From the IMG/VR virus record IMGVR_UViG_3300047160_036266, positions 279,422 through 343,421 of that record: a stretch of DNA of 64,000 nt. One strand, written 5' to 3'. The notes below the pieces were generated by a model. It ran no database searches. It was not told the DNA's origin and saw only the letters and a program-made list of their open reading frames with translations. Made by a program: the position numbers and the translations under genes. Each line of letters begins with the position of its first letter. Within the stretch, counting starts at the first letter, position 1. The stretch is from a virus (Duplodnaviria; Caudoviricetes). This document shows positions 1 to 64,000 of this stretch, piece after piece.

Positions 1-173
1 GCGCGCTCTATGAGAGGCACGCCTGCGGTCTTCATCATGGTAAAGACGAAACGATCCTCCAGGGGTATTTCCAAGAAGGCGTTGACCTCACGCTTATGCA
101 CGAAGTTGCCCTTCTCATCCCTGTGGCAACAGACTAGGTTGTACGTTCCGGCATCGAATCCTACTGGCATCAT
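1..173 (-). CDS. Actin-fold (MreB/ParM/FtsA-like) ATPase, N-terminal 57 aa only, runs off the left edge; missing from the ORF track
   Basis: Reverse strand reads MMPVGFDAGTYNLVCCHRDEKGNFVHKREVNAFLEIPLEDRFVFTMMKTAGVPLIER. GFDAGT matches the actin-fold phosphate-1 motif (hhDxGT). The ATG overlaps the upstream stop (ATGA at 170-173). Confidence 0.55.
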   Translation of the reverse strand, partial: MMPVGFDAGTYNLVCCHRDEKGNFVHKREVNAFLEIPLEDRFVFTMMKTAGVPLIER

Positions 174-388
174 TCCTCCTGGTACTTACCGAACTTGATC
201 TTGGACGAGGTAAAATCGGGTATCGCCCATTCTACCTTATCCTCTGGAGTTTCGGGGGAAACGGTCCTTGCCGCTACCTTCACTCCATCGGCGTTGAGGT
301 TGATGTTCAGTTCCAAGACTATGGAAACGGTACACTCACCTTGCTGCGTCACAACCCGGACTTCATGGGGCTTGATAAGCTGTGGCAT
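170..388 (-). CDS. Hypothetical protein (72 aa)
   Basis: ORF fills the gap in the minus-strand operon and is coupled to the downstream start. Confidence 0.7.
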   Translation of the reverse strand: MPQLIKPHEVRVVTQQGECTVSIVLELNINLNADGVKVAARTVSPETPEDKVEWAIPDFTSSKIKFGKYQEE

Positions 389-418
389 ATCAGCTATCTA
401 GCCCGTAATTTCCCCGTT

Positions 419-1381
419 TTAACTGAGTGTGATAGGCCATTTTTGGAACATTCTTTCAAGACCGTTGGCCAGGATGTCCGGCGTCAGTTCGGTTAGACAC
501 GGCTTGAGTACGTCCTTGCACTTGGGGCATTGCGGCCACGCAAAGCAGGGACCACAATCCCAATTGCCATCGTCCCGGTGCTTCTGGACCAGCACGAAAT
601 CGTAATATTTGCCGTAAACCTTGCCGTCAATAAAGGTGAAAATACCCGTCAGCGGCTTCTTCAAACCGCCGGCGCAATGGAAGGTGGACGTATCCACGCT
701 TACCACATAGTCGGCACAGTCAATAACGGCCATCCACTGCTTGTGACCTATATTCCAGATGGTCGAGAAGGGCTTGAGATCGTAGAGCGGACTGTTGTGG
801 AGGCCAACAACGAAGCAGCCTTTTTGGTGGAGGTATTTGGCAACCATCATCATTTGCTGCTTGCTCAAGTTCTTCCCAGCTTGGGCGGAAACGGGTGAGA
901 AGACCACGGTTGGCCCCTTATGCTTGCCTTTAAGCTGCCTGATTTTGTCAATCGCCCAGCGCTTTGCTTCCTGGTCGATGTGCAGGTGCATGTTGTGTTT
1001 GGTAAGAATGACCCCGCAATGGCTGGCCCAGATGTCGCTCCGGTGTTTGTCGGCAAAGGGGGCAACCTGAGCCTCGTAGCGGCCACAGGCCGTAGTGGTG
1101 TTGTAACTAATCAGGTAGTCGTGCAGTCTCACCGTTCGGCAGTTTACTACCTCGTCCACAAAGGGGTGGTTCTCGGAGGCGTGAATATAATCCGGGGGCA
1201 CCGCCCAGACGATCTTGCAACCTGGAAAAACCCGTTTGAAGTCCTCAAACATCATGCGGTGCATCAGGATGTCTCCCAGCCCGCCGCACTCTCGAACAAT
1301 CAACACGGTGTTCCGTTTGTTATAGAAATCGCGTAGGCCCACGGGCGAGGGCGGTTTGGGGTGACGAATCAGCTTGACCAT
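419..1381 (-). CDS. Glycosyltransferase family 9 (heptosyltransferase-like, GT-B fold)
   Basis: N-terminal GGLGDILM and C-terminal VVSVDTSTFHCAGGLKKPLTGIF, matching the GT9 DS/TxxxHxAxAxxxP motif. Confidence 0.85.
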   Translation of the reverse strand: MVKLIRHPKPPSPVGLRDFYNKRNTVLIVRECGGLGDILMHRMMFEDFKRVFPGCKIVWAVPPDYIHASENHPFVDEVVNCRTVRLHDYLISYNTTTACGRYEAQVAPFADKHRSDIWASHCGVILTKHNMHLHIDQEAKRWAIDKIRQLKGKHKGPTVVFSPVSAQAGKNLSKQQMMMVAKYLHQKGCFVVGLHNSPLYDLKPFSTIWNIGHKQWMAVIDCADYVVSVDTSTFHCAGGLKKPLTGIFTFIDGKVYGKYYDFVLVQKHRDDGNWDCGPCFAWPQCPKCKDVLKPCLTELTPDILANGLERMFQKWPITLS

Positions 1382-1386
1382 GCTAT

Positions 1387-1419
1387 AAAAGAGAAGCAGC
1401 CCGGAAATATCCGGGCTGC
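1387..1419 (-). terminator. Rho-independent terminator
   Basis: 10-bp stem GCAGCCCGGA/TCCGGGCTGC with a 4-nt loop, followed by TTCTCTTTT on the minus strand, just after the 1448-2065 gene. Confidence 0.75.
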
Positions 1420-1447
1420 CGGTAGCAAGTTCTGCATGAAGAACTCG

Positions 1448-2065
1448 TTAGCTGTTGCACATGGAGGTCACGGAGGCGAGTACCGACACCGATACGGTGG
1501 TGGCACCGGAAGTGCTGTTGTCGAACTCCAGCTTGCTGACCGTCAAATCGCCAGCGTTGAAGACCTGAGTTACCAGGCCACCTAACGTGAATACCGCATT
1601 GGTATTGCCGTTGAGGCGAACCTTGACGCCGTTCGCGCTGTTGTTGGTCAACTGGACGAACGAGGCCGGGTTGCCATACGTTCCAACGAAGTCGATGACG
1701 TTGGCCGGGGTGCTGTAGCTCGTGCCGCCGACAACATTCAGGTTTTGGGCAACCGGGAAGTTGTTTTCCGGGGCGAAGTCAGAGTAAACGCTACCGTCAT
1801 CCGTTACCACATTGATGAAAGCCTGGTCCAGAGGAACCTGCGGATAGGCAAACCGCTTCCAATAGTTGCAGTCCGTGAAGGTCTGGCCGTCACGGAGCTT
1901 GCGCCAGGTCCGGTTGGGTCCGGTGACATAAATCGTGCGCTGAATCGACGGGTTCATCTGCACGCCCAACTGATCGACGCTCGATGGCACTATTGCCTGC
2001 GTGGTCGGGTTAATGTCCATATAACCCTGGTAGGGGTTGTTCAAAGCCACTTGAAATACGCTCAT
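1448..2065 (-). CDS. Probable virion structural protein (205 aa, Asn/Thr/Val-rich, beta-type)
   Basis: Clean ORF with GGAG RBS; composition resembles the neighbouring virion proteins. Confidence 0.6.
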   Translation of the reverse strand: MSVFQVALNNPYQGYMDINPTTQAIVPSSVDQLGVQMNPSIQRTIYVTGPNRTWRKLRDGQTFTDCNYWKRFAYPQVPLDQAFINVVTDDGSVYSDFAPENNFPVAQNLNVVGGTSYSTPANVIDFVGTYGNPASFVQLTNNSANGVKVRLNGNTNAVFTLGGLVTQVFNAGDLTVSKLEFDNSTSGATTVSVSVLASVTSMCNS

Positions 2066-2109
2066 TGTTCTCCTTGAGTGTGATTCCCTGTCCTGGTCTT
2101 CGGGTGTAT

Positions 2110-2724
2110 CTATGCAGGAAGTTCCAAAACTTCCGCCCTTTCAAACATATTTTGGTACAATTTGGTCCCTAGTCCGGTTGGCACCAGGGCTGTTTGGATA
2201 CCCCTCGCCGCCGCAGCGAACAGAAACTCGTTCTCCACGCCGATGACCCAAGCCGCTCCCTGAAAATTATTGCCAACCTCGACTTCCAGGCCCTCGTCCC
2301 TGGCCAGATGGCGGCAGCGGTCGATCTGTTGTGCAGTCAATGATTTGGTTGGGATGACCCCTTCGGGGCTAATGAGGCAATAGTCGCCTGGGGGCGGCTC
2401 CGGGACACTAATGGAGAGTGGGATTTGCGACTCTTCCATAAGGACTTCGACGGGATGGGATTGCAGGTCGCAGGTGAGGTTGCGGATGTAGGCGAAGTTC
2501 AACTCGTTTTCGCGCAGTTGGCTGTAGGTTAGAACATTGGGATGGCCGTCGAGCAGGTGAAAGACTTCATCCATGCACGCTATATAAACCTGAATGCCCG
2601 GCAACTCTTTCTCGATGTTGGGACGGAGCAGCAATAGTTGAACGAGATATTCGTTTGACCTGCCGAAATAACCAATGCAGTAACGGTCTTTGATCTTCGC
2701 ATAATGCGGTAGGACTACAGCCAT
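2110..2724 (-). CDS. Degenerate GT9-like glycosyltransferase-fold protein
   Basis: Start moved to 2724 (GGAG RBS). LISPEGVIPTKSLTAQQI and AWVIGVENEFLFAAAARGIQTALV align by eye to VFSPVSAQAGKNLSKQQM and DYVVSVDTSTFHCAGGLKKPLTGI of 419-1381. Confidence 0.5.
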   Translation of the reverse strand: MAVVLPHYAKIKDRYCIGYFGRSNEYLVQLLLLRPNIEKELPGIQVYIACMDEVFHLLDGHPNVLTYSQLRENELNFAYIRNLTCDLQSHPVEVLMEESQIPLSISVPEPPPGDYCLISPEGVIPTKSLTAQQIDRCRHLARDEGLEVEVGNNFQGAAWVIGVENEFLFAAAARGIQTALVPTGLGTKLYQNMFERAEVLELPA

Positions 2725-2846
2725 GAACACTCCAGACCACGAGAAAGCCAAATTGGGGGCCGACGCCCTCCATGAATTCTTCAATCAGTTCGGGCCACCC
2801 GACGTTTATAACAGAGTCCTTCTGGAAGAGGTTTTCAGGACGCTTT

Positions 2847-3197
2847 ATGGCAAAGATATATCTGTACCTGGCCCGCAGGGACAAAAAGGGCCTGAAGTTG
2901 GTCAGTGTGCTAGAAGGCCCGCTGACAGCCCCGGTTCGGTTAATGGATGTGAAGCTGCTCAACCTGCCCGGCAACATGGAGCAGGAGATTTCCCGCATCG
3001 TCCATGAAAACCGCATGTATTGGGAGCCGTGGTTGGAAAGTGCCGAGTCTTTTGAAGCTTTGAAAAAGGCAGTACGCAGTCGTGGCTATAGACAGGTGCC
3101 GGCCCACGGCAATCCGTTGTATATGGGTGATAGGTTCAGGAAGCAGGCAACAGTCCCGCCATCTAAACCCGTGCCGTCGATGCTGAGAAGGATTTGA
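2847..3197 (+). CDS. Hypothetical protein (116 aa)
   Basis: Start moved to MAKIYLY (AGGA upstream); fills the gap between two minus-strand genes. Confidence 0.7.
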   Translation: MAKIYLYLARRDKKGLKLVSVLEGPLTAPVRLMDVKLLNLPGNMEQEISRIVHENRMYWEPWLESAESFEALKKAVRSRGYRQVPAHGNPLYMGDRFRKQATVPPSKPVPSMLRRI

Positions 3198-3494
3198 TTA
3201 CAGACCGCCCTTACGCACGAAGAGCCTGGAAATGATAAACCGACCTGCATTAACCTCGATGAGCAACGCCTGCCCGTCCATTTCAACTAGAGTTCCGCCG
3301 TCGCGCTTGAACTCCTTAGCTATCTCGTAAAGCTCGCCTTCCTGGGGTTCGATCTTTTCCAAGAGTTTTTTCAAGCTGATCTTGGATTCGACTTGTGTTC
3401 CCACTTGGTTCCTGCGGGCCTCATGCTCGCTTTGGCTTTCCATCCACTTCTTGAACTCGTTGAGTGAAAAGGATGGTTCTCGGTGTTTAGCCAT
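3198..3494 (-). CDS. Hypothetical protein (98 aa)
   Basis: Start at MAKHREP with a GAGG RBS and an upstream TATATA box. Confidence 0.7.
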   Translation of the reverse strand: MAKHREPSFSLNEFKKWMESQSEHEARRNQVGTQVESKISLKKLLEKIEPQEGELYEIAKEFKRDGGTLVEMDGQALLIEVNAGRFIISRLFVRKGGL

Positions 3495-4326
3495 TTTTGT
3501 CCTCAAAGAAAGTCACAATTTCTTCTGGCCTTATATATGGCGCGTTCTCATATTCTAAACCCGCTGAAGAACTTCTTATCTTGATTTCTTGATCCGAAGT
3601 CTTCAGCCAGTACATACACCCGTCGATGAATCCCTGGCCGATTCGCTGCTGAGGATATTGCCACAAGCCGTTGGGTAGTTGCTCGGCACCGGGCCGCTCC
3701 TCGCTAAATGAATCATCACAGCAGGCCAGAAGGAGTTTCCGAAGGTTGAAACGATAGGCAATACAAATGGCGGCACAGATGGGGTTGCGATAATCGTCAA
3801 TCTGGTATTCTACTTCGTTCCCCTTTGTCCCAGAGTACCGCTCGTCACCCACGGGAAGGTAGCGGTACTTTATGCCACGGTAGCGTTGTAGAAACTCGTG
3901 ATTTGTGCGCACCGACGCTATGCAGCGAGGAAATATGCGGGGCATGAAGTGCAAGCACTCCGGGTAGGGATTGTTGACAACATAATATGCTGGAACCCTG
4001 GCTTCCTGCCATTTCTTGAGGGCGGCATTTACGGCTATGATCGTTACCGATTTGTCCAAGCGTCCAAGTACCTTTTGCACGGCGTTGAAGTGATGGCCGT
4101 CCGACACGATGACGACTTTATCATGACGGAATGTTTCTCTGTCCACCCAAGGGTTCCGGCTCCGGTTGTTAATTGTTTCATTTTGCAATAGGACCGGGTA
4201 ATCTTGTTGCCTGGTCAGATTGTTGATGTCAACGTAAGGCACCAGATGCTTGGTGAAGTTCCTGACCCACATACCTGTAGGCGTCAGCAGGTACTCGTTC
4301 TTGTTGCTGTGTTTCTTGATTATCAT
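3487..4326 (-). CDS. Maf/DUF115 (MptE-like) domain protein, putative glycosyltransferase
   Basis: VVIVSDG, IIAVNAAL, YYVVNNP and NPICAAICIAYRFNLRKLLLACCDDSF follow the DUF115 pattern (hhhGxG, hhAVN, AhxhAxxhGxxxhxLhGxD). Start moved to 4326, 1 nt after the upstream stop. Confidence 0.6.
   Translation of the reverse strand: MIIKKHSNKNEYLLTPTGMWVRNFTKHLVPYVDINNLTRQQDYPVLLQNETINNRSRNPWVDRETFRHDKVVIVSDGHHFNAVQKVLGRLDKSVTIIAVNAALKKWQEARVPAYYVVNNPYPECLHFMPRIFPRCIASVRTNHEFLQRYRGIKYRYLPVGDERYSGTKGNEVEYQIDDYRNPICAAICIAYRFNLRKLLLACCDDSFSEERPGAEQLPNGLWQYPQQRIGQGFIDGCMYWLKTSDQEIKIRSSSAGLEYENAPYIRPEEIVTFFEDKNG
3532..3537 (-). promoter_or_regulatory. Candidate late-promoter TATATA box
   Basis: 37 nt upstream of the 3494 start. 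Confidence 0.4.
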
Positions 4327-4327
4327 G

Positions 4328-7300
4328 TTACTTCTTTGGGCATGGCACGATGGCAACGCAGGCGGGGCCATCCTCGCTGTCTTCCCCTGTCAGCTTCGAT
4401 ACGTCCAGTTGAATCTTCACGTCTATCGGTGCGCCCTTGTAGACCAATTCGACCTCCGGCTTCTCAGGCATCACCAATTGGATGATCGAGGGCACGCTGC
4501 CGATCAACTCGATAACACTTGGCACGCCGGCCACCTGGATAACGTCGGGAATGCCAGAGGCATCCAGGGTGATAACTGTCGGCAGTTCCCTCGGCATCTC
4601 GATGGTTATTACAGTAGGCAGGTTGCCAGAGTCCACCACAATCCGGCTGGGGATGTCCGTCGCCACCACTTCGATGGACTGCGGCAGGTCGTGCTTCAGT
4701 TTGATCTCAGTCGGGATTGGTTCCTTCATCTCGACCTGGATATTTGGAATCTTGGGGGTATCCACCTGGATCATTACCGGAATGTCATGGATCACCCGTA
4801 TGTCTGGTATATGCGGCATGACGATATGGATTTCAGATGGAATACCCAGGCTCTCGGCCACTGCTGTCATAGGAATGCCGCCGAAGCTGTCTTGGAAGTC
4901 CTCGCCAAGCTGGGTGGCCCCGACCATTGAGGCGGCGCTAGGACATTGCACCGTGACAATGCAGGAGATCGTCGGCATTGGTGTTGGGAACGTCACCGAT
5001 ATTGTTGGGGCGTCAGCAAAGCTGATAATTGTCGGTACGGTGGCCGGAGCGAAGGTAATGCTCGTGGGGATGGATACGGGCGTAATCGTGATCTCAGTCG
5101 GCACCGTCACCGGAGCAAAACTGATATACGTCGGCAGTGTCACCGGCGTAAAGGCGATGGTCGTTGCAAAGGTTACGGGCGTTATCTTGATCTCAGTCGG
5201 CACCGTCACTGGAGCAAAGCTGATGTAGGTCGGCACCGTCACCGGAGCAAAGCTGATGTAGCTTGGCAGTGTCACCGGGGCGAAGCTTATGTAGGTCGGT
5301 AGCGTCACCGGCGTAAAGGCGATGGTTGTTGCAAAAGTTACGGGCGTTATCTTGATCTCAGTCGGCACCGTCACCGGAGCAAAACTGATATACGTCGGCA
5401 CCGTCACTGGAGTAAAGCTGATGTAGCTTGGCAGTTCCACCGGGGTAAAGGCGATGGTTGTTGCAAAAGTTACGGGCGTTATCTTGATCTCGGTCGGGAA
5501 TGAGACGGGCGTAATCTTGATCTCGGTCGGCACCGTCACCGGGGCGAAGCTGATATAGGTCGGCACTGTCACCGGCGTAAAGCTGATGTAGCTCGGCAGT
5601 TCCACCGGCGCGAAGCTTATGGCGGTCGGGAACGATACTGGTGTTATCTTGATCTCGGTCGGGAAGGAGACGGGCGTTATCTTGATCTCACTCGGCACTG
5701 TCACCGGGGCGAAGCTGATGATGCTGGCTACTGTCACCGGGGCAAAGCTGATATATGTTGGAACGTCTACCGGGGCGAAACTAATGGCAGTCGGGAACGA
5801 TACCGGGGAAATCTTGATCTCGGTCGGGAACGACACCGGCGATACCTTGATCTCGGTCGGGAACGACACGGGGGTTATCTTGATTTCGGTCGGCACCGTT
5901 ACCGGCGCGAAGCTGATGGTACTCGGCACCGTCACCGGCGCGAAACTGATGGTACTTGGAAACTCTACCGGGGCAAAGCTAATGGCGGTCGGGAACGATA
6001 CCGGCGAAATCTTGATTTCAGTCGGGAACGACACGGGCGTAATCTTGATCTCAGTCGGCACCGTCACCGGCGCAAAGCTGATGTAGCTGGGAACCTCCAC
6101 CGGGGCGAAGCTAATGGTACTCGGCACCGTTATTGGCGCGAAGCTGATGGTACTTGGGAATTCCACCGGGGCGAAGCTGATGGCGGTCGGGAATGATACC
6201 GGGGAAATCTTGATTTCAGTCGGGAACGAGACGGGTGTAATCTTTATCTCGGTCGGCACCGTCACCGGCGCGAAGCTGATGTAAGTAGGAACCTCCACCG
6301 GGGCAAAGCTGATGATACTCGGCACCGTAACTGGCGCAAAGCTGATGTAACTCGGCAATTCTATCGGTGCAAAACTGATGGCGGTCGGGAACGATACCGG
6401 GGATACCTTGATTTCGGTCGGGAACGAAACAGGTGTAATCTTGATCTCGGTCGGCACTGTCACCGGCGCAAAGCTGATGTACGTCGGCACTGTCACCGGA
6501 GCGAAACTGATATACGTCGGCACATCCACCGGCGCGAAGCTAATGGCGGTCGGGAACGAGACGGGCGTAATTCTGATCTCGGTCGGGAACGAGACGGGCG
6601 TAATCTTGATCTCGGTCGGGAACGAGACGGGCGCAATCGTAATCTGAGTTGGGACCGTCACCGGGGCGAAGCTAATGTATGTCGGCACCGTTATCGGTGT
6701 GAAACTAATAACGGACGGCACACACATGGGGGTGAAACTGATGATAGTCGGTATTGCGGGAGGCGCAATTTCGATTATCGGAGGAATGTCCACCGGCGTG
6801 ATGAATATAAACGTCGGAATGTATACCGGCGTAATGCTAATGAACGTCGGGAAGGTTATCGGCGTAAACTCAATCAACGACGGAAAATCAATTGGCCCGA
6901 AAACGATGATGGTCGGTATGTCAATTGGCCCAAAGTTGATGATGGTCGGTATCGTTACGGGGCCGAAGTCGATGATCGACGGTATATCAATCGGCCCGAA
7001 ATCAATCACCGATGGGATCGAAATGTCAATGGGTCCGATGTCGATGGCGGACGGCACTACGATGTCAATGATTGACGGAATGCTGACAGGCCCGAACTCA
7101 ATCAAGCTGGGAATCTCAATCGGCGGCTCGACCACGATGACCGATGGTATGACAATTGGCCCGATGGGGCTGATGTCCAGGCACGGCAACACTATGGGCG
7201 GCGGGATGATTGGGACCGAAGGTACGGCCACGCTTGGGAATACCAGCGGCGGGATGGTCGGGCATTCGGGAATCGGGATTTCAAAGGGCTGTTCTACCGG

Positions 7301-8041
7301 GGGAGTCGGCGGTTCGGAAACATTGCTCCGCTGGTTGGGTGTCTGCGCGATCTGGCATTTGCCATTCGACACGCTGATAATGGGGTCGATATTGGCGCTG
7401 GGTGCATAGTTGTAGGTGCCCACCAGTTGGGAAGTCGTGAACGCCCCGTCACCGAAATCGAGACGGAAATCCGTGTAGGTGCCGGTAATAAGGACGTTAT
7501 ACTGGACGTGCGTGCCGGTCGCCGGGTCCGATGAAAGCACGTCGAACTGAAAGGTAATATCCGGGCACGCGAAGTCGTCAAAGATTACCGGGGTGCCTTG
7601 CAAGTGCCGGATGCGCCAGTCCAGGGTCGGCAGGAGGGTCGTGAAGTTCTCCCCGACGAAGTTCTCGATGTTGAGGACGGCGTTGATTAACTGGTTGTGT
7701 TGTTCGGCTATGACAAAACCACGCACGTCCGTGCCACCGGGGTTAAATTGCGTGGGCTGCCCGCCCAGGTTGCGGCAACAGCGTTTCAGGGTGACGACTT
7801 TGCCGCTGGCGTTCTTATCCACGGCGTCGTAATAGAACATTTCGCCGTTGATGACGGCAAAGCCGTTGTCCGCCCATAAATCTTGGCAATCACCGGCTAC
7901 CGGCCTGATGGGGATTTCAAGGGACCAGGGCTGTGTATCGGCGGTCGTAACGGTTTCGGCGGTGTTATACACCAAGAATAGGGTATAATCACTGTCAATT
8001 CCGAAAGGATAAACCGATTGTGGTGGAAATCCGCTTGGCAA
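4328..8041 (-). CDS. 1237-aa virion fibre-like protein: shared N-domain, PKD/Ig-like domain, ~60 x 11-aa Pro/Ile/Thr/Ser repeats
   Basis: PKD signature FRLDFGDG...GTYNY, then the PTEIKITPVSF/PTYISFAPVTV repeats; TTG start with an upstream TATATA box. Confidence 0.8.
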   Translation of the reverse strand: MPSGFPPQSVYPFGIDSDYTLFLVYNTAETVTTADTQPWSLEIPIRPVAGDCQDLWADNGFAVINGEMFYYDAVDKNASGKVVTLKRCCRNLGGQPTQFNPGGTDVRGFVIAEQHNQLINAVLNIENFVGENFTTLLPTLDWRIRHLQGTPVIFDDFACPDITFQFDVLSSDPATGTHVQYNVLITGTYTDFRLDFGDGAFTTSQLVGTYNYAPSANIDPIISVSNGKCQIAQTPNQRSNVSEPPTPPVEQPFEIPIPECPTIPPLVFPSVAVPSVPIIPPPIVLPCLDISPIGPIVIPSVIVVEPPIEIPSLIEFGPVSIPSIIDIVVPSAIDIGPIDISIPSVIDFGPIDIPSIIDFGPVTIPTIINFGPIDIPTIIVFGPIDFPSLIEFTPITFPTFISITPVYIPTFIFITPVDIPPIIEIAPPAIPTIISFTPMCVPSVISFTPITVPTYISFAPVTVPTQITIAPVSFPTEIKITPVSFPTEIRITPVSFPTAISFAPVDVPTYISFAPVTVPTYISFAPVTVPTEIKITPVSFPTEIKVSPVSFPTAISFAPIELPSYISFAPVTVPSIISFAPVEVPTYISFAPVTVPTEIKITPVSFPTEIKISPVSFPTAISFAPVEFPSTISFAPITVPSTISFAPVEVPSYISFAPVTVPTEIKITPVSFPTEIKISPVSFPTAISFAPVEFPSTISFAPVTVPSTISFAPVTVPTEIKITPVSFPTEIKVSPVSFPTEIKISPVSFPTAISFAPVDVPTYISFAPVTVASIISFAPVTVPSEIKITPVSFPTEIKITPVSFPTAISFAPVELPSYISFTPVTVPTYISFAPVTVPTEIKITPVSFPTEIKITPVTFATTIAFTPVELPSYISFTPVTVPTYISFAPVTVPTEIKITPVTFATTIAFTPVTLPTYISFAPVTLPSYISFAPVTVPTYISFAPVTVPTEIKITPVTFATTIAFTPVTLPTYISFAPVTVPTEITITPVSIPTSITFAPATVPTIISFADAPTISVTFPTPMPTISCIVTVQCPSAASMVGATQLGEDFQDSFGGIPMTAVAESLGIPSEIHIVMPHIPDIRVIHDIPVMIQVDTPKIPNIQVEMKEPIPTEIKLKHDLPQSIEVVATDIPSRIVVDSGNLPTVITIEMPRELPTVITLDASGIPDVIQVAGVPSVIELIGSVPSIIQLVMPEKPEVELVYKGAPIDVKIQLDVSKLTGEDSEDGPACVAIVPCPKK
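5000..7110 (-). repeat. Intragenic 33-bp tandem repeat array (near-exact ~5045-6700, degenerate to ~7110)
   Basis: Recurrent units such as gatctcggtcggcaccgtcaccggcgcgaagct, encoding 11-aa repeats. Confidence 0.95.
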
Positions 8042-8059
8042 AGTAACCCCTCTTTTCCT

Positions 8060-8065
8060 TATATA
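8060..8065 (-). promoter_or_regulatory. Candidate late-promoter TATATA box
   Basis: Intergenic, 18 nt upstream of the 8041 start. Confidence 0.5.
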
Positions 8066-8083
8066 CCTCTCGCAGCAACAGCT

Positions 8084-10372
8084 TTAGAAAATCCCCATCT
8101 GCCATTGCGTTCCATCGGGCCTGGACCCCAGCGCCGAAAAGGTCGTGTCCACGTCACTGAACTTGATAAAGGCGTTGGTGCTGTAGTCAAAGCTGAGGTA
8201 GGCTTTGTGGTCGCCATCGGACGTTGCAACCAGGGTGTTGGCTTGGTTGTCGTAGCCGATTACACTGGCATCTTGCAGCACTCGGAAGGATGAAGAGTTA
8301 AGGCTCGTATTGTTCGTCTCCCAAACCCCGCTGGCGTCGTTGTAGGCTGACACCGCACCCGAATTGTTGAAGAAGTACAGTCCTGAATTCAGTGGCACCA
8401 GTCGCCCCTCGATTTTCACCAAACCCGCCATGTCCGGCAACTTCCGAATATTGACCGCCTCCACCGTGCCTACAGGTTCGCTGCGGTAGAAGCTGCGCAA
8501 CTTGAAGAAATCACCCACATTGTCGTTGCGCACGAAATATCCGCTCGCTCCCTTCCAAGCGGAACGATAAACACTCATGTTCCCATCAAGAGGATTACCG
8601 CTGCCGTCATATTGAGCGGGATTTTGCATCAGGTCCGTCGCTCCGTTCAGATAGTTGCTTGTATAGATGGGGGTGTTTGTGTTGGCCTCTGTGATGAGGT
8701 TCGTAGTGTCCATCGTTTGGTTGGTGGGCGAACTGTTGGGGGCAATGGAGCCGGTTACGCCGCCCAGCAAAAAGTGGACGTTGTTGGGTGAGGCCAAGGC
8801 CACCCAATTCCAGGGTCGGTTGATGGTCAAGCGGCGTGTGTAGATGTCGCTGAAACCCTCGTATTCCAAGAACTCGATCCGTTCACTGGACGGTGGGGCC
8901 GTTACGGAACGCCCGCTGGCCCAATAAACAAGGCAAGAACCGCCGTCACCAGATAAGGTGGAGCCACGAGGCGTAAAGCCGTTGTTATGAGTGAACTCGT
9001 ACAGTTGTTGTACGGCGTTTCTGTCGCCGGTGGGCAAGAAGCTGGAATCGTAACTGATCTGGAAAGCAGCCCCCTGTTTCGCCTTGAAAGTTTCACTGAT
9101 GAGGCCGTACTCACGGGATTGAATATTCTGGGTGGCGTCGATGGTCCAATGCCACATATTTAGTTGCTCGATGATGTCGAAGGCGCTGGGCCACTTGGTA
9201 ATCCGGTAGGCCCCAAACTTCGTGTCCACCCGCAAAATTAGGTCGTATATTCCGCCAATGCCGTAAGAGGCCGTGGTCGTCGGAGAGTTCGTGTGTAGCA
9301 GGTCGTCGCCTGCCGCCCAGGTGTAGTGGGTCACTGGATCAATGGGGTTGTTGTACCCGTCGAGCAGTTCGCCAGCGAAAGATCGGCCCGTGTTCGGGTT
9401 TACTCCTGGCGGAACCTCGGCCTGAATGATGCTCCCGGTGACGGCGCGAATGACAGGGGGTGTGACATAAGGACCGCCAATGGGCACGCCAGGGGTGACG
9501 ATCTGCCCGGTGTAGGGTGCGAACTCGAATACCGCCTCGTCAGGGGCGGCAATGCGAGAATTTATCATCCCCGGCATTACCACTGTGTCGGAGCCGAACT
9601 TGTTGGTAACTGTCAGTGTCACGTCGAAGATGCCCGGCTCGTTATAAGTCTTGGTAATGGGACCGCCGCCAATATCAAATACCAGCACGTTGCTCATGTT
9701 TGGCGGCACCGCTGAAATAACCGAGATGATGGAGATAATGCTGCCGGTGTTGTCACCGAAATCCCATTCGATGGTTACGGGATCGTTTACGCTGTCGGTG
9801 GCCAGGCGAAAGCTCTGATTGGTGAAGATAACCGTCATAGGCACCAGGCCAACGGTTTTGTCGGTGGTAAACCAAGCCCTCGGCACCAGCACTAACTTGC
9901 GCAGGAAGTTGATTCTGCCCTCCAGGGTGGGGCCGAAGGGCCGGTCGTCAATGGTGCCCTGGATGCCAATGAAATCCTCGATGGCAATAACGGCATTCTT
10001 GAGGTTGTTGTGGTGATCGGCCATGACGTTCATGGTTACGTCGGTAATGTATTTCGGCTTGGGGCAATCGGTAAAACATGGCAGCAATTCCACGTCATTA
10101 AAGCTCATGGTCACGTTGTCGCTGGCGAGCGTGCGACTGTTGTAGAAAAATGACAAGGCACGCAGGGCCGGGTCGCTACACTGCTCGGTCAGCGTAATCT
10201 GTCCGGTGGCCGGGAACGTGAAGAACATATTCTGGTCCCCAGAGACGTAGATCACCTTGTCTCCGGCGCTGTAATCTTCCGCCAACTTCATGCGCAGGGA
10301 GTCATGCACCAAATAGAGGTTGGTGATGGTGTCAAAAGCTTCCGGGTAGTTGCTGGCTGTTGGAATTGTCAT
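8084..10372 (-). CDS. PKD-domain virion protein (762 aa)
   Basis: IEWDFGDN...KTYNEPGIFDVTLTVTNKFG is a PKD signature; N-domain shared with its neighbours. Confidence 0.8.
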   Translation of the reverse strand: MTIPTASNYPEAFDTITNLYLVHDSLRMKLAEDYSAGDKVIYVSGDQNMFFTFPATGQITLTEQCSDPALRALSFFYNSRTLASDNVTMSFNDVELLPCFTDCPKPKYITDVTMNVMADHHNNLKNAVIAIEDFIGIQGTIDDRPFGPTLEGRINFLRKLVLVPRAWFTTDKTVGLVPMTVIFTNQSFRLATDSVNDPVTIEWDFGDNTGSIISIISVISAVPPNMSNVLVFDIGGGPITKTYNEPGIFDVTLTVTNKFGSDTVVMPGMINSRIAAPDEAVFEFAPYTGQIVTPGVPIGGPYVTPPVIRAVTGSIIQAEVPPGVNPNTGRSFAGELLDGYNNPIDPVTHYTWAAGDDLLHTNSPTTTASYGIGGIYDLILRVDTKFGAYRITKWPSAFDIIEQLNMWHWTIDATQNIQSREYGLISETFKAKQGAAFQISYDSSFLPTGDRNAVQQLYEFTHNNGFTPRGSTLSGDGGSCLVYWASGRSVTAPPSSERIEFLEYEGFSDIYTRRLTINRPWNWVALASPNNVHFLLGGVTGSIAPNSSPTNQTMDTTNLITEANTNTPIYTSNYLNGATDLMQNPAQYDGSGNPLDGNMSVYRSAWKGASGYFVRNDNVGDFFKLRSFYRSEPVGTVEAVNIRKLPDMAGLVKIEGRLVPLNSGLYFFNNSGAVSAYNDASGVWETNNTSLNSSSFRVLQDASVIGYDNQANTLVATSDGDHKAYLSFDYSTNAFIKFSDVDTTFSALGSRPDGTQWQMGIF

Positions 10373-11382
10373 TAAAACACCGTAATCTTTTCTGTTAGGA
10401 ACGCCCGCTTGAGTGCCTGGTTGGCAAATACAATCAGAAGCGAGGGCGAGTAATTGCCTGCCTTCTGGTAAACGTGAGTGGCCGTGTGGTTGTTCGGGTC
10501 TTCTACGGTCATGCTATCCCCGTCATCGAATATCCAGTAACGCTGGGAGATGTTGCCGTCCGTCTGGTCCACGAAGTTAAAGGTCGTCGGCTGCCCGCCC
10601 AGCGAATTGGCCCGCTGCGCCGAGTCTCCCTGGATGGGCGAGACGTAGAAGAACGGGGCCTTGGCGTCATTGCTAACCGTGATATAATTGCTTTTGGTGG
10701 CAATCCCTAATGCCGCTGTCTGCGTAATCAAGTTCATGCTGACGGTGAACGCCCCCTCGGTTAAGTAGGTGTGGATCGGGTTCGTTTCTATCGAGGTCGT
10801 ACCGTCGCCAAAGTCCCACAGGTAACGAACCTCGCCCCGGTTGCTGAAGTTCTGAAAACGAACCCGCAACGGCGGTGGCCCAGACAGCGGGTAAGCGCGA
10901 AACAGGGGTTTCGGGGCCAAAAAGGTCGTTTCCAGTTGCTTGAGGATGCCATTCAGGGAAGCCGCATTGGGGAAATCCTGAACCCCCAGGTTTACCTCGA
11001 TCTGTTGCACGGCGTCCTTGACGGCGTTGTGGGCTTCGGCCATGACCCCACTCGTGACCGCTGTGCCGCTAGGCCAGGTAGTTTGCCTGGAGCCGGCAAA
11101 ACCACGAATGAGTGTCTGGAATTGCGTTGGGGTCGTATTGCCGTAGTAAATCAACTCCGCATCGCCCGTGGCGCTCGGTCCCACTCGCAACAGCCCTGTA
11201 TCGGGGAAGGAAGTGGTATCCTCCACAATGAGATACTTGCCGTTATAAGCAAGGCTCTGCCTGAGAACGGTTTCAGAAAGGTTCTTGGCGACGTACAACT
11301 GTGAGGGGTTGTCCCTTGCCAATGGATATAAGGATAACAACCCCGTCCGGTATCCTGGGTCCAGGGAGGATATTCTACTCAT
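10372..11382 (-). CDS. Two-PKD-domain virion protein (336 aa)
   Basis: YLWDFGDGTTSIETNPIHTY and YWIFDDGDS...ATHVYQKAGNYSPSL. Confidence 0.85.
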   Translation of the reverse strand: MSRISSLDPGYRTGLLSLYPLARDNPSQLYVAKNLSETVLRQSLAYNGKYLIVEDTTSFPDTGLLRVGPSATGDAELIYYGNTTPTQFQTLIRGFAGSRQTTWPSGTAVTSGVMAEAHNAVKDAVQQIEVNLGVQDFPNAASLNGILKQLETTFLAPKPLFRAYPLSGPPPLRVRFQNFSNRGEVRYLWDFGDGTTSIETNPIHTYLTEGAFTVSMNLITQTAALGIATKSNYITVSNDAKAPFFYVSPIQGDSAQRANSLGGQPTTFNFVDQTDGNISQRYWIFDDGDSMTVEDPNNHTATHVYQKAGNYSPSLLIVFANQALKRAFLTEKITVF

Positions 11383-12052
11383 CTAACTCCTTGTGCTTCA
11401 GCATTTCCAGCTTCGCCTTTTGGCCGTCCAATATATGTATCGCCTCCTGCTTAATTGGTGCGTCATTATTAAGGGCCAGGACCGTTTTCATAAGTTCAGT
11501 GTCAATAGGATGTTGCATCAACATCCGCATGTGGATGTCCTGCGTGAGCCGGGCGTTCCAATATTCCTTCTGCGCCCCCAGATCGTCGTAGGGGCGAGGC
11601 GGTTCTATTTCCGCCAGGGCCTCGAAGGCTTGCACGAAGAACCGGGCCTCCTCCTCGGTGTTTTTCAGCCGCTCCCGCAATTGTGCCATTGCCTCTAATA
11701 CGCCAGTCCGCTGGCGTTTGACCCGCCGGACCTTAATTTCGGTTTCTTTAACGTCGAGTTCTTGCGATTGCCGCTCGGCAATGGCGGTGGAGAGGGGTTC
11801 TTGCAACTTGAGGTTGAGGCGGGCTTCCTCTATATCTAGCAGGGCGAGCTTGTCATTTGTGTCCTCAAGCTCCAAAAATATGGCTTTTATCGACTCCCGG
11901 CGCATTTTCAATTCCCGGAGACACTGCCAGAGCTTGCTTTGGTGGGTTGGCTCCTTGCCGATGATAAAGTATTTCATCTGGAAGTAACTGTGGCGGCTGG
12001 CCACGTCGTTTTTCAAAAGAGCGTCCATTTTCGTCAGTAAATCGCTTGACAT
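11375..12052 (-). CDS. Coiled-coil protein, possibly a fibre-assembly chaperone
   Basis: Heptad-like Leu/Glu/Lys-rich core, directly upstream of the fibre-like genes; function is inferred only. Confidence 0.55.
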   Translation of the reverse strand: MSSDLLTKMDALLKNDVASRHSYFQMKYFIIGKEPTHQSKLWQCLRELKMRRESIKAIFLELEDTNDKLALLDIEEARLNLKLQEPLSTAIAERQSQELDVKETEIKVRRVKRQRTGVLEAMAQLRERLKNTEEEARFFVQAFEALAEIEPPRPYDDLGAQKEYWNARLTQDIHMRMLMQHPIDTELMKTVLALNNDAPIKQEAIHILDGQKAKLEMLKHKELDE

Positions 12053-12110
12053 TGGGTTCTCCTTCCGGGAAAATAAGCTGGTATTTTATTAGAGTCGCAC
12101 GGAGGCATTT

Positions 12111-12626
12111 ATGGGCGTCCTACGAGGCAAGCGGTGTTATTTGTCAGGGCCGATCCAGTACGACGATACCGGGCACAACTGGCGGGAAGGCCCACGCAAG
12201 GTGCTGGTCGAGGAATTTGGCATCGACCTGTTCGATCCCTTTGAAGACCCCAAACAGCAGTGGGTGCCTATGCTCATGGATGCGCAAGTGCGCAAGGACT
12301 ACGACACGATGCAGCGGATTTCCCGCCAGTTCGTGCGCAAGGACTTGTGCATGGTGGACCGGAGCGACTTCATCATCTCCTACCTGCCGTTTAAGATGCC
12401 CACTACCGGCACCCACCACGAGATCATCAACTCGGTGAATGCGAAAAAGCCCACCCTCCTGGTCTGCCCGCAGGGGAAGGAATTTGTGCCGTTGTGGTAC
12501 TACGGCTTCATCCCCCACGAGGTCATGTTCGGAAGCTGGGACGAGGTTTATCGTTATTTGCGGGATGTCGAGGCCATGAAGCACACCGAGAATAATCGGT
12601 GGGCTTATGTTTATGGATTGGTGTAA
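12111..12626 (+). CDS. Nucleoside 2-deoxyribosyltransferase / nucleotide N-hydrolase family
   Basis: YLSGPI, DLCMVDRSDFII and GTHHEI motifs. Confidence 0.85.
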   Translation: MGVLRGKRCYLSGPIQYDDTGHNWREGPRKVLVEEFGIDLFDPFEDPKQQWVPMLMDAQVRKDYDTMQRISRQFVRKDLCMVDRSDFIISYLPFKMPTTGTHHEIINSVNAKKPTLLVCPQGKEFVPLWYYGFIPHEVMFGSWDEVYRYLRDVEAMKHTENNRWAYVYGLV

Positions 12627-12627
12627 A

Positions 12628-12882
12628 ATGAAACGCGACGAATGGATACGAGAACGGGCTTATCATCTGTGGCAGCAGCAGGGTTGTCCAGACAAGCGTG
12701 ACCTGGACTTCTGGCTGGCTGCCGAACGCGAATATACCGCCGATCACATCTGTATTATGTCGCTGGGCCACTGCGATCACCAGATTTCCCACCCGACTGT
12801 GGCGGGCGGTCATGTGGCCATTTGTGACGAAACAACGGACTGTTGCAACCTGGCTCGCCACTATCTGCCTGGCGTTCACTAA
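12628..12882 (+). CDS. DUF2934-domain protein with a Cys/His-rich tail
   Basis: IRERAYHLWQQQGCPDKRDLDFWLAAERE. Confidence 0.85.
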   Translation: MKRDEWIRERAYHLWQQQGCPDKRDLDFWLAAEREYTADHICIMSLGHCDHQISHPTVAGGHVAICDETTDCCNLARHYLPGVH

Positions 12883-13463
12883 CAGATTTTCGCGCCGGCG
12901 ATGGCCTTGAACCGACAACCCTTTTCAATAGCCGCCATCGACCAGAAGAGCTTGCACAGTTCGAGGGGGTTCTTGTCGGCCATGTCTCCGACCAGCTTGA
13001 AGGTATTGCGGTGCATGAGGATGCCGTTGAGCGTCCCCTCGTAGAAGATATATTTGCCCTCGGCAATAGGGAAGAGGATGTCGGTGTCTTTTTCCACGAA
13101 GAGGGAGTATTTCTTGTCAAGGTTGGGGCGGACGTAGCTGCCCGCTATTACCAGCATATTCCAGTCAGCCTTGGCGTGCTTCATGCCGACGTTGATGAGG
13201 GAAGTGATCGTGTCTTTCCCTTCGTAGGTTTCACACTGCTTTTTTAACGCTTTCACGTCATCGGCGTGCATGGAGTCGCTTACCGTCACGATCATAGGGG
13301 CGGCGGGATAGTTCCTTTGCAGGTTGGCTATCGTGGAGCGAACGTGGCCCAGATTGTTGTCCGCACAGAGGACGACAAAACCGATTTGCAGCGGTTTATA
13401 GTGATAAAGCTTTGACTGCCCGTTAGCTGAGGGCGATGTCAAAGTCGATTCGGATGGTGTCAT
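12879..13463 (-). CDS. GT-A-fold-like protein lacking a clear DxD motif (start uncertain)
   Basis: IGFVVLC...SLINVGMKHAKADWNMLV resembles the GT2 segment NxGxxxAxxDW. Confidence 0.4.
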   Translation of the reverse strand: MTPSESTLTSPSANGQSKLYHYKPLQIGFVVLCADNNLGHVRSTIANLQRNYPAAPMIVTVSDSMHADDVKALKKQCETYEGKDTITSLINVGMKHAKADWNMLVIAGSYVRPNLDKKYSLFVEKDTDILFPIAEGKYIFYEGTLNGILMHRNTFKLVGDMADKNPLELCKLFWSMAAIEKGCRFKAIAGAKIC

Positions 13464-14196
13464 TTAACGTAATCGCATTCTGTAGGATAAAGCCCAGGTG
13501 ATCCACAGTCGGCGTAAACTGGTTCAAGGTCCAGGGGGCCGATATGTTGGCACTTGGGACGTAAACCGGCCCAGAGCTACTTAACCTGACTCCATTGATA
13601 AACACTCGCAAGCTGCCATCCATATACTGCGTCGGCAAACCCGTCGTGTAGTTCTGATAATTAGTGCTGACGGGCGAAACGTCATAATAGTGCCGATGGA
13701 TTGCGTCCACGGGGAACGCCAGTTGTGCCGAAACCTTATTCGGTGGCGTCACGACCCAGGTGATGGCCCACGACGGTTCAAGGACAATCGGCCCTTGATT
13801 GAACATGACGATGTTTGAGATCGTCTGCACGTCTATGGTCATGTTGGTCGCTTCATCATTGACCAACGCGAGTTTGTCCCGCTCGGCCTGCTGCATTCGG
13901 ACATAAGCAACGCTGTCCGGCCCAATGCCGTCCGTATGATAGCCGATATTGTGCAGGCAGTTATCAACTGCCGCTGGCTTGAGTGACCCGTCGCCGTTCA
14001 GCGACATGCCCAAGCGCTGCGCCAGCGTTGATTGCGTGCCTACCGAGTTTTGGATGTCGTTTTGAACGATGTCCACGGCGTCGTTGACAACCCCAATGCG
14101 GGTGATTAAAGCGTGCAACGGCAGGTTGTCGAAATCAACGTGGTACGGTTGAAGGGCATTATAAAGCGGTACAGGTATCAGGTCAAGTTCAGGCAC
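13423..14196 (-). CDS. Virion structural protein (257 aa)
   Basis: C-terminal GSLRVFINGVRL...TIRIDF beta module typical of phage structural proteins; GGAGG RBS. Confidence 0.65.
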   Translation of the reverse strand: MPELDLIPVPLYNALQPYHVDFDNLPLHALITRIGVVNDAVDIVQNDIQNSVGTQSTLAQRLGMSLNGDGSLKPAAVDNCLHNIGYHTDGIGPDSVAYVRMQQAERDKLALVNDEATNMTIDVQTISNIVMFNQGPIVLEPSWAITWVVTPPNKVSAQLAFPVDAIHRHYYDVSPVSTNYQNYTTGLPTQYMDGSLRVFINGVRLSSSGPVYVPSANISAPWTLNQFTPTVDHLGFILQNAITLNDTIRIDFDIALS

Positions 14197-14204
14197 GGTC
14201 CTCC

Positions 14205-14720
14205 TTACAGGCGATCTCGCAATATTCCTAAGTTATATAGGTCCAGTTCGAGAAAGCTTTGCCAGACATCCTTGGCCTCGGCAAATATCTGTGAATTGTC
14301 CTGAAACCAGCGTACTTCCTTGCCAACCGCCTCGCCGTAGTTGCCCAGCAGTTCCTCGCCCGGTTCGATGTCCCGCAGGGCCATGTACACGATCTCTCCG
14401 GCGTGCTGACTGCGTTTGGGCAAGTTCTTCACCCAACGTAGTTCCACGTTTTGCAGGCTAGGATCGTCGGTGTGGTTCACCATGCCGCCATAGCCCATCG
14501 GTACGATATAGGCGGTGAATTTCTCCCTGGGCGCGAACTTGTAGCGGTTCGCATAATGGGTGCAATGGTCCGCTGCGGAACTGCAACGAACCAGCACCCC
14601 GATGACCTCCAGGTAGTCGCCCTTGGGAATTTGCTCCAGAGCGAAACAGCCCAGGCCGGCGTTGGCCAGGGTGCTGGTCTTGATGCAAAAGCGGGTATCG
14701 GTTTCGTCAACGATGTACAT
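14205..14720 (-). CDS. SET-domain protein (lysine methyltransferase family)
   Basis: STLANAGLGCFA (GxG motif), GMVNH, ALRDIEPGEELLGNYG (ELxxxY). Confidence 0.9.
   Translation of the reverse strand: MYIVDETDTRFCIKTSTLANAGLGCFALEQIPKGDYLEVIGVLVRCSSAADHCTHYANRYKFAPREKFTAYIVPMGYGGMVNHTDDPSLQNVELRWVKNLPKRSQHAGEIVYMALRDIEPGEELLGNYGEAVGKEVRWFQDNSQIFAEAKDVWQSFLELDLYNLGILRDRL
14234..14239 (-). promoter_or_regulatory. Candidate late-promoter TATATA box
   Basis: 37 nt upstream of the 14196 start. Confidence 0.4.
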
Positions 14721-15025
14721 TACTCCTCGCTCTCTGCCAGGCGTGGTCCGCCGTGGTCGATCATACCGGCCTGGATGCCGTCGTATATTTCTTCCAGAGT
14801 GTATTCGGCACCGACGAACTCGTTGAAGCTATTTACAAAATGCGCCATGATGTCGCCGTGGACTGCCTTCCTCAAATGGGGGTTCTGGTTACAGTAAATA
14901 ACGGCGCTCCGCAAGGAATCTTCTTCTATCAGGTAGTCAAATAGCTGATCGTCAACAAATAGCGCGTTGATTTCCTTGCCGCACTCCTCGTTGTGAACCC
15001 GCCGGATTTCTATTTTCTTAGACAA
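14720..15025 (-). CDS. Hypothetical protein (101 aa)
   Basis: In the operon; its stop overlaps the SET start (TAATG). Confidence 0.7.
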   Translation of the reverse strand: MSKKIEIRRVHNEECGKEINALFVDDQLFDYLIEEDSLRSAVIYCNQNPHLRKAVHGDIMAHFVNSFNEFVGAEYTLEEIYDGIQAGMIDHGGPRLAESEE

Positions 15026-15497
15026 AGGACAACCTCCAGTTCCATGTAATTTGCATCTGTGCCGTTTTGCTCAGGTCAGGGAAGGTCGCCATGCTATACA
15101 GATCGCCTGAATTCATTTGCAACGCCATCTCATTCAATGTAAATCCGTTGGCCTCTTGAAAAGTGATTACCGAAGTAAAGAGGGCCTGGGTTGGCGCTGT
15201 CTGGTCGATGCTTGCCATGACTGGCTTGTTGGCACGGGTAACACCGAACAGGCCGTTCCTCTCGGTGCTGACAAACTTTATCGTGCCGCCGCTCGTCCCA
15301 CCATCGCCAAAGATCATGCGGGAAATGAAGAAATCATAAGCAGGGCCAATCTGGTTGGTTAGGCTTTGGGCCAACGCCTGCCGCCCCAAGCGCAGGATGG
15401 TATTGGGAAACCGGATGACCTCTTTTGGCCGGTCGTCCTGGTACTCTATGACCGCCTCGACACATCCTTTAATTGTCAATGCGTCCTCTTTGTTCAT
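15018..15497 (-). CDS. Tail-collar fibre / baseplate protein (DUF3751-like)
   Basis: NTILRLGRQALA, ISRMIFGDGG, EANGFTLNEMAL and FPDLSKT...ITWNWRLSF. Confidence 0.65.
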   Translation of the reverse strand: MNKEDALTIKGCVEAVIEYQDDRPKEVIRFPNTILRLGRQALAQSLTNQIGPAYDFFISRMIFGDGGTSGGTIKFVSTERNGLFGVTRANKPVMASIDQTAPTQALFTSVITFQEANGFTLNEMALQMNSGDLYSMATFPDLSKTAQMQITWNWRLSFV

Positions 15498-18400
15498 ATC
15501 TCTCCTTTTTCCTTAGTCCCGTCTGCATACTCGATGGTAAATTGGACGGACTCGCCTTGTGCGATTGAATCCACGACCTGGCCAGCGGGCTTGTTAAGCT
15601 GACTGAACAAGAATTGGGGCGGGGCAGCGCCCAGCACGGCGTTCAAGTCCTGGTCGTTCGTGATAATCTCCTTCCCTCGCCGGTCGATCTGGTCAAATCT
15701 CATCCCCTGAATCGTGTACGGCTGCTTGATATACTGGTAGATATTGAACGTCACCGTAGTTCCTCCGGCTGCCAGCGTTTTCCACGGATATTGAGTACCC
15801 GTGAGCGTCAAATGGGCACCGTTTATTGCTGCAATAGAGTAGTAATCCGTGCCGATAACCACCAGGAAGTCTTCCTTGAAGTAACTGTTGTCCAGCGGCG
15901 TGGCCGGCGGATTCGAGCCGTTGCTGATTCCCAACGAAGACTCCAGGTTGGTGCCGGCGTTAAGCTCCTGACCCACATAACCCAAATACCCTATCTGATT
16001 ATCCGCCAAGCGGTTATAGATGTGGATGGTGCGGCTGCCGACGTTGCCCAAGGTCCAACCCAAAATATGGAACTTCTGGATGAGAGCGCCGTTGGGAACG
16101 AAATCGCTGATCTGATACTGCCCGCCCGCCGAATCCAGCATGTACTGGCCTATCTTGGTAACGGTCGTCAAATCGGACATCATACTATCGTTGCTGATGT
16201 CCACCAAGGCACGGGGAGTGATAATCAGACTGCCCGTGGTACTGCTGGCCACCTGCACGCTGGTGTCCGTGAGGACGTTATAAGTGATCCCCGTAACATT
16301 GCTCGGTGGCAGAGTGCTGGTGTAATCCAGAACCAGTCCGCCGTTTGGCAATACTTGATTCACGGTGTAGGGTGTGGCGGAATAGGCGGGGATTTGTATT
16401 TTCCACGGGCCTCCACTCTGTCCGTGAGCAATGTCCCACTCAGAAACAACACCAAGCTCGGAGAACGATAGGTTGGTGTCCTGCAATTCCACCAAGTTGT
16501 CTTGGGTGATGCTTGCTGCCGTATTTGCGTACACATTATTGGAAAGCCGGAAGGTGAAGGGGGCGGTGCTAACCGGCTCTGTCAAGGTGGTGGGGGCAAT
16601 AGGGGCGATGTTCGCGTAATTCGTATTTGGTAAGGTTAGCAAATATTGCCCGGCAAGGGGCGAGGGGGCCAAAATCTCAAGGACATTATGACCCCCCAAG
16701 TTCATGCCGATGCGACTGAAGTTTACCAGCGGGCAGGCGATAACAATGTTGTCGTTGTAGGCGGTGCCGCTGGAGTTGTTGACGACCAGAGTGCTGTTAG
16801 CCAGCACGTTACGTTTTACCTGGGCCACGTCAAATCCCCCAAACATAGCCCGGCTGAACACATATTGTGCGCCGCCAGCTACGACTTCTTCTTGTCCTGT
16901 GTACTGCACAAGAGTTTCGATGGTTTCTACGGGTGACTGGATAAACTCATCCACACCGCCGCTGAAGTTGATGGCGTGGAGGACGGCGTGGAATGGCACA
17001 AAATCCCTGATGATTTCCTGGGCTTCGAGGAGCCGGTCGTTGGACAGGTTTTGAATCTCCAGGTCCAGGCTAAATTTGCTGCCCTGGCACTGGCTACAAG
17101 GGTCGAGGAAATCCTTATCAATGTCGCAGGGCAGGTAGGAGTCACGGAGGCTGCCGTTGTACTCGTCCATCATGTAGGCATTTTCGGAATATGGAAACTC
17201 AGTGCGTATCTTGCCGAAGATGACATCCTCTTGGAATGGATGCCTGTTCGGGATGATGACGCCGAACATCGGATCGTCTTCGTCCATGATCCGTACATTC
17301 CAGTTCTTGAGCGGTGCAATTTGTGCCCGCTCATCCCGTTGGTCAGCCAGCGGTAGCATCCTGATGTAATTCTCCACAAGTTGGCGATTGGGATTAGGCA
17401 CCGGGCTGACCAGATAGAGGATGAGGATGCTGTCGCCCGGCTGTAGCGGTGGCCCAACCCATGTCATGGTCGTAATACCTTGAGTGGTGTTGAAATTAAC
17501 GTAGGCCAGGTTGGTCAGGGTGTAGCTGGCGTCAGCGGCGTGGCGGATAGACAACTGGAAGTTGGCGGGGTCCACGGGCTGCGCCATATTGGTCAGGACG
17601 AAGGTATTGGCCCCCTCGAAATCGAACTGATCCTGCCAGGTGTACGGGGAGATCACCTGCCACATGCGGGTGAATTTGGTCATATTCATGCCCGCCTGCT
17701 GGAAAGCCTCCTGTAATGCCGTTATACTGCCCTTGCCTTTCAACAGGGGGATCGCACGCTTGATCTGCCGCCGCCACCGGGTCGGATCACTCGATCTGAG
17801 TTTCAGGTTAAACAGTCGGGCGAGCAGAGGTAAAAGGGCCTCGGCGGTAGCGTTGGCATCCAGAAGGTCCACAATCTGATTCGCCAGGTTCTCCAAATCG
17901 GTAAAACCCTTGGCCACAGCGTTGTTAAGGCTCGTCAAGGTCGGCTGCGTCAGGTCATTTACCGCCAGGGGCGTTGTGTAGACCAACGGCAGATATTGAG
18001 TCAGTAGTGTTTCGTACTTCCCAGGCTTGGTCTGGTGCGTTGGAATGCTGGTTGTTGCTTGCGTGTCGCCCAAAAGCGTGAATTTGTCATGGGCCGACTG
18101 ACTGGTGCCGGCTGGTAGCATGGCCCAGGTCCAGCAAATGAAGTAATCTCCCTCGCGCACCCCGACCGGGTTCCAGGCGAACTGAAAGTGACCAAACTGC
18201 GGATTGCCCTGGTCGTCCGTGGGAATGTTTTGTAGCGGCGAGTTGTCAGGATCGGTGCTGAGCCACGCTGGAAAATCCGCATTGCCAATAACGGCAATGG
18301 GCGTGGCTTCATTAAAGTAAACGGGTGCCACCGTCGCTTGGGATGCCGCCGCCTGCTGGGCAACCTTGGCCGCTTCGATATTCTCCGGCGTCGGGTTATC

Positions 18401-18631
18401 ACATGCCAGTTGTACGGCCTCTTGGACACTGGTTAATGCCGCCTGAGCGTATATGAGTTGGTCATATTCCGCCGGATTGCCCAGGGCAAAGTCTCGCTCG
18501 ACGTAAAAGATCGTGACACTGTTGACAATATACGGATTGGCGCTGAAGCAGTCGTCCGCATCTGGCGTCAGAATGTCGAACAGCACCGTATCATTGATGG
18601 TCGGGTTTTGATCTATCGTCTTAACTGCCAT
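15494..18631 (-). CDS. Baseplate wedge protein with a P2 gpI-like domain (1045 aa)
   Basis: LLDANATAEALLPLLARLF...RRQIKRAIPLLKGKGSITAL; position after the gp6-like gene. Confidence 0.75.
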   Translation of the reverse strand: MAVKTIDQNPTINDTVLFDILTPDADDCFSANPYIVNSVTIFYVERDFALGNPAEYDQLIYAQAALTSVQEAVQLACDNPTPENIEAAKVAQQAAASQATVAPVYFNEATPIAVIGNADFPAWLSTDPDNSPLQNIPTDDQGNPQFGHFQFAWNPVGVREGDYFICWTWAMLPAGTSQSAHDKFTLLGDTQATTSIPTHQTKPGKYETLLTQYLPLVYTTPLAVNDLTQPTLTSLNNAVAKGFTDLENLANQIVDLLDANATAEALLPLLARLFNLKLRSSDPTRWRRQIKRAIPLLKGKGSITALQEAFQQAGMNMTKFTRMWQVISPYTWQDQFDFEGANTFVLTNMAQPVDPANFQLSIRHAADASYTLTNLAYVNFNTTQGITTMTWVGPPLQPGDSILILYLVSPVPNPNRQLVENYIRMLPLADQRDERAQIAPLKNWNVRIMDEDDPMFGVIIPNRHPFQEDVIFGKIRTEFPYSENAYMMDEYNGSLRDSYLPCDIDKDFLDPCSQCQGSKFSLDLEIQNLSNDRLLEAQEIIRDFVPFHAVLHAINFSGGVDEFIQSPVETIETLVQYTGQEEVVAGGAQYVFSRAMFGGFDVAQVKRNVLANSTLVVNNSSGTAYNDNIVIACPLVNFSRIGMNLGGHNVLEILAPSPLAGQYLLTLPNTNYANIAPIAPTTLTEPVSTAPFTFRLSNNVYANTAASITQDNLVELQDTNLSFSELGVVSEWDIAHGQSGGPWKIQIPAYSATPYTVNQVLPNGGLVLDYTSTLPPSNVTGITYNVLTDTSVQVASSTTGSLIITPRALVDISNDSMMSDLTTVTKIGQYMLDSAGGQYQISDFVPNGALIQKFHILGWTLGNVGSRTIHIYNRLADNQIGYLGYVGQELNAGTNLESSLGISNGSNPPATPLDNSYFKEDFLVVIGTDYYSIAAINGAHLTLTGTQYPWKTLAAGGTTVTFNIYQYIKQPYTIQGMRFDQIDRRGKEIITNDQDLNAVLGAAPPQFLFSQLNKPAGQVVDSIAQGESVQFTIEYADGTKEKGEI

Positions 18632-18638
18632 GTCTTCC

Positions 18639-20198
18639 TTATTCGTACATGAATGTTACCGTAATCATATCGGGTCGAATTATCTCATAGAACTCGGTGG
18701 TAACTATCGTCCCGGAGTTCGCCGGATCATTAGTGACGAAGTTGATTTCATAGCGGGAAACCTGGCCGATAGTGGATAGTGCCTTCACGATGTCCGAGTC
18801 GCGCAACGTCTGGCCGTATTCCCAATTGGTCAGGGCGAAGAACGACTTAACCAAATTGGTGATCCTGATGTTATATTGGTCTTGGAACTTCTTGTAGGAC
18901 TTGTCCATTATCACTTCGATCCCGACATCCACCAGGACCACAACGCCGTCTTTGATACACACAAAATCCGTCACCATTTGCAGCCCTGCTAGATATTCTT
19001 GCAGGGCCACTTTAAGCTCGTTAGGGGCGGTTATCAGGCCAGCCGGCGGGCCGTTGGTGCCGTCGTAGGCCAGCACATAAATGTCCACCACGTTGGCGGC
19101 ACAACCGTAATTTCTCAGTACCGCCGTACTCTTGCCGACCTTGCCGTTGTACGGTGTGGCAAATTGGTCGCACAAGGTCTTGTAGTCCTGGGCCGTCACG
19201 GCTCGGTTTTGCGTCTGCAAATAAGCGGGTAATTTTTGGCGTATGTCATCAATGGTATCGCCATCGTAACCGAATTCACCCTTGGTATAATTGGACAGAT
19301 TGACCGGCACCGGGAATTGGATGCCGCTGACATTCGCAATGGTTTCGGTGTTTACGAAGTTGGTTACAATGTTGCCTTTGACCCCGCCTCCGACCCGATA
19401 GACTGCCTGAATAACGGACCCGGTGGATGGAATCAAACCGGCCAAATTGTTACCAAAAATAATGAAGGCGCTGTACGTTGAATCGTACTCAACTCGGTAC
19501 TCACGCCTGGGGTTCGAGTCGGTAAAGTAGTCCACCCGTTCCCAATAAACCCCGTCTACGCTCACCTGAATAGAGCCATAGATCACCGGGAAAAACGCTA
19601 GAGTGTAGTTCTGGTTGGGCTGGCCGTTGCCCACGAACTGATCGGTATAGGTAATGCCCTCCAGGCCAACGACATTGTTGTTGACGGCGCTGCCGGCCAC
19701 GATCATGATGTCCTGGCCGAAAATGGGATTGTTATTGGAATCTGCCGGGTACAGTTCTATGGTCATGTTCTGGTCGCCAAAGTTCACCTGTACATCGAGG
19801 GGAGCGGGCATGGTCAGGTCTTGCAACAGCGGGTTGTTTATTTTGGCACTCCACATGGAGCGGGCCGCAATAGGAGGAGTCGGCTGGAAACCCACAAGCC
19901 TTGCCAGGCGGAACGCATTGTCTATCTCAGTTACCGTGTCAATGAATACCTCGTTGGCGATCTGGTCGGTCTTGAAAGACAGGGTATCCGCCAGGAATGC
20001 CCAATTCTCGATCAGCATGATGGCCAGGTCCGATTCTACAAAGTCGTTGAACTGGTCGCCAAACTGCTGCTGAATGTAATCCACCAATCGGGCCTTCATC
20101 GACCAGAAATCCTGGTTCGTGTAGTTGAGGTTGAATATATTTGGTGGGACGCTCGCTTGTGATTGCGCAAACGGTGTCACTGGACAATCATTAGGCAT
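18639..20198 (-). CDS. Baseplate wedge protein, T4 gp6 / baseplate J-like
   Basis: YTNQDFWSMKARL, FGNNLAGLIP, YRVGGGVKGN and QNRAVTAQDY. Confidence 0.9.
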   Translation of the reverse strand: MPNDCPVTPFAQSQASVPPNIFNLNYTNQDFWSMKARLVDYIQQQFGDQFNDFVESDLAIMLIENWAFLADTLSFKTDQIANEVFIDTVTEIDNAFRLARLVGFQPTPPIAARSMWSAKINNPLLQDLTMPAPLDVQVNFGDQNMTIELYPADSNNNPIFGQDIMIVAGSAVNNNVVGLEGITYTDQFVGNGQPNQNYTLAFFPVIYGSIQVSVDGVYWERVDYFTDSNPRREYRVEYDSTYSAFIIFGNNLAGLIPSTGSVIQAVYRVGGGVKGNIVTNFVNTETIANVSGIQFPVPVNLSNYTKGEFGYDGDTIDDIRQKLPAYLQTQNRAVTAQDYKTLCDQFATPYNGKVGKSTAVLRNYGCAANVVDIYVLAYDGTNGPPAGLITAPNELKVALQEYLAGLQMVTDFVCIKDGVVVLVDVGIEVIMDKSYKKFQDQYNIRITNLVKSFFALTNWEYGQTLRDSDIVKALSTIGQVSRYEINFVTNDPANSGTIVTTEFYEIIRPDMITVTFMYE

Positions 20199-20655
20199 TG
20201 GTTACTCCTGGGTTTAAGTTGACGTTTACTGGCGTCGTTGCGCTGGCAAGCGGCACTTCCAATCTTAACTCCTGTACTTCTTTCATATTCTCCGGGTCAA
20301 AGAATAATATCTTGATGCTCAATATGTGGTCTATGTCCGTCTTGGTATCAAGTGGATTTAGTTCGTCTTCAGAAACACCGTTCGATACGTCGATCTGCGA
20401 CACCGTAATGCGTGGCTCCCACATCTGAATGCTGTTGATAATCATTTGTTTGGCACTGTCCGCCAACAAGTCATCGTTCTGCTCGAATATAAGAGTGTTC
20501 AGCGGAGTACCATAATCAGGCAGCATCACCCGCTCGCCTGGGTTCGTCAATAATAGCTGCAACAGGTCCGATTTTACTTGTTCAATTCCATGCTGAACGT
20601 GCAGCAGACCTCTGGGATGAACCGTGATTGGATACGGCGCTCCTAGAAACTTCAT
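20191..20655 (-). CDS. Baseplate wedge subunit, gp25/GPW-like
   Basis: LLLTNPGERVMLPDYGT...IQMWEPRI. Confidence 0.92.
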   Translation of the reverse strand: MKFLGAPYPITVHPRGLLHVQHGIEQVKSDLLQLLLTNPGERVMLPDYGTPLNTLIFEQNDDLLADSAKQMIINSIQMWEPRITVSQIDVSNGVSEDELNPLDTKTDIDHILSIKILFFDPENMKEVQELRLEVPLASATTPVNVNLNPGVTNA

Positions 20656-22925
20656 TATGCACCCCCTCCACCGCCTCCACCGCCACCGTTACCTCCACCG
20701 CCGCCGTTGCTACTGCTCATGTCGCAGAGCGGGTCGAGCATAAAGATAGATGCGGCGGGTGCGTCTTTGGAAGCCGTACCGTATATCCGGTCGCTGAGTC
20801 GTAAGCAGCCATCCATATAGACGACCACCGGGCCGACGCAGGGGCCTTTCGAGCCATCGGGTTCCGGGCAGTCCTTACCGGCTAGGAGAAGAATAACTTC
20901 ATCGGCCAGAAAAAGATGCAGCTTGGCAATATTCAGATAGTTTTGCTTTACGTCCACGATCTTGTCCCGGCTGACTATTTCCATCTTGTCAGAGGGGTTC
21001 TTGTCAGGATCGCCTACCATCTCGATCACGTTGTCGTAAGTGGAAAGAATGTAATCCCCGCCGGCTCGCAGGAAGATTTGGCCGGGACCGGACGGCTTCT
21101 CTTGGAACCGCATGATGTGCGGCCCCCGATCTTTGTTGTCCTTCTGAGGGCAGAATATCTGAATGTACTGCTCCTGGGTTTTCTCCTGGTCGTGATCGTC
21201 GGACCACTTCATCTCCAGGCCATAACCGGAGCGAATCCGAATAAACGCCTGATCGGCCTTGTTGTCCGGCGGAACCCCGCACTGTCGGCAGGGGGCGCAT
21301 TGTTTGTTGCCCTCGTCATGCAGTTCGATCATGTGCCGACTGGTAGACTCAAGCAGAATGCCCCGGCCCTTCCCGGCAAAATTGGGCGGGCATTGTCCGC
21401 CCGAACCGCTGTCGCTGTCGCACGGGTCGGCGCATACCGTGTCGTCACCCAACTCGAATAGGTTGCCGCAGGCCGTGCGGAACCTAATGCCGTTGGTGGG
21501 GCCTCGTATGCCTGCACATATTTCCGAATCGTCAAATATGATCTGGTGGCCGGTGGAGGAGCGCATGTACATGCGACCCACATATTTGCCATTGCAACCA
21601 GGATCAAAGGGCTGCAAGGATCGCTCCCAGGTAGGTTCGCCGCTTGGTTCTTCCACCGAATCGTCCATCACTATGGTGTGACCGCTGATGCTCATTAGCT
21701 GAATGCCGCTCTGGGGCAGGTCGCATTTATTCGGCCCGATACCCATTGCCTGGTACGGGCGGCATTCCTGCTGGTGCTTGAAAAAGGGATTGGCCCCGGT
21801 CTGGGAGTGGGCGTACTTGGTGTCTTTCTCCAAGCAATCGCCCCCAGGCGTTCGAGGGTGTCCCCCGACAATCGTGCTGTTACTTTCCTTGCCTTCGCAT
21901 TCGTCCTTTTCCTTGGCCGGTACGTCCTGTGGCTGCCCGCCCTGGCTCTGCGCAGAAATGGCTGCCAGCATGTCCTCCTGGCTGGATGAACCGGACCCGG
22001 AATCCTGGTCCGGCACCCCGGTATCCATCAGCCCTTTTTGCTTGGTCACGTCCTCGCTGGGGCTGGGATCGGATACGCCCTCCCAGCAGCTTACATCGCC
22101 GGGTGGTCCGCCACCGCAGGTTGGGTGTGCCCACTGGCCGGCAAAATGCAGGTGGTCGTCTTTCATCATGATCCAATTGCCGCAACCGGACATAAGCTCG
22201 ATGCGCTTCCAGCGACGGTTGCAACGTGGGTCGCCATCGACCATCTTCAGCATGTGCTTTTCCGGCGTCTTGAACCCAAATATATGCGGGTAAGTGATGC
22301 GCTTCTGGGCCTCCGGGTTGTTGTCAAAGTCCGCAACCGAGTTGATGTCAAAACCGTTGTAGTTTTCGGTATTCCACGGCGGAAAGACCTGGGATTCATC
22401 GTCCGGGCCGCACAGGTAGCCGTGGCGGTGGCCTTCCCAGATGCGCGAATATTCATCGACGTTGATACCCCAGACATGGTTGCCGGGTGTTCCTCTGTCT
22501 CGGCCCCAGGTCGTTCCGATATAATAGGGCGAATTTCTCTGTCCGCCCTCAAACACAATACATACCGTGGACCCAGCCGGCGGCACCCACGTCACGCCAC
22601 TATCATCGAAACCTCCGAAGGGCGAAACAGGGAAGGCCCAGGGCAGGGATTTAATGGGCCGCTGCGGGTCGTGAAAGAGTGGGCAGAAGAACCGGACTCG
22701 GTTCTGCTTCCATATGTCGATGGTGTCCACCACCAAGGCCGTGGCGATGCCCATTTGCTGCTCGGACTGCGGCACCATCATGAAATGGCTCTTCTGGACG
22801 TAGTGTTCCTCCAGGTTGGCCTGCGTTTGCTCAAGTTCGTCTTTCAGCCTTTGCAGGTCTTCATATACCCTGCGGATTTTCTCCGGTATGCTGATATTTT
22901 CAGGCAGCGGTTCTAAGTTTGGCAT
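20655..22925 (-). CDS. Baseplate central spike, gp5/VgrG-like, Cys-rich with a poly-Gly tail
   Basis: OB-fold signature RVRFFCP...LPWA...PPAGSTVCIVFEGGQRNSPYYIG; repeated hxhxSxxGHxhxhDD strands. Confidence 0.85.
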   Translation of the reverse strand: MPNLEPLPENISIPEKIRRVYEDLQRLKDELEQTQANLEEHYVQKSHFMMVPQSEQQMGIATALVVDTIDIWKQNRVRFFCPLFHDPQRPIKSLPWAFPVSPFGGFDDSGVTWVPPAGSTVCIVFEGGQRNSPYYIGTTWGRDRGTPGNHVWGINVDEYSRIWEGHRHGYLCGPDDESQVFPPWNTENYNGFDINSVADFDNNPEAQKRITYPHIFGFKTPEKHMLKMVDGDPRCNRRWKRIELMSGCGNWIMMKDDHLHFAGQWAHPTCGGGPPGDVSCWEGVSDPSPSEDVTKQKGLMDTGVPDQDSGSGSSSQEDMLAAISAQSQGGQPQDVPAKEKDECEGKESNSTIVGGHPRTPGGDCLEKDTKYAHSQTGANPFFKHQQECRPYQAMGIGPNKCDLPQSGIQLMSISGHTIVMDDSVEEPSGEPTWERSLQPFDPGCNGKYVGRMYMRSSTGHQIIFDDSEICAGIRGPTNGIRFRTACGNLFELGDDTVCADPCDSDSGSGGQCPPNFAGKGRGILLESTSRHMIELHDEGNKQCAPCRQCGVPPDNKADQAFIRIRSGYGLEMKWSDDHDQEKTQEQYIQIFCPQKDNKDRGPHIMRFQEKPSGPGQIFLRAGGDYILSTYDNVIEMVGDPDKNPSDKMEIVSRDKIVDVKQNYLNIAKLHLFLADEVILLLAGKDCPEPDGSKGPCVGPVVVYMDGCLRLSDRIYGTASKDAPAASIFMLDPLCDMSSSNGGGGGNGGGGGGGGGA

Positions 22926-24461
22926 TTATCCTAATCCTCCTGGTCCTCCTGTTTGCCCGGCTGGGGCAGGAAGAGCCACTTCAAGTGTTGTGGTATATGA
23001 ACCGTCAGCGATCTGGTGGTCTGCCCCCGATACTCTCCACTTATCGGAAGAGAAAATGTTATTGCATGGCGGGACGGCCAGCCAGTCGCACGACTCAGTT
23101 CCTTCTGATACAACCCGGAAGGGATTGACTACCACAATCCCGATTCGCCAATTTGCACCAACGTACACGTTGTTGGTGAACCTGGGATCACCCTGTATCT
23201 TTAGTTTGGCTGTGGTGGGCTGATAGGTGCCACTCGTATTACGTTGAGCCGCCAGATGCGAGTTGATGGCTGACTGTAACCGCTCCGCAACCAAGGCCGG
23301 CGGACGCCAGTTTACATCGCTTTGGGGCGGTGCCACGAAGGTCTGCACGCCCGAAGGTGGGGCCGGAGTTGAGCGGCTATAGAGGGTTCGACAAAGCGCC
23401 TGCCGTCGCTCCTGGGGTTGATCCGTTCGGCTGGTGAGACTTCGCTGCGCAAAGCCGCCGGGACCACCAGTAATATCTCCTGCCCCCAGGTTGAAGGCCA
23501 TGTCGTACTTGGTCTTTGGCTCGAATGATAAAACGGGGCTGCAATCACCGCCGTTGACGATAAAGGTTCCCCAAAACTCCCTGCCCGATGGGTTCTGGTT
23601 GCAGGCCAGCGTTGGGTCTTCCATGAACAGGATCGTGGGCGGATTCTGCATACAAGGGAGAATCGTGTAGACGCCCTTATCCCGATCCGTGGTAAGGCTA
23701 TTGAGCCATGTTCTCGATGCCGCCAGTGGTTGCTGTTGATTTGCCGCCCAGGTACTATACGGCCCGTTCCGACCGCCCTCGCTATTTCTAAAGGAATATT
23801 CTTGCAGAGTGCCATCCGCCATGCGCTGAAACTGCGTTCGCTGAACCGGAGGGTTGGTGCGGCTGTGAAGCTGCCGTATCGCCGGGACTAATCGCATCCG
23901 CTGGTCATCGCTGCCGAACGGCAGATTGACACGGGTACTTGCGCTACAGAGGGTTGCATGGATGGCCTTGATCGTGAACTTAACACGCCCGGCACTATAC
24001 TCGACCTCCAGTTCTTTGATGACTCCATAAATGTACCCGCCGAATGGGGCCGGTAGTCCAGACAGGTAGTATGGTTGAACGTATCCGGTGCTACAACTTT
24101 TCCTGATCCATCCAAAATCGGCGGTCAGAGAAAAATTGCCGCTGGTAATGTCCGAATATACGTTGTTAGCAAAGTCCGAGAACTCTCCTCCTTGCTCATC
24201 CATGATTTCGGCTACAACCTCATAGGCTTTTCCGCAACTTACCTGAAGGGATTTGAGTACGGCGGTGTTGTTGACAGCCGGTGCGGACTCATTACCAACG
24301 GTTACATAGCTACTGCTATTGGTTTCGCCCTCGCCTCGTGTCAATGACACGATGGCGTAGGGGGCCGCTACGGCTTCTGGCTCTGGTCCGCCACTCTGCC
24401 TGCTTCCAATGGAGGGTGGGTCTAGGTTATAAAATCTGAGGCAACTAAAATCACAAGCCAT
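22926..24461 (-). CDS. Baseplate hub protein, gp27-like
   Basis: C-terminal LKIQGDP...WRVSGADHQIADGSYTTTLEV; position upstream of the spike gene. Confidence 0.65.
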   Translation of the reverse strand: MACDFSCLRFYNLDPPSIGSRQSGGPEPEAVAAPYAIVSLTRGEGETNSSSYVTVGNESAPAVNNTAVLKSLQVSCGKAYEVVAEIMDEQGGEFSDFANNVYSDITSGNFSLTADFGWIRKSCSTGYVQPYYLSGLPAPFGGYIYGVIKELEVEYSAGRVKFTIKAIHATLCSASTRVNLPFGSDDQRMRLVPAIRQLHSRTNPPVQRTQFQRMADGTLQEYSFRNSEGGRNGPYSTWAANQQQPLAASRTWLNSLTTDRDKGVYTILPCMQNPPTILFMEDPTLACNQNPSGREFWGTFIVNGGDCSPVLSFEPKTKYDMAFNLGAGDITGGPGGFAQRSLTSRTDQPQERRQALCRTLYSRSTPAPPSGVQTFVAPPQSDVNWRPPALVAERLQSAINSHLAAQRNTSGTYQPTTAKLKIQGDPRFTNNVYVGANWRIGIVVVNPFRVVSEGTESCDWLAVPPCNNIFSSDKWRVSGADHQIADGSYTTTLEVALPAPAGQTGGPGGLG

Positions 24462-24468
24462 ATTCCTC

Positions 24469-24801
24469 CTATGCCATTAAGGTTGTTGTATTGGGTATCC
24501 TAATATTCGTTCCGGCCTTGAAGTCGTAAATATCGAATATGTTGTTGGCTTCCATAATCTTCCACCAATAATCGGAAAAGCCGTAGGCACGCTGCGCCAC
24601 CAAGTCGGGCCGGAACTCCAATCCCTTCGTCACCATCATGAATTTATCCTTGTCGGATGGCACGAACGCCTGCCGTTTGTAAGTGACAAAGGTGATCCGC
24701 TTCAGGTCGGTGTAATAGATAACGTCCGATTTGCTGTAACGACTGGTAGGCGGTACATATTGTCCTGCATTGATGGTTGTCGTTTCGATGCTGTTGGCCA
24801 T
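24469..24801 (-). CDS. Baseplate wedge gp53 / LysM-like tail protein
   Basis: RPDLVAQRAYGFSDYWWKIMEANNI...GTNIRIP. Confidence 0.85.
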   Translation of the reverse strand: MANSIETTTINAGQYVPPTSRYSKSDVIYYTDLKRITFVTYKRQAFVPSDKDKFMMVTKGLEFRPDLVAQRAYGFSDYWWKIMEANNIFDIYDFKAGTNIRIPNTTTLMA

Positions 24802-25335
24802 TTAACCTCCGCTCTGAATGATCCGTTCCTGGCCCGGCAAGTTGTTGCTGTCGTATACTACTTCCCACGTCAAATCCACGTCTAATTTGTACGGCAAGAA
24901 GGTTTGGGCGTCCCAAGCCACTTCCGTGGGGAATTTAACAGAGTAGCTTTTCAGCACCACACACAAGGGACCATCGGCCAGCAATCGCCCGCACTGTATC
25001 TTGGCGATGGGCGGTGGCACATAAGGCGTCGAACTGGTTCCCTGTCCCGGATAAACCAGACTTTCCAGTGCCCGCAGGTAGCCAAGGTTCTTGTTGATGT
25101 CCTGGGTCGTGCAAACAATCAGGTGAACCGTCATGGATATACTGCGGTTCTCACCGTGGGCAAAGGTCTTCAGCGGGAACGCCCGCCCGATCACATTCTC
25201 GTCCGAATACTGTGCCTGCTTGCCGTCCGAAATATCCGGCAGCACATTCAAGTTGATCGTCGGCCCTCGTGGTATCTGGATGTTGCATCTTTCCAGATTA
25301 TTAAGAGCGCCAGTTTGACTCGTAGCCTGTGGCAT
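24802..25335 (-). CDS. Tail-tube initiator (gp48/54 or P2 gpU-like)
   Basis: YSDENVIGRAFP, RSISMTVHL, PPPIAKIQCG, VLKSYSVKF; directly downstream of the tape measure. Confidence 0.75.
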   Translation of the reverse strand: MPQATSQTGALNNLERCNIQIPRGPTINLNVLPDISDGKQAQYSDENVIGRAFPLKTFAHGENRSISMTVHLIVCTTQDINKNLGYLRALESLVYPGQGTSSTPYVPPPIAKIQCGRLLADGPLCVVLKSYSVKFPTEVAWDAQTFLPYKLDVDLTWEVVYDSNNLPGQERIIQSGG

Positions 25336-25378
25336 AGTATCCTTGTGTTTGGGGAAGAGATGGGGGTGCTGGCTCAGG

Positions 25379-25384
25379 TATATA
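25379..25384 (-). promoter_or_regulatory. Candidate late-promoter TATATA box
   Basis: Intergenic, 43 nt upstream of the 25335 start. Confidence 0.5.
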
Positions 25385-25403
25385 TGAGTGTCAGCGGCAA
25401 ATG

Positions 25404-28400
25404 TTAGGAGTTGGCGAAGTTATTGGGCAGTACGCCTAAGTTGGCGCTCTGGACCGCCTGACCCATCGGAACGTCAGGGAAGCGTGGTGGACGACCTGGA
25501 ATGGTGCGATTCTGCGTGCGCCGTGGCTCGCCACCCATGCCGGTTACTGGCGCTGGCTTCGGCTTGAAGTATTCAACCAGCTTGGCCAGCAACTCCTTCT
25601 GCTCCTGCTCCACCGCAAGTGTCTGCGCTGTAAGTTTCGTCAATTCGGCCATTTCGGCAAGCGGACCCGTTGCTGCCGCCGGGGCCTGATCGGTAGCATA
25701 GCGCTGCTGCATTGCCGTGTGCAGGTCGGTCATGGACTGAGCCACGGCGACTTGCGTTGCCGGCTGCTCGGTGGCTGCCTCAAGTCGCACGCCGGTTGCT
25801 CCACCCAACGTCTGAATAAGACGGTTGACGGCCCCCATCGTTTCCACGTCATGAACGTAGATGCTACCCCGCTGCAAACCCTGGTTGGCCAGGTCCGTCA
25901 TGCCCTGGTTCGCCTGTGCCTGGGCTTGTTGATTCTGCTGCTGTGCTTGCTGTTGCTGCTGCTGTTGTTGAGTCTGCCTATCCCGCCACTGATTAAAGCT
26001 AGTTGTCAGGGGGCCGGTAGCAGCCCGAACACTGTCGCCCACAGTCTGGGAAATACCAGTGATACGTCCAGTCAGATTTGTGGTGGAATCCGCCACTGCC
26101 TTGGAGGTTATCTTTGCCGATCCCGTAACGGCCCTATCGACTCCCGTAACATTGGCTTGGGTACTCTGTTGGGAGGAGGTAGTTATGGTCTGTTCCGAGA
26201 AGCGGTTCTGGGTCTTTTGGGTGTAGACCATAGTGCTTATCAACTCGCGCAGGGCCTCTTCAACCCCAACATCCTGGGTTTGCTGAATCTCATCGGGACC
26301 GCCTGGGGCAGCCCCCGGTGCCCGTGGACCGGCATTGGCCCGGACTAATGCCGCCCCCATCGCTTTATCCATTCCGGCCATGCCTCCGGCGGCTTTAGGC
26401 GGTGCTGCGGCGGGTGTAACGCCGCCGCCGGGGGCTGCACCCGCTCCTCCCGGCCCTAATGCGGCGGGATTGACGAAGCTGGCCGTTGCATTACCCCCTG
26501 CCATATAATTGGCCAATTGACCGGCATCCAGGGGTGGCATTTTACTCAATGTCGTTGCCACATCGCTGATCTGCCCGAAATTGATCTTTGTAAGGCCCGA
26601 AACGTCCACGTCCACGTCTGCCAGACCCGCCAAAGTGCCGCTGAGGGTGGCAATAACCGTGTCCATCTCCCCCAAAACATCGTTGAGAACTTCAAGGGAG
26701 TCGATCACCCCCTCAAGTTCTTCTGTGTCGGCAAAGTTCTCCTTGATGGGGTCGATTATGCCTGTCCGTATTGCCTCTGCCGCCCCCTTGAAGAAGTTGG
26801 CGAACTTGTTGGTCGAGTCCGCAAGGTCAATATCCCAATCCGGGCCGGTGTTTAGCTTGTTCATTTGGGTGGTAACAGCATCAACAACCTCGTTCACCTT
26901 GGGGAGAATACGGGATACGGCGTCGATTTCCTTAACGACCTCTTCAAGCTTCCTCGAATGCGGGAAATACCTCCAGATGGGGTCGATTATACCAATGCTG
27001 ATACTGAGGGCGAGGCTTCTGAAGAATATAGCGAATCTAAAGGCATCCATCTGCTTCTTGGACTGGTCTTCCCAGGTCGGGAACTCTCTGCCGAACTTGT
27101 TGACCTCTTCCATCATCTTGTCGATGGTTTTCCGTACTTCCGGTATCAATTTCTGGACTATTTCTAGTCTCTTTAGCAGGTCAGCGAGTTCCGATGACGG
27201 CGGGAACCACACCTGGACCGGCTGGATCATGCCCTCGCTGATGCCCCTGGCAATATCCGTGAAGTAGGCGGCGAAGTCCCGGAACTTCCAGTTCATCTTG
27301 ACGCTCCTCCACCATATGCCGAAGAAGCTCTGGCCATAGTCCTTGATTTCATTCGTTATGTCTTCGCAAACCTTCCTGACCGCCGGGAGGAACTTCGGCA
27401 CCATTTCGAGGCGAGCGATCAACTCTTGGAATACCTTGGCCGGCGGGAACCACTGGCGCACCGGATCAATCATGCCCGCCTTCAGGTTCCAGGCTATATT
27501 TCGGAAGAAGGTGCCGAATGCAAACAAATCCCAGGCCGTATTCAACATCTGAGCGGCAACGCCGATTGTGCCGCCAAGCCTCTTCATTTCATTGCTCAAG
27601 GCGTCGATCATCGCTCCGACCTTCGGCAGCATGTTCCTTACCCCGTCCAAACGCCCGTTGACTTCCACGAAGAAGGCGCTCTCTGGGAAATATTTGCGAA
27701 TGGGTTCCAGAATGCCTTTGCCCAAAGCAACGGCTATGGTCCTGAAGAACTCGGAGAAGATCGTAACCTGGGCGGCAATGACGCCCTGCATTCTCCACCA
27801 CGGTGCCTTGGAGAACGTGTCCATCTCCTTGGCCAAGTCCTCGATAAACTTGGGCAGTTTCTTGACCAAATCAACCATGCCCTGAAGCTGGGCCTGCGCC
27901 TCCTGAACTTCCTGTGGCTTCGGGAAGGTAGTCTTGATCGGTATAAAGATGCCGTCACCCAGAGCGCGTGATATGCCGCCAAACCATTCGCCAAATTTCT
28001 TTACGGCATCGCCCATCGTTTTTACATTTGGCTCCCTGGGCGGGTCGTTGAACCACTTAATGCTGTTGGCCAAATCTACGATGAACTTCGGCAACAGGTT
28101 GATAAGCCGCACCGCACCCGCCAGGCTCATGGCCGCAATCGACAAGTCGCGTGGGTCGCCAATGTCATAGATGATCGGATCAACAATGCCGTGGCCGATA
28201 AAGTTGAACACCCCCTTGAAGAAGTCCTGGTAATTATCCGTGCTGTTCTCCAACTGTGTGAGGACGTTGCCGGCCAGGTCATCGCCCGCCTGCATCAGCG
28301 GGACCAGTCCATATTGAATGCCGTAGATTACCGGCGGGATGCTCTTGATAAGAGGCACCAATGCCTGCATGGACTCAGAAGCTATCTTCACGTCCCGTGG

Positions 28401-31400
28401 ATCACCTATAACATAGAAGATGGGGTCGATGATGCCTTTGCCAAGGAACCTGGCCAACGCCCAGAAGAACGTACTGAACGCTTTGGTCGTCTTGGCATCG
28501 AGGTTAGCAGCGACCTTGCCCGCATAGGTTCCGGCGTCCACCATTGGCAGAAGACCATAAACGGTCATCCAGACCACCGGCGGGATGGAGGCAATTAACG
28601 GCACCATCGCCTTCATGGACTCGGCGGCGATCTTCACATCCCGTGGGTCGCCAATGACCTTGAAGATCGGGTCGATAATACCTTTGCCCAGGAAGTTGGC
28701 CAGGACACTGAAGAACGTGTTGAATTTCTTGGTTGTCTCCTCGTCAATCTTCTTGGCCATCTGTCCCGCATACTTGCCGGCGTCAACCATCGGCAACAGT
28801 CCGTACACGGTCATCCAGACTACCGGCGGGATCGACGCAATCAGCGGCACCAACGCTTTCATGACCTCCGCAGCAATCTTTACGTCTCGTGGATCGCCAA
28901 TGACCTTGAAGATCGGGTCGATAATGCCTTGGCCAAGGAATTTGGATAAGGTCATGAAGAACTTGTTGAACTCCTTGGTGGTGGACGTGTTTATTTTGGA
29001 AGCAATCTCATTGGCCTTTGTACCCTCTTCGATCATCGGGATGAGGTTCCTTGCCACCATACGCACGACGGGCGGAATATAGGCGATCAACGGCACCAAC
29101 GATTTCATGACATCGGCGGCGATCTTCACGTCGCGTGGATCACCGATGACGTAGAAGATCGGGTCAATGATGCCCCGGCCAAGGAAGGTGGCCAGTGAGG
29201 AAAAGAACTTGTCGAACTCGTCGGCCTTCGCAAGCAGGTCTTTCGCAGATACACCGTGCGTGCCCTTCTCCACGATGGGGATGAGACGGGTGACTACCTG
29301 ATGAATGATCTTGGGAATGGCCTTGAGGACCGGGATGATTGCCTTCATCGTCTCGGCAGCGTCCTGCGCTTCCTTGGCGGGGCCAATGCTCTTGGCAGCG
29401 GCGAGGACCGCCCGCAGCAAGTATACGACGGGCGAGGACATAATCTCAAAGGCTTTGACGGCATCCCACATCCAGTCGGCTATAATCTTTGCCACCGTAG
29501 AGGAAGGCTGCCTGCTCAGGAGCCGCTGGGCCTTCTCGATTGCCTTGAAGACGGCAGTACCGGACTTCAGAGTGCTGCCAATAGCTTCGCCAAGTTTCTT
29601 GGCCTCTTCGGGACTCATGCCGCCTGTTATTCCCCGCCCCATGCCTACCAGCGAGGCAATAAATGGAACAACCGGGGCTGCAATAATCTGGAAAGCCTCG
29701 GCACCCTTTTCCATCATGTTGGCGGTGTCTGTAGCCGCCTCCTTGGCACTCTTAGTTACCCAGAAGAAGAAGCCGCCCTTGAATTGAGTCTTGCCCAATT
29801 CCTCCAAGGTCTGGCGAGTTTTGGCCACGGCATCGAATACCGCCCCGCCCGCCTTGAGGGTGGTTTCCAGCGCCTCTCCCAACTTCTTGGCCTGCTCTTC
29901 TGGCATACTGCCGGTGATCTGCGCTCCCAGCCCCATTAAGGAAGAGATAAAAGGCACCACGGGTGCTGCAATGATGTCGAATACCTCGGCACCCTTCGTC
30001 ATCATGTCGGCGGTTTCCTGGGCCTCTTTGATGGCACCCTTCCCGGTGATCCATGACCAGAAGCTCCCGCCGCCTAACTTGACCAGGGTTTCCTTGGCCT
30101 TATTGACTGAATCAAGTACAGCCCCGCCGGCCTTCATAACGGTCTGGAGATTATCGCCTAGTTTCTTGGCCTCGTCCTCCCCTATGGTTGAAGTCACCAT
30201 TGTGCCGAAGTCCACGAGCTTGCTAATGAAATCCGGGATTGGTCTGGAAATCTCCTCAAATACGCTGATGCCGGTGCGCATAAGGTCAGCCGTTTGTTGG
30301 GCTTCTTTTACCGCACCCTTCCCCGTTATCCACGCCCAGAAACTCCCGCCGCCCATCTTCATGAGGATGGTCTTCGAGTCTTGCACCGCTTGCAAGGTAA
30401 TACCCATTGTCTTCATGAGCGCCTGGACGTTATCGGAAAGCTCCTTCGCATCATCGGCGTCAAGACTGGTCGTGATCTCCTGACCGAATTCGACTACCTT
30501 CTTGGCAAAGTCCTTGACTGGCTTGGAGAACGTGGTAAATACGGTGATGCCGGTGCGCATGGTTTCCGCCGTTTCCTCGGCCTGCTTTTCAGCGCTCTTG
30601 CCTGTGATCCATGACCACACGCTTCGGCCAGCCATCTTGATAAGCGTCTCTTTGGACTCCTGAACAGCCTTCAGCACCACGCCCATCGTCTTCATGAGGG
30701 CCGTGACGTTATCGGCAATCTCCTTGGCGTCTTCGGCGTCTATGTTGGCGGTGATCGCCTCACCAAAGTCAATGACCTGCTTCACAAAGTCCTTCACCGG
30801 CTCCTTGACGATCCCAAAGACAATAATGCCCTTACGCATCATGCCGGCGGTTTCGTATGCCTCAGTAACGGCGCTCTTGCCAGTTATCCAGCCCCAGAAG
30901 CTCGGCCCGCCCATCTTGATGAGGATGCCTTTTATTTCCTCTACACCCTTGAGGACGACGCCACCCGCTTCGATTAGCGTTTTGAAGCTATCGGCTATTT
31001 GCTTGGCCTCTTCGGCGGAAGTACCCTGGATGATCGCCCGGCCCAAATCCAGCAGCGCCCTGATGAAGAACTGGACGGGCTGTGCCATGATGCCAAAGGC
31101 GACGATGCCGGCCCACATCATGGCAGCAATAAAGACCGCCCACCAACCAAGCAGACCAAAACCAGCCAGCAAAGCGCCGTATTTGATTATGTTCCAGGCC
31201 ACCGTACCCATAGCGTCAAATACTGCCTCTACCATCTTGGCCATGTCCTGGGCCTTAGCGGCAGTACCCCACAGTCCTTCGAGTACCTTGATAAAACCAA
31301 GTATGGCCGCTCCAAGCACTATGATGGGCGGCGACATGAGTGCCAGAGCGATAATGCCGATCCACGCCAACTTAACTATCCAAAGCGCAGTCCAGCCCAG

Positions 31401-34400
31401 GGCACCGAAGCCGGCGAGCAATGCACCCGCCACGATAATGCCCAGAGCAACTTTGCCCATTGCTTCAAAGCTGTAATTGACCAGATCGACCGCTTCCTTA
31501 GCCTGGGCCACAGTCCATAAGCCACGAAGGAACTCAATGAAGAATATGATGGCGGCGGCTAAGGCTGCGATAGGCGGCGTCATAAGAGCCAGGGCAAAGA
31601 TGCCCAACCAGGCGTAACCGACAATCCAGAATACCCCCAAACCCAGGGAGCCAAAGGCCACCAACAACCCGCCGCCTATCAATATGCCGAGTGCCGTTAT
31701 TCCCATTGCCTCGAAGGTGTAATAGGTTAGATCAGCGGCCTCCTTGGCTTGGGCAACGGTCCACAGTCCTTCTAATACCTTGATGAATGCGATAAGGGCG
31801 GCGGCGAGAGCGAGGACGGGTATGCCAATGGCGATAAGTGCGCCAATGCCAAGCCAGGCATAGCCAATGATAATGGGTGCAGCCCAGACCAGCGCACCAA
31901 GGCCAATCATTATTCCGGCACCTACGGCTATTCCCGCCGCAACCAACCCAAACGCCGTGAAACTTGCCTGAACCAGTTTCACGGCCTCCTCGGCTTGCTG
32001 GACGGTCCACAAACCCTCCAGAGCCTTAATGAAGAGGATGATAGCAGCGGCGAGAGCCAGGACAGGAATGCCAATGGCGATAAATGCCCCAATGCCCATG
32101 TAGGCATAGCCAATGATAATGGGCGCTGTATAGGCGAGCGCACCGAGTCCGATCAACGCCGCACCGGCCACCACAATACCTATTGCAACCAAGCCCATTG
32201 CCGAAAAACTAGCTTCCACCAGTTTGGCAGCTTGCTCGGCCTCTTTGACCGTCCACAAAGCCTCCAGGGCCTTAATGAACAGAACCATTGCGGCAAAGAG
32301 GGCGAGAACGGGGATCGTCAGGAGGGCCAGGGCAATGATGCCGAGATAGGCGGCGGCAATAAGTTTCCAGGCGAATTTGGCCAGCACCCCAAGTCCCATC
32401 ATCGCCGCCGCAGCAGCAGTAAAGCCCAGGGCCACTATGCCAATGGCTGTGAAGGTAGCAGCCACCAGCTTGGCAGCATATTTGGCCTCTTCGAGCGTCC
32501 ACATGCCTTCAATCATCTTGATGAACAAGATCATGGCGGCGAGAAGGATGGTCGTAGGTATCATGACGAGGCCGATGGCAATGGCGCTCTTTGTCATTTG
32601 CCAGGCCAGCTTCGCTGCCTTGCCAATAGTTGGCATGTACTTCATGTACTTGTCTGCGCCGTATATTGCCGCACCAATTGAACCCGCCGCAATTAACGTA
32701 ACTGTGATAGTGAAGGCTGCTTTCAATGCTTCGGACGGGGTGATTGGGGCTTTGGCAATCGCCTTTACCAGCAGGTACATCGCTGCCATGACTGCCAGTA
32801 TCGGCAAAGCCATCATTGCCAAGCCCTGGGCTGCCTGGAACAATTCCTGCTGGAGTTCCTTAACCTTCGCCTTATCCTTCAGGATTTTGAACTCTGGTTG
32901 CTTCATGCCCTTATCGGCAAGCCACAGCGCACCACCGACAACACCCGCAGCAAATACGGTCGTGGCGATAGTAGTTGCCACCTTGAGGGCATCGCCGCCG
33001 GTGATCGGAGATTTGAGGATCACCTTTACCAGCCCATACATAGCCGCCATTACTGCCAATATGGGGAGCGAGAGTATACCCAGGCTGGCAGCCACCCTCC
33101 ACATATTGCCGGCGAACCTCTTAGCCAGCCGGACGTTCTTCAGCATCTTGAACTCTGGCTGCTTCATGCCCAGGTCGGCAACCCAAAGCGCACCACCGAC
33201 AATTCCGGCTGCCAGGAAGGTCACGGCAATCGTGGTTGCCGCCTTCATTGCTTCAATCGGACTGATGGGTGCCTTGGCGACGAGTTTTACGAGGAGGTAC
33301 ATGGCTGCCATGATGGCCAATATGGGCAACGACAAGATGCCCAGGCTGGCGGTTACTCTCCACATATTGCCAGCAAACCGCTGGGCCAGCCGGACGTTCT
33401 TGAGAAGCTTGAACTCCTTTTGCTTCATTGCCCAATCGGCACCCCATAGTGCAGCACCGATTACGCCGGCAGCCAGGAAGGTTGTGGCAATGGTGAAGGC
33501 CGCTTTCAATGCTTCCGTGGGACTGATGGGGGCTAGGGCGATTAACTTAACCAAGGCGTACATGGCTGTCATGACGGCCAATATGGGCAGCGAGAGCAGA
33601 CCCAGGCTTGCAGTGACCCGCCACATATTCATGGCGAACCGCTGGGCCAGCTTGATGTTCTTGAGAATCTTGAACTCTTTTTGCTTCATTGCCCAATCAG
33701 CGCCCCACAGTGCAGCGCCAATTACACCCGCAGCCCCTATGGTTGTGGCGATGGTGAACGCCGCCTTCATTGCCTCGCTGGGGTTAATGGGCGCTCTGGC
33801 AATTGCCTTAACCAAGATGTACATGGCGAGCATGATGGCGAGGATGGGGGTAGACAGCAGCGCCAGTGACCCAGCCACCCTGAACATTTGCCCGACCATC
33901 TGGACGGTGCCCTTGATGTCCAGAAGCGTGCTGAATTCAGGCTGGGCCATGCCCTTTCTGGCACCAAAGATAGCGAGGCCGATAATACCGGCGGCGGCTA
34001 TTGTGGTGGCAATGGTGAAGGCTGCCTTCATGGCCTCGGCGGGACTAATCGGTGCCCTGGCAGCAGCTTTAACGAGCAGGACCATTGCCGCCATCAGGGC
34101 GATAATAGGAGCGGCCATCAGGGCGAATGCCCCAGCGGCCTTGAAAAGCTTGCCGGCGACTTGCGCCGCCTCCTTCATGTCAGGCAGTTCGTTGAGGACT
34201 TTCTTGATGCCTTCGAGTTTGCCAGTGAGGGTTTTATCAACCCCACCTGCACTGGTGGCTTTGAGCGCACCTGCACCCGGCCCGGCGACTTCGGCTTGCT
34301 TGAGGAGGCCGGCTTCCTTCCTCTGGAGGATGGATTCTCGCTTGAGTTGACCGGCCACCCCCTTCGGACCCATATTCGTGACCATCTTCTCTTCTCTCTT

Positions 34401-37400
34401 GAGCAGTCCCTCCTGCCTCTTGAGAAGTTCCTGATGGACCCTTGGATCGCCGGTCTGGGCTGCGGCCTGAATCCGTTCCCCCCGCAATCTGGCGGCTATT
34501 TCCTTGCCCTTCTCTTTTTGCTGTGCTGGAGTTAAGCCCTTTAGCTCCTCTTTCATCTTCTCTTTTTGGGCTTTAGCACCAGCGGTATACTCAGCCTGTT
34601 GGGTCTTGCTCATGCCCAGGTCGCGTGGCCCTACCGCCTTGTCGCTCATCCGGCAGACGCAGTGGCGTATCTCGGCCAGAATGCGAATAAGCTGCTGGAG
34701 ACTCTTCTGGAGAATACTGTGAGTCGTATCATCGCTTGTGGGTGTAAGCGCAGGCGCTTCTGGACCCTTCAGCCCCAATAAACCTCCTGCCGTGGTAGTG
34801 GTTGGAGCGCCTGGCAGCTTAGGGCCGGTAGGAGCGGGTCCGCCCGGAGTTTGGGAAGGAACTTTGGCAGCAACCTTTTTTTCTAGTTCATCCTCAAAAT
34901 CACCGAATATTCTTGGCCCAAGGTAGGGAATCTTCTTGAGAACGGGGAAGATCGTGCCCAAGCCCTGTTTGTTAAGGGTTATGAGGTTCAGGATACCCTT
35001 GCCGATAGTCGTGGCAACCAAAGTGGCAATAAGGCCGGTTGTGCCAACCAAAGCCAGTAGGTGATGGATGGCCTTCTGGCTGAAGTTCCTGATGCTGTCG
35101 TTGACTTCCATCATCGTCTGGTTCAACTTGCTCATGGGGTCAAGTTGAGCCTTCTGCGCCGTCGCCAATTCCTGCTCGCCCTTGGAAAGCTGGGCACCCA
35201 ACTCACGGAACTTGGTGGGGTCTTTAAGAGCTTCCTCGATGTCCTTGGTGCTGATCTTCAGTTCTTGTTTTCCGGCCTTCAACAACCCGGCGTTTATAGT
35301 CTTGAGGCTTTCCTCAATAGCCGTCTTGGCAGCCCCCGCACTGGTGGTCCACGAGTGGCCCATCGCCTGGAGGTCGCCCTCGAAGTCCTTGCGCCGCTCG
35401 CTGAACTTGGCGAGGGCTTGATCCATGTTTTGAGCGCCCTTGGTGGCTTCATCCAGTGCCGTGAGCATGGACAGGGACGCCGACATGCGCAGGGCACGCT
35501 CCTTCTCCATGAGCGTGGCCTTTTCTTCCAGCGTCAGGTTCTTCTCGCGCTCCTTGTTGATGTCGGCCAAGCGATCCGCCAATCCTTTGCCCGATTCCTT
35601 CATGGCGATTATTGACTGGCGGAATTCCCCTAGCTCCATGCCGTAGGCAGCCTTCAGGGTGACATTGACCTTGAACTTGGCGGCATCACTCATCTGGTCG
35701 ATGGCTTCCAGACTTTCGACCCCGAATCCCTTGAGGATTTCTTCCATGCCCCTGGCCATGTCCTTCACACCCTCCTTGGTGCGAGTGACGGTGCCTTCCA
35801 GAAGGTCTTGAACTCGTCCGACCTTGCTGGCGGCAACGAAGAGGACATTCCTCGTTTCGCTTGAAGCCTTTAACAGCAACTCGGCGCTGCTGCTCATGGC
35901 CCGTATCAGCGGGTCCATTTGCTGCTGGACGCCCAACTTCTGGGCGTTGGCAGCAATTTCGAGGACGTTCTTGGCGCTTGCCGCTGTAAGTTGAGCGGCA
36001 TTGCGGAGCATGGTGATATATTGCTGGCCGGTGCCAAGGGCGGTCTTCAAGGCGTCCCCGGTTAGCCCTGTATTGCGGGCCACTTCCCGCATCCCTCGAC
36101 CCATCTCGGCAATCTGCATCTCGCTCATGCGGCCTTCAAGGGTCCATTTGTGGAAGGCATCCCCCAAATCGCCGGCTGCCATACCGAGTTGTCTTTCGGT
36201 GTTTAGCTGGGCCACGGTTACGGCATGAGCCACCTTTAAGTCTCTAATGCCGCCCTTAACCGTTTTGAGATAAGCTTGCTGGAACTTGGTGCGATCTACG
36301 CCAGTCTGCTTCACCGTGGTCCCAATATTTTCCCACTGTCTTTGCAGCAGCTTGCTTTCGCCTGTGACCCCAGCAACCTCGTAGGCGGCAGCCCGAACGT
36401 CCTTGATGAATAAAACCTCATCCTTTATCACGCCGCCGAAAAGGGTGTCCAATGCACTCTGGCCCTTTTCGGTGAAGCCCATTATTGTGTTCTCTATCGA
36501 AAACAGCATTCGCTTCATGTCGTTATAAAGCGACATGCGCGCCCACAGGAGCTTGTTATAGGATCGCTGGGTGCGCAGTGACTCCCGCCCGATTTCCTCT
36601 TCCTCTTCCAGCACATGCAAAATCTTCTCTTGGCCCTCCAACTGCTTATTGGTGGCATCTGCGGTGGCCTTGGCACCACCGCCGGTGGCCGCACCACCGC
36701 CGACAACAGCAAGACCGCCTCCGGCGGGGGCAACTGCGAGTTTGGCCACGGCTCCGCTTATCTTGTCACAACAACTGTCAATGGCGGCTTTAATGGCGTT
36801 GAGGACTTTGATGGCCGCTTCGTCTATAACGGGCAGAGGCCCACCACCCCCGCCACCACCGGCAGGCACGACATGACCGCCCCCGCCCGCACCACCGCCG
36901 CCTCCTACACGAATCGTGTCAGGCATTCCGGCATGTCCCGCTGGCAGGTGTTGAGCGGCCTCGGCAGGCTTGCCGGCTGCCGCCGCAGCACCCCCGATTG
37001 GCACTTTGTTTACTAGATCATCGAGAGTCTGCCGCAGTTCTTGGGTTTCGGTTTTCAGTTGCGATATAATAGCTGTTTGCTCCTGGTCCCGTTTATCGAA
37101 CGCCGCCAGGGCCTTATGAAGTTGATCGTCTTTGGTATGTACTGTACCCTTATGCAAAGCAGCTTGGGTGAGGGAACCCAGATCATCTTGCATACCCTCG
37201 ATCCCCTTGGTGGCATCGTCCAGGGTTGCCGGCTGTTGCTTGCCCCCGCCCAGGTTGGCAATGTCCTTACTAATCGTTGATAGCAAGGTTGTGGATTCGG
37301 CATCCTTGACTATAAGGCCCTTGCCGTTTATGGCAACCTTGTGTATCTCCTTGATTTGCAGGGCCATTGGCTTGATGTGACTGGTTGCCAACTTCTCGAT

Positions 37401-37868
37401 GCTTACCAGCTTGCTGGCCATGTTGACCACATTATCGAGGATGGACTGGACCTTGGACTCAAGACCCTGACTCACTTTCTCGACCGGCGACATCGCCGCA
37501 CGCTCGGCTTTGGCGGCGGGCGGTGCATTGGCGACCGCAGCACTGGCGTTGGCGTACTGCTTGCTCTCGGCAGCTTCCTTAGCAAAGCGAGGATTGATTT
37601 GCTCGATAAGCCGGGCGATATTTTGCAAGACGGGTGTATTCTTTTCGGTAGCTGCCTTGTTAGCAGCGATATTCTCGTTGATCTTATTGAGGGTCTGTTG
37701 CATGGCGGCAAACGAACGCGAGAGGTCTTCCTTCCTCTCCTCGCCCCGGACGGTAGGTGCGCCGACCTTGCCCGTCATAAGGGTCTTTAGCAATTCTTTC
37801 ATCTCGCTGGTGTTCGTAACGAGTGGCTGAATTACTCGACCAAAGGCATCTTCAAAAGCTGCTGCCAT
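25404..37868 (-). CDS. Giant tape-measure protein (4154 aa)
   Basis: Ala/Gly/Leu-rich helical composition, ~80-93-aa internal repeats, a hydrophobic central block, and the canonical position before tube-initiator, LysM, hub and spike genes. Confidence 0.85.
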   Translation of the reverse strand: MAAAFEDAFGRVIQPLVTNTSEMKELLKTLMTGKVGAPTVRGEERKEDLSRSFAAMQQTLNKINENIAANKAATEKNTPVLQNIARLIEQINPRFAKEAAESKQYANASAAVANAPPAAKAERAAMSPVEKVSQGLESKVQSILDNVVNMASKLVSIEKLATSHIKPMALQIKEIHKVAINGKGLIVKDAESTTLLSTISKDIANLGGGKQQPATLDDATKGIEGMQDDLGSLTQAALHKGTVHTKDDQLHKALAAFDKRDQEQTAIISQLKTETQELRQTLDDLVNKVPIGGAAAAAGKPAEAAQHLPAGHAGMPDTIRVGGGGGAGGGGHVVPAGGGGGGGPLPVIDEAAIKVLNAIKAAIDSCCDKISGAVAKLAVAPAGGGLAVVGGGAATGGGAKATADATNKQLEGQEKILHVLEEEEEIGRESLRTQRSYNKLLWARMSLYNDMKRMLFSIENTIMGFTEKGQSALDTLFGGVIKDEVLFIKDVRAAAYEVAGVTGESKLLQRQWENIGTTVKQTGVDRTKFQQAYLKTVKGGIRDLKVAHAVTVAQLNTERQLGMAAGDLGDAFHKWTLEGRMSEMQIAEMGRGMREVARNTGLTGDALKTALGTGQQYITMLRNAAQLTAASAKNVLEIAANAQKLGVQQQMDPLIRAMSSSAELLLKASSETRNVLFVAASKVGRVQDLLEGTVTRTKEGVKDMARGMEEILKGFGVESLEAIDQMSDAAKFKVNVTLKAAYGMELGEFRQSIIAMKESGKGLADRLADINKEREKNLTLEEKATLMEKERALRMSASLSMLTALDEATKGAQNMDQALAKFSERRKDFEGDLQAMGHSWTTSAGAAKTAIEESLKTINAGLLKAGKQELKISTKDIEEALKDPTKFRELGAQLSKGEQELATAQKAQLDPMSKLNQTMMEVNDSIRNFSQKAIHHLLALVGTTGLIATLVATTIGKGILNLITLNKQGLGTIFPVLKKIPYLGPRIFGDFEDELEKKVAAKVPSQTPGGPAPTGPKLPGAPTTTTAGGLLGLKGPEAPALTPTSDDTTHSILQKSLQQLIRILAEIRHCVCRMSDKAVGPRDLGMSKTQQAEYTAGAKAQKEKMKEELKGLTPAQQKEKGKEIAARLRGERIQAAAQTGDPRVHQELLKRQEGLLKREEKMVTNMGPKGVAGQLKRESILQRKEAGLLKQAEVAGPGAGALKATSAGGVDKTLTGKLEGIKKVLNELPDMKEAAQVAGKLFKAAGAFALMAAPIIALMAAMVLLVKAAARAPISPAEAMKAAFTIATTIAAAGIIGLAIFGARKGMAQPEFSTLLDIKGTVQMVGQMFRVAGSLALLSTPILAIMLAMYILVKAIARAPINPSEAMKAAFTIATTIGAAGVIGAALWGADWAMKQKEFKILKNIKLAQRFAMNMWRVTASLGLLSLPILAVMTAMYALVKLIALAPISPTEALKAAFTIATTFLAAGVIGAALWGADWAMKQKEFKLLKNVRLAQRFAGNMWRVTASLGILSLPILAIMAAMYLLVKLVAKAPISPIEAMKAATTIAVTFLAAGIVGGALWVADLGMKQPEFKMLKNVRLAKRFAGNMWRVAASLGILSLPILAVMAAMYGLVKVILKSPITGGDALKVATTIATTVFAAGVVGGALWLADKGMKQPEFKILKDKAKVKELQQELFQAAQGLAMMALPILAVMAAMYLLVKAIAKAPITPSEALKAAFTITVTLIAAGSIGAAIYGADKYMKYMPTIGKAAKLAWQMTKSAIAIGLVMIPTTILLAAMILFIKMIEGMWTLEEAKYAAKLVAATFTAIGIVALGFTAAAAAMMGLGVLAKFAWKLIAAAYLGIIALALLTIPVLALFAAMVLFIKALEALWTVKEAEQAAKLVEASFSAMGLVAIGIVVAGAALIGLGALAYTAPIIIGYAYMGIGAFIAIGIPVLALAAAIILFIKALEGLWTVQQAEEAVKLVQASFTAFGLVAAGIAVGAGIMIGLGALVWAAPIIIGYAWLGIGALIAIGIPVLALAAALIAFIKVLEGLWTVAQAKEAADLTYYTFEAMGITALGILIGGGLLVAFGSLGLGVFWIVGYAWLGIFALALMTPPIAALAAAIIFFIEFLRGLWTVAQAKEAVDLVNYSFEAMGKVALGIIVAGALLAGFGALGWTALWIVKLAWIGIIALALMSPPIIVLGAAILGFIKVLEGLWGTAAKAQDMAKMVEAVFDAMGTVAWNIIKYGALLAGFGLLGWWAVFIAAMMWAGIVAFGIMAQPVQFFIRALLDLGRAIIQGTSAEEAKQIADSFKTLIEAGGVVLKGVEEIKGILIKMGGPSFWGWITGKSAVTEAYETAGMMRKGIIVFGIVKEPVKDFVKQVIDFGEAITANIDAEDAKEIADNVTALMKTMGVVLKAVQESKETLIKMAGRSVWSWITGKSAEKQAEETAETMRTGITVFTTFSKPVKDFAKKVVEFGQEITTSLDADDAKELSDNVQALMKTMGITLQAVQDSKTILMKMGGGSFWAWITGKGAVKEAQQTADLMRTGISVFEEISRPIPDFISKLVDFGTMVTSTIGEDEAKKLGDNLQTVMKAGGAVLDSVNKAKETLVKLGGGSFWSWITGKGAIKEAQETADMMTKGAEVFDIIAAPVVPFISSLMGLGAQITGSMPEEQAKKLGEALETTLKAGGAVFDAVAKTRQTLEELGKTQFKGGFFFWVTKSAKEAATDTANMMEKGAEAFQIIAAPVVPFIASLVGMGRGITGGMSPEEAKKLGEAIGSTLKSGTAVFKAIEKAQRLLSRQPSSTVAKIIADWMWDAVKAFEIMSSPVVYLLRAVLAAAKSIGPAKEAQDAAETMKAIIPVLKAIPKIIHQVVTRLIPIVEKGTHGVSAKDLLAKADEFDKFFSSLATFLGRGIIDPIFYVIGDPRDVKIAADVMKSLVPLIAYIPPVVRMVARNLIPMIEEGTKANEIASKINTSTTKEFNKFFMTLSKFLGQGIIDPIFKVIGDPRDVKIAAEVMKALVPLIASIPPVVWMTVYGLLPMVDAGKYAGQMAKKIDEETTKKFNTFFSVLANFLGKGIIDPIFKVIGDPRDVKIAAESMKAMVPLIASIPPVVWMTVYGLLPMVDAGTYAGKVAANLDAKTTKAFSTFFWALARFLGKGIIDPIFYVIGDPRDVKIASESMQALVPLIKSIPPVIYGIQYGLVPLMQAGDDLAGNVLTQLENSTDNYQDFFKGVFNFIGHGIVDPIIYDIGDPRDLSIAAMSLAGAVRLINLLPKFIVDLANSIKWFNDPPREPNVKTMGDAVKKFGEWFGGISRALGDGIFIPIKTTFPKPQEVQEAQAQLQGMVDLVKKLPKFIEDLAKEMDTFSKAPWWRMQGVIAAQVTIFSEFFRTIAVALGKGILEPIRKYFPESAFFVEVNGRLDGVRNMLPKVGAMIDALSNEMKRLGGTIGVAAQMLNTAWDLFAFGTFFRNIAWNLKAGMIDPVRQWFPPAKVFQELIARLEMVPKFLPAVRKVCEDITNEIKDYGQSFFGIWWRSVKMNWKFRDFAAYFTDIARGISEGMIQPVQVWFPPSSELADLLKRLEIVQKLIPEVRKTIDKMMEEVNKFGREFPTWEDQSKKQMDAFRFAIFFRSLALSISIGIIDPIWRYFPHSRKLEEVVKEIDAVSRILPKVNEVVDAVTTQMNKLNTGPDWDIDLADSTNKFANFFKGAAEAIRTGIIDPIKENFADTEELEGVIDSLEVLNDVLGEMDTVIATLSGTLAGLADVDVDVSGLTKINFGQISDVATTLSKMPPLDAGQLANYMAGGNATASFVNPAALGPGGAGAAPGGGVTPAAAPPKAAGGMAGMDKAMGAALVRANAGPRAPGAAPGGPDEIQQTQDVGVEEALRELISTMVYTQKTQNRFSEQTITTSSQQSTQANVTGVDRAVTGSAKITSKAVADSTTNLTGRITGISQTVGDSVRAATGPLTTSFNQWRDRQTQQQQQQQQAQQQNQQAQAQANQGMTDLANQGLQRGSIYVHDVETMGAVNRLIQTLGGATGVRLEAATEQPATQVAVAQSMTDLHTAMQQRYATDQAPAAATGPLAEMAELTKLTAQTLAVEQEQKELLAKLVEYFKPKPAPVTGMGGEPRRTQNRTIPGRPPRFPDVPMGQAVQSANLGVLPNNFANS
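26740..34160 (-). repeat. About 28 degenerate coding repeats in the tape measure, with exact periods of 261, 246 and 279 nt
   Basis: Anchor motifs recur at 34024/33763/33502/33241/32980/32719 (261 nt), 32497/32251/32005/31759/31513 (246 nt), 30886/30607/30328/30049 (279 nt) and 29134/28888/28642/28396/28150 (246 nt). Confidence 0.9.
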
Positions 37869-37876
37869 TACATCCT

Positions 37877-38443
37877 TTATGTAGTACCCGGCGTACCAGT
37901 TGTGCCAAGCGGTTGCTCCTCAGTTGACTGAGCCGGCGGATTAACCGTCCGGTTAATCTGGTCACGCACGGCCCGGCGTATCGTGTCTACTTGAGTGGGG
38001 TCGAGGGTTCGTACTGTTTGCAGTACCTTGAGGAGAAATGCACAATCCAACTTCTTTATCTGGCGTATGCCCAGACGTTTATATTGTCGGAACGCTCCTA
38101 CTATATATGCGTCTCCCTTGATGTTATAATACGAAAACCTTGGATTATCACAATTCGGCTGCAACAGGCGCAGAATATAAGGGAATGTCAAATAGTGCAA
38201 ATTCACCCCACGAATATAATCCCGCCACACGTCGGTTATAATCACCAGCGGCGTTGGGTCGTGGCCGGGCTTGAAGTAGAGGTAGCTGAAGGTGACGAGG
38301 CTGCCCTTGTTGATGGTCTGGAAGCTCGGCCCGAACTGGTTGGCCGGCAGCCTGGCGTAAGGAGGCACCTGGCCCGTCTGTTGGACTTGCCCTAAAGCGG
38401 TGAACAGATTTCCAGCAAGCTGGTTACTCGGTAGTGGTGGCAC
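37877..38443 (-). CDS. T4 gp2-like DNA end protector
   Basis: GSLVTFSY...DPTPLVII...IRGVNLHYL resembles gp2 (FxYxxxxxDxxPLhh...GhNLHYL). Confidence 0.55.
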   Translation of the reverse strand: MPPLPSNQLAGNLFTALGQVQQTGQVPPYARLPANQFGPSFQTINKGSLVTFSYLYFKPGHDPTPLVIITDVWRDYIRGVNLHYLTFPYILRLLQPNCDNPRFSYYNIKGDAYIVGAFRQYKRLGIRQIKKLDCAFLLKVLQTVRTLDPTQVDTIRRAVRDQINRTVNPPAQSTEEQPLGTTGTPGTT

Positions 38444-38447
38444 GAAC

Positions 38448-38453
38448 TATATA
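38448..38453. promoter_or_regulatory. Candidate late-promoter TATATA box at a divergent junction
   Basis: 4 nt upstream of the 38443 start; palindromic. Confidence 0.5.
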
Positions 38454-38561
38454 GGCGGGGTCATTTCTTACTTTACAACCGATTCCTCCTGGCGGATACT
38501 GAAGAAAGTTCTGACGGGCCACGGTCTTGGTGTACCTAGCTGGGCAGAGGAGGACTCAAAA

Positions 38562-38840
38562 ATGGCTGAACAACAGTATTGGATTTACCAGTTTGACGAC
38601 GTTCCTATGACGGGCTGCCGCACCATCTGCCGGCACGTCAATCGGGGGTTGACCAGCCGGGGCACGTTGTTTTGCTCGGACTGTCAATGCGAGTGGGAGT
38701 GGGGTGTCCCCCAAGCCGCTCCGCACTTTGAACCGGGCTGGTGCTACACCCAGCGCACCCTTCGGATGCTGGCCCGAATTCTGCCCGAATTCAAGAAGCG
38801 AAGCTTCTTGGATTGGCTGTGCAACCCCGATGGCTTCTAA
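38562..38840 (+). CDS. Small Zn-binding protein (92 aa)
   Basis: Start moved to MAEQQ after AGAGGAGG; CRTICRH and CSDCQC. Confidence 0.7.
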   Translation: MAEQQYWIYQFDDVPMTGCRTICRHVNRGLTSRGTLFCSDCQCEWEWGVPQAAPHFEPGWCYTQRTLRMLARILPEFKKRSFLDWLCNPDGF

Positions 38841-39949
38841 AAGGCGGGATCGCCCACCCGCCCCAGCCGGGTATGTTCGGGCAGGACGCTCCGTACCTTG
38901 GCAGAAAGTTTCTTCATGTGCCACTCGCGCTGGGGCAAGTGGCCATGTTTCTTTATGCGCTCCTTGATGAGCCGCACGAATTCATGCACTTCGGCCCCTT
39001 CGGGCCAGCCAGCAACCCGTGCCACTTCCTTCCAGTTGCCCTTCCCATACGCCTCCACGAAGTCCACAAAAGCTGGATGAGCCTGCGGCCTGGGTGAGTC
39101 CAGCTTATATTCCATCCACTCCCCGAATTTCTTCGGCTGCTGCTGCCGCTGGTTAATCATTTTGAGGAAATACTCCATCAGGGCGTTAAAGCGTTGTCCC
39201 GCCGCCTGCAACTGCCCCTGGTAGGGAGAAACATCCATGCCCCATACCTTTGACTGGCCCTGCTCCTCGAAACCCTTGAAGTAGCGTTCAATCTTGTCGC
39301 TTAACGGAGCCAGGGCCATCATCTTGTTCACGTCGTAAGGCTGGCCGGGATAGTAGCGAGCGTACAGGGCGGCATATTGCTTGGCGTGCGCCCGCAACTC
39401 CCCAGGATCGGTGAAATAGTCGATCTTGCCTTTGTCGTACTCCGGGCTGCCCCTGGGATGGCTTCCACTTAAATATGGATTGGCGTGTTGCTGGTTGCCT
39501 GGCGATACCTTCCCCGATGAAAGGTGCGTCATTTCGTGATGCAGTTGGAAATACAGGCGGGAGATCATGGCCTGAAGGGGCAGGTCGTTATATTCCTTGG
39601 CCTGGGCAATGGTGTTGACGTTCAGGTAGATGTTTAGGATGCTTGTGCCGAAATCGGCACCCGTGTCCTTTTGGGTGGGCTTAATCCTAATCACCAATTG
39701 ATCGCCAATGGGCGACTGGTGGCCCTTGACGGTCGCCGGCACACGGATTTCTACGCCCCGCTCCGGCACGGCCTCGCTGCCGAAGTTCCGCATGACGGCG
39801 AGGCCCTTGGCGTTATCAACGATATACTCGGAAATCCGCTTCTGCTTGTTGTTCTGGAAATACTGGTGCAGGGACTTATTGATGATCCCGAAGGCCGCTT
39901 CTGCGACAGCATCCTCGTATTGTTCGTGGGGGTGGCTAAGGTCATCCAT
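38837..39949 (-). CDS. HExxH metallopeptidase-like protein (370 aa)
   Basis: LHHEMTHL followed by YFTDPGELRAHA. Confidence 0.55.
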   Translation of the reverse strand: MDDLSHPHEQYEDAVAEAAFGIINKSLHQYFQNNKQKRISEYIVDNAKGLAVMRNFGSEAVPERGVEIRVPATVKGHQSPIGDQLVIRIKPTQKDTGADFGTSILNIYLNVNTIAQAKEYNDLPLQAMISRLYFQLHHEMTHLSSGKVSPGNQQHANPYLSGSHPRGSPEYDKGKIDYFTDPGELRAHAKQYAALYARYYPGQPYDVNKMMALAPLSDKIERYFKGFEEQGQSKVWGMDVSPYQGQLQAAGQRFNALMEYFLKMINQRQQQPKKFGEWMEYKLDSPRPQAHPAFVDFVEAYGKGNWKEVARVAGWPEGAEVHEFVRLIKERIKKHGHLPQREWHMKKLSAKVRSVLPEHTRLGRVGDPAF

Positions 39950-39950
39950 A

Positions 39951-40157
39951 TTAGTCAGCGTAACGCATGTCGTCGTAATACTGGCGTGCTGTGCGGGCGT
40001 CTACTTCGCCGGCACCCTTGCACAACTGGCATTCCTCGCCGTCCACTTCACCCTCACCCCGGCAGGCGGGACAGTTGGTGTCGTCATCATAAGGTGAAGC
40101 CAGCTTCCAGGCGTCATAGCCCGGCAGGTTCTCGATGTACTGCTGAAACGTCTTCAT
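39951..40157 (-). CDS. Small protein with a DnaJ-type Zn finger and a capsid-targeting-like N-terminus
   Basis: MKTFQQYIE start; CPACRGEG and CQLCKGAG. Confidence 0.75.
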   Translation of the reverse strand: MKTFQQYIENLPGYDAWKLASPYDDDTNCPACRGEGEVDGEECQLCKGAGEVDARTARQYYDDMRYAD

Positions 40158-40166
40158 TGTTCTCCC

Positions 40167-40661
40167 TTACATCTTCGAGTGGACCAAGTTGCTGTAGTCG
40201 GTGCCAGTGGTGCGGACAATGATCCTGCCTTGCCCGTCCGAATTCTGATCCAGTTCCGCACTGCGGATGTCGTTTTCCGCCTCGGCGCTCTTGGTGAAGA
40301 ACTTCTTGATTTCTTCGGTCACGGCCTGGATAATCTGATGAGCGGCTTCCTCGGCTTTGTAGTCATCGCCCATATAATCGTTGTACATTTCCTCCAGGTC
40401 CAGGGGATATGCCTTGCCGTAGGGGTGGGTCATTTCCTGCTTCTGCACCCGGTAGGCCAGCACGTCACCGATCTTGTAAATACGGATGCCGTCGAAGGAC
40501 AAGCTCTTCGTGGGACTTTTGACGAAGAGAAAAGGGTCATCCTCGTTAAGATGGTCGGTGACGCCAATCCCCTGGCGTTCGAGCAGCTTCTTAACCAAAC
40601 CTAAGTGCCGTTTGCTCTCCCGCATCTTCTTGTCTACAAACTCGATGAATCCTTGTGGCAT
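40167..40661 (-). CDS. Hypothetical protein (164 aa)
   Basis: Clean ORF in the minus-strand operon. Confidence 0.7.
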   Translation of the reverse strand: MPQGFIEFVDKKMRESKRHLGLVKKLLERQGIGVTDHLNEDDPFLFVKSPTKSLSFDGIRIYKIGDVLAYRVQKQEMTHPYGKAYPLDLEEMYNDYMGDDYKAEEAAHQIIQAVTEEIKKFFTKSAEAENDIRSAELDQNSDGQGRIIVRTTGTDYSNLVHSKM

Positions 40662-41520
40662 GTTGGTATCTAGTCCTGAACCTGGGATTTCTCGGCGTCG
40701 TGTGATTATGATAGCCGTTCTTCCGAAGAAAATGCGCGTAGAACCGATCCAGCAGGCTCAGGTCCGATACGAACATGAAACCGTTATTGTCTCGAAAGAG
40801 CGGAGCGTGGTACATCATAAAGGCCGTCTGGGGCCTGCCCCACCAGTACAAGAACAGATAGTCGGGCATTATGCAAAAGCACGGCACCCCGGTAGCCCAG
40901 GCCATTTGCGCCACCGCACTGTGGGTGCCAATCACAAACTCGGCGTGACGTACCAGATCGAATAGTTGCCGCAGATTGGTATGATTCAGTAGGTTAATCG
41001 CACCCTTGATATGAAGACTTTCTGCCTTGAAATAGGAATTATCCTCGGTGAACAACTCTCCGCTGTAATCGTAATAGCAGTCCTTGCCGACAAGGACCGG
41101 AAATAAACCCATCTTATAGGCTTGGTCGCACAGCAGTTGTACCACCGGGGTTTCTATGTCCTTGTCGCTGCTCGACATGGCGTGCAAGACTATGTACTTG
41201 CCGGGAGGTCGCAGTGACTCCCCTTCGAGTAGCGGGATTTCAATTTGGTGTGCCGGGGCCTGCGGCGGCGGGTACAGGCTGAAGGTTCTGGCATGTGCTT
41301 CGATCACTCGTGCTACGTTGGGGCTGGTCCCCAGCAGTTCCGTCATGGTTCCTTGCTGGGAAGAGTTGTTGATGACAAATACCTTCCTGTCCCAGCAGGC
41401 GTAGGGGCCGTTAAACAGCATGTAGATGCAGTCTCCCAGCCCTCCGGTCAATTCAACGGTGTTATACTCCGGCTCTTTCCTGGGCAAGTGCCTGAGCGTC
41501 CTAAAAAGCCGAAACCTCAT
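40591..41520 (-). CDS. Glycosyltransferase family 9-like
   Basis: TGGLGDCIYM, YIVLHA and LVRHAEFVIGTHSAVAQMAWATGVPCF. Confidence 0.75.
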   Translation of the reverse strand: MRFRLFRTLRHLPRKEPEYNTVELTGGLGDCIYMLFNGPYACWDRKVFVINNSSQQGTMTELLGTSPNVARVIEAHARTFSLYPPPQAPAHQIEIPLLEGESLRPPGKYIVLHAMSSSDKDIETPVVQLLCDQAYKMGLFPVLVGKDCYYDYSGELFTEDNSYFKAESLHIKGAINLLNHTNLRQLFDLVRHAEFVIGTHSAVAQMAWATGVPCFCIMPDYLFLYWWGRPQTAFMMYHAPLFRDNNGFMFVSDLSLLDRFYAHFLRKNGYHNHTTPRNPRFRTRYQHATRIHRVCRQEDAGEQTALRFG

Positions 41521-41538
41521 CCCATAAAAGAGAAGATA

Positions 41539-42879
41539 TTAGCAGTTACGCAACAGTATTTCTGGGGCCGAAGGCACGCAGCGCTGCAACACACGCAGGT
41601 CAGACGGGTTGCCCTGGTACGGGGTTTCCTTGAACACGATGCCCTGGAAGGAGGTAGACGCTTCCCGGATGATGTTAAGTTGCGCCGTGAGGAACAGGGT
41701 TCCTTCTCGCCGCACCATGAACTCGTGGTCCTCCATTTCTGGCTCGCCGTCCTCGTCGGTTTGGCCGGTTTCTTTCTGGTAGAGGATTTTCAGGTCCATG
41801 AAGGGAATGATGGCCCCGTTGTCATCAATCATGGCCTCAGACTCCTCGCCCATGCTGGTTTTGACGATCAACTTGCCGTCCGTGTAAGCGGAGCGCAGGG
41901 AGTTGGTCAAGTCCCAGCCCAAGGTGTAGACGGTTCCATCCGTGCCCACCACGTTGGCGACGAAAGCCCTGGTCTTAAAAGTCTCGGCTATACTTTCCAT
42001 GACCACCCGGCGTCTCAACACATCCTTTTCTTCCGGGCTGCCTTCGTCCAGCCGTTTCAATTCCGGTTCGGAAAGGTAACGCTCCGGGTCGTCTTCCCGT
42101 AGGCTCCATTTGCCGATGTCAACCATACCGAAGCGAGCGTTAAACCGGGTGGACAAGCGGATGGAATATTCCTTCTCATTATAAATCACGTCCTCGGCGT
42201 TGCCGCCAGTACCAACCTGCACCCCGCCAATTAAGGCGGCAATATATTTCCGGTGCAGGTCGCCCTTCATGCCCAGACAGCCGTTCAGCTTGATGAAGAT
42301 GTTGTTTAGCTCTGGATGCGTCTGGAGAGTGTTCCAAATATGGTTCACCACCGATACCGAAGGGTTGTTCTGGTCCAGTTCTTCGCGCAGCAGCTTCCGA
42401 ATTTCCTTGGAAGCCTGGTCGATGTTGGCGTTCTGCCGCAAGAACTGCACCTGAAGGTTGTCCTCCACGAACTTCCGGGGGTAGGTGTCCAGGTCCAGGT
42501 CACGAATCTGGTGAATCATGTCGATGAGCTTCTGGGTGTCGCCCTTGATGGACTCCTTGAAATACAGGTTCTTCCACTGCTCGAAGTCCGGGGACTCCCC
42601 GCCCTGGTCCTTGGGCATGTCCGGTGCCTGGGGATCATTGGTCACGTCCGGCTGGTCGCCGGGCTTGCTGCCGGCCTGGTCCTTGGGTGGCGTTCCCATC
42701 TGGTTTGGCGGCGGGTTGGCGATGCTTGGATCGCCGGGTGGCGGGCCAGGCGCACCCGCTCCTGGCATCCCAGGAGGCCCGGCAGTGCCTCCTGGTTGGC
42801 CCGCTTGGGGGTCTGGCCCCCAGCCTGCACCCGGAGATTGTTCGGCAATTAGCCAGTCGTCAATAATGATTTGCGTCAT
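41539..42879 (-). CDS. Hypothetical protein (446 aa) with a Pro/Gly-rich disordered N-terminus
   Basis: Long ORF coupled to the upstream gene (ATGA); no family recognised. Confidence 0.75.
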   Translation of the reverse strand: MTQIIIDDWLIAEQSPGAGWGPDPQAGQPGGTAGPPGMPGAGAPGPPPGDPSIANPPPNQMGTPPKDQAGSKPGDQPDVTNDPQAPDMPKDQGGESPDFEQWKNLYFKESIKGDTQKLIDMIHQIRDLDLDTYPRKFVEDNLQVQFLRQNANIDQASKEIRKLLREELDQNNPSVSVVNHIWNTLQTHPELNNIFIKLNGCLGMKGDLHRKYIAALIGGVQVGTGGNAEDVIYNEKEYSIRLSTRFNARFGMVDIGKWSLREDDPERYLSEPELKRLDEGSPEEKDVLRRRVVMESIAETFKTRAFVANVVGTDGTVYTLGWDLTNSLRSAYTDGKLIVKTSMGEESEAMIDDNGAIIPFMDLKILYQKETGQTDEDGEPEMEDHEFMVRREGTLFLTAQLNIIREASTSFQGIVFKETPYQGNPSDLRVLQRCVPSAPEILLRNC

Positions 42880-43379
42880 TTCTTCTCGTCCTTCTTGGGT
42901 TCGTCCTTTTTGGTCATGTTCTCGATCAACTCGATGAGGGCACGACGATTGCCGCTGGTGTCGCCTATATTTACGGTGACGTTTTCTTGTTTTGCGTTCT
43001 GAACCTTGACCGGAATCGTTTCCTTGAGCTTCAGCCGGGTCATCTCGCTGGCGATCTTCGACATCTTATCGGGGATGTCACTCTTGATTTTCATGAGGTT
43101 GACCAAAGCTTCCTTGGAAGCGGTGGTCGAGTCCCCTTCGTTAATGACAAGTTCAGCAAAGCTGGTAATGTACTGATCGCATTCCCGCCGGTCGTCCCGG
43201 CACATTTTGAGGATTTCCTGGTAGACATCGAGCAACACAGCGTCTTCAATAATGGAAGGTGGTGGGGCCGGCAGCGGACGCTCCGGCAAAACCTCGTACT
43301 CCTGGGAGGGCACGGAATTCAGGCCGTTCAACCCGGCTTCGATTTCAGTAATCACGGCTGCATCAATTTGTTTCGGCAT
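42876..43379 (-). CDS. Helical protein, weakly like a T4-type small terminase
   Basis: Helical core then QNAKQENVTVNIGDTSGNRRALIELIE, reminiscent of the gp16 C-terminus; ORF is solid, function is weak. Confidence 0.35.
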   Translation of the reverse strand: MPKQIDAAVITEIEAGLNGLNSVPSQEYEVLPERPLPAPPPSIIEDAVLLDVYQEILKMCRDDRRECDQYITSFAELVINEGDSTTASKEALVNLMKIKSDIPDKMSKIASEMTRLKLKETIPVKVQNAKQENVTVNIGDTSGNRRALIELIENMTKKDEPKKDEKK

Positions 43380-43386
43380 AACAGTC

Positions 43387-43392
43387 TATATA
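43387..43392. promoter_or_regulatory. Candidate late-promoter TATATA box at a divergent junction
   Basis: 7 nt upstream of the 43379 start and 37 nt before pyrD. Confidence 0.5.
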
Positions 43393-43429
43393 GGGCATGA
43401 CCCTTCAAAAGAATCCATAAGGAGGCCGG

Positions 43430-44281
43430 ATGATTGAACTCCACAACGGACACAGAATGGATTTCTTGTGCGCTAGTGGAGCATTGGGCTTGGACGGCCA
43501 GGGATACTTCTGGGAGTGGCCGCTCGTGTACGCCAACATCATCCGCCCCCACGAACTTACCATCATCACCAAGACGCTCACCCGCTTCCCCTGCCCTGGC
43601 AACCTGTCCTGGTGGCATCCCTGGACTTGCTTTCGGTTCATCAAGGACGGGACCGTAAACAGCGTGGGCCTCAGCAACCCCGGCATCCGTTGGTGGATCA
43701 AACATTTCCCTCGCTTCCCGCAATACAAGTTCATCATTTCCATCCTGCCTACCAGTGTGCGGGAGGCTGCCTTTATGGCCCAGATGCTCAACCCTCTGCC
43801 CGTGGTGGGGATCGAGTTTAATGCTTCCTGCCCCAACGGTGAGGAATGGACCGAAGACAAAATCTGTGAACTTAGCAGCACCTTGGCCCTCGCCTCGCGC
43901 CACCCCGTCATCGTCAAGTTGGGCTACACCCAGCCGTATGTGCGCGTATGCGAGCATCTGGATGGGGTGGTTGCGGCCTTTGATCTAATAAACAGTGTGC
44001 CGTGGCCAGAAATCTTCCCCAATGCAGCCTCGCCCCTGAACCCGTCCGGCGGCGTTTCGGGAGCGGTCATCGTTCATCAAGCCAGGGAAGCGTTATGGAA
44101 GGCCAAGGTCGTAACCACCAAGACCCCCATTATTTCCGGCGGCGGCATCAACGACATGAGAGAAGTGGTGGTACGGCGGTGCATGGGTGCGGAAGCCTGG
44201 ACCTTCGGCACCCTCTTTCTGCGCAAACCCTGGCTGCCCAATCGGATAGCCGCCAGTTTGCGGAAGCTCTGGCTCTATTAG
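43430..44281 (+). CDS. pyrD: Dihydroorotate dehydrogenase (family 1-like)
   Basis: ASG, TKT, VNSVGLSNPG, FNASCPN (catalytic Cys), VIVKL, LINS, GGVSG and PIISGGGI. Confidence 0.9.
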   Translation: MIELHNGHRMDFLCASGALGLDGQGYFWEWPLVYANIIRPHELTIITKTLTRFPCPGNLSWWHPWTCFRFIKDGTVNSVGLSNPGIRWWIKHFPRFPQYKFIISILPTSVREAAFMAQMLNPLPVVGIEFNASCPNGEEWTEDKICELSSTLALASRHPVIVKLGYTQPYVRVCEHLDGVVAAFDLINSVPWPEIFPNAASPLNPSGGVSGAVIVHQAREALWKAKVVTTKTPIISGGGINDMREVVVRRCMGAEAWTFGTLFLRKPWLPNRIAASLRKLWLY

Positions 44282-44284
44282 GCC

Positions 44285-44887
44285 ATGAAGGCTATATATT
44301 TCCGCACAATCTGCGAAGTGGGCGTCGGACCACCAGAGTGGTCGCAATTTAGTGACATACTCGATACCGCCTGCTACCGAAAAGCCCTGTTGATCGACCC
44401 CGACCCAGGCTTTTGTGCGGCGTTGCGTCAGCGCTGGCCCGACCCACGGGTGCAGGTCTGTGAAAATGCCGTGATCGAGGGAAAACCCCGCCCGGTGGAA
44501 ATGATAAATTGCTCAGCGACCACCTATGTCAAGGGCATCAAACACTGCCCTGCGATGGAGGCCGGATATGACCATACCAACAAGGACCAATACTTCCTTG
44601 ACCACGATCTAAACCCGGCGGACTATCCCAACTACACGACGGCAGGTGTGCCGTTCTCATGCTTGGACGATGGCGAGATTGACGTGCTGGCGGCAGATTG
44701 TGAAGGGTCTGAATGGTTTGTGTTGCAGGACATGCGCAGCCGACCCTGGTTCATTCGCCTGGAAACCAGTTACGAGCATCCTTACCGCCAGGAGATTGCC
44801 AACTGGTTAGCACGCGAGGGTTACGAGGAAATAATACGGGATGGGTCGGATACTTTGTGGAAGAAAACGTGGCCGGTGGATAAATAG
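44285..44887 (+). CDS. FkbM-family SAM methyltransferase
   Basis: EVGVG, LLIDPDP and IDVLAADCEGSEWFVL (DxEGxE). Confidence 0.8.
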   Translation: MKAIYFRTICEVGVGPPEWSQFSDILDTACYRKALLIDPDPGFCAALRQRWPDPRVQVCENAVIEGKPRPVEMINCSATTYVKGIKHCPAMEAGYDHTNKDQYFLDHDLNPADYPNYTTAGVPFSCLDDGEIDVLAADCEGSEWFVLQDMRSRPWFIRLETSYEHPYRQEIANWLAREGYEEIIRDGSDTLWKKTWPVDK

Positions 44888-44919
44888 GATGTGTTAGCTA
44901 TTCTTGCTGGAAGGGTAGA

Positions 44920-46653
44920 ATGAGAACCAAATTTGAAGAGTATCTGTTGTTCAAGGAAGCCGAAGAAAACGGCGATTCTGACAATCATCACGGTGATTCG
45001 GACAAGCATTACGGTGATTCTGACAAGCATCACGGTGATTCTGACAAGAAGAGTGATGGCGGCGGTTCGTCCGGGGGCAGCGCGAGCGGTCCCGGCGACG
45101 AAGTTAGCCAGAAGGCCAAGTCGCTCATCACATCGAAAATCAAGTTGCAGAAGAAGGAGGGCAGCAACGAGTTCGCTCCGTTCACGGTGGACCGTGCCAG
45201 CCATCCGAACCTGCGCTACCTCATTAAAGCATTTGCAGATTCCGATAAAGTCGGCCTTGGTTATACCACTATTGACAAGACCAAGGGCGAAATGGAGCCG
45301 ATGCTAAAGAAAAAGACGCTACACCTTACCGGCGGGGCTGTGCGTGACCACCTGAAGGGCAAAACCCCTCGAAATTATGATCTGGTCACGGATGCCACGC
45401 CAAGTGAAATGCGCATGATCCTATCCAACCCCGAACACGGTTTTACGGAAGTCCAGCCCCGTGACCCAAAGTTGGCCCAGGATGAGCGCTATCATGAGCT
45501 ACCTCCAGCGGGTAGCAGGAACAAAGTCTTCTATCCAAGCCGCTGGGATAAACAGGGCAAGGAACTTGAATTCACGGTTGAAATCAACGGGGAGAAATTT
45601 GATCTTGCTACCCTATCCAAACACTCGAAGAGTCGCCGGGTCAGCCCGGATAAAGGCGAGTCCGCATCTTCCGTTGAGGAAGATTCCCTAAACCGGGACT
45701 TCACCATCAACGGCATGTATATCCCGCTCAACCAAAGCGATGGAGAGAACTCCGACTTGGTGGACCCACATGGCGGTGCCCACCACCTGAAAAATGGTGA
45801 GGTCGTCGCCATCGGGAGCCTGATTGACAAGCTGCGGGCTGATCCTTCAACCTCACAGCGATATGTCAAGATGCTGAGCCGCTTCGGCAACCCGGACAAG
45901 ATTCCAGACAAATATAAGGCCACCATCGAGCGATACAAGGACATGCAGGATGTGGACAAGGGCCACGTCCGCAAGGAATTCCTTTCCGGCCTCGAAAACC
46001 CCGACGTGGACCCACGCAAGTATCTGGGTGCCTATAGCAAACTCGGTCTAATGGGAGCGGTGTTCCCCGGACATGACTTCAATCCCGACGAGATGCCGCC
46101 GGACTTCAAGGGCGACCGCTGGCTCGCACCAGCCTGGGTTCTTCGCAAAGGCGATCCCCAACAGGTTATGCAGATGTTAGTTGGCCAGGGCTGGTCCAAG
46201 CAGGAGGCCCAGGACATCACCCACCTGATAAAGATGGCTCAGTGGGCCGACAAGGGCTTCGACGCTGACCAAATGTACGATCTGAAGAACAGTCACAACG
46301 GCTTGACGAAAAACAAGCAGCGTGAGTGGATGCAGATGATCGGCAAGCAGGGGAACCAGTCCGATGCCTACTTTATGCACGATGACAAAGACCTTGCCAA
46401 GATGGTAGACGGCCCGGACGGGAAGAAGCAGATCAACCCCAAGTTCCACCAACACCTGGGCCGCACGCCCAAGCCGGGCGAGCTAGAGGGCGTCCGCAAG
46501 GACTTGTCCAAGAATCGCTTCGTGGACATGCTCAATAAGCTCAAGCATCATAAAGCCGGTGGCGAGGATAAGGACAAGGACAAGCCGTTCCCTTCTCACG
46601 ACTCTGAAGATAAGAAGCAGGAGTGGGTTTCCGTGGCGGCTTTCCGCTACTAA
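44920..46653 (+). CDS. Class II nucleotidyltransferase (CCA-adding/poly(A) polymerase family) with substituted catalytic motifs
   Basis: GGAVRD, PRNYD, EEDSLNRDFTINGM and LVDPHGG. Confidence 0.85.
   Translation: MRTKFEEYLLFKEAEENGDSDNHHGDSDKHYGDSDKHHGDSDKKSDGGGSSGGSASGPGDEVSQKAKSLITSKIKLQKKEGSNEFAPFTVDRASHPNLRYLIKAFADSDKVGLGYTTIDKTKGEMEPMLKKKTLHLTGGAVRDHLKGKTPRNYDLVTDATPSEMRMILSNPEHGFTEVQPRDPKLAQDERYHELPPAGSRNKVFYPSRWDKQGKELEFTVEINGEKFDLATLSKHSKSRRVSPDKGESASSVEEDSLNRDFTINGMYIPLNQSDGENSDLVDPHGGAHHLKNGEVVAIGSLIDKLRADPSTSQRYVKMLSRFGNPDKIPDKYKATIERYKDMQDVDKGHVRKEFLSGLENPDVDPRKYLGAYSKLGLMGAVFPGHDFNPDEMPPDFKGDRWLAPAWVLRKGDPQQVMQMLVGQGWSKQEAQDITHLIKMAQWADKGFDADQMYDLKNSHNGLTKNKQREWMQMIGKQGNQSDAYFMHDDKDLAKMVDGPDGKKQINPKFHQHLGRTPKPGELEGVRKDLSKNRFVDMLNKLKHHKAGGEDKDKDKPFPSHDSEDKKQEWVSVAAFRY
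44971..45054 (+). repeat. 4 x 21-bp coding repeat (GDSDxHH)
   Basis: ggcgattctgacaatcatcac / ggtgattcggacaagcattac / ggtgattctgacaagcatcac / ggtgattctgacaagaagagt. Confidence 0.95.
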
Positions 46654-49313
46654 CCCTTCTTCGTATATCCGGGCTGCCCCTCAAGGTCCAGAATGTGCAA
46701 CTCGTCCATCGCACGAGTGTAAGCAACGTATTTCGCGTTGGCTTCCTGTGCCAAGTCCTCTGGACGCTGGGCCTTGGGGTGCGGGAACTGGTCGTCGCGC
46801 AGAATATACACCCTGCTGAACTCCAGTCCTTTTGACTTGTGGGCCGTCGTCAGGATGACGGGATTCTGCTCCTCGACCTTCCGGCGATATTCATTCAGAT
46901 CGCGCTCGTTCTCGGCTACATCCAGACCCGACAAATTGGCCTTCAGCCAGGCTTTGAACTGGCTGATCGTCTTTTGCGCCGGCCTGCGGCCTCGATCATC
47001 AGGGTAATCATCGCTCATCTCCGGGGCGAACATACCAATACAGTTCACCAACGCCTGGGTGGTATCCCGCAGTTCTTGCATCATCGCCCGCTTGGAGTTC
47101 GGCTGGCCCTGGTCCTCGAAACGGTCGTCTTCCTTTTGCTGGTGATCCTGCAACTTGTCCTTCAGGTCCGATATGGGCTGGTAATCGGTCGTACCCGTCA
47201 TGCGCATAATCTTGGCGATATGCTCCAACAAGTCCTTGGCCACGTCTTTGCCGACGATGATAAACGGCACCGCACTCGCCAGAAGCTTCAAGGCAGCGTT
47301 GACCAGCGGCTCGTTGGTCCGGGAGATAAACGCCGTGGGCTTGATATTGCCCTCCATTTTCTCCTTGCGCAACTGGCCGAAGGCGTCTTCGTATTTCAGT
47401 TCCTTGTGCGTGACCTCGCCCTCGCCGCCGTCCTTGAAGACCTTGCCCTGTTGCAAGTTGTTGACGTGAGTATTCTGGTTGGCGTAATCCAAGATGGCTT
47501 TGCGAGAGCGGAAATTCTTGGACAGGGTGAAAGGTTTCCAGCCCTCTTTATTGGCTGATAAGCCGCCCAACTGCTCGGCCAGATTATTGAAGGCGTCACC
47601 GTCAGCGCCCCTGAACCGATATATAGCTTGGTTGGGGTCGCCCACGGCCACTATTTTAGCGCCGGCATCATGAAGCTTCTTTAGGGCGATCTTCTGGTTC
47701 TCGTTGAAATCCTGCACTTCATCCGCCAGCACCACGTCATAATGCGGCCAGTGCAGTTCCTCGGCGTGGATGGAGGCATACCACAGGTCATCGTTGAAAT
47801 CCCGGAACTGCCCCATGTTGTATTCAAAATCATCCTTCTTCAAGACATGCTGCGAGGCGTGCGGGAGGGTTTCATCCAGCATCCACATCGTCGCCTGCAT
47901 CATCTCCTGCTTGTAGTTCTTCTTCATGAAGTCGTAGCCCAGGATGCGGCGCAGGTGGCCGGTGATCGTGGCATAGTAGCTGGGACTGTCGGCGTAACGG
48001 TCGATTCTCTCTTTCACGTCGCTCAGGCTGGTGTCGATGTCGTACTTGTCCATGACCTTCTCCAGCTTGGGCTGGACCTCGGCTTTATTGCGAGGATCGA
48101 GGGAATAGGACTTGGCCAGCCCCGTCAAGGTCAGGACTTCCTCCTTGAAAATATATTGCATCGAGTTGAGGATGCTGGTAAGCGTCTTCTTGATCTTGCT
48201 GTCGGCGGACACCATCTGGGCGGCATCCTTATTGGGAATGCCAAGGCTCTGGACCAATTGATTGAACTGCGGGGAATAGGTGGCGAGAATGCGGGCCTTC
48301 TCGATCATGCCCTTTTCGCCTGGGTGGTTCTTGCTAATCTCCACCGTGCGGCTCGTCTGGCGGATGCGGCCCTTGTTCTCCGGCGATCCAATCACCCTCC
48401 CCAAGAAGCCGTTGGTCGTTTCGACCTGCACCCATTGCGGAAACTTTTCTTTGGCCTCGACTTTGTTCTTGGTGTTGAAGACCAAATAGAGCCACTTCTG
48501 GCCGGGGTTGCCATATTTCCAGGCCAGGTGCTTGAGCATGGTGGTTTTGCCCGATCCAGCCAGGGCGTTAATCATGATGTGATCTTGGGTGCCGCCCTCC
48601 ATGATCTGCTTGAACTTCTCGTCAATCTGGCGCTGTTCGCTTTTCTCGCCGGGGGCGGTGCCGCTGTCCAGCATCTCGTCGGAGAGGATATGCTTGTTTC
48701 CTACGGGGCCGGCGGGGCTGGGCTTGGCCGGCTCTGGGGCCGGATCGGCATGGGGCCTGACGTGGGCCATAAGGTCTTCGATATTCTTGGACGTGATCGG
48801 CTGACCCGTCTCTTCGTCCTTGACGGACGTGACGATGTTCTTGACGGCCTCGCCAGGAATGATGGCGGTTCTCTTCTCGGCGTCCAGGGAGATCATCTCC
48901 CAGGAGGCGTCTTTTCGCTTGGCCAGGGCAACGTCCTGTCCGATGCGGAAACCCTGGGAGTTGTTGCCGGTGATTTTGGCCAATACCCAGGTTGGTCCGG
49001 CGGCTGGTTGCATGGAAGGTAAAGCCCTCGCTGGTGGACGCTCCTCCGGCGGGGGAGCAGCGGGTGGTTCGGGTCTTGGAGCAGGATGGGGAGCCGGTTT
49101 AGCAGCGGGCTTGGCTGCCCGACGCTTGGCTAGTTCCTCTTCAATTTCTCTACGGAATTCGGGGCTGATGAGTCCGGGATTATCGACGTTTTGCAAGGCC
49201 CAGGTCAGCCAGCCGCTATCAACTTCGCTGTGGTGCTTCCCTCGATGTTTGCCGAATCCAAACACACCCTCGTTCGTAAGGGTGAGCCAGCTTTTGAAAG
49301 TGAGTGTGTCCAT
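46650..49313 (-). CDS. UvrD/Rep-family SF1 helicase with an N-terminal extension and Pro-rich linker
   Basis: ALAGSGKTT, DEVQD, VGDPNQAIYRFRGA, LSKNFRS, TAHKSKGLEF and YVAYTRA. Start moved to 49313 because the longer ORF start crosses a terminator. Confidence 0.92.
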   Translation of the reverse strand: MDTLTFKSWLTLTNEGVFGFGKHRGKHHSEVDSGWLTWALQNVDNPGLISPEFRREIEEELAKRRAAKPAAKPAPHPAPRPEPPAAPPPEERPPARALPSMQPAAGPTWVLAKITGNNSQGFRIGQDVALAKRKDASWEMISLDAEKRTAIIPGEAVKNIVTSVKDEETGQPITSKNIEDLMAHVRPHADPAPEPAKPSPAGPVGNKHILSDEMLDSGTAPGEKSEQRQIDEKFKQIMEGGTQDHIMINALAGSGKTTMLKHLAWKYGNPGQKWLYLVFNTKNKVEAKEKFPQWVQVETTNGFLGRVIGSPENKGRIRQTSRTVEISKNHPGEKGMIEKARILATYSPQFNQLVQSLGIPNKDAAQMVSADSKIKKTLTSILNSMQYIFKEEVLTLTGLAKSYSLDPRNKAEVQPKLEKVMDKYDIDTSLSDVKERIDRYADSPSYYATITGHLRRILGYDFMKKNYKQEMMQATMWMLDETLPHASQHVLKKDDFEYNMGQFRDFNDDLWYASIHAEELHWPHYDVVLADEVQDFNENQKIALKKLHDAGAKIVAVGDPNQAIYRFRGADGDAFNNLAEQLGGLSANKEGWKPFTLSKNFRSRKAILDYANQNTHVNNLQQGKVFKDGGEGEVTHKELKYEDAFGQLRKEKMEGNIKPTAFISRTNEPLVNAALKLLASAVPFIIVGKDVAKDLLEHIAKIMRMTGTTDYQPISDLKDKLQDHQQKEDDRFEDQGQPNSKRAMMQELRDTTQALVNCIGMFAPEMSDDYPDDRGRRPAQKTISQFKAWLKANLSGLDVAENERDLNEYRRKVEEQNPVILTTAHKSKGLEFSRVYILRDDQFPHPKAQRPEDLAQEANAKYVAYTRAMDELHILDLEGQPGYTKKG

Positions 49314-49340
49314 GCTGGGATTATTTAGCACCGCAGGTGC

Positions 49341-49387
49341 AAAAAGAAAACCCCGGCGATCCCATTTCTGGAACCGCCGGGGTTTTC
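49341..49387 (-). terminator. Strong rho-independent terminator ending the candidate ncRNA
   Basis: GAAAACCCCGGCG-GTTCCA GAAA TGGGAT-CGCCGGGGTTTTC then TTTTT: 13 perfect pairs plus 6 pairs (two G.U) and a GAAA loop. Confidence 0.9.
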
Positions 49388-50215
49388 CCAGCAGATCAGT
49401 TTCCACACTCCGCACACGCGCTTTCGCGTTTGCTATGCAGAAGTACGAAGTGCGCCAATTGAGTCCGTCATCCTTTGGTGTTATTGCAGCTTTCCACAAG
49501 GTATGTCTGCCTGCTCAGGCCATTTGGACCCGCCGCTGACCCTGTGGCGTGACAGTATGAGGTTTGCGAACGGCTTGCACCTTCTCACTCCCTTGGGGTT
49601 TGAACGCCGGTTCCTACTTCTGCCCAACGCTTTGCAGCGTCATGCGTCCCATAGCACCACCAACGCCCTTGCCTTACGGTCGCTCCTCGGCTCTTGCCGT
49701 CACCTTGACCCCATACCCTCCTCATCTTAACGCCGGAGGAGTAGCGTCGTTTCGTGGGCGGCTTTTTGCGTGCCGCCAGGCTCAGCACCGATATGCTCGC
49801 TCGCCAGCGATGCTCCGTTAATGAGCGGAGGGCTTTTCAGCGGGGCACTGCTACTCCCCGCCGTATACCCCTCGGTGCAACCAGGACTCTCGCATCCACC
49901 GCTCAGGCACCCTTTTGGGGCGGCGTTCCTAAGCGTTCATCAGGACACCTGTTGCGGCCTATTTACCCCCTGCCCATTTCTGGTCAAAGGGCTGCTTAGC
50001 CACCATCCTGGTTCCGACTGCCTGCCGTGGTTTCCCGGATCAAATCCCCCTCCAGAGCAAGTCTTGAAGGTTTCATCTCCCCGTTGTGCCGAATAGCACT
50101 CCCTACCCTCGGTCTTGGTTTTCGTCTCGGCGGGATTTTTCACCCGTCCGATTGCCCACGGCCTTCCCGTTTCCCCGCCCCCTTTCCAGAGAGCGGGCGG
50201 ACTCGTCAACCCGGT

Positions 50216-50238
50216 TGTCAAAGAGCAAGGCTCTCACC
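50216..50238 (-). promoter_or_regulatory. rrn-type antitermination leader (boxB-like hairpin plus boxA)
   Basis: GGT-GAGA-GCC (50238-50229) immediately followed by TGCTCTTTGACA (50227-50216), 11/12 identical to the E. coli boxA TGCTCTTTAACA. Confidence 0.75.
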
Positions 50239-50251
50239 GTTGCATGATCTT

Positions 50252-50280
50252 CTTTTACTGCACCCTGCCGAAGTTGTCAA
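50252..50280 (-). promoter_or_regulatory. sigma70-type promoter for the candidate ncRNA
   Basis: TTGACA (50280-50275), 17 nt, TAAAAG (50257-50252): perfect -35, weak -10. Confidence 0.55.
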
Positions 50281-50307
50281 CCCCGTTTTACGTTTTCTGC
50301 GGAGAGG

Positions 50308-50336
50308 TTTACAACTGTCGCATCCTCTAGTATAGT
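50308..50336 (+). promoter_or_regulatory. sigma70-type promoter, probably giving a leaderless RNA-ligase mRNA
   Basis: TTTACA, 17 nt, TATAGT, with the ATG 7 nt later and no SD. Confidence 0.7.
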
Positions 50337-50343
50337 AAGTACC

Positions 50344-51063
50344 ATGAAGTCCGACAAGAGCCTACTCCCGGAATTTCCACGAACACGCCACCTGCCGTAC
50401 AAGCCCAATGCTGTGCGGGACGATCTGGTGGCGTCGGAGGATGATTGCGCCGTAATCTTCACCCTGGCAACCGTTTACGTCGAGGAGAAAGTGGACGGGG
50501 CCAACAGCGGCATGATGTTCTATGAGGACCGCCCCATAATAAGAAACAGGAGCCATGTGCTGAACAAGGGCTACCTGAAGGACACCCCGGCCAAGGTCCA
50601 GTTCCGCCCGATCTGGAACTGGTTTTATCAGAATAAGAAGTCCTTCGCTGATATAAACCGCATGGCGGGCGGTTCCGTGGGAATATATGGGGAGTGGATG
50701 TACGCCCTGCACGGGATCGAGTACGACCGGCTGCCCGACTGGTTCATCGCCTATGATGTCTACGACCCGGAGGCAGGAAAGTTTCTGGACACGGCCAAGG
50801 CCCGCCATCTATTGGAGGCGGCTGGCTTCCAGACCACGCCCTTCCTCCACGGCGGTCCCGTCGAAAGCTGGGAGCAGCTAGAGCGGTTCTGCCACGAACC
50901 CTCGGCGTTTTCTGGCAAGGACCGGCGGGAAGGGGTTTATATCAAGGTGTCGGACGGGCGATTCACCACCCACCGTTTCAAAATGGTGCGGGGCGATTTT
51001 ACCCAGGGATGCAAGTGGAACGAGAAGAGGATCACCAAGAACCAACTCTTCAAGGGGAAATGA
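50344..51063 (+). CDS. ATP-dependent RNA ligase (Rnl2-like nucleotidyltransferase domain)
   Basis: FPRTRHL, EEKVDGAN (KxDG), YGEW, FIAYDV, EGVYIK and KMVRGDF. Confidence 0.88.
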   Translation: MKSDKSLLPEFPRTRHLPYKPNAVRDDLVASEDDCAVIFTLATVYVEEKVDGANSGMMFYEDRPIIRNRSHVLNKGYLKDTPAKVQFRPIWNWFYQNKKSFADINRMAGGSVGIYGEWMYALHGIEYDRLPDWFIAYDVYDPEAGKFLDTAKARHLLEAAGFQTTPFLHGGPVESWEQLERFCHEPSAFSGKDRREGVYIKVSDGRFTTHRFKMVRGDFTQGCKWNEKRITKNQLFKGK

Positions 51064-51064
51064 C

Positions 51065-51511
51065 ATGGCCGATCACTGGCGCGAAGTACGGGTGACGTTT
51101 CTGGCGGACCACGAGGACACGACGACTGCTCAGGATGAGGACAGTCCGGTGATGGTCTTCTGGAAGAGCGACACCTTCTACGCTGAGGTTCAGGACCAGG
51201 GCGAGGACTGGCGGATGCACGTTCTCGACCAGGAAACCGCCCTGGAATGGTACGACGTTCCCAAGAACAAGGTCCGCATCTTGCCGGTTGATTACTATAC
51301 GGCGGACGTGACCTTCCTGAAAGAATGGCAGTTCACCACGCCGGATGACACCGAACTGACGGTGGAACGCCACGAAACCTACGAGGCGGGTGTCGTGGAT
51401 GACGGCACCGAAACCGTGGACTTGCTGCTCAACGCCCTGATGCGGCCCATCAACCAGATCAAGCAGGTGCCACGGAGCATTTTGCGGGTGGCACGAAAAC
51501 CGGAGGATTGA
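51065..51511 (+). CDS. Acidic hypothetical protein (148 aa)
   Basis: Tightly packed in the operon. Confidence 0.75.
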   Translation: MADHWREVRVTFLADHEDTTTAQDEDSPVMVFWKSDTFYAEVQDQGEDWRMHVLDQETALEWYDVPKNKVRILPVDYYTADVTFLKEWQFTTPDDTELTVERHETYEAGVVDDGTETVDLLLNALMRPINQIKQVPRSILRVARKPED

Positions 51512-51512
51512 C

Positions 51513-52010
51513 ATGGCTGGGACCATACTGACCCTGGAACGCAAGCGCATCGACCGCCACCGCCTCTATGGGGTGGTGGTGGCCGAGTCGGATCAGTTGA
51601 TGTTGCTGCACCAGAACGACGACTTCCAGTTCGACGGCTATGTGGTCGTCCGCAAGAAGGACATCACCAAGAGCCTGACCTCGGAGGGCACCGACCACTG
51701 CATCGCCATCATGAAGAAGGAAGGGCTGTGGGAGCCGGTGCCACGCAGCGTCAAGCGGCTGCCGGTCGATTCCTGGGGCAGCCTCCTGAACCGCTTCGTG
51801 GGCAAGGTTGTCATCCTTGAGGCCGAGTGGACGGACGACTTCTACATCGGCCCCGTGCTGGAAGTCCAAAAGAACGCCGTCGTCATCGACTATATTGACT
51901 GCTGCGGCAAACGCATGGGCGAGGAGAAGATTTCCTTCCGGCGTATTACCCAGGTGCGCTTCGGCGGTCGTTATGAAACGATGCACGAGAAGTACATGGA
52001 GAAGGAATGA
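51513..52010 (+). CDS. Hypothetical protein (165 aa)
   Basis: GGAGG RBS; tight packing. Confidence 0.75.
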   Translation: MAGTILTLERKRIDRHRLYGVVVAESDQLMLLHQNDDFQFDGYVVVRKKDITKSLTSEGTDHCIAIMKKEGLWEPVPRSVKRLPVDSWGSLLNRFVGKVVILEAEWTDDFYIGPVLEVQKNAVVIDYIDCCGKRMGEEKISFRRITQVRFGGRYETMHEKYMEKE

Positions 52011-52282
52011 AGGCTTGCGAACTAAGAATCGGTGACAGGGTGCGGATCACCGCCATTCCCGGCGAAGGTGTACCCAATTACACACTCCACCGGGAAACCC
52101 GGCAGGTCTACCAGAAGATCATCGCCCGGAAGCGCTCGGTGCGCATTTCGGAAATTGATGAGGATGGGCAGCCCTGGTACACCGTCAAGTTCCGGCGCAA
52201 GAATGGGAAGTGGGAGGAACACGTCCTCAATATCATGGACAGCGACACCAATTGGGTGCCTGTTAAAAGAAAGGTCAAATGA
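52007..52282 (+). CDS. Hypothetical protein (91 aa, SH3-like beta composition)
   Basis: ATGA coupling at both ends. Confidence 0.75.
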   Translation: MKACELRIGDRVRITAIPGEGVPNYTLHRETRQVYQKIIARKRSVRISEIDEDGQPWYTVKFRRKNGKWEEHVLNIMDSDTNWVPVKRKVK

Positions 52283-53001
52283 AAATATACAAGGAACACC
52301 ACAGCTTCGCCCCCGTCCTTCGGGACCGCTTCGCCACCGTGATTACCATTACCGATGAGGATACTCTGGAGGCGGCGAGCCATTATGATAATGCTTGCTG
52401 TCTCAATTTCGCTTCGCACAAGCGGCCTGGCGGCGGTTATAAAGCCGTGCAACATATACCCATGCCCATCAAGACTCAGGAGGAAGACCTTTTCCGGCGG
52501 TCCAACTTACCGGATATAATGGACACCAAGCAGGTCCGCCAGCACTACCCGCTTACCGGCGTGGAGGGTATCTATTGCGGCGGCGTCCAGGTCGAGCGGG
52601 ACAACAAGCTGGTGGCGCACGACCCTTATACGGTGTCGGTTATAACCGTGCCGGCGGTCGTTAATCCCCAGCCAGAACAAAAAGGTCTGGTCCGGGACAA
52701 GGTGAGGCGAATTTTGGAAATCGCCGCTGAGCAAGGCCATGAGGTATTGATCCTGGGTGCTTGGGGCTGCGGCGTTTTCAACAACGACCCGGAGGAGATC
52801 GCCGGGTTGTTCCTGGGCTTCCTGGTCGGTGAGTTCCGGGGCGTGTTCAGCGAGGTAGTCTTCGCCATCCCCGGCAAGGAAAGCCGGAACCACAAATTGT
52901 TTGTATCGGTGCTTCATGAGACTGTATACTCGGCCCAAGTCAACCCTGTCCAAATACCGGAGGCGGAAGCTCGCCCTGGAGAAGACACGCCAGTGGCTTG
53001 A
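52279..53001 (+). CDS. TIGR02452 / bacterial PARG-like macrodomain (ADP-ribose glycohydrolase)
   Basis: LNFASHKRPGGG, TQEEDLFRRSNL and LILGAWGCGVFNNDP. Confidence 0.88.
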   Translation: MKIYKEHHSFAPVLRDRFATVITITDEDTLEAASHYDNACCLNFASHKRPGGGYKAVQHIPMPIKTQEEDLFRRSNLPDIMDTKQVRQHYPLTGVEGIYCGGVQVERDNKLVAHDPYTVSVITVPAVVNPQPEQKGLVRDKVRRILEIAAEQGHEVLILGAWGCGVFNNDPEEIAGLFLGFLVGEFRGVFSEVVFAIPGKESRNHKLFVSVLHETVYSAQVNPVQIPEAEARPGEDTPVA

Positions 53002-53227
53002 GCAATACCACGCACCGAAGGAACCGCCAGCGGAACCCCGCAAGGAACACAAGAGGACCAAGCCGGACCCAAAGGAACAAAAGTCCTTCTACCGCCGCCA
53101 ACAGGAAAAGGGCTGGCGGGCGCAGAACGAAGAAGATTACTACACGCCCACGCAGCAGGAAATGACCAAGATTTTGACGGTCGCAGAGGCCCTGGCCCTG
53201 CTCGACCGAATGGGGGAGAACGCATGA
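52916..53227 (+). CDS. Basic hypothetical protein (~103 aa)
   Basis: Fills the gap and couples to the next gene by ATGA; overlaps the PARG 3' end. Confidence 0.55.
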   Translation: MRLYTRPKSTLSKYRRRKLALEKTRQWLEQYHAPKEPPAEPRKEHKRTKPDPKEQKSFYRRQQEKGWRAQNEEDYYTPTQQEMTKILTVAEALALLDRMGENA

Positions 53228-53850
53228 GCAACGTCAAGATCACCGACATGCAGAAGAAATGGCTCGGCCTGCCCGAACCAACCTTCTGCAACGGCAAGAA
53301 GAAGCTCAAGCTCTGGGACTTCGACGGCACGCTCTATAACTCCCCAGACCGTGCCGAAGGGGAGGTTCTGTACCTGGAGGGAACGGGTAAGGAGTGGCCC
53401 TTCGGCGGCTGGTGGGGTCGTATTGAAACTCTCATGCCGCCCATCATCCCCGATCCGCCGCCACGGGACAGGCTCATTCTCTGGACCTACGAGCAATACC
53501 TCCAGGCCAAGGCCGACCCCCAGGCTCATAACGTCCTGCTCACCGGGCGTCCCTACAAGAACCGCCAGCGGGTCCAGGCCATCCTTGCGCACTTTGATAT
53601 TTCCTTCGATGAGGAATATTACCGGGGGATGCGGGGCCTCGACGGACACGATACCTTCGAGATCAAGTGCGGCATCATCGAGAACCGCCTGGTCAGTAGC
53701 CGCCTCGAAGAGATCGACCTGTGGGAAGACCGCCCCGAACACACCGGGCCGTTCACGGCCTTCCTCGGTCGCCTCAAGTCCAAGTACCGCAATACTTTGC
53801 GTAGGGCCGTGGTGCATGACGTGCCTAACCAGGCGCATTACGAGGTTTAA
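53224..53850 (+). CDS. HAD phosphatase, Swiss Army Knife RNA-repair-like family
   Basis: WDFDGTLYNSP, WW, LLTGR and LWEDRPEH. Confidence 0.85.
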   Translation: MSNVKITDMQKKWLGLPEPTFCNGKKKLKLWDFDGTLYNSPDRAEGEVLYLEGTGKEWPFGGWWGRIETLMPPIIPDPPPRDRLILWTYEQYLQAKADPQAHNVLLTGRPYKNRQRVQAILAHFDISFDEEYYRGMRGLDGHDTFEIKCGIIENRLVSSRLEEIDLWEDRPEHTGPFTAFLGRLKSKYRNTLRRAVVHDVPNQAHYEV

Positions 53851-53881
53851 TCCCCCGGATTTTTAGTATATAATCCGGGGG
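53846..53881 (+). promoter_or_regulatory. sigma70-type promoter with its -10 inside a 10-bp inverted repeat
   Basis: TTTAAT, 17 nt, TATAAT (53869-53874); CCCCCGGATT (53852-53861) / AATCCGGGGG (53872-53881). Confidence 0.6.
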
Positions 53882-53885
53882 TGTT

Positions 53886-54209
53886 ATGACATACGAGAAT
53901 TATCGGAGGCTGATTCGTCTATTGCGTCAACAGTGCCCGGCGGCGTTTCCGGTGACGGTACGCCGGGTTCGTCTCAGGGACAAGGACGGGGACTGTTCCA
54001 AGAAGGATAGTCGTTTTCTCATCCGCATAAACAAGGAGTTGGGGGAAAGCGGGTCCATCGACGCCCTGTTGCACGAGTGGGCGCACGCACGGGCGTGGAA
54101 CCATTTGCATGACACTTGCGACCATTCCGAATTTGAAAAACGGGTGCATGACGCATCGTGGGGCGTGGCCTATGCGGAAGTGTACCGAATATTTGAGCAG
54201 AACTTCTAA
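53886..54209 (+). CDS. Small HExxH metallopeptidase-like protein (SprT/ImmA-like)
   Basis: DALLHEWAHA. Confidence 0.65.
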   Translation: MTYENYRRLIRLLRQQCPAAFPVTVRRVRLRDKDGDCSKKDSRFLIRINKELGESGSIDALLHEWAHARAWNHLHDTCDHSEFEKRVHDASWGVAYAEVYRIFEQNF

Positions 54210-54502
54210 TGAAAAACCTGACCGTTGACGGCGGCTCGCCACCCCCGACCCTGATGGGGCTGGTGGAGGAAGTGTTCAAGAGCGGTACGCCGGAGGAGGC
54301 GTTGGCCCTGGCAATGCAGTGGCTCTATGCCAAGAAGCTCCAGGGCAACCCCCTGCAAGACAAAATCAACAAATGGAAACAACATTGGGGTCCAGTGACA
54401 CAGCAGAAGGTTCTGAACTTCGTCCGGGACCATGAAATGGACGCCGAAATTGTTTCCCGGCTGGCGATCCCTGTTGTCACTCGATGCAAGGTGGATATAT
54501 GA
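54209..54502 (+). CDS. Hypothetical protein (97 aa)
   Basis: TAATG and ATGA coupling. Confidence 0.7.
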   Translation: MKNLTVDGGSPPPTLMGLVEEVFKSGTPEEALALAMQWLYAKKLQGNPLQDKINKWKQHWGPVTQQKVLNFVRDHEMDAEIVSRLAIPVVTRCKVDI

Positions 54503-54777
54503 AACCGATGTCTTACCGGCAACTTCAACGCTTTTCTGACAAGGTATCGCCCTGGGTGGGCCAGACGCCAGGTGTGGCCGGTACGGGTATCCAGTTGGAC
54601 GAAGGCCACGTTGATACCTTTGTCATTTACTTGGAACATAAAATCGAGGACAATATAAAGAGTGACCTGCTCGCCCGGTTGCAACAGGCGGCTCCCAAAG
54701 ACCGGGAGTTGCGTGTTCTGTGGCAAATAACCGGGAAGATGGAGCTTCAAGAGAAAGGAAGGAAAGATGCTGATTGA
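54499..54777 (+). CDS. Hypothetical protein (92 aa)
   Basis: Start moved to the ATGA overlap. Confidence 0.7.
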   Translation: MKPMSYRQLQRFSDKVSPWVGQTPGVAGTGIQLDEGHVDTFVIYLEHKIEDNIKSDLLARLQQAAPKDRELRVLWQITGKMELQEKGRKDAD

Positions 54778-55531
54778 CCGAGTGACATTCACCGGGGCGG
54801 ATGATTCTGTGACCCCCGCACAGTTGGCGCGTGTTCAGGAGGAATGCCCCCGGATCGAGTGGGGCATCCTCCTCAGCAAAAGCATGGAAGGCAAAGGAAC
54901 TCGGTTTCCCAGCCGCAACTGGCTCGACAACCTTGCCAAACGCGAAGTATACTTGCCTATGCTTAGCGGCCACCTGGGCGGGCGGTGGGTACGCGAACTG
55001 ATCGCCGGCAGGTTTACCTACCGTGAGGAGCGGCCCAACCACTTTGCCATTTGGCACCGGATGCAGTTGAATTTCCACGGCGAGCGGCTGGAGCCAGTCG
55101 AGGCGTTTTACTGGCAGTTGGCGTCTTGCCACGATGAGAAGACGTTCATCTTCCAGATCGACGGCGTGAACGACTGGTTGTACTACGCCCCCGACGAGCC
55201 TTCGGACGACCCACGGGCTGTGCAGGGCGGGGCAATGGCCCACGGCCTCAACGCCCTGCCACTCTTGGACAACAGCCACGGGGAGGGGCTGCTACCGGAA
55301 CGGTGGATTCCCATACCACACCGGGAAGTCCTGACGGGCTATGCCGGCGGGTTGGGTCCGGCGAACCTGGCCGACGAACTGAAGCGGATCGAGGATGCCG
55401 TGGGCGAAGGCGTTATCTGGATTGACTTTGAAACCAGGGTCCGTAGCGATGACGACATCTTGTTCGACCTGGACAAGTGCCGCCGTTGCTACGACATCGC
55501 CCAACAATGGCTTCGCCCAAAGGAGGAGTAA
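54767..55531 (+). CDS. Phosphoribosylanthranilate-isomerase-like TIM-barrel protein (phage type)
   Basis: VTFTGADD, LLDNSHGEG, GYAGGLGPANL and WIDFETRVRS. Confidence 0.7.
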   Translation: MLIDRVTFTGADDSVTPAQLARVQEECPRIEWGILLSKSMEGKGTRFPSRNWLDNLAKREVYLPMLSGHLGGRWVRELIAGRFTYREERPNHFAIWHRMQLNFHGERLEPVEAFYWQLASCHDEKTFIFQIDGVNDWLYYAPDEPSDDPRAVQGGAMAHGLNALPLLDNSHGEGLLPERWIPIPHREVLTGYAGGLGPANLADELKRIEDAVGEGVIWIDFETRVRSDDDILFDLDKCRRCYDIAQQWLRPKEE

Positions 55532-55532
55532 C

Positions 55533-55991
55533 GTGGCATTACGAGATGAACTGCGTTCCAAGCTGACCCAGGCGATGAAGGGCAAGGACGAGCAGGCGAA
55601 AAACCTGCTCCGTCTGGTTATTGGGGAGGTTGATACGGTTGACGCCCGCCAGGGCAAGTGCGCCGACGAGGCGGCGGACACCCAGCGGATTGCCGGCGTC
55701 ATCAAGAAGATCATGGAGGGCAATGCCGAAACCATCCGCCAGATCGGCAAAATCCTCGACCCACGGGTGCATCAGTTGATCCAAGAGAATTCCTATCTCA
55801 AGCAACTGCTGCCGCCCACGCTGTCAGACGAAGAGCTTCGCCCCATCCTGGCGGAAGTGGCCGACAATATCAAGTCGGCCAAGAATGAAGGCCAGGCTAC
55901 CGGAATCGCCATGAAGCATCTGAAGACCAAGGGTGTGGCCAACGCCGAATCGAGCATGGTGATCGCCCTGGTCAAAGAACTGCGGGGGTGA
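55533..55991 (+). CDS. yqeY: GatB/YqeY-domain protein
   Basis: GTG start after AAGGAGGAG; LTQAMKGKD...LLRLVIGE...LKQLLPPTLSDEEL...GIAMKHLK. Confidence 0.85.
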   Translation: MALRDELRSKLTQAMKGKDEQAKNLLRLVIGEVDTVDARQGKCADEAADTQRIAGVIKKIMEGNAETIRQIGKILDPRVHQLIQENSYLKQLLPPTLSDEELRPILAEVADNIKSAKNEGQATGIAMKHLKTKGVANAESSMVIALVKELRG

Positions 55992-56494
55992 TTATGAAGA
56001 AACCCACGGCCAACTGCAAGCACGCCCACTTCGAGATCGAGCATAAGTGGCACTATTCACAGGAGGAAGTTGACGAAGGCGTGGGGTGTTGGGCCTGTGG
56101 CGGCGTCCTCGTGCGCAGTGGCAGGAAGCCTTTCACCGAACTGGATCAGTTCGGCATGGAGGACAAACTCCGGGCCGAGTGCGAGGCCGACCCCAAAAAA
56201 GCCCAGGAAGTTCTGGCCTTCATGAACCGCCCAGAATATACCTGTCCGCCCTGCGAACATAAGCGCATCCAGGGCTTCAAACAGTTGGACCGCTCCAAGG
56301 GCATCGACATCAAGGAGTTGATCGAGGAGTTGCGTGGCCGTAAGGGGCGGCTCAAGTATTACTACGACACCCTGGAACGAATCCGGGAAGTGGAAGCCTG
56401 CGTGCCGGATTGTCCCTACCGGGAACGGCTGCCGCAGTGGTACAAAAACCTGGATGATGTCAACAAGAAGATCGAGGGCTTTGACGATGATTGA
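55988..56494 (+). CDS. Cys-containing hypothetical protein (168 aa)
   Basis: CWAC and CPPC; operon packing. Confidence 0.7.
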   Translation: MIMKKPTANCKHAHFEIEHKWHYSQEEVDEGVGCWACGGVLVRSGRKPFTELDQFGMEDKLRAECEADPKKAQEVLAFMNRPEYTCPPCEHKRIQGFKQLDRSKGIDIKELIEELRGRKGRLKYYYDTLERIREVEACVPDCPYRERLPQWYKNLDDVNKKIEGFDDD

Positions 56495-56873
56495 AATGCG
56501 CTACAACAAGGGTGGCGGCGACAAAATCTACTTCTTCGGCCTCAACGACTCCGATCTGGAGCGTTTGAAGCAGGAGAAGATGATCGTCCTCAGCGACAAC
56601 CGCCTGCACCCCACCCGCATGGAATATGTGGAGCCGGGGGCGGCGTGCATCGAGGTCGATCAGATGACCACCACCGTCTGCAAGGTCGATGACGAGTTCC
56701 TGGCGAAGCTCCAGCGTTTCGCCAAACACAACGAACCCGCAGCCACCTTCCCGCTGCCCCGGTTCGGCCACTCCGGCTGTCTGGCCTACGGCAAGACGGA
56801 CGAGGAGTGCGAGAAAAACATCAAGCGCCGTCTGGCAGTGGGCCAAATGGCGGCGGAATGGACGCCCAGGTAA
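56487..56873 (+). CDS. Hypothetical protein (128 aa)
   Basis: Start moved to MIEMRY after GAGG. Confidence 0.7.
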   Translation: MIEMRYNKGGGDKIYFFGLNDSDLERLKQEKMIVLSDNRLHPTRMEYVEPGAACIEVDQMTTTVCKVDDEFLAKLQRFAKHNEPAATFPLPRFGHSGCLAYGKTDEECEKNIKRRLAVGQMAAEWTPR

Positions 56874-56897
56874 CTCTACTAGAGATATGGGGGGTTG

Positions 56898-57665
56898 ATG
56901 CAATCCATCTGTTCGTGGTGCAAGAAAGATTTAGGACCACGCGAACCGCTCGATAACCCGGCCATCACCCACGGCATCTGCCCGGATTGCCAGCAGGAAC
57001 AAATTCGGGAAATCGAAGCCTACCAGCACAAGCAACAGGAGACGACAGCTATGTATGAACGCTTTACCGACCGTGCCCGCAAGGTCTTGCAGTTGGCCAA
57101 CCAGGAGGCCCAGCGGCTCAATCACGAATATATCGGCACCGAACACGTCCTCATGGGACTCCTCAAAGAAGGGTCCGGGGTCGCCGCCAACGTCCTGAAG
57201 AACCTGGACATTTCGCTCTACAAGGCCGAAGAACTCATCAAGCGCATCGTCCAGCCCGGCCCCGATGAAGTGACGATGGGCAAACTGCCCCAGACGCCCC
57301 GCTGCAAGAAGGTCATCGAGTACGCCATCGAGGAAGCCCGCACAATGGGCCTCAACTACCTCGGCACCGAACATCTGCTGCTGGGCCTGCTGCGGGAGAA
57401 GGAAGGCATTGCGGCCCAAGTGCTGGTCGAGTGCGGCAGCAACCTCGATGCCGTTCGGGATGAGGTTCTGCTGCTGATCGGCAAGGCGGAACCCAAGGAT
57501 GCCAAGGCCAAGCAGCGGCTCAACGACCACTACGGTGCCGTTGTTGCCCGCATCAAGGAACTGTGCGGGGAGGCGGACCCCAAGGATGCGTTCGAGCGCA
57601 TCCTGACGGCGATCAAAGTCTTTCAGGAGTCGGAGCCGCCGGCTGCCCCGGATTTGACCATTTAA
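56898..57665 (+). CDS. Stand-alone Clp N-terminal (Clp-repeat) domain protein with an N-terminal CxxC...HGxCxxC module; no AAA+ domain
   Basis: CSWC...THGICPDC, then MYERFTDRARKVLQLANQEAQRLNHEYIGTEH...TPRCKKVIEYAIEEA...GTEHLLLGLLRE. Confidence 0.88.
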   Translation: MQSICSWCKKDLGPREPLDNPAITHGICPDCQQEQIREIEAYQHKQQETTAMYERFTDRARKVLQLANQEAQRLNHEYIGTEHVLMGLLKEGSGVAANVLKNLDISLYKAEELIKRIVQPGPDEVTMGKLPQTPRCKKVIEYAIEEARTMGLNYLGTEHLLLGLLREKEGIAAQVLVECGSNLDAVRDEVLLLIGKAEPKDAKAKQRLNDHYGAVVARIKELCGEADPKDAFERILTAIKVFQESEPPAAPDLTI

Positions 57666-57674
57666 CGGAGGAAC

Positions 57675-58544
57675 ATGGATTATATTGTTTCGGCAGAGGA
57701 CACCCCCTACTACCACTGGCAACTCGAACTGCTGATAGAGAGCTTCAAGAGGCACGGTCTTCAGGACCGCCTCTTGATAGCTCTCGCCAGCGGTGACGCA
57801 ACCCGCTCCCCGGACCTTTCCCAGAAGAATCTCGCCAACCACCCCCGGCTTTTCACCTTCGATAACATTGGCCGCAAGCGGGGCTATCCCTATCTCAACA
57901 AGCCCTACGCCGTGGCCACGGCGGTCAGGCAGGACAAGATCAAGCAGCCGTTCGCCGTTATTGATCCCGACATGGTGCTGTTCGTCCCCCTGCGCCCGGA
58001 AAAAGAACCCCTGGCGTTCCAGGTGAACCCCTTCTTTAACGTGGAACTGGTCCGGCAACACGTCCCCGACATCCAAGACCACCTGACCCGTATCTCCGGC
58101 AAGCCGGACCATTGGTTCCCGGTGGGCAGCGTTTATAATTTCAACGGCATTCCCTCCGAGATATTCAACCGGGTCGTTTCCTGGGCGGAACTGCTGGCCT
58201 TCGACAGTTCCAAAGCTCAGGTGGAGGCCAAAAAGCCGATTGTTTACTGGCGCTACCTGGAGCGGGTCGGCTGGGCGCTGGCCTTCTTGGATTATCTCGG
58301 CAAGGTGCCTTACCGGGCGACCCACACTTATGAGATGGCCCTGCTGGACCATAACATTCAGCACAATTTCATCCACTACACCAACGGCCAGCCGCCGGTC
58401 TTCAGCAAGCACCTTTTCAAATTCGAGCCGCCCGTCTTCCTGACCGGAGCAGCCTCCCCGTTCGAGGCGCTGCTGAGCGAGTCCCCCACCACCACCAGCG
58501 TGTATATGCAGCAGATTGTAAAGTCATATCTGGGTCTGGCTTGA
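57675..58544 (+). CDS. Plant-type peptidyl O-glycosyltransferase-like protein (HPAT GT95 / SGT1 GT96-like)
   Basis: VSAEDTPYYHWQLELLIESF, YPYLNKPYAV and VIDPDMVL (DxD). Confidence 0.6.
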   Translation: MDYIVSAEDTPYYHWQLELLIESFKRHGLQDRLLIALASGDATRSPDLSQKNLANHPRLFTFDNIGRKRGYPYLNKPYAVATAVRQDKIKQPFAVIDPDMVLFVPLRPEKEPLAFQVNPFFNVELVRQHVPDIQDHLTRISGKPDHWFPVGSVYNFNGIPSEIFNRVVSWAELLAFDSSKAQVEAKKPIVYWRYLERVGWALAFLDYLGKVPYRATHTYEMALLDHNIQHNFIHYTNGQPPVFSKHLFKFEPPVFLTGAASPFEALLSESPTTTSVYMQQIVKSYLGLA

Positions 58545-58549
58545 TTGGC

Positions 58550-58578
58550 TAGACAGAGCAAAATCTGAAGGTTATTAT
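58550..58578 (+). promoter_or_regulatory. sigma70-type promoter
   Basis: TAGACA, 17 nt, TATTAT. Confidence 0.65.
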
Positions 58579-58602
58579 GTAGATACCATGCGAAAGGAGG
58601 CC

Positions 58603-59253
58603 ATGAACATGATAGCCGCATTGTACACGCACGGACGGTGTGTAACCGGGCGTCACCACGGCGAAGCCTTTGAGAAACTTTCTGACACGGAACGGGACGA
58701 AGAACTGCTGAGCGGCTTCCTCGACACGGAAACCGGCAAGTTTGTCACGGACGGCATTTACTTCTATCTCAAGCGACTCCTCCTCATCCGCCACGGCGAG
58801 TACGAGCCGGAGGGCGACGACCCGCCCATCAATAATGATGGTGTGGAACACTTGCGCCACCTGGGCGAGTGCCTGTCGCATCTCGACCTGGGCGGCTACC
58901 TCTGCTACACCAGCCCGCTGCGCCGTTGCCGGCAGTCGGCGGCGATCCTGTCCTCGCAGGCCCACATGCACTTCACCGTGGATGACGACATCCGGGAGTG
59001 GGAGGACAACGAGCCGCTGGAACACTTCCGCCAACGCATTGTCCACGTCATCGAACACCTGCCCAGCAAGGCCCTGCTCCTCACCCACTGTGATTTTATT
59101 CTGCACCTGGCTTATATTGCCACCGGCGAAAGCCTGCATTTTGAAAACCGTGCCGTACCCACCGGCAGCGTAACCGTTATTCACGACGACAAGATTTTGT
59201 GCGTCGGCCAGGAGGCCGAAGTGCTGGAAAATTCACAGGCCATGCTGTTATAA
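58603..59253 (+). CDS. Histidine phosphatase (PGM family) with an extra N-terminal domain
   Basis: LIRHGE, YTSPLRRCRQSA and LLLTH; start after AAGGAGG. Confidence 0.85.
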   Translation: MNMIAALYTHGRCVTGRHHGEAFEKLSDTERDEELLSGFLDTETGKFVTDGIYFYLKRLLLIRHGEYEPEGDDPPINNDGVEHLRHLGECLSHLDLGGYLCYTSPLRRCRQSAAILSSQAHMHFTVDDDIREWEDNEPLEHFRQRIVHVIEHLPSKALLLTHCDFILHLAYIATGESLHFENRAVPTGSVTVIHDDKILCVGQEAEVLENSQAMLL

Positions 59254-59254
59254 T
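59246..59254 (+). promoter_or_regulatory. Extended -10 promoter upstream of clpP
   Basis: TG-T-TATAAT, 14 nt before the ATG. Confidence 0.55.
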
Positions 59255-59268
59255 GGGGAAGGTGAACC

Positions 59269-59895
59269 ATGCACAGATATATGATTGTCGATCCCAAGAT
59301 ACGGGCAAAACGGGCGGACCTGCTGGACGAGCCGGTGGTCATTCGCCTCAACAAACACTTCAACGAGGAAATGGCCGAGAAGTTCGCCACCGAGATGTCC
59401 AAGGCGCACGAAACCGGCCAAACCATTATCCCCATCGTGCTGGACAGCTTCGGCGGCGAGGTTTATTCCCTGCTGGACATGATCTCGCAAATCCAGAACT
59501 CCCGCCTCCCCGTCGCCACCATTGTCGAGGGCAAGGCCATGAGCGCCGGGGCCATGCTCTACGGCTTCGGCTGGAACGGCTACCGCTACATGGCGGAAAA
59601 CGCCACGCTCATGATCCATGACGTGTCCTCCTGGCACGGCGGCAAGGTCGAAGAAATCAAGGCCGACGCCAAGGAGACGGAACGGCTGCATAAACTCATC
59701 TTCGGGATGCTCGCCAAGCACCTGGGCAAGAAGGAGGATTATTTCCTCAATATCATCCACGACAAGGGCCACGCCGAATGGTACGTCACCGCCAAGGAGG
59801 CCAAGCGGCACGGCCTGTGCAACCACATCGGCGTTCCCGAATACAAGGTTGAAATAAATCTCAACCACAAATTTGGCTTGCCAGGAGCGAAGTAA
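59269..59895 (+). CDS. clpP: ClpP-family protease
   Basis: DSFGGEV, GKAMSAG (Ser), LMIHD (His) and EWYVTAKEA. Confidence 0.9.
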   Translation: MHRYMIVDPKIRAKRADLLDEPVVIRLNKHFNEEMAEKFATEMSKAHETGQTIIPIVLDSFGGEVYSLLDMISQIQNSRLPVATIVEGKAMSAGAMLYGFGWNGYRYMAENATLMIHDVSSWHGGKVEEIKADAKETERLHKLIFGMLAKHLGKKEDYFLNIIHDKGHAEWYVTAKEAKRHGLCNHIGVPEYKVEINLNHKFGLPGAK

Positions 59896-59912
59896 ACCCT
59901 TAAAATGCCTGT

Positions 59913-60146
59913 GTGTATACCAGACGTTACATCAAACCAGACGGGGCCGAAGTAACCGAACGATACCAAAGCTGGTCGGAGACGATGTTCGAGCAACTTT
60001 GGCTAAGTCTGGCCTACACCTTCGTGGGACTTATCGGCTTCTTCTCGCTGCCTTTCGTGGGGGTGTATCGGTGGTTCCGGCCAGTCCAGCTAAGTTACGG
60101 CGAACATAAAGCAGGCATGGAGGCAAATCATGAACGGCCTGGTTGA
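59913..60146 (+). CDS. Small membrane protein
   Basis: One hydrophobic stretch; weak start. Confidence 0.45.
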   Translation: MYTRRYIKPDGAEVTERYQSWSETMFEQLWLSLAYTFVGLIGFFSLPFVGVYRWFRPVQLSYGEHKAGMEANHERPG

Positions 60147-60363
60147 TTATACCTCGCAACAGTTGGTCGAGGAACTGACCAATCGCCAGACGTGGGTAGG
60201 GCTGGTCATCCACTCGGAAAACGAGGCACGACCGCCCTACACCAGCTACCACCGCAACTTCGCCTTACGCTTCAACACCGAAACGCTCAACCTCGCTGTC
60301 GTGCGCACCCTGCTCGAAGAGGTTTTGGAGAATCTTCCTCAGTTTGAGGACGCTTCTCCTTGA
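60130..60363 (+). CDS. Hypothetical protein (77 aa)
   Basis: GGAGG RBS. Confidence 0.7.
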   Translation: MNGLVDYTSQQLVEELTNRQTWVGLVIHSENEARPPYTSYHRNFALRFNTETLNLAVVRTLLEEVLENLPQFEDASP

Positions 60364-60391
60364 TCCTCACTTTTATTACGGAGCCTCCACC

Positions 60392-60682
60392 ATGATTCTC
60401 CGGCCCAAAAAGCAGCACTCCCAAAAAGCCTTCGAGCGCATCACCGACTATGAAGCCCGCTTCATCTCGGAGGCTTACGCCAACGGCACGCCGCCCTGCC
60501 CCGACTGCCAAAAAGGCCAGTTCCTCGGCGGACCCCAGGGCGGGGCCTCGCAAAACGTCCGCTGCAACTCCTGCGGGGCCGAGTTCAACCTCTGCCTGTG
60601 GGGCAACCTGTGCATCGGGGAACGCATCACCGACCGGGGCACCGTGGATCATTCACGCGACCAGTTCTACCCCAAGGAATAA
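60392..60682 (+). CDS. Zn-ribbon protein
   Basis: CPDC...GPQGGASQNVRCNSC; start moved after GGAG. Confidence 0.7.
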   Translation: MILRPKKQHSQKAFERITDYEARFISEAYANGTPPCPDCQKGQFLGGPQGGASQNVRCNSCGAEFNLCLWGNLCIGERITDRGTVDHSRDQFYPKE

Positions 60683-60685
60683 ACC

Positions 60686-61009
60686 ATGCTACCCGTTCTC
60701 CTCCTCTTCCTGGCTCCCTCGGACGTGAGCTTCAGCCCCGCCCGACTCGAAAAAGACCTCCTCGGCTACACCGTCAGCGTCGATAAAAAAGACTGGACCT
60801 TCTCCAACAGTCCGGGCGACCATACCAAAGTCAAGACCATCAAAGGGTTTACAGTCACACCCCGGAAGCTGTCCGTGGACGTGGAGTTGGACTGTCATTT
60901 ATGCTGACCTTCGCGTGACATGGGTGGAGTTGCCACCCTGCACTACCGGCGGGAGTGGGGCGAGTGGAAGCTGGACAAGATCGACGCCTCGAAACTCAAG
61001 CGGGAATAG
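60686..61009 (+). pseudogene. Exported protein gene interrupted by one in-frame TGA (60905-60907), or read through
   Basis: The same frame continues ...DCHLC*PSRDMGGVATLHYRREWGEWKLDKIDASKLKRE*. Confidence 0.45.
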
Positions 61010-61056
61010 TTTACAAAACCTTCTTCTTTCACCTACAGTCCACCTGGAGTCCTGTC

Positions 61057-61437
61057 ATGAGGCTCGTACCGCTGCTGTCGCTCTTGCTGCTCCTGCTCCT
61101 GGCGGGGTGTTCGCCCACGGAGCCGGGCTTGCGGGACATGACGCTCATCGAAGGCAAGTGGAAGGTGGTCAGCATCGAGGGCAGCGACCAGAAGGAAGTG
61201 GGCAAGGAAGTCTTTGAAATCAAGAAGGTCGGAGACGGCTGGAAGGCGTACACGGAACACGAGAGCGTTCGCTACGACGTGGACCTGCGCCTGGACACGT
61301 CCACGGCACCCTCGACGCTCCAGTTGGTCAAGGACGGCAAGGTGGTGGGGGCCTTTCGCGTCAAAGTCGAGGGGGAGAAGATGACCTGGAAGGCCACCGA
61401 CGATTCCTACCAGGCGGTGATGGAGAAAGTACCGTGA
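61057..61437 (+). CDS. Lipoprotein, TIGR03067 (planctomycete) / lipocalin-like
   Basis: MRLVPLLSLLLLLLLAGC lipobox; IEGKWKVVSIE...LDTSTAPSTLQL...VEGEKMTW. Confidence 0.65.
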   Translation: MRLVPLLSLLLLLLLAGCSPTEPGLRDMTLIEGKWKVVSIEGSDQKEVGKEVFEIKKVGDGWKAYTEHESVRYDVDLRLDTSTAPSTLQLVKDGKVVGAFRVKVEGEKMTWKATDDSYQAVMEKVP

Positions 61438-61634
61438 CCGACAGACAGAGGCTTATTCTGAAGCTTTCCGTGGGTTTCATGCTGGCCAACATCCGCCGCA
61501 AGGAGTCAACGACCCTGGGCGTGGTGTTGGAGGCGTGCGAGATCGCCGGCCAGCCGTTGGGCGAGGCCAACCCGTTGTTCGGTGTGACGCCCGAAGAGTT
61601 GGAGGAACTGATCCCCCTTTTGGACAAGGAGTGA
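61434..61634 (+). CDS. Hypothetical protein (66 aa)
   Basis: GTGA coupling. Confidence 0.6.
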   Translation: MTDRQRLILKLSVGFMLANIRRKESTTLGVVLEACEIAGQPLGEANPLFGVTPEELEELIPLLDKE

Positions 61635-61637
61635 GTG

Positions 61638-61988
61638 ATGCCGCAGACCATGAAGTTCCCGGTCAAGAAACTGGCGACCCTCATCAAGAAGAACCGGGAC
61701 GACCACCGCAACCAGTTCCTCAAGGCCCAGGAGGGCTACAAGGAGGACTTCCTGAAGGAACTGGAGATGATGCTGGAGGAGGCCCGCAAGGGCAAGCGTT
61801 ACCGTCGTTCTGTCTCCCTGGTCGAGCCGATGGACATGACCAAGGAGTACGACCGCATCCTCAAGATGCTGGAACTGACCGTGGAGGAGGAGATCGAACT
61901 CAACCCGACCGAGTTCGCGCAGTACGTCATGGACGATTGGGGCTGGAAGGCGCAGGTGACGGCGACCAACACGCAGTACATCAAGTAA
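61638..61988 (+). CDS. Hypothetical phage protein (116 aa)
   Basis: AAGGAG RBS; followed by a terminator. Confidence 0.8.
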   Translation: MPQTMKFPVKKLATLIKKNRDDHRNQFLKAQEGYKEDFLKELEMMLEEARKGKRYRRSVSLVEPMDMTKEYDRILKMLELTVEEEIELNPTEFAQYVMDDWGWKAQVTATNTQYIK

Positions 61989-61999
61989 CGGAGGGGCAG

Positions 62000-62031
62000 C
62001 GCCCGCCCTCGGTTGGGGGCGGGCGTTTTTT
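62000..62031 (+). terminator. Rho-independent terminator
   Basis: CGCCCGCCCTC-GGTT-GGGGGCGGGCG followed by TTTTTT. Confidence 0.88.
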
Positions 62032-62048
62032 ATTGGCGGGGGCTAAAT

Positions 62049-62282
62049 ATGGACAAGGTGATCTTGCTGACGCTGGCCTGCCTGATGTATTATTTCCGCA
62101 AGCAGGTGGTGGAGTTTTGTGATTATTATGTCTTCAGCGACACCGACGCCGCCTGTTGGCTGTGCGGCCACCCGAACCGGGTAAGTAGTAACCTGCGTTA
62201 TTTCGAGTGCGGTCGGTGCGGCATGGACAACGGACTTTTTGAGGGGCGTGGGGTTATTCCCCCCATTAAAATACATGAATGA
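62049..62282 (+). CDS. Small Zn-ribbon protein
   Basis: CWLC...CGRC. Confidence 0.6.
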   Translation: MDKVILLTLACLMYYFRKQVVEFCDYYVFSDTDAACWLCGHPNRVSSNLRYFECGRCGMDNGLFEGRGVIPPIKIHE

Positions 62283-62607
62283 GCAACATTACCAGTGTGT
62301 GAAGTGCGGCCTGCCGGTGGCGGGCTTTGTGGAGACGGGGCGTTTGGACCCCGACGACCCCGACCTGTTGGAAGAAGAAGGTTTGTGCGAGTCGCACCTG
62401 GAGGAATATTACAAACCTCTCTATGAGGCGCAAAAGAAGAAATACATTGCCTGGTGGTTGAAGGTCATGGAGAAAAGGCTCAACGCCCGTCCGGGTTATC
62501 GGGACTGTCTGCTGGCGGCGATCAAGGAGAAATACTTTGCACGAGGAGATCAGACGAATCTTACAAAGCCCGGAGTTTCTGGAGGGGCTGAAAGAACGGG
62601 TTGTTGA
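62275..62607 (+). CDS. Cys-containing hypothetical protein
   Basis: CVKC...LCESH; start moved to MNEQH. Confidence 0.6.
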   Translation: MNEQHYQCVKCGLPVAGFVETGRLDPDDPDLLEEEGLCESHLEEYYKPLYEAQKKKYIAWWLKVMEKRLNARPGYRDCLLAAIKEKYFARGDQTNLTKPGVSGGAERTGC

Positions 62608-62791
62608 GGAACAGGCCAAGTGGCAGCGCGAAGCACGCACGATGCTCCAGAAACACTACCCGGAGCATGTTGCTCATAACAGGGGACAACTGGCCGAAGG
62701 GGATTGGGAGTATTTCGACGCGATGTTCGTGTCTTACGAAATAATCTGTGGTTGCGGCTGCCGCCTGCTGGTGACACGGGAGATGCTATGA
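62537..62791 (+). CDS. Hypothetical protein (84 aa)
   Basis: AAGGAG plus TTG start. Confidence 0.55.
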   Translation: MHEEIRRILQSPEFLEGLKERVVEEQAKWQREARTMLQKHYPEHVAHNRGQLAEGDWEYFDAMFVSYEIICGCGCRLLVTREML

Positions 62792-63051
62792 CGCAGGAAG
62801 AGTTTGCCCGCCGGGCTGCGGCATTCTGGGCGCATTTCGACGTGCAGCAGCGGCGGCGCAACCGGGTGATTCTCGTGCAAGTGCTGGTGACGCTCTTGTT
62901 GCTGGGCTTCCAGGTGGCGAGTGTGTGTCTGGGCTGGTTGCCCAGCGAGAGCAACTATGTGTGGATGGCGTTGATTGTGGGCTGGGGGATTTTCTGCATC
63001 CTGTGGATGCGCTGGGTGAACAAAGAGAAGTTCGAGTGGACTGATGAGTGA
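62788..63051 (+). CDS. Two-TM membrane protein
   Basis: ATGA coupling; two hydrophobic helices. Confidence 0.7.
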   Translation: MTQEEFARRAAAFWAHFDVQQRRRNRVILVQVLVTLLLLGFQVASVCLGWLPSESNYVWMALIVGWGIFCILWMRWVNKEKFEWTDE

Positions 63052-63319
63052 CGAATTCTACATCCGGGGCAAGAAATATGTGGACCGCAACGGGGAACTA
63101 TTCCGTTTGGCGTGTCGTTTTCGGGGGACGCGCCACATGGAAGAGGGGAAGCAGATTGCCGAGAGGAAGAGGATCGTTGAGGAGTATCGTGTCGAAGTCG
63201 AACGGCTGATAGCGACGGGGCTGTGGGATTACGCCCCCAACTTTGACGAAATGTTGCCTCATGAGTACATGCCGGCCTGCTTTGACGAATACTGGCTCGG
63301 CAAGAAGGACGAATCATGA
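63044..63319 (+). CDS. Hypothetical protein (91 aa)
   Basis: Operon packing. Confidence 0.7.
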   Translation: MSDEFYIRGKKYVDRNGELFRLACRFRGTRHMEEGKQIAERKRIVEEYRVEVERLIATGLWDYAPNFDEMLPHEYMPACFDEYWLGKKDES

Positions 63320-63765
63320 TGATTCTGGTGGGCTTGGTGGCGGCGTTATTTTTCGGCACCCTGGTCGAATACCTGCTGCACCGGGCGATGCACGAGTGGG
63401 GCTTCTTCACGGCTCGCCACTGGTATCACCATAAAGTGAACCACGCCCACGACTGGTTGTGGGATGCCTTCTGTTATTACTTGCCGTTGTCCACGCCGCT
63501 GTTGTTGATCGGACTCTTGGGCGGTTTCTATTTCTTCGTGGGCTGGTGTGTGGGCGACTTGGTATTTTGCTTTATCCTGTCGGCCTGCCATTACATTCAG
63601 CACCACCACCCCCGGAAGGTCTTCTGGATGCGTTACCCGATTCACAAGCTGCACCACCGCTGTCGCAAGGCCGACAGGTGTTATAATTACGGTATCGTGA
63701 CGTGCTGGTGGGACCATGTGTTTGGAACGTATCATGTACCCAAGGTGACAAATGCCCGGCAGTGA
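63316..63765 (+). CDS. Sterol desaturase / fatty-acid hydroxylase family protein
   Basis: His boxes EYLLHRAMH, HWYHH, HYIQHH and HKLHH; YNYG...WWDHVFGT. Confidence 0.85.
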   Translation: MMILVGLVAALFFGTLVEYLLHRAMHEWGFFTARHWYHHKVNHAHDWLWDAFCYYLPLSTPLLLIGLLGGFYFFVGWCVGDLVFCFILSACHYIQHHHPRKVFWMRYPIHKLHHRCRKADRCYNYGIVTCWWDHVFGTYHVPKVTNARQ

Positions 63766-64000
63766 CGACAAGCGCTTCTACCGTGACCTGAAGCGCAAAA
63801 TTAAGAAGGCCGGCAACAAGAAGCGCCGGCGCTTGGAGAAGCAGGAACTTGCCGACAACCCCGGCGAGGCCCACTGGACGGAGTACGAATATGGCCGCAA
63901 CTCCAGCGAGTGGCTGAACGGCATGGACGAGGACAAGACCCGTGAATCCAAGGATAATCGCCGCCGTCATACTGATCGTGGCGACACTGATAGTGCTTAG
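63752..64000 (+). CDS. Basic hypothetical protein (82 aa)
   Basis: Lys/Arg-rich ORF ending at the window edge. Confidence 0.6.
   Translation: MPGSDDKRFYRDLKRKIKKAGNKKRRRLEKQELADNPGEAHWTEYEYGRNSSEWLNGMDEDKTRESKDNRRRHTDRGDTDSA

What the first reader, a model, noticed from the sequence alone, without database searches (positions are those of the whole stretch)
419..13463. Possible virion-protein glycosylation system next to a mucin/extensin-like fibre
Seen: GT9 (419-1381), degenerate GT9 (2110-2724), Maf/DUF115-like (3487-4326, 1 nt after the repeat-protein stop) and GT-A-like (12879-13463) genes bracket the Pro/Thr/Ser-repeat and PKD genes. Another GT9 (40591), an FkbM methyltransferase (44285) and a GT95/96-like gene (57675) lie elsewhere in the window. 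No nucleotide-sugar synthesis genes are visible. Established: Maf proteins O-glycosylate flagellin Ser/Thr, and FkbM-type enzymes often O-methylate glycans. Inference: the phage glycosylates its own fibres or capsid (shielding or adhesion) rather than DNA or LPS.
Basis: inference. Interest (0 to 1): 0.7.

Follow-up and report, generated by a model that had tools for sequence, protein, structure and literature searches.

The report
Maf-type glycosylation genes beside phage fibre
An uncultured giant soil phage, and at least 80 relatives, keep a flagellin-glycosyltransferase-like (Maf-fold) gene directly behind a hypervariable Pro-Thr/Ser repeat tail-fibre gene, with heptosyltransferase-like genes alongside, so the phage probably sugar-coats its own fibre, although no glycan has been seen.

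Summary
The observation largely holds. ORF 419-1381 is a GT9 heptosyltransferase homologue that keeps both WaaC acidic residues. ORF 3487-4326 has the Maf fold (Z 21.2 to Maf of Magnetospirillum, against 14.4 for MptE kinase). ORF 12879-13463 has a GT-A fold but no DxD motif. ORF 2110-2724 is a shortened GT9-like paralogue with moderate support. The distal GT9 (40591) and GT95-like (57675) genes fall below thresholds.

The repeat protein is not mucin-like. It has about 60 hydrophobic 11-residue P-[ST] units between conserved ends.

In 80 related IMG/VR loci the gene order fibre, Maf-like, 102-aa protein, GT9-like, 205-aa protein, GT9 is conserved on one strand within a baseplate and tail-fibre operon. 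The fibre sits next to Maf in 76 of 78 loci.

"No sugar-nucleotide genes" is true only for the window. The same genome encodes HldE-like and HldD-like ADP-heptose enzymes and an FkbM-TPR-GT9 fusion. Some relatives encode KdsB or a NeuA-like enzyme.

The best reading (about 0.5) is late, cytoplasmic O-glycosylation of the fibre. Host LPS remodelling and non-catalytic roles remain open. This scan had already noted the same module on this genome and on another genome.

The parts
419..1381 (-). GT9a: a WaaC-like heptosyltransferase homologue (320 aa). It keeps the equivalents of WaaC D13 and D261 (D37 and D230, both invariant in the family). It also has an invariant C-terminal four-Cys cluster (C276, C279, C285, C295).
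   Evidence: Pfam PF01075 29.4 bits. Alignment to WaaC. NCBIfam TIGR02193 E 6e-12. Family profile against PDB WaaC E 1.6e-6. Conservation. Present within 4.5 kb downstream of Maf in 47 of 71 related loci.
1448..2065 (-). p205: a conserved 205-aa protein of unknown family with a Ser/Thr-rich C-terminus. It lies between the two GT9-like genes and is a possible structural protein or second acceptor.
   Evidence: No Pfam or PHROG hit. Present in 70 of 76 related loci at a median 52% identity.
2110..2724 (-). A short (204 aa) GT9-like paralogue. The two acidic positions read Glu (E25 and E164; E164 is invariant).
   Evidence: hhalign A3 against A2: probability 66%, E 5.5e-5, 191 columns. Atlas lead. 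No Pfam or PDB sequence hit. Present in 57 of 77 loci.
2772..3197 (+). A conserved opposite-strand ORF of unknown function between p102 and the short GT9-like gene. Its start is uncertain.
   Evidence: Homologues in 69 related loci, always on the opposite strand.
3198..3506 (-). p102: a conserved 102-aa protein that overlaps the end of the Maf-like gene by 20 nt. It is a candidate accessory or adaptor protein by analogy with GlfM. This is inference only.
   Evidence: Present in 78 of 80 loci. Alignment A5. GlfM precedent: bioRxiv 10.1101/2023.12.03.569772.
3487..4326 (-). Maf-fold (MptE-like/DUF115) protein of 279 aa. It is the candidate O-ulosonyl transferase for the fibre.
   Evidence: More than 612 homologues at about 50% identity. 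The family has many invariant polar residues (D76, N118, N119, D177, D178, R180, D204).
3531..3537 (-). TATATAA motif about 25 nt upstream of the p102 start. It resembles a late promoter.
   Evidence: TATATAR occurs 14 times against 3.2 expected, and 0 of 100 shuffles reach 14.
4328..8041 (-). Rep: a 1237-aa fibre-like protein. It has a conserved N-terminal region with a PKD-like segment, about 60 units of 11 aa each containing P-[ST], and a conserved C-terminal region with looser IP[ST] repeats.
   Evidence: Translation. Homologues P0122 and P0123. Lengths range from 608 to 2049 aa with variable repeats. P[ST] is enriched at z>3 in 27 of 34 homologues. Weak PKD_4 hit.
8059..8065 (-). TATATAA motif 18 nt upstream of the Rep start. 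It resembles a late promoter and could drive Rep together with the Maf-like gene.
8084..10372 (-). PKD-domain protein (762 aa).
   Evidence: Pfam PKD E 4e-11. Present in 53 of 53 loci with enough flank.
10372..11382 (-). PKD-domain protein (336 aa).
   Evidence: Pfam PKD_4 E 4.5e-18. PHROG baseplate or virion structural hits. Present in 49 of 49 loci.
11375..12052 (-). p225: a conserved protein of unknown function (phrog_1409).
   Evidence: Present in 45 of 47 loci.
12879..13463 (-). GT-A-fold protein (194 aa) without a DxD motif. The position after beta-4 reads A107-G108-S109. It could be a metal-independent transferase or a pseudoenzyme.
   Evidence: AF2 pLDDT 93.6. Foldseek top hit E 1e-8, TMq up to 0.72. 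Sequence and conservation. Present in 32 of 41 loci.
13423..14196 (-). p257: a conserved protein of unknown function in the operon.
   Evidence: Found in 32 loci. No family hit.
15018..20655 (-). The tail and baseplate genes that set the context. They comprise a tail-collar fibre N-terminal domain protein (15018-15497), a P2 gpI-like tail protein (15494-18631), a gp6-like wedge protein (18639-20198) and a gp25-like wedge protein (20191-20655).
40591..41520 (-). A weak GT9-like gene that scores below the Pfam cut-off.
   Evidence: PF01075 19.5 bits. TIGR04414 E 0.001. Also flagged.
44285..44887 (+). FkbM-family methyltransferase.
   Evidence: PF05050 25.2 bits, above the 22.7 cut-off.
57675..58544 (+). 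A conserved 289-aa protein with a sub-threshold HPAT (GT95) match. The family assignment is open.

Best explanation
The region is the distal part of a late baseplate and tail-fibre operon of an uncultured giant T4-like soil phage. A protein O-glycosylation module is built into this operon.

Proposed course of events (all inferred):
1. A late-type promoter (TATATAA, 18 nt upstream) drives the 1237-aa fibre protein Rep and the translationally coupled Maf-fold enzyme.
2. In the cytoplasm, before or during fibre assembly, the Maf-fold enzyme transfers a CMP-activated ulosonic acid onto the Thr/Ser that follows Pro in each 11-residue repeat. The sugar is most plausibly Kdo drawn from the host pool. 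In some relatives it may be a sialic-acid-like sugar.
3. The WaaC-like GT9 enzyme (419-1381), and perhaps its short paralogue (2110-2724), extend the glycan with heptose. The ADP-heptose comes from a supply that the phage boosts with its own HldE-like and HldD-like enzymes.
4. FkbM methyltransferases and further GTs elsewhere in the genome may finish the glycan.
5. The small protein p102 may act as an accessory factor.

Shown here: the folds and families, the conserved gene order, and the presence of the sugar-nucleotide genes. Inferred: the acceptor, the sugars, the timing and any biological benefit such as shielding, solubility or adhesion.
For: (1) ORF 3487-4326 is structurally closest to Maf. 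VIA Z is 21.2 over 244 residues for 5mu5, against 14.4 for the MptE kinase, 11.8 for SteA and about 7.5 for sialyltransferases.
(2) The family has more than 612 members at about 50% identity with many invariant Asp, Asn and Arg residues. This pattern suits an enzyme better than a chaperone.
(3) Synteny holds across 80 IMG/VR loci. The Rep C-terminus lies next to Maf in 76 of 78 loci and the Rep N-terminus in 53 of 53. p102 is present in 78 of 80, the GT9-like gene in 57 of 77, GT9 in 47 of 71 and the GT-A-like gene in 32 of 41. All are on one strand.
(4) The Rep stop and the Maf start are 1 nt apart.
(5) The neighbouring genes are structural: gp6-like, gp25-like, P2 gpI-like, a tail-collar fibre domain protein and PKD proteins.
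(6) The repeats diverge freely between phages but keep P-[ST].
(7) GT9a keeps the equivalents of WaaC D13 and D261.
(8) The genome encodes HldE-like (E 1e-92) and HldD-like (E 1.8e-70) proteins and an FkbM-TPR-GT9 fusion.
(9) Relatives carrying the same module encode KdsB (two records) or a NeuA-like enzyme (one record). These make the CMP-sugars that Maf enzymes use.
(10) Maf enzymes can make Ser/Thr-O-Kdo (abstract of bioRxiv 10.1101/2020.06.03.131540).
(11) The TATATAR motif is enriched and lies just upstream of Rep and of p102.
Against: - There is no direct evidence of glycans on any virion protein, and no cultured relative. The only GenBank phage hit is the unannotated record LR756511.1.
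- By sequence the Maf-like protein is below the Pfam cut-off. It lacks the N- and C-terminal domains of bacterial Mafs.
- The essential Maf aspartate was not mapped at residue level.
- The 343-kb record has no CMP-sugar synthetase and no NeuB.
- Sugar-nucleotide genes are patchy among relatives.
- GT9, HldE, HldD and KdsB are the LPS inner-core toolkit, and GT9a is closer to WaaC than to the protein heptosyltransferases Aah and TibC.
- The GT-A-fold protein has no DxD motif.
- Rep has not been shown to be a virion component.
- Conservation of P-[ST] could be purely structural.
Confidence: 0.5

Rival explanations
1. Host envelope remodelling. The GT9 enzymes, the HldE-like and HldD-like proteins, and KdsB in relatives act on the host's LPS inner core during infection. 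Possible purposes are masking receptors against superinfection or stopping progeny from sticking to debris. On this view their place in the tail operon reflects only late timing.
For: - GT9a is closest to LPS heptosyltransferase I.
- HldE, HldD and KdsB are canonical LPS-core enzymes.
- A recent survey classes huge-phage glycosyltransferases, PfkB kinases and epimerases as auxiliary or envelope-associated genes (bioRxiv 10.64898/2026.10.24.761521).
Against: - It does not explain a Maf-fold enzyme, because Maf is known only for protein O-glycosylation.
- It does not explain the near-obligate coupling of that gene to the fibre gene (76 of 78 loci).
- It does not explain the TPR-GT9 fusion.
- The core of the module is conserved, whereas the sugar-nucleotide genes are patchy.
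Confidence: 0.2
2. Non-catalytic roles. The Maf-fold, GT-A-fold and short GT9-like proteins are pseudoenzymes recruited as fibre assembly chaperones or as minor structural components.
For: - The GT-A-fold protein lacks DxD and has few invariant acidic residues.
- The short GT9-like protein has lost about a third of the fold and has no Pfam signal.
- The Maf-like protein is a minimal 279-aa version.
- Fibre genes in T4-like phages are often followed by dedicated chaperones (general knowledge).
Against: - The Maf-like family keeps many invariant Asp, Asn and Arg residues at 58% mean column identity.
- GT9a keeps both WaaC acidic residues.
- The phage invests in ADP-heptose synthesis.
Confidence: 0.15
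3. DNA hypermodification. The transferases decorate modified bases of the phage genome, as in T-even phages.
For: - Phage GTs commonly glycosylate DNA (discussed in PMC12619734).
- A well-conserved nucleoside 2-deoxyribosyltransferase-like gene sits inside the module at 12111-12626.
Against: - None of the folds found (Maf, GT9) is known to act on DNA.
- The genes sit in the tail operon, not with replication genes.
- ADP-heptose and CMP-ulosonates are not known donors for DNA modification (general knowledge).
Confidence: 0.07
4. ORF 3487-4326 is a pyrophosphokinase of the MptE, thiamin-pyrophosphokinase or SteA type (pterin or another small substrate), not a glycosyltransferase.
For: - The Pfam family PF01973 is named after MptE.
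- The HPPK structure 8sd5 scores Z 14.4, SteA 11.8 and thiamin pyrophosphokinase 8.2.
Against: - Maf scores clearly higher (Z 21.2) and covers residues 2-278, against 30-254 for MptE.
- This reading gives no rationale for the coupling to a fibre gene.
Confidence: 0.05

Closest known systems
Maf (motility accessory factor) flagellin nonulosonic-acid O-glycosyltransferases. The solved example is Maf of Magnetospirillum magneticum AMB-1 (PDB 5mu5). The Maf-2/GlfM tripartite type is described in bioRxiv 10.1101/2023.12.03.569772.
   Same: - Same MAF_flag10/MptE-like fold (Z 21.2).
- A soluble, presumably cytoplasmic enzyme encoded next to the gene for a repetitive, filament-forming, Ser/Thr-bearing structural protein.
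- A small conserved gene lies immediately downstream, as glfM lies downstream of maf-2.
- Relatives carry CMP-ulosonate synthetases.
   Different: - Only 279 aa, against 441-822 aa for bacterial Mafs, with no N-terminal Rossmann-like domain and no C-terminal helical or TPR domain.
- 13% identity, and below the Pfam cut-off.
- The putative acceptor is a phage fibre, not flagellin.
- No Pse, Leg or Neu pathway in this genome.
- p102 is not a predicted four-helix bundle.
- Activity is untested.
WaaC/HepI (CAZy GT9), the LPS heptosyltransferase I that adds L,D-heptose to Kdo (PDB 2h1f, 2gt1, 6dfe).
   Same: - GT9 sequence signature above the Pfam cut-off.
- Equivalents of D13 and D261 are conserved.
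- A phage-encoded ADP-heptose supply exists.
   Different: - About 45 bits against the 185-bit equivalog cut-off.
- An extra invariant four-Cys cluster at the C-terminus.
- Encoded in a phage tail operon.
- The acceptor is unknown.
Aah/TibC bacterial autotransporter heptosyltransferases (BAHT; PMC4358343).
   Same: - GT-B heptosyltransferases that hyperglycosylate Ser residues of a repeat-built beta-rich adhesin in the cytoplasm.
- They carry a four-Cys metal finger in the C-lobe that contacts the substrate.
- GT9a also has an invariant four-Cys cluster in its C-terminal part.
   Different: - GT9a has no TIGR04414 match, and ORF 40591 matches it only at E 0.001.
- No TibC hit in the PDB profile search.
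- The Cys spacing differs (C-x2-C-x5-C-x9-C here; Cys-339, 342, 358 and 370 in TibC).
- The N-terminal beta-barrel and the dodecamer were not tested.
Mycobacteriophage virion glycosylation (Freeman et al. 2023, as cited in PMC12619734).
   Same: Phage-encoded glycosyltransferases that modify the phage's own structural proteins.
   Different: - In those phages the glycans sit on the C-termini of the capsid and tail-tube subunits of small siphoviruses of Actinobacteria.
- Here the candidate target is a repeat fibre of a giant T4-like phage, with Maf-fold and GT9 enzymes and heptose or ulosonate chemistry.
- Here nothing has been shown experimentally.

Membership tests
Maf / MAF_flag10 (PF01973, DUF115, MptE-like) | Sequence match to PF01973 above the gathering score | tested here: inconclusive
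   The match is E 0.013, 15.8 bits against a 34.6 cut-off, but it spans profile positions 21-169 of 171. Of the 120 listed homologues, 11 carry a precomputed PF01973 domain. Atlas neighbours are PF01973 clusters.
Maf / MAF_flag10 (PF01973, DUF115, MptE-like) | Fold of the central Maf domain | tested here: met
   The AF2 model has pLDDT 93.5. Against 5mu5, Foldseek gives E 1.7e-7 and TMq 0.62, and VIA gives Z 21.2, rmsd 4.1 and 244 aligned residues (chain 189-515). This is clearly above MptE at Z 14.4.
Maf / MAF_flag10 (PF01973, DUF115, MptE-like) | Three-domain architecture with an acceptor-binding N- or C-terminal (TPR or helical) domain | tested here: not met
   The protein is 279 aa and aligns only to residues 189-515 of the 632-aa Maf. 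No longer fused homologues were found (weak evidence).
Maf / MAF_flag10 (PF01973, DUF115, MptE-like) | Essential aspartate of the Maf domain (D247 in Maf-1, D261 in Maf-2 of S. oneidensis) | tested here: inconclusive
   The family has invariant D76, D177, D178 and D204. No residue-level superposition on Maf was available.
Maf / MAF_flag10 (PF01973, DUF115, MptE-like) | CMP-nonulosonate (Pse, Leg or Neu) synthesis genes in cis | tested here: not met
   The 343-kb record (69% complete) has no CTP_transf_3 and no NeuB. Among 16 related records, two have KdsB and one a NeuA-like gene, and none has NeuB.
Maf / MAF_flag10 (PF01973, DUF115, MptE-like) | O-glycosyltransferase activity on Ser/Thr of a protein | not testable with these tools
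   This needs biochemistry.
CAZy GT9 heptosyltransferase (ORF 419-1381) | PF01075 above cut-off and GT9 motifs, including the equivalents of WaaC D13 and D261 | tested here: met
   The score is 29.4 bits against a cut-off of 22. D37 aligns to D13 and D230 to D261 in the alignment to WaaC, and both are invariant in 28 sequences. The family profile hits WaaC at E 1.6e-6.
CAZy GT9 heptosyltransferase (ORF 419-1381) | Availability of the ADP-heptose donor | tested here: met
   An HldE-like protein matches NF008454 at E 1e-92 over its full length. An HldD-like protein matches TIGR02197 at E 1.8e-70. Both are in the same genome, and both score below the equivalog cut-offs. No GmhA was found.
CAZy GT9 heptosyltransferase (ORF 2110-2724) | Homology to GT9 | tested here: inconclusive
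   hhalign to the GT9a family gives probability 66%, E 5.5e-5 over 191 columns. No Pfam hit in 24 members and no PDB hit.
BAHT (Aah/TibC, TIGR04414) | Sequence membership and the four-Cys iron finger | tested here: inconclusive
   ORF 419 has no TIGR04414 hit. ORF 40591 matches it at E 0.001, 18 bits against a 200-bit cut-off. GT9a has an invariant Cys4 cluster, but its spacing differs from that of TibC (PMC4358343).
GT-A / GT2 (ORF 12879-13463) | GT-A fold | tested here: met
   Foldseek finds 326 PDB chains at E <= 1e-3. The top hit is WrtF at E 1e-8, and TMq reaches 0.72 for ppGalNAc-T2.
GT-A / GT2 (ORF 12879-13463) | DxD metal and nucleotide-binding motif | tested here: not met
   The position after beta-4 reads A107-G108-S109, and G108 is 92% conserved. 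None of 28 family members hits any GT Pfam family.
GT95 HPAT (ORF 57675-58544) | PF23452 above cut-off, with a prolyl 4-hydroxylase to make the Hyp acceptor | tested here: inconclusive
   The match is E 0.0018, 18.2 bits against a 23.9 cut-off. None of 68 homologues has a Pfam domain, and there is no PDB hit. The genome has no 2OG-FeII_Oxy_3 gene.

The most novel reading that the evidence does not exclude
Giant soil phages build an LPS-inner-core-like glycan on protein. A minimal Maf-type enzyme puts Kdo, taken from host CMP-Kdo or from phage KdsB in some relatives, onto the Thr/Ser of each fibre repeat. WaaC-like GT9 enzymes then add heptose from phage-boosted ADP-heptose. The result would be a hypervariable tail fibre coated with a Kdo-heptose 'core mimic'. 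This would be the first Maf-type system outside flagella and the first protein-linked Kdo-heptose glycan.
Probability: 0.15. Interest if true: 0.85.

Novelty: new variant of a known kind. Interest (0 to 1): 0.62.

Why it matters
Glycosylation of phage particles has so far been shown only for a few mycobacteriophages. Maf-type O-glycosylation is known only for flagellins.

A conserved Maf-fold and heptosyltransferase module wired into the tail-fibre operon of a large, widespread clade of giant phages (genomes of 370-570 kb; more than 600 homologues in metagenomes) would mean three things:
- Sugar-coating of receptor-binding or whisker fibres is a common strategy of huge phages.
- Many 'auxiliary metabolic' sugar genes of huge phages (PfkB/HldE, epimerases, GTs) would be reassigned to virion building.
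- It would offer a compact 279-aa Maf enzyme with a simple repeat acceptor for glyco-engineering.

The hypothesis can be tested directly in E. coli, which already makes CMP-Kdo and ADP-heptose.

Tried and rejected
- Complex prediction of the Maf-like protein with p102 gave no verdict. It is not used as evidence either way.
- No RNA holder was listed for the region. The runs that hold the stretch are soil metagenome DNA, so co-transcription could not be checked and read laying was not run.
- Megablast of the first 14 kb against GenBank phages found nothing.
- tblastn of the Maf-like protein found one unannotated uncultured 595-kb phage.
- Profile searches against PDB sequences found nothing relevant for the Maf-like family, the short GT9-like family, the GT-A-like family, the Rep N-terminus or the ORF 57675 family.
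- PHROGs has no family for any of the GT-like proteins, Rep, p102 or p205.
- No longer, fused Maf-like forms were found.
- No prolyl hydroxylase is present in the genome, so Hyp-O-glycosylation of the Pro-rich repeats was set aside.
- KdsA and NeuB are absent from the 16 related records, and GmhA (SIS_2) is absent from the genome.
- The 'mucin/extensin-like' description was rejected on composition and on the regular hydrophobic periodicity.
- TibC-type membership was considered for GT9a because of its Cys4 cluster, but sequence does not support it.
- Freeman et al. 2023 (PMC10527164) could not be read. It is cited only through PMC12619734.

Full report
**Context**

The window is the last 64 kb of a 343,421-bp IMG/VR virus record. 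CheckV estimates the record to be 69% complete. A protein identical to ORF 3487-4326 is on record on a 669,797-bp contig. The DNA occurs in soil metagenomes.

Genes from 419 to about 43,957 run on the minus strand. The following genes mark a myovirus baseplate and tail-fibre operon:
- 18639-20198 and 20191-20655 hit T4 gp6-like and gp25-like baseplate wedge PHROGs.
- 15494-18631 carries a P2 gpI tail domain.
- 15018-15497 carries the phage tail-collar fibre N-terminal domain.
- 8084-10372 and 10372-11382 carry PKD domains.

**The four bracketing genes**

*ORF 419-1381.* This is a bona fide GT9 homologue.
- It scores 29.4 bits on PF01075 against a cut-off of 22, and E 6e-12 on TIGR02193.
- A profile of 28 family members hits the WaaC structures at E 1.6e-6.
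- The pairwise alignment to WaaC places D37 on the catalytic D13 and D230 on D261. The roles of those WaaC residues come from my knowledge of WaaC. The TibC paper also treats the equivalent Asp as the catalytic base (PMC4358343).
- Both residues are invariant in the family.
- The family also has an invariant C276-x2-C279-x5-C285-x9-C295 cluster.

*ORF 3487-4326.* By sequence this is marginal (PF01973, E 0.013, but nearly full profile coverage).
- The AF2 model is confident (pLDDT 93.5, pTM 0.92).
- Its best solved match is the Maf glycosyltransferase of M. magneticum, with Foldseek E 1.7e-7 and VIA Z 21.2, rmsd 4.1 and 244 aligned residues.
- The archaeal MptE kinase scores Z 14.4, SteA 11.8, thiamin pyrophosphokinase 8.2 and the GT29/GT42 sialyltransferases about 7.5.

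*ORF 12879-13463.* This has no sequence-family hit, even across 28 homologues.
- It folds confidently (pLDDT 93.6) into a GT-A fold. It matches 326 PDB chains at E <= 1e-3, the top hit is E 1e-8, and TMq reaches 0.72 with polypeptide GalNAc-transferase 2.
- The DxD position reads A-G-S, and the family has few invariant acidic residues. Catalytic competence is therefore doubtful.

*ORF 2110-2724.* This aligns collinearly to the GT9a family by hhalign (probability 66%, E 5.5e-5, 191 columns).
- Glu replaces both key Asp residues.
- No member hits Pfam GT9.
- 'Degenerate GT9' is plausible but not secure.

**The distal genes**

- The FkbM gene at 44285 is confirmed.
- The GT9 at 40591 is below the cut-off.
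- The GT95-like gene at 57675 rests on an HPAT match at E 0.0018, which nothing else corroborates.

**The repeat protein**

The 1237-aa product of 4328-8041 has four parts:
- a conserved N-terminal region of about 290 residues, with a weak PKD-like segment;
- about 60 units of 11 residues, for example PTEIKITPVSF and PTYISFAPVTV;
- a looser IP[ST] repeat;
- a conserved C-terminal region.

The central part is 18% Pro and 25% Ser plus Thr, but also 29% Ile plus Val in alternation. It looks like a beta-rich shaft, not a disordered mucin or extensin.

The 56 full-length homologues range from 608 to 2049 aa. Their repeat sequences are quite different (DDIPTTISVY in L005, NTPKIPTSIHI in L006), but they keep Pro followed by Ser or Thr. 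Overall, 43% of prolines are followed by S or T, and the dipeptide is enriched at z>3 in 27 of 34 distinct homologues. Tandem repetition inflates these z values, and the conservation could be structural.

**Conservation of the module**

The Maf-like protein has more than 612 homologues, mostly at about 50% identity, on metagenomic contigs of up to 640-670 kb.

I fetched 80 IMG/VR loci. They share this order, always on one strand: P2 gpI-like, tail-collar protein, (SET), p257, GT-A-fold, p225, PKD, PKD, Rep, Maf-like, p102, short GT9-like, p205, GT9a.

Counts among loci with enough flank:

| Gene | Loci with the gene / loci with enough flank |
|---|---|
| Rep C-terminus next to Maf | 76 / 78 |
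| Rep N-terminus | 53 / 53 |
| p102 | 78 / 80 |
| p205 | 70 / 76 |
| short GT9-like | 57 / 77 |
| GT9a | 47 / 71 |
| GT-A-fold | 32 / 41 |

So Rep, Maf-like and p102 form the invariant core, and the other GT-like genes are frequent companions.

Other points on gene organisation:
- The Rep stop and the Maf start are 1 nt apart.
- p102 overlaps the Maf 3' end by 20 nt.
- A TATATAR motif is enriched in the window (14 occurrences against 3.2 expected; no shuffle reaches 14). It lies 18 nt upstream of Rep and about 25 nt upstream of p102. This resembles T4-type late promoters, which is inference.

**Sugar-nucleotide supply**

The genome, however, encodes several relevant genes outside it:
- an HldE-like bifunctional heptose kinase/adenylyltransferase (E 1e-92, full length), adjacent to a 760-aa GT9-containing protein and a GT2;
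- an HldD-like ADP-heptose 6-epimerase (E 1.8e-70);
- a 735-aa FkbM-TPR-GT9 fusion;
- three FkbM genes and five GT2 matches in all.

No CMP-sugar synthetase, NeuB or GmhA is present in this incomplete record.

Among 16 related records that carry the Rep-Maf module:
- GT9 occurs in 12 records, and in 5 of the 5 that are at least 98% complete.
- HldE-like genes occur in 6.
- HldD-like genes at E<1e-60 occur in 4.
- KdsB (CMP-Kdo synthetase, above an NCBIfam subfamily cut-off) occurs in 2.
- A NeuA-like CMP-sialate synthetase occurs in 1.
- KdsA and NeuB occur in none.

The clade thus repeatedly acquires exactly the activating enzymes for heptose and for CMP-ulosonic acids. The latter is the donor class of Maf enzymes.

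**Mechanism proposed**

Maf enzymes O-glycosylate Ser/Thr of flagellin in the cytoplasm with CMP-activated nonulosonic acids, and they can also install Kdo (PMC11339370; bioRxiv 10.1101/2020.06.03.131540). Maf-2-type enzymes lack an acceptor-binding domain and use a small protein, GlfM, encoded just downstream (bioRxiv 10.1101/2023.12.03.569772).

The phage arrangement (repetitive structural protein, minimal Maf, small conserved protein) parallels this. I therefore propose the following, all inferred:
1. The Maf-fold enzyme modifies the Thr/Ser of the fibre repeats during late gene expression.
2. The donor is most plausibly host CMP-Kdo, since most relatives encode no CMP-sugar pathway.
3. WaaC-like GT9a then adds heptose. 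WaaC's natural acceptor is Kdo.
4. Further GTs and FkbM methyltransferases elaborate the glycan.

Only the folds, families, gene order and presence of the pathway genes are shown. The acceptor, sugars and timing are inferred. I put about 0.5 on 'glycosylates the phage's own fibre or virion proteins' and about 0.15 on the specific Kdo-heptose chemistry.

**Rivals**

- Host LPS inner-core remodelling (0.2) fits GT9, HldE, HldD and KdsB. It does not fit the Maf fold, the coupling to the fibre gene or the TPR fusion.
- Pseudoenzymes or chaperones (0.15) fit the DxD-less GT-A protein and the truncated GT9-like protein. They fit less well the highly conserved polar residues of the Maf-like family and the intact catalytic residues of GT9a.
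- DNA glycosylation (0.07) and an MptE-type kinase (0.05) have little support.

**Comparison and novelty**

The closest known systems are Maf/GlfM flagellin glycosylation, WaaC, the Aah/TibC autotransporter heptosyltransferases and mycobacteriophage virion glycosylation.

The phage protein shares the Maf fold but fails the architecture test and the in-cis donor-pathway test. I describe it as working like a Maf, not as a member of the flagellar Maf family.

The papers held here do not describe this module:
- A huge-phage survey lists glycosyltransferases, PfkB kinases and epimerases only as auxiliary or envelope genes.
- The moraphage paper mentions GTs only generically.

Earlier notes of this scan had already flagged the dispersed glycosylation kit of this genome, and the same Maf-after-fibre arrangement in another genome. 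This report adds:
- the structural confirmation;
- the 80-locus synteny statistics;
- the absence of DxD in the GT-A protein;
- the KdsB and NeuA-like genes in relatives;
- the Kdo-heptose hypothesis.

**Verdict**

This is a real, conserved and previously uncharacterised variant of protein glycosylation machinery embedded in a giant-phage tail-fibre operon. The function is plausible but unproven.

Noticed in passing
window 12111-12626 (+): A nucleoside 2-deoxyribosyltransferase-like gene (PF05014, E 2e-6, just under the cut-off) lies on the opposite strand inside the tail operon, between the GT-A-fold gene and p225. It is conserved at 64-71% identity in 35 related loci, always on the opposite strand.
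   Followed up: partly
window 2772-3197 (+): A second conserved opposite-strand ORF of unknown function lies between p102 and the short GT9-like gene. It is present in 69 related loci.
   Followed up: partly
window 14205-14720 (-): An intact SET-domain methyltransferase (Pfam 44.6 bits) sits among the tail genes. It is found at this position in only 3 of the 80 related loci, so here it is an accessory insertion.
   Followed up: partly
window 8059-8065, 3531-3537, 14233-14239, 38447-38453, 43386-43392 (-): A TATATAR motif is enriched (14 occurrences against 3.2 expected) and usually lies 5-40 nt upstream of minus-strand start codons. It is a candidate late-promoter element of this phage.
   Followed up: partly
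G000:C1:33687-38205 (L008:5687-10205): An HldE-like gene, a 760-aa protein with a C-terminal GT9 domain and an unassigned 560-aa N-terminal part, and a GT2 gene are adjacent on one strand. Together they form a probable ADP-heptose module outside the window.
   Followed up: partly
G000:C1:223258-225465 (L010:4258-6465): A single 735-aa protein fuses an FkbM methyltransferase, TPR repeats and a GT9-like domain. This architecture suggests a protein-directed glycosyl- and methyltransferase.
   Followed up: partly
window 25404-37868 (-): A single 4154-aa ORF lies in the structural region of the window. It was not analysed.
   Followed up: no
L090:10805-13330 (-), a related phage record: An 841-aa protein with intein N-terminal splicing region and RtcB-related intein hits lies next to the KdsB gene of a related giant phage.
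   Followed up: no
L077:13307-14038 (-), a related phage record: An RmlA-like glucose-1-phosphate thymidylyltransferase (E 2.5e-59) lies about 3 kb downstream of the Maf-like gene. This locus lacks p102 and p205, so the sugar-nucleotide cargo near the module varies between phages.
   Followed up: no

Follow-up and report, generated by a model that had tools for sequence, protein, structure and literature searches.

A giant soil phage carries an RNA-repair-type gene cluster with a self-contained gene for a large non-coding RNA (ncRNA) in its middle (Table 1; positions refer to the window, the whole 64,000-nt stretch of phage DNA that was analysed). Our preferred reading, to which we assign a probability of roughly 0.55, is that this neighbourhood is a layered accessory region rather than one co-evolved system, and that the RNA is autonomous, with nothing found that ties it to the ligase, the helicase or the nucleotidyltransferase (NTase). 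The first layer would be a conserved backbone comprising the NTase in its NYD variant, the 'Swiss Army Knife' (SAK)-type HAD 3′-phosphatase and the SprT-like protein. The second would be an island of one sub-lineage, placed between the NTase and HAD genes and holding the helicase, the ligase, the small ORFs and the PARG-like macrodomain. The third would be the ncRNA, a 'moron-like' autonomous transcription unit equipped with a promoter, a boxA leader and a terminator of its own, which forms a precise indel of ~980 nt within the control region between the divergent helicase and ligase genes. Host RNA polymerase would probably transcribe it early, with antitermination of the rrn type, and its position next to the ligase would go back to one insertion or deletion event. 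An earlier sequence-only reading had interpreted the cluster as an RNA end-repair neighbourhood co-regulated with, or dedicated to, the RNA. That interpretation is partly supported. Each gene it named was found at its place with Pfam, PHROGs and NCBIfam.

Table 1. Features of the RNA-repair-type cluster and of the embedded ncRNA gene, in window coordinates.
Feature	Position	Strand	Basis or remark
Class-II Pol-beta NTase, CCA-adding enzyme/poly(A) polymerase-like	44920..46653	+	Pfam PolyA_pol, E 6.5e-19; phrog_2244 (tRNA-nucleotidyltransferase)
UvrD/PcrA/Rep-like SF1 helicase, 887 aa	46650..49313	-	Pfam UvrD-helicase, UvrD_C; phrog_1967 'DNA helicase', E 7e-72
Intrinsic terminator (hairpin and U-run)	49338..49389	-	19-bp stem at 49346-49387, 4-nt loop, then T-run
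Structured ncRNA, ~900 nt	49340..50245	-	Both ends inferred from promoter and terminator
rrn-type boxA, TGCTCTTTGACAA	50215..50227	-	12/13 bases as in E. coli rrn boxA; small hairpin ahead
ncRNA promoter-like site, TTGACA (50280-50275), 17-nt spacer, TAAAAG	50252..50280	-	Hexamers conserved
Ligase-operon promoter-like site, TTTACA-17-TATAGT	50308..50336	+	10/12 consensus positions
Minimal ATP-dependent RNA ligase, 239 aa, adenylyltransferase domain only	50344..51063	+	PF09414, E 2.3e-28
Three small ORFs, 148/165/91 aa	51065..52282	+	No Pfam, PHROG or NCBIfam match
Microbial-type PARG-like macrodomain	52279..53001	+	PARG_cat_microb, E 9e-14; TIGR02452, 101.9 bits vs cut-off 50
Stand-alone HAD phosphatase, SAK family (HAD_SAK_1)	53224..53850	+	PF10307, 39.2 bits vs 25.6
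SprT-like small protein	53886..54209	+	Pfam SprT-like, E 2.5e-4, under cut-off; beside HAD in L012-L021
GatB/YqeY-domain protein	55395..55991	+	PF09424, E 9e-11; phrog_1460

The ~1-kb gap between the helicase and ligase genes, where an ncRNA had been proposed, is indeed non-coding and holds a structured minus-strand RNA. All three kinds of stop codon occur in every one of the six frames of positions 49314-50343, ruling out an alternative genetic code, and codon-position GC periodicity was absent from this gap. The fold z-score was −2.7 on the minus strand and −0.2 on the plus strand. The consensus fold of two ncRNA sequences reached −317 kcal/mol, compared with −190 ± 8 for column shuffles, and contained 28 compensatory pairs, compared with 11.6 ± 2.3 for shuffles; across four variants the number of compensatory base pairs was 43. 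The RNA has 246 predicted pairs and long invariant blocks, and its predicted 5′ and 3′ regions pair together in the consensus fold. Contigs of identical sequence span positions 49417-50090 at a depth of 873 in library X2 and 49477-50052 at a depth of 240 in library X4, against 2-10 for the flanking phage-gene contigs, a comparison of assembled contigs in runs that were selected because they hold the stretch, both libraries being small, labelled metatranscriptomic, flagged 'RNA? (probably DNA)' and made by random PCR, and none of the runs that hold the stretch being on record as RNA. Seventeen RNA-Seq runs from soil or aquatic samples matched only 0.04 of the words of the stretch and were given no weight. 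The ncRNA appears to accumulate to high levels, far above its neighbouring genes in environmental libraries. We conclude that the ncRNA is real, because of its covariation, a consensus fold far below that of column shuffles and the high contig depth. The ends of the two contigs were also considered as RNA ends and rejected; they probably mark places where the assembly graph branches, at blocks that also occur in diverged relatives from that run.

The transcription signals of the RNA are conserved. Its promoter hexamers are kept in the window and in the related RNA-bearing loci L035 and L011 while the spacer varies; the −10 box is degenerate, its last position not being T, and the site is absent from the consensus promoter-scan list. 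The boxA is identical in these three loci; scored against the E. coli rrn boxA, no other site of the 64-kb window comes within one mismatch (0.02 such matches expected). It lies ~20-30 nt past the inferred transcript start and ahead of a long untranslated RNA, as in rrn-type leaders. Leaders of rrn operons carry a boxB hairpin and boxA, which direct NusB/NusE antitermination. The ncRNA resembles them in 12 of the 13 boxA bases, in the small hairpin ahead of the boxA and in the long untranslated structured RNA after it, but here the leader heads a phage RNA instead of rRNA, and the −10 box of the promoter is weak. At the other end, the terminator is kept with compensatory changes across four variants, and the helicase ATG at 49313 follows it by 26 nt, so that the helicase does lie directly downstream of it, as had been noticed from the sequence. 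This ATG is conserved in L035, L011 and the RNA-less locus L030; the open frame extends upstream to a TTG at 49499.

These features bear on a reading in which the RNA serves chiefly in cis, as an antitermination leader that loads a Nus/boxA complex for read-through into the helicase gene and beyond. A boxA at the 5′ end and a helicase gene that follows the terminator by 26 nt in the same orientation fit such a role, but we consider it quite unlikely. The RNA ends in an intrinsic terminator that is strong and conserved and whose stem pairs covary; in L035, a 274-aa ORF on the opposite strand separates the RNA from the helicase; in L030, a frameshifted copy of the helicase gene occupies the same place without the RNA; and a length of ~900 nt, 246 predicted pairs and the long invariant blocks far exceed the needs of a leader.

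Upstream of the RNA, the −35 hexamers of the ncRNA and ligase promoters are exactly 27 nt apart, confirming the back-to-back promoters of the sequence-only reading, and a leaderless ligase mRNA, which it had also suggested, is plausible, the ATG lying 7 nt after the −10 box. The ligase promoter is conserved in L035, L011 and L030. The leader varies among relatives: the ligase would be leaderless in the window, has a Shine-Dalgarno leader in L011 and a leader of ~150 nt in L030. The back-to-back arrangement is kept in the window, L035 and L011; that each RNA-bearing locus keeps it leaves room for co-regulation.

Searches placed the RNA outside known families. No Rfam family reached its gathering score in the window, no relevant match at E ≤ 10 fell within positions 49300-50500, and the Rfam covariance models of GOLLD, ROOL, OLE, HEARO, group I/II introns, RNase P and tmRNA did not match the ncRNA. 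ARAGORN found no tRNA or tmRNA, and no tRNA-like element within the ncRNA. A T-loop-like GTTCAAACC in the ncRNA, which lacks a flanking stem and is not kept in L038, was considered as a tRNA mimic and dismissed. The nearest analogues are the large ornate RNAs GOLLD and ROOL, which phages and prophages carry (PMC12286853). Like them, the present RNA is large (~0.9 kb), phage-borne and structured in several domains, has long blocks without variation and is of unknown function, but it differs in having no Rfam match even at E ≤ 10 and in not standing beside tRNA genes.

Only four distinct ncRNA sequences were found, each at the same site and all in one narrow sub-lineage; L035-L038 were recovered by probing metagenome contigs with a pseudo-ORF translation of the ncRNA. 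Alignment of this pseudo-ORF to a 5.8-billion protein set gave no match, and neither did blastn/megablast against phage records; blastn of the ncRNA against G001-G003 returned chance-level matches only. DNA patterns from conserved ncRNA blocks, run on viral contigs, recovered only the contig of L011 and chance matches. The only match in genome contigs, a 21-mer of an ncRNA block in a Methanomassiliicoccales MAG, was not confirmed by the covariance model and was set aside as chance. A covariance model of a 164-nt core (R1) found nothing in G001, G004, G005, G006 or any RNA-less locus. Since the ncRNA occurs in one sub-lineage and always at the same site, its co-location with the repair genes is explained by a single event, which may have been either an insertion or a deletion.

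Among relatives, the neighbourhood comes apart along the lines of the layers proposed above. In L012-L021, whose NTase is 53-65% identical, the NTase gene is followed directly by the HAD and SprT genes, and G004 and G005 contain no helicase or ligase orthologue and no RNA. L030 has the gene order of the window without the RNA (ligase 74%, o446 88% and HAD 80% identical). Only 219 nt separate its helicase start from its ligase start, and ~19 nt replace the ~980 nt that run from promoter to terminator in the window, indicating a precise indel. The sequence-only reading had suggested testing gene-neighbourhood conservation. In that test, the ligase family proved widespread without the RNA and the backbone genes were found without helicase, ligase or RNA; co-occurrence of the RNA with ligase, helicase and NTase in independent lineages was not observed, the RNA being confined to one lineage and the genes occurring without it. 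All four ncRNA variants belong to one syntenic sub-lineage, in which the RNA without these genes is not represented. The claim that the repair genes are co-regulated with the RNA or dedicated to it thus found no support, L030 keeping the gene order without it, and the comparison of relatives gives no sign of mutual dependence between the ncRNA and the enzymes.

L030 can be read in another way. This sole RNA-less close relative has a heavily frameshifted helicase gene with 13 in-frame stops and an NTase gene with three frameshifts, while its other genes, including those for the ligase, the PARG-like protein and the HAD phosphatase, are intact. If the frameshifts reflect genuine decay rather than a fault of the local assembly, the RNA disappeared along with the helicase and the NTase, and this would speak for a link. 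Taking L030 as a real co-loss, the ncRNA could be a working partner of the repair module: made through the host rRNA antitermination machinery, it would serve as a very abundant, nuclease-exposed decoy or platform for RNA-cleaving defences of the host, kept intact by the ligase, with the helicase and NTase assisting. We regard this as unlikely.

The first descriptions of the NTase and the helicase need some correction. The NTase was described as CCA-like, and its head domain (PolyA_pol, 68.9 bits vs a cut-off of 23) and a GGAVRD motif bear this out. An NRD motif is conserved in nine relatives; however, the catalytic DxD reads NYD (GYD in L019) in all nine relatives aligned, so that a catalytic carboxylate is missing, and all NCBIfam CCA and PcnB models scored far under their cut-offs. 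The helicase is of SF1, as stated, with UvrD-type domains (PF00580 and PF13361 above cut-offs) and a Walker A motif, ALAGSGKT, at residue 250, which place it with UvrD/Rep/PcrA, but this is a DNA-helicase type (phrog_1967). No relatives of the helicase were found in viral contigs with the peptide patterns used. L038 and L011 share only 43% identity in the helicase, against 89% in the ncRNA.

Both proteins weigh against a dedicated ribonucleoprotein, with a ligase that joins the RNA or closes it into a circle, a helicase that remodels it and an NTase for adding tails. Physical adjacency and the pairing of the 5′ and 3′ RNA regions in the consensus fold are what speaks for it. The contigs examined contained no circular or back-joined ncRNA junction, only joints from diverged relatives, although contigs cannot exclude one; the helicase belongs to a DNA-helicase family and has been replaced or has diverged to 43% identity beside an RNA that is 89% identical; the NTase lacks one catalytic Asp and, as part of the backbone, is older than the RNA; and the gene order exists without the RNA. 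We therefore consider a dedicated particle very improbable.

The PF09414 score of the ligase was 99.9 bits (cut-off 27), and motifs I, III, IV and V are intact (E48-K49-x-D51-G52, E117, E196-G197...K201 and K213) and invariant in 33 homologues, identifying it as an ATP-dependent RNA ligase of the covalent nucleotidyltransferase superfamily. The AF2 model is a single domain with a pLDDT of 94. Its top Foldseek matches were Naegleria Rnl5, T4 Rnl2, REL1 and Pab1020, indicating an Rnl5/Rnl2-like fold, and cover only the NTase domain of targets of 335-340 aa. The best structural matches, Rnl5 (Naegleria gruberi NgrRnl, Deinococcus DraRnl) and T4 Rnl2 (E 7e-8 to 1e-6, query-normalised TM 0.5-0.6), share the nucleotidyltransferase motifs; by contrast, identity is only 15-18%, and the phage protein has neither the N-terminal OB domain of Rnl5 nor the C-terminal domain of Rnl2. 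Profile matches to PDB sequences were marginal (E 1e-4 to 1e-2). The protein belongs to a large, uncharacterised family of ~240-aa phage ligases, with 451 relatives at E ≤ 1e-10. One relative (L002) adjoins an AAA_33 kinase, another (L048) stands beside a tRNA_bind protein with an aaRS, two (L050, L051) lie beside PcfJ, PTH2 and a second ligase, and L003 has tandem ligases. Three other contexts (L031, L032 and L049) also have a UvrD-type helicase at a distance of 0.1-3.4 kb from this ligase type, so at least the helicase and ligase may work together. None of these contexts has a large non-coding gap, and this RNA is never present in them.

Downstream of the ligase, the content of the small-ORF segment differs among close relatives. 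The 148-aa ORF has only four relatives in 1.8 billion representatives; its relative P0124 is on a 2.3-kb contig without a ligase, and the protein atlas gave no lead for the ORF. The catalytic signature of microbial-type PARGs is GGG-X(6-8)-QEE. In the PARG-like protein, which is above the cut-offs of the PF10021/TIGR02452 models, GGG and QEE are both present, 13 residues apart. The HAD protein has the DxDxT motif (D32-F-D-G-T) expected of HAD_SAK_1, and its match to phrog_415, 'polynucleotide kinase', spans the phosphatase part. The YqeY-domain ORF probably starts later than drawn, giving ~158 aa as called in relatives. No P-loop kinase was found within 41.5-57.7 kb of the window; the same genome has an AAA_33 kinase ORF ~240 kb away and also encodes KptA/Tpt1 and a second PF09414 ligase.

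Together with KptA, the P-loop kinase and the second ligase, the island proteins most likely form a dispersed toolkit for healing and sealing RNA (tRNA) ends, judging from family membership. An RNA end-repair kit, as first proposed, agrees with the ligase motifs and fold, the HAD DxDxT motif, the contexts of the ligase relatives, the KptA, kinase and second ligase of the genome, and the precedent of jumbo-phage RNA-repair toolkits (Iyer, Anantharaman, Krishnan, Burroughs and Aravind 2021, PMC7824862). Those kits share with the present one an Rnl-type ligase, a stand-alone SAK HAD, a CCA-type NTase, Macro-type ADP-ribose processing, KptA, a polynucleotide-kinase-like P-loop protein and many phage tRNAs. 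The present components differ in being spread over >200 kb, with a local cluster that lacks the kinase, in an NTase with NYD instead of DxD, in a macro domain of PARG type (TIGR02452) and in the embedded, unclassified 900-nt RNA gene, which is not mentioned in the RNA-repair section of PMC7824862. For the more specific comparison with T4, the ligase and HAD phosphatase motifs are intact, and the neighbourhood has no 5′ kinase. In T4, Pnkp and Rnl1/Rnl2 repair tRNAs against PrrC-type anticodon nucleases. The phage shares with T4 a HAD/DxDxT 3′-phosphatase and an ATP-dependent KxDG ligase; unlike in T4, kinase and phosphatase are unfused, no kinase is adjacent, and the 239-aa ligase has no Rnl1 or Rnl2 C-terminal domain.

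A functional tie between this kit and the RNA could also run through regulation, the ncRNA acting in the same pathway and being co-regulated with the ligase operon via the shared divergent promoter region. It could, for example, be a decoy or sponge for host RNA-cleaving defences that the ligase re-seals, or a scaffold uniting broken tRNAs and repair enzymes. The 27-nt back-to-back promoters conserved in the window, L035 and L011, the resemblance of both to host sigma-70 sites (so that both may be early), the apparent abundance of the ncRNA, a ligase fold nearest to that of nick-sealing ligases for structured RNA, and the broken helicase and NTase genes of RNA-less L030 are all consistent with such a pathway. 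We nevertheless hold it to be doubtful: L030 has intact genes for ligase, PARG and HAD despite lacking the RNA, the ligase family is widespread without an RNA that is restricted to one narrow lineage, the ncRNA contains no tRNA-like element that could be found, and the ligase leader differs among relatives, so the fine regulation is not conserved. The autonomous cassette of the preferred reading recalls the 'morons' of lambdoid phages, autonomous promoter-gene-terminator cassettes inserted between genes. The likeness lies in a presence/absence indel that is precise, lies between two backbone genes and carries a promoter and a terminator of its own; the difference is that the cargo here is a non-coding RNA and not a protein gene.

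The protein set of this locus is one more jumbo-phage RNA-repair cluster. Three of its details deserve notice: an RNA ligase from a large, uncharacterised family of single-domain enzymes of ~240 aa, a conserved protein that resembles CCA enzymes but lacks one catalytic Asp, and a macrodomain of PARG type in such surroundings. Of greater interest is the embedded ncRNA, unclassified, ~900 nt long, with an rRNA-style boxA leader and behaving as an autonomous cassette. After what is possibly a single insertion event, its function should not be read from adjacency, and its separability from the enzymes narrows where that function should be sought.

The window lies at the end of an IMG/VR virus record of 343 kb (CheckV completeness 69%), of which it makes up the last 64 kb, and because the sequencing runs that contain its sequence are soil metagenomes, we attribute it to a giant soil phage. 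Domain and PHROG matches placed all of the genes named in the sequence-only reading where that reading had them, and when we re-read the gap between the helicase and RNA ligase genes, its coordinates and anatomy proved correct, including the terminator and the back-to-back promoters, whose −35 boxes are exactly 27 nt apart. No kinase was found within the window; a KptA/Tpt1 protein, an AAA_33 P-loop protein and a second PF09414 ligase are encoded elsewhere in the same phage genome (G000), far from the window.

Features of the RNA and its neighbourhood (window positions, unless prefixed G000)
Feature	Position	Strand	Remarks
Nucleotidyltransferase (NTase)	44920-46653	+	PolyA_pol head domain; tRNA-nucleotidyltransferase PHROG match
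UvrD/PcrA/Rep-type SF1 helicase	46650-49313	-	phrog_1967 'DNA helicase', E 7e-72
Terminator hairpin	49346-49387	-	19 bp, plus T-run; 26 nt before conserved helicase ATG at 49313
boxA	50227-50215	-	TGCTCTTTGACAA; 12/13 bases as in E. coli rrn boxA
RNA promoter-like site	TTGACA at 50280-50275	-	TTGACA, 17-nt spacer, TAAAAG
Ligase promoter-like site	50308-50336	+	TTTACA-17-TATAGT; score 10/12
RNA ligase	50344-51063	+	PF09414
PARG / TIGR02452 macrodomain	52279-53001	+	microbial-type
HAD_SAK_1 phosphatase	53224-53850	+	DFDGT motif
YqeY-domain protein	55395-55991	+	YqeY domain
KptA/Tpt1 2'-phosphotransferase	G000:C1:108852-109349
AAA_33 P-loop kinase-like ORF	G000:C1:86787-87080
Second PF09414 ligase	G000:C1:193282-193968		inside a 475-aa open frame

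The gap (49314-50343) contains all three kinds of stop codon in all six frames, which rules out an alternative genetic code, and it lacks the codon-position GC periodicity present in both flanks. Its boxA is the one site in the window to match this well, where 0.02 such sites would be expected. Compared with shuffled sequences, the fold gave z −2.7 on the minus strand and z −0.2 on the plus strand. At the same place in L011, a locus of another phage contig whose helicase and ligase proteins are only 67% and 71% identical to those of the window, we found a homologous stretch 84% identical to the window RNA in a pairwise alignment. The consensus fold of the two sequences reached −317 kcal/mol, whereas column shuffles preserving the conservation pattern gave −190 ± 8; it contained 28 compensatory pairs where the shuffles had 11.6 ± 2.3. 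On the plus strand the consensus fold gave −218 kcal/mol. Across four sequences (the window and loci L035, L011 and L038), 43 of the 246 predicted pairs showed a compensatory change. The relatives keep the promoter hexamers, the boxA and the terminator but differ in the promoter spacer; indel lengths among the variants are not multiples of three, and the RNA is therefore not coding. We conclude that the ncRNA is a real structured RNA, one that matched no family in Rfam.

The start of the divergent ligase gene differs among relatives. In the window and L035 the ATG follows the −10 box by 7 nt, and the ligase mRNA would be leaderless; in L011 a 21-nt insert with AGGAGG precedes the ATG (window 50336-50346 versus L011:14082-14110), which gives the gene a Shine-Dalgarno leader. 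The leader in another locus, L030, is about 150 nt long.

Contigs identical to the window were present in two small libraries of one study (121 and 188 Mb; runs X2 and X4) labelled metatranscriptomic. Their depth was 873 over 49417-50090 and 240 over 49477-50052, compared with 2-10 for window-identical contigs on flanking phage genes in the same runs and a flat 2-6 in two DNA runs. These values are suggestive rather than conclusive of a very abundant RNA, because depths are per contig, the runs were picked for holding the stretch, and the libraries were flagged 'RNA? (probably DNA)' and made by random PCR. X2 also yielded a 666-nt contig (depth 14.5) matching only RNA segments 49518-49620, 49772-49838 and 50101-50165 and leaving out 151 and 262 nt in between. 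It follows that diverged relatives with other variable domains exist in the environment.

The proteins around the RNA were taken by the sequence-only reading for an RNA-repair kit, and this part of its interpretation is supported. The ligase belongs to a family of ~240-aa proteins (451 relatives at E<=1e-10) with invariant EKxDG, E117, EG..K and K213. Sequence-profile matches to solved structures were marginal; the AlphaFold model (pLDDT 94) best matched Naegleria Rnl5, T4 Rnl2, REL1 and archaeal Rnl3. The protein consists of one adenylyltransferase domain and lacks the accessory domains by which Rnl2 and Rnl5 are defined. Elsewhere, ligase relatives adjoin an AAA_33 kinase (L002), a tRNA_bind protein and an aaRS (L048), PcfJ with PTH2 and a second ligase (L050, L051), or a tandem ligase and a Band_7 protein (L003). 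In L031, L032 and L049 a UvrD-type helicase lies 0.1-3.4 kb upstream on the same strand, which hints that the pairing is recurrent and possibly a module. None of these contexts has a large non-coding gap. They support a role in RNA (tRNA) repair independent of the ncRNA. The helicase of L031 (L031:3567-6860), which precedes a ligase relative of 65% identity, contains an intein (Pfam Intein_splicing), and in L049 a Clp_N protein lies between helicase and ligase, the window having Clp_N downstream.

In all nine NTase relatives aligned, NYD (GYD in one) replaces the DxD of CCA-adding enzymes and NRD replaces RRD. This is conserved down to 53% identity, so the altered catalytic site is stable and the gene is not a pseudogene; on these motifs it should be called CCA-enzyme-like rather than a CCA-adding enzyme. 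The component list fits a survey of jumbo-phage RNA-repair systems, which comprise Rnl families, stand-alone Swiss-army-knife HAD, CCA-adding enzyme, KptA and Macro (PMC7824862).

The proposed link between the RNA and these neighbours fared differently, as nothing was found to support it. When window proteins were mapped onto the 11 IMG/VR loci that encode NTase relatives, conservation of the neighbourhood resolved into three layers. In L012-L021 (NTase 53-65% identical), HAD and SprT-like genes directly follow the NTase and the whole helicase-to-PARG block (window 46650-53001) is missing; G004 and G005, genome records behind this group, contained no orthologue of helicase or ligase and no match to a 164-nt covariance model of the RNA core. 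The second layer, an island comprising the helicase and ligase genes, the small ORFs and PARG, was confined to the sub-lineage that unites the window, L035, L011 with its copies, L038 and L030. The small ORFs vary between close relatives; of 1.8 billion representatives, just four are related to the 148-aa ORF after the ligase (51065-51511), and two of these are giant proteins (2358 and 1421 aa) in which 6-8 repeated stretches match it. The third layer, the RNA, occurs in only part of the island-bearing sub-lineage.

L030 keeps the gene order without the RNA (identities to the window: ligase 74%, ORF o446 88%, HAD 80%, SprT 88%), its helicase and ligase starts being 219 nt apart. The flanks are conserved as far as GTTGTAAA (window 50308) on one side and again from GCTAAATA (window 49329) on the other, and ~19 nt in L030 occupy the place of ~980 nt in the window, a complete promoter-to-terminator unit, which identifies the RNA gene as a discrete cassette. 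In this only RNA-less close relative (2686-7782), however, the helicase is heavily frameshifted, with 13 stops in its best frame, and three frameshifts interrupt the NTase, beside ~9 kb of other, intact genes. These lesions may reflect a real co-loss, which would argue for the main rival, or a local assembly problem. In that rival, which we consider unlikely, the RNA would act in the same pathway as the kit, as a decoy or a platform that the ligase keeps intact.

The locus looks modular in other respects too, among them the variable small ORFs and ligase leaders noted above. In L035, the closest relative of the window, a 274-aa ORF without a Pfam match lies on the opposite strand, where it separates the RNA terminator from the start of the helicase (L035:6777-7601). 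This arrangement, the strong covarying terminator and the size of the RNA all argue against a pure antitermination leader, which is accordingly improbable. L038 and L011 share 89% identity in the RNA but only 43% in the adjacent helicase (L038:4972-7590 versus L011:10288-13020), a difference suggesting that the helicase was exchanged for another allele or diverged very fast. Only four distinct RNA sequences, all syntenic, came out of the pattern scans, the profile searches and a six-pattern degenerate scan of JGI metagenomes, and thus a single event can explain the constant place beside the ligase. That adjacency is the sole point in favour of a dedicated ribonucleoprotein that circularises the RNA, which we regard as very improbable.

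We therefore favour, with a probability of roughly 0.55, a layered accessory region in which an RNA-repair toolkit of known kind hosts an autonomous, moron-like ncRNA cassette that would happen to sit in the toolkit's divergent control region. The proteins form a variant of an already known kind of cluster, and the novel element of the locus is the RNA embedded in it.

Follow-up and report, generated by a model that had tools for sequence, protein, structure and literature searches.

A complete 577-aa ORF in a giant soil phage encodes a homologue of class II CCA-adding enzymes whose catalytic motifs are degenerate. The gene and its immediate surroundings, within the window (the whole 64-kb stretch of DNA analysed), are laid out as follows:

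44879 to 44886, plus strand: GATAAATA box, a candidate T4-late-promoter-like element, ~35 nt before the ATG; it overlaps the stop codon that ends FkbM, the preceding gene
44920 to 46653, plus strand: the complete ORF, with an open frame and no frameshift
44920 to 44958, plus strand: putative T4-like capsid targeting sequence, residues 1-13, MRTKFEEYLLFKE, assigned by sequence likeness, with a putative (L/I/F)-x-E protease site at its end
44959 to 45126, plus strand: disordered linker, residues 14-69, acidic and His-rich with GDSDKHH-type repeats (pLDDT below 50 at residues 16-60)
45127 to 45306, plus strand: Lys-rich, clade-specific N-terminal beta/alpha domain, residues 70-129 (pLDDT 82-98 across residues 71-130)
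45331 to 45381, plus strand: motif A, GGAVRDHLKGKTPRNYD, residues 138-154, with the GG..RD part intact and DxD reading NYD (N152 = AAT at 45373-45375)
45601 to 45618, plus strand: strand FDLATLS, with D228 at the third-carboxylate position and S233 in place of Arg, placed by alignment to the family and to intact relatives
45676 to 45711, plus strand: motif B region, EEDSLNRDFTIN, with RRD reading NRD (N258 at 45691-45693)
45763 to 45792, plus strand: conserved motif C region, DPHGGAHHLK, common to the intact tagged relative LR756511
45838 to 45864, plus strand: motif D, the templating EDxxR, reading ADPSTSQRY, with E replaced by A307 and R by T311 (T311 at 45850-45852)
45865 to 46554, plus strand: helical neck, body and tail, residues 316-545, with many conserved basic residues in K/R columns (pLDDT above 90)
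46555 to 46653, plus strand: disordered C-terminal tail, residues 546-577, and stop codon, overlapping the 3' end of a convergent helicase gene

The fold is that of a CCA enzyme. The PolyA_pol head domain (Pfam PF01743) is matched with E = 6.5e-19 and 68.9 bits against a cut-off of 23, and the AF2 model (pLDDT 87) has a complete head-neck-body-tail architecture. The best Foldseek matches are the T. maritima, Planococcus and human CCA enzymes, with ~460-500 columns aligned; against the listed full-length class II enzymes 430-535 columns are aligned, and the TM score normalised to the target is 0.56-0.67 for the best CCA-adding matches. At the level of subfamilies, the protein falls below every curated NCBIfam equivalog cut-off: its best score is 62.5 bits for TIGR01942, which demands 305.65, and the CCA equivalogs give 15-40 bits against cut-offs of 290-624. 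Scores so far under the cut-offs lead us to reject membership of the PcnB and CCA equivalogs.

Two segments precede the head domain proper. The linker differs in length between relatives, and the folded domain at residues 70-129 is kept in the degenerate clade and largely also in LR756511; it is absent from ordinary CCA enzymes and has no counterpart in the canonical paralogue of the same genome. Domain charges and the pI of the whole protein (~6.8) are uninformative as a proxy for RNA binding.

Motif columns were assigned by aligning the protein with HMMER to CCA enzymes of solved structure and to E. coli poly(A) polymerase. N152 falls on the first Asp of DxD, as the earlier note had claimed, and all three of the motif residue changes that it listed are present in an intact fold and an unbroken frame. 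Two labels have to be corrected. The Arg to Asn change in EEDSLNRD (residues 253-260) is real, with N258 on the first Arg of RRD, but this stretch is the motif B region and not the templating motif for which it was taken; the RRD of motif B contacts the ribose and triphosphate. The change in DPSTSQR (residues 308-314) is real as well, but the stretch described as a DPLRxxR motif D is itself the templating EDxxR, with A307 and T311 on its E and R. T311 thus stands where the templating Arg would be, and the loss at N258 belongs to motif B. The third-carboxylate column is unconstrained: the residue is D228 here, E37, N29 and D12 are the family counts, and K, R, S, Y or H occurs in close relatives. 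The Arg of the '...ATFR' strand, kept in 12/12 intact tagged relatives, is lost as S233. GGAVRD, R259-D260, D308 and R314 of the pocket are kept. Also outside the earlier note lie S233, the unconstrained column 228, and, described below, the T4-like capsid-targeting N-terminus and a second, canonical CCA gene.

These replacements are properties of a family. About 120 relatives with 47-89% identity, the closest named being P0002 (89% identical), have in common N or G at 152, N, G or S at 258 and T at 311. The counts are N106/G10/D2 at column 152, D108/N12 at column 154, N103/G12/S3 at column 258 and T104/I6/M3 at column 311; R259 and D260 are invariant, D308 and P309 nearly so, and Arg occupies columns 258 and 311 in all 12 intact tagged relatives. 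Compared with these 12, the sites that are conserved but differ are D152N, D162S, R233S, R258N and R311T. The Asn and Thr codons at N152, N258 and T311 differ synonymously between metagenomes, and unsaturated pairs give dN/dS values of 0.068, 0.091, 0.045 and 0.053, indicative of purifying selection. The motif changes are neither sequencing error nor gene decay, and the earlier note's proposal of a maintained pseudo-enzyme is supported by the conservation of the changes across the ~120 relatives, together with codon variation and dN/dS of 0.05-0.09.

The degenerate clade descends from intact tagged enzymes. In the tree it has 99% support and lies inside a 99%-supported clade of ~500-aa huge-phage homologues, the basal members of which (LR756511, P0122, P0128, P0132, P0135 and P0146) are fully canonical in DxD, RRD and EDxxR. 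The motifs are lost repeatedly, in several of the tagged clades (at least 6 state changes on the tree), and further-diverged members of the family are without GGxVRD too. With phylogeny accounted for, an association between tag and motif loss is not significant, the informative pairs being too few; the T4-like tag is present on intact and degenerate forms alike.

The leader resembles the propeptides of T4 (NC_000866), in which ipII and ipIII begin MKTYQEFIAE and ipI begins MKTFKEFTS. In the T4 leader, residues 4 and 7 determine targeting, and residues 8 and 10 determine processing (PMC9026906). Across 119 homologues the family consensus is MxxxFxxYxxLREE, with F5 nearly invariant and E13 invariant; the P3 residue in the 577-aa protein is Phe, not Leu or Ile. 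In this genome the tag pattern follows 16/384 first methionines against 6/2301 internal ones, a 16-fold enrichment, and a gp21-type prohead protease gene is present (Peptidase_S77, PF03420, 90.3 bits, G000:C1:251315-251725). Upstream, an ATAAATA/TAAATAA box stands 25-45 nt before the ATG in 10/11 relatives, LR756511 included (none is visible in L013), and the same box precedes other tagged ORFs of the genome; TAAATA is barely enriched genome-wide (89 observed, 80 expected). The GATAAATA box may act as a promoter. Judged by its leader, the protein would be packaged in the virion. No cultured relatives with virion proteomes were found in the phage collection searched; Atu_ph07 was considered and set aside, its enzyme being canonical and untagged.

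The surroundings of the gene are stable: g164-p446-p167 synteny is retained in 12/12 loci. A link to the neighbouring ncRNA, which the earlier note had put forward as an RNA to assay for binding, is not supported. Of the relatives, only the nearest (L005) has this 900-nt RNA beside the gene, and BLAST gives no match to it in G001, G002, G005 or LR756511, which all have the protein family, although a diverged RNA could escape such a search. No tRNA or Rfam elements were found within the 64-kb window.

The loss of the first metal-binding Asp, of the constraint on the third carboxylate and of R233, R258 and R311 means that nucleotide addition is very probably impossible for the 577-aa protein. 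With its catalytic residues lost and a T4-like head tag present, it is probably a binder after injection, not an enzyme. The reading we favour, with slightly better than even confidence, is that of a selected, non-catalytic and probably virion-packaged derivative of a CCA enzyme that works by binding. A phage class II CCA-adding enzyme would have given rise to a non-catalytic descendant in which the tRNA-enzyme architecture was kept whole. The descendant would be produced late, loaded into the prohead core, trimmed of its leader by the gp21-type protease, so that the mature protein (residues 14-577) is predicted to begin at A14, and ejected with the DNA into the next host, where it would bind stoichiometrically to an RNA 3' end, a tRNA-like ligand or a host factor and repair no tRNA. 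Injected copies in T4 number 20-200 per fusion protein (PMC9026906), which is far too few to sequester bulk tRNA; a low-copy target would be required.

The alternatives part company with this reading over location, catalysis or ligand. The protein could be non-catalytic and yet stay in the cytoplasm, unpackaged, where it would act as a partner, regulator or competitor of the CCA enzyme of phage or host, or as a chaperone of the phage's CCA-less tRNAs, the leader serving some other purpose. This is unlikely, although packaging is read from sequence resemblance. In its favour, a separate, intact canonical CCA enzyme of 405 aa is encoded in the same genome (G000:C1:56147-57364), and four others (G002, G007, G008 and G018) likewise hold the degenerate and canonical forms together. 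None of the 12 phage tRNA genes found has an encoded 3' CCA, so CCA-less tRNAs occur in infected cells. Strict coupling of the two forms is nevertheless rejected: G005, a 533-kb genome rated 100% complete, has the degenerate copy alone, and a canonical partner is therefore not obligatory. The intact tagged form, for its part, is the sole PF01743 gene in LR756511 and in G009, G011 and G014 (98-100% complete). Against a purely cytoplasmic role there also stand the fit of the leader to the T4 determinant positions, its x-E ending with the invariant E13, the disordered linker that follows, the gp21-type protease and the conserved late-type box.

That the protein is still an enzyme, its pocket (N152, D154, E217, EDPxT) remodelled for another metal geometry, nucleotide, acceptor or RNA 3'-end chemistry, is rather improbable. 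The pocket is not drifting, for the replacements are themselves conserved (N at 152 in 88%, N at 258 in 86%, T at 311 in 87%, P309 in 98%) and little or no variation is seen at GGAVRD, R259-D260 and D308. D154 is retained in 90% of the family and faces the same side of the sheet as E217, a conserved Glu that is new in the degenerate family and is Val in intact relatives; the two may form a rebuilt single-metal site. The metal-ligand columns, however, accept residues that are not carboxylates (N/G/S/T/K at 152, D/N/H/Q at 154, E/N/D/K/R/S/Y/H at 228), the three arginines of every intact relative are lost together, and GGxVRD itself disappears in the further-diverged members. No class II enzyme is known that functions without DxD.

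A further reading, in which the protein is an RNA-holding cargo that clamps a tRNA or other RNA 3' end unaltered, is improbable. It would either bring RNA into the capsid to be co-injected or serve as an injected decoy or inhibitor; in the latter form it could neutralise a host defence directed against tRNA 3' ends or one able to sense phage CCA enzymes. A structural role inside the head, as a core, filler or DNA-associated protein that uses the enzyme fold as a scaffold only and has no RNA or nucleotide ligand, is very unlikely. It would suit the recurrent motif loss in tagged clades and the diversity of T4 internal proteins, which have only the CTS in common (PMC3012670). Against it, pocket residues and many basic residues on the surface vary little or not at all, and dN/dS stays at ~0.05-0.09 over the full length, a constraint beyond the needs of a filler protein. 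T4 internal proteins, moreover, are basic, whereas the pI here is ~6.8. Gene decay, or a sequencing or assembly error at N152, merits almost no credence: every Asn codon is one transition from an Asp codon, but the reading is refuted by the family columns, with the same states in more than 100 independent metagenomic sequences, by the synonymous codon variation and by the low dN/dS, and the ORF is intact and the structure model confident.

Hundreds of metagenomic huge-phage proteins are annotated as 'tRNA nucleotidyltransferase/poly(A) polymerase', and such annotations are counted as phage translation machinery; the degenerate clade very probably does not perform that reaction. Within the family, CCA enzymes range from intact, by way of partly degenerate forms, to fully degenerate ones, a natural series useful for following how a templating polymerase loses its pocket while selection continues to act on the fold and the RNA-binding scaffold. 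Provided that the head tag works, both CCA enzymes and inactive derivatives of them are injected by huge T4-like phages; this would extend the known range of ejection proteins and suggest a conflict over tRNA 3' ends early in infection. Should the RNA-holding cargo model be true, phages would have turned a translation-repair enzyme repeatedly into ejection proteins of a new class. No earlier description of capsid-tagged degenerate CCA enzymes was found in the literature searched.

Compared with the class II CCA enzymes of T. maritima (5HC9/3H39), Planococcus halocryophilus (6QY6) and B. stearothermophilus (1MIV), the protein has the same PF01743 head and the same fold, and keeps GGxVRD, the second Arg and the Asp of RRD, the Gly pair of motif C and the Asp of EDxxR. 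It differs in having Asn for the first catalytic Asp and for the first Arg of RRD, Thr for the templating Arg and no constraint at the third carboxylate, and it carries in addition a 60-residue N-terminal domain, a head insertion of ~45 residues, a disordered linker and an N-terminal tag that resembles a propeptide. E. coli poly(A) polymerase I (PcnB) is of the same Pfam head-domain family, with weak similarity at the level of NCBIfam subfamilies, but unlike the 577-aa protein keeps DxD, RRD and EDxxR. The intact tagged huge-phage homologues (the 508-aa protein at LR756511.1 580680-582206, and P0122) are ~40% identical and have the same tag, N-terminal domain, head insertion and g164-p446-p167 neighbourhood; in contrast with the 577-aa protein, they keep DYD, RRD and EDQLR and are matched by PF12627 as well. 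With T4 IPI, IPII, IPIII and other CTS-bearing ejection proteins it has in common a short leader in which two aromatics three positions apart are followed by (L/I)-x-E, and a prohead protease of the gp21 family is likewise encoded in the same genome. The T4 internal proteins are small and unrelated to nucleotidyltransferases, whereas the putative cargo described here is a 560-residue protein derived from an enzyme.

The open reading frame at 44920-46653(+) encodes a 577-aa protein with matches to PF01743, the PolyA_pol head domain of Pfam (E = 6.5e-19), and to the phage family phrog_2244, 'tRNA nucleotidyltransferase'. An earlier note had reported three changed motif residues in this CCA-adding-enzyme homologue. 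In HMMER alignments to solved class II enzymes, the first Asp of DxD corresponds to N152 (AAT, 45373-45375), the first Arg of RRD to N258, and the E and R of EDxxR to A307 and T311, so all three changes are real. Two of the labels need correction: EEDSLNRD, taken for the templating motif, is the motif B region, and DPSTSQR is indeed an altered motif D, but motif D here is the templating EDxxR.

In the AlphaFold2 model, built with 119 homologues (mean pLDDT 87, pTM 0.78), residues 4-16 form a short helix at the N-terminus, residues 16-60 are a disordered linker, and the body is modelled confidently between about residues 70 and 555. The best PDB matches found by Foldseek are CCA-adding enzymes (T. 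maritima, Planococcus, human mitochondrial and B. stearothermophilus), with ∼460-500 columns aligned, and the protein therefore keeps the complete head-neck-body-tail architecture. The reading frame is open, in agreement with the earlier description of the remaining fold as intact and free of frameshifts. The linker (44959-45126(+)) consists of imperfect GDSDKHH repeats in a row, and its length varies among close relatives, the proteins being 577, 564 and 563 aa long.

A search over 5.8 billion proteins returned 262 matches, the best 120 of which span 47-89% identity. Among these 120, motif A is NYD in almost all, with a few GYD, NYN, DYN or SYD, and motif B is NRD, GRD or SRD.

Residue counts at motif columns of the family alignment
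Column 152, first Asp of DxD: N106/G10/D2
Column 154, second Asp of DxD: D108/N12
Column 228, third carboxylate: E37/N29/D12 and others
Column 258, first Arg of RRD: N103/G12/S3
Column 308, Asp of EDxxR: D119
Column 309: P118
Column 311, templating Arg: T104/I6/M3

N152 is thus conserved among homologues, and codons vary synonymously across metagenomes at N152 (AAT/AAC), N258 (AAC/AAT) and T311 (ACC/ACG/ACA). Pairwise dN/dS (Nei-Gojobori) is 0.068 at dS 1.46 against the closest relative, L005, and 0.091, 0.045 and 0.053 for three further unsaturated pairs. Purifying selection on the gene is strong, and the motif changes reflect neither read or assembly error nor decay under relaxed selection, the two explanations that the earlier note had held against its own reading. 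A pocket framework is nearly or fully invariant (G138, G139, R142, D143, R259, D260, D282, G285, G286, D308), and many basic residues of the N-domain, the body and the tail are likewise conserved.

A tree of 114 representatives, obtained by a quick search, places the protein in a clade of 20 fully degenerate sequences (99% support). This clade sits within another, also with 99% support, in which the basal members still have DxD, the third Glu, RRD and EDxxR; they include P0122 and the homologue from LR756511.1, an uncultured 595-kb phage that is the nearest in GenBank. P0128, P0132, P0135 and P0146, which branch further out, are intact as well. Some sequences are intermediate: in P0125 (KRD) and P0126 (TRD) the first Arg of motif B is the sole loss, and P0129 (GRD plus ESR) has lost little beyond it. 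The 'all motifs intact' state requires at least six changes on the tree, so motif loss recurred in several lineages. Comparison with 12 intact relatives from the same clade gives D152N, D162S, R233S, R258N, R311T, G208R, V217E and G219T as sites that are conserved yet different, and these changes dismantle the NTP and metal site in a coordinated way.

The main rival is that the protein is a rewired enzyme, consistent with the retention of D154 in 90% of the family and the conserved Glu that arises at 217; however, in this clade no metal-ligand column is restricted to carboxylates, and three arginines have disappeared together. The protein is very probably non-catalytic and selected.

A separate canonical paralogue of 405 aa lies at C1:56147-57364 of the same genome, with DTD, RRD and EDRLR intact. 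None of the 12 tRNA genes that ARAGORN detects in this genome record (C1:99858-129931, outside the window) encodes a 3' CCA, so the phage tRNAs need CCA-adding activity. Both PF01743 forms occur in this genome and in four related ones (G002, G007, G008, G018). By CheckV completeness ratings, approximate for phages of this sort, the degenerate form stands alone in one complete genome (G005, 100%, 533 kb) and in six fragmentary ones (G001, G006, G019, G020, G021, G023), and the intact tagged form alone in LR756511, G009 (98%), G011 (98%), G014 (100%) and G012 (59%, fragment). Canonical second copies carry tag-like leaders in G002 (locus L018, MNFKQWLLTEE), G007 (L114, MKFKNWLLKEEE) and G018 (L113, MKFKLWLENEE); the canonical copy here starts MHYASLAAEV, without the tag.

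The window is part of a 343-kb virus record (G000:C1:279422-343421), and a 669,797-bp contig in the protein collection carries the same protein. The surrounding features are:

25404-37868, minus: single ORF of 4154 aa, tail and baseplate region
40167-40661, minus: g164, no Pfam or PHROG match
41539-42879, minus: p446, no Pfam or PHROG match
42876-43379, minus: p167, no Pfam or PHROG match
43430-44887, plus: DHO_dh-fold flavoenzyme-like gene (283 aa) and FkbM-type methyltransferase (200 aa), between p167 and the CCA-like gene
46650-49499, minus: UvrD-like SF1 helicase; an in-frame internal ATG at 49313 gives 887 aa
50344-51063, plus: RNA ligase, PF09414 family (E = 2.3e-28), just past a large ncRNA

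The CCA-like gene (plus strand) and g164-p446-p167 (minus strand) are divergently arranged in 12 of 12 loci examined, LR756511 among them. Within the minus-strand stretch 38837-43379 these three genes come after genes for the baseplate and for a gp2-like DNA end protector, and are therefore probably virion genes. The DHO_dh-like and FkbM-type genes occur only here and in L005; likewise, among the loci examined, the helicase, ncRNA and ligase adjoin the CCA-like gene elsewhere only in that closest relative. Ligase, helicase and CCA-like gene together give the locus an RNA-repair flavour, one that it shares with the nearest relative alone.

The N-terminus, MRTKFEEYLLFKE, fits a family consensus MxxxFxxYxxLREE in which E13 is invariant and F5 nearly so. 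It resembles the T4 capsid targeting sequence (CTS), as in ipII and ipIII (MKTYQEFIAE) and ipI (MKTFKEFTS) of NC_000866. Among ORFs of at least 150 aa in this genome, the pattern is found at 16 of 384 first Mets vs 6 of 2301 internal ones; with any in-frame ATG allowed, 42 matching starts are found among 845 ORFs. The genome also encodes a Peptidase_S77 (gp21-family) gene. A GATAAATA box lies ∼35 nt upstream of the ATG; of 11 orthologous loci inspected, all but L013 show a similar box, and such boxes also lie upstream of several other tagged ORFs, and the motif is hardly enriched genome-wide. Intact relatives bear the same tag, which is therefore older than the loss of catalysis. A search of a phage collection for a cultured relative found none. 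Judged from these signals, packaging of the protein in the capsid is reasonably likely. The 887-aa helicase form starts MDTLTFKSWLTLTNE, the same head-tag pattern, with CTAAATAA 15 nt upstream, and may be another packaged enzyme.

Most likely, selection maintains the protein as a non-catalytic descendant of a phage CCA enzyme that was targeted to the capsid. It keeps an RNA-enzyme scaffold and a remodelled pocket, and would work by binding once injected. Given the copy numbers injected, bulk sequestration of tRNA is implausible, which makes a target of low copy number more likely, be it a host defence factor, a specific RNA or RNA cargo; any particular ligand is held with much less confidence than packaging. 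Family members are publicly annotated as 'tRNA nucleotidyltransferase/poly(A) polymerase', no paper on inactive or packaged CCA-enzyme forms was found in the literature searched, and the mentions of huge-phage CCA enzymes found there treat them solely as genes for tRNA repair or translation (PMC7162821, PMC7824862). In T4, residues 4 and 7 of the CTS govern targeting, residues 8 and 10 govern gp21 processing, and a particle packages 20-200 fusion proteins (PMC9026906); the 10-residue CTS is enough to load foreign proteins (PMC10229621).
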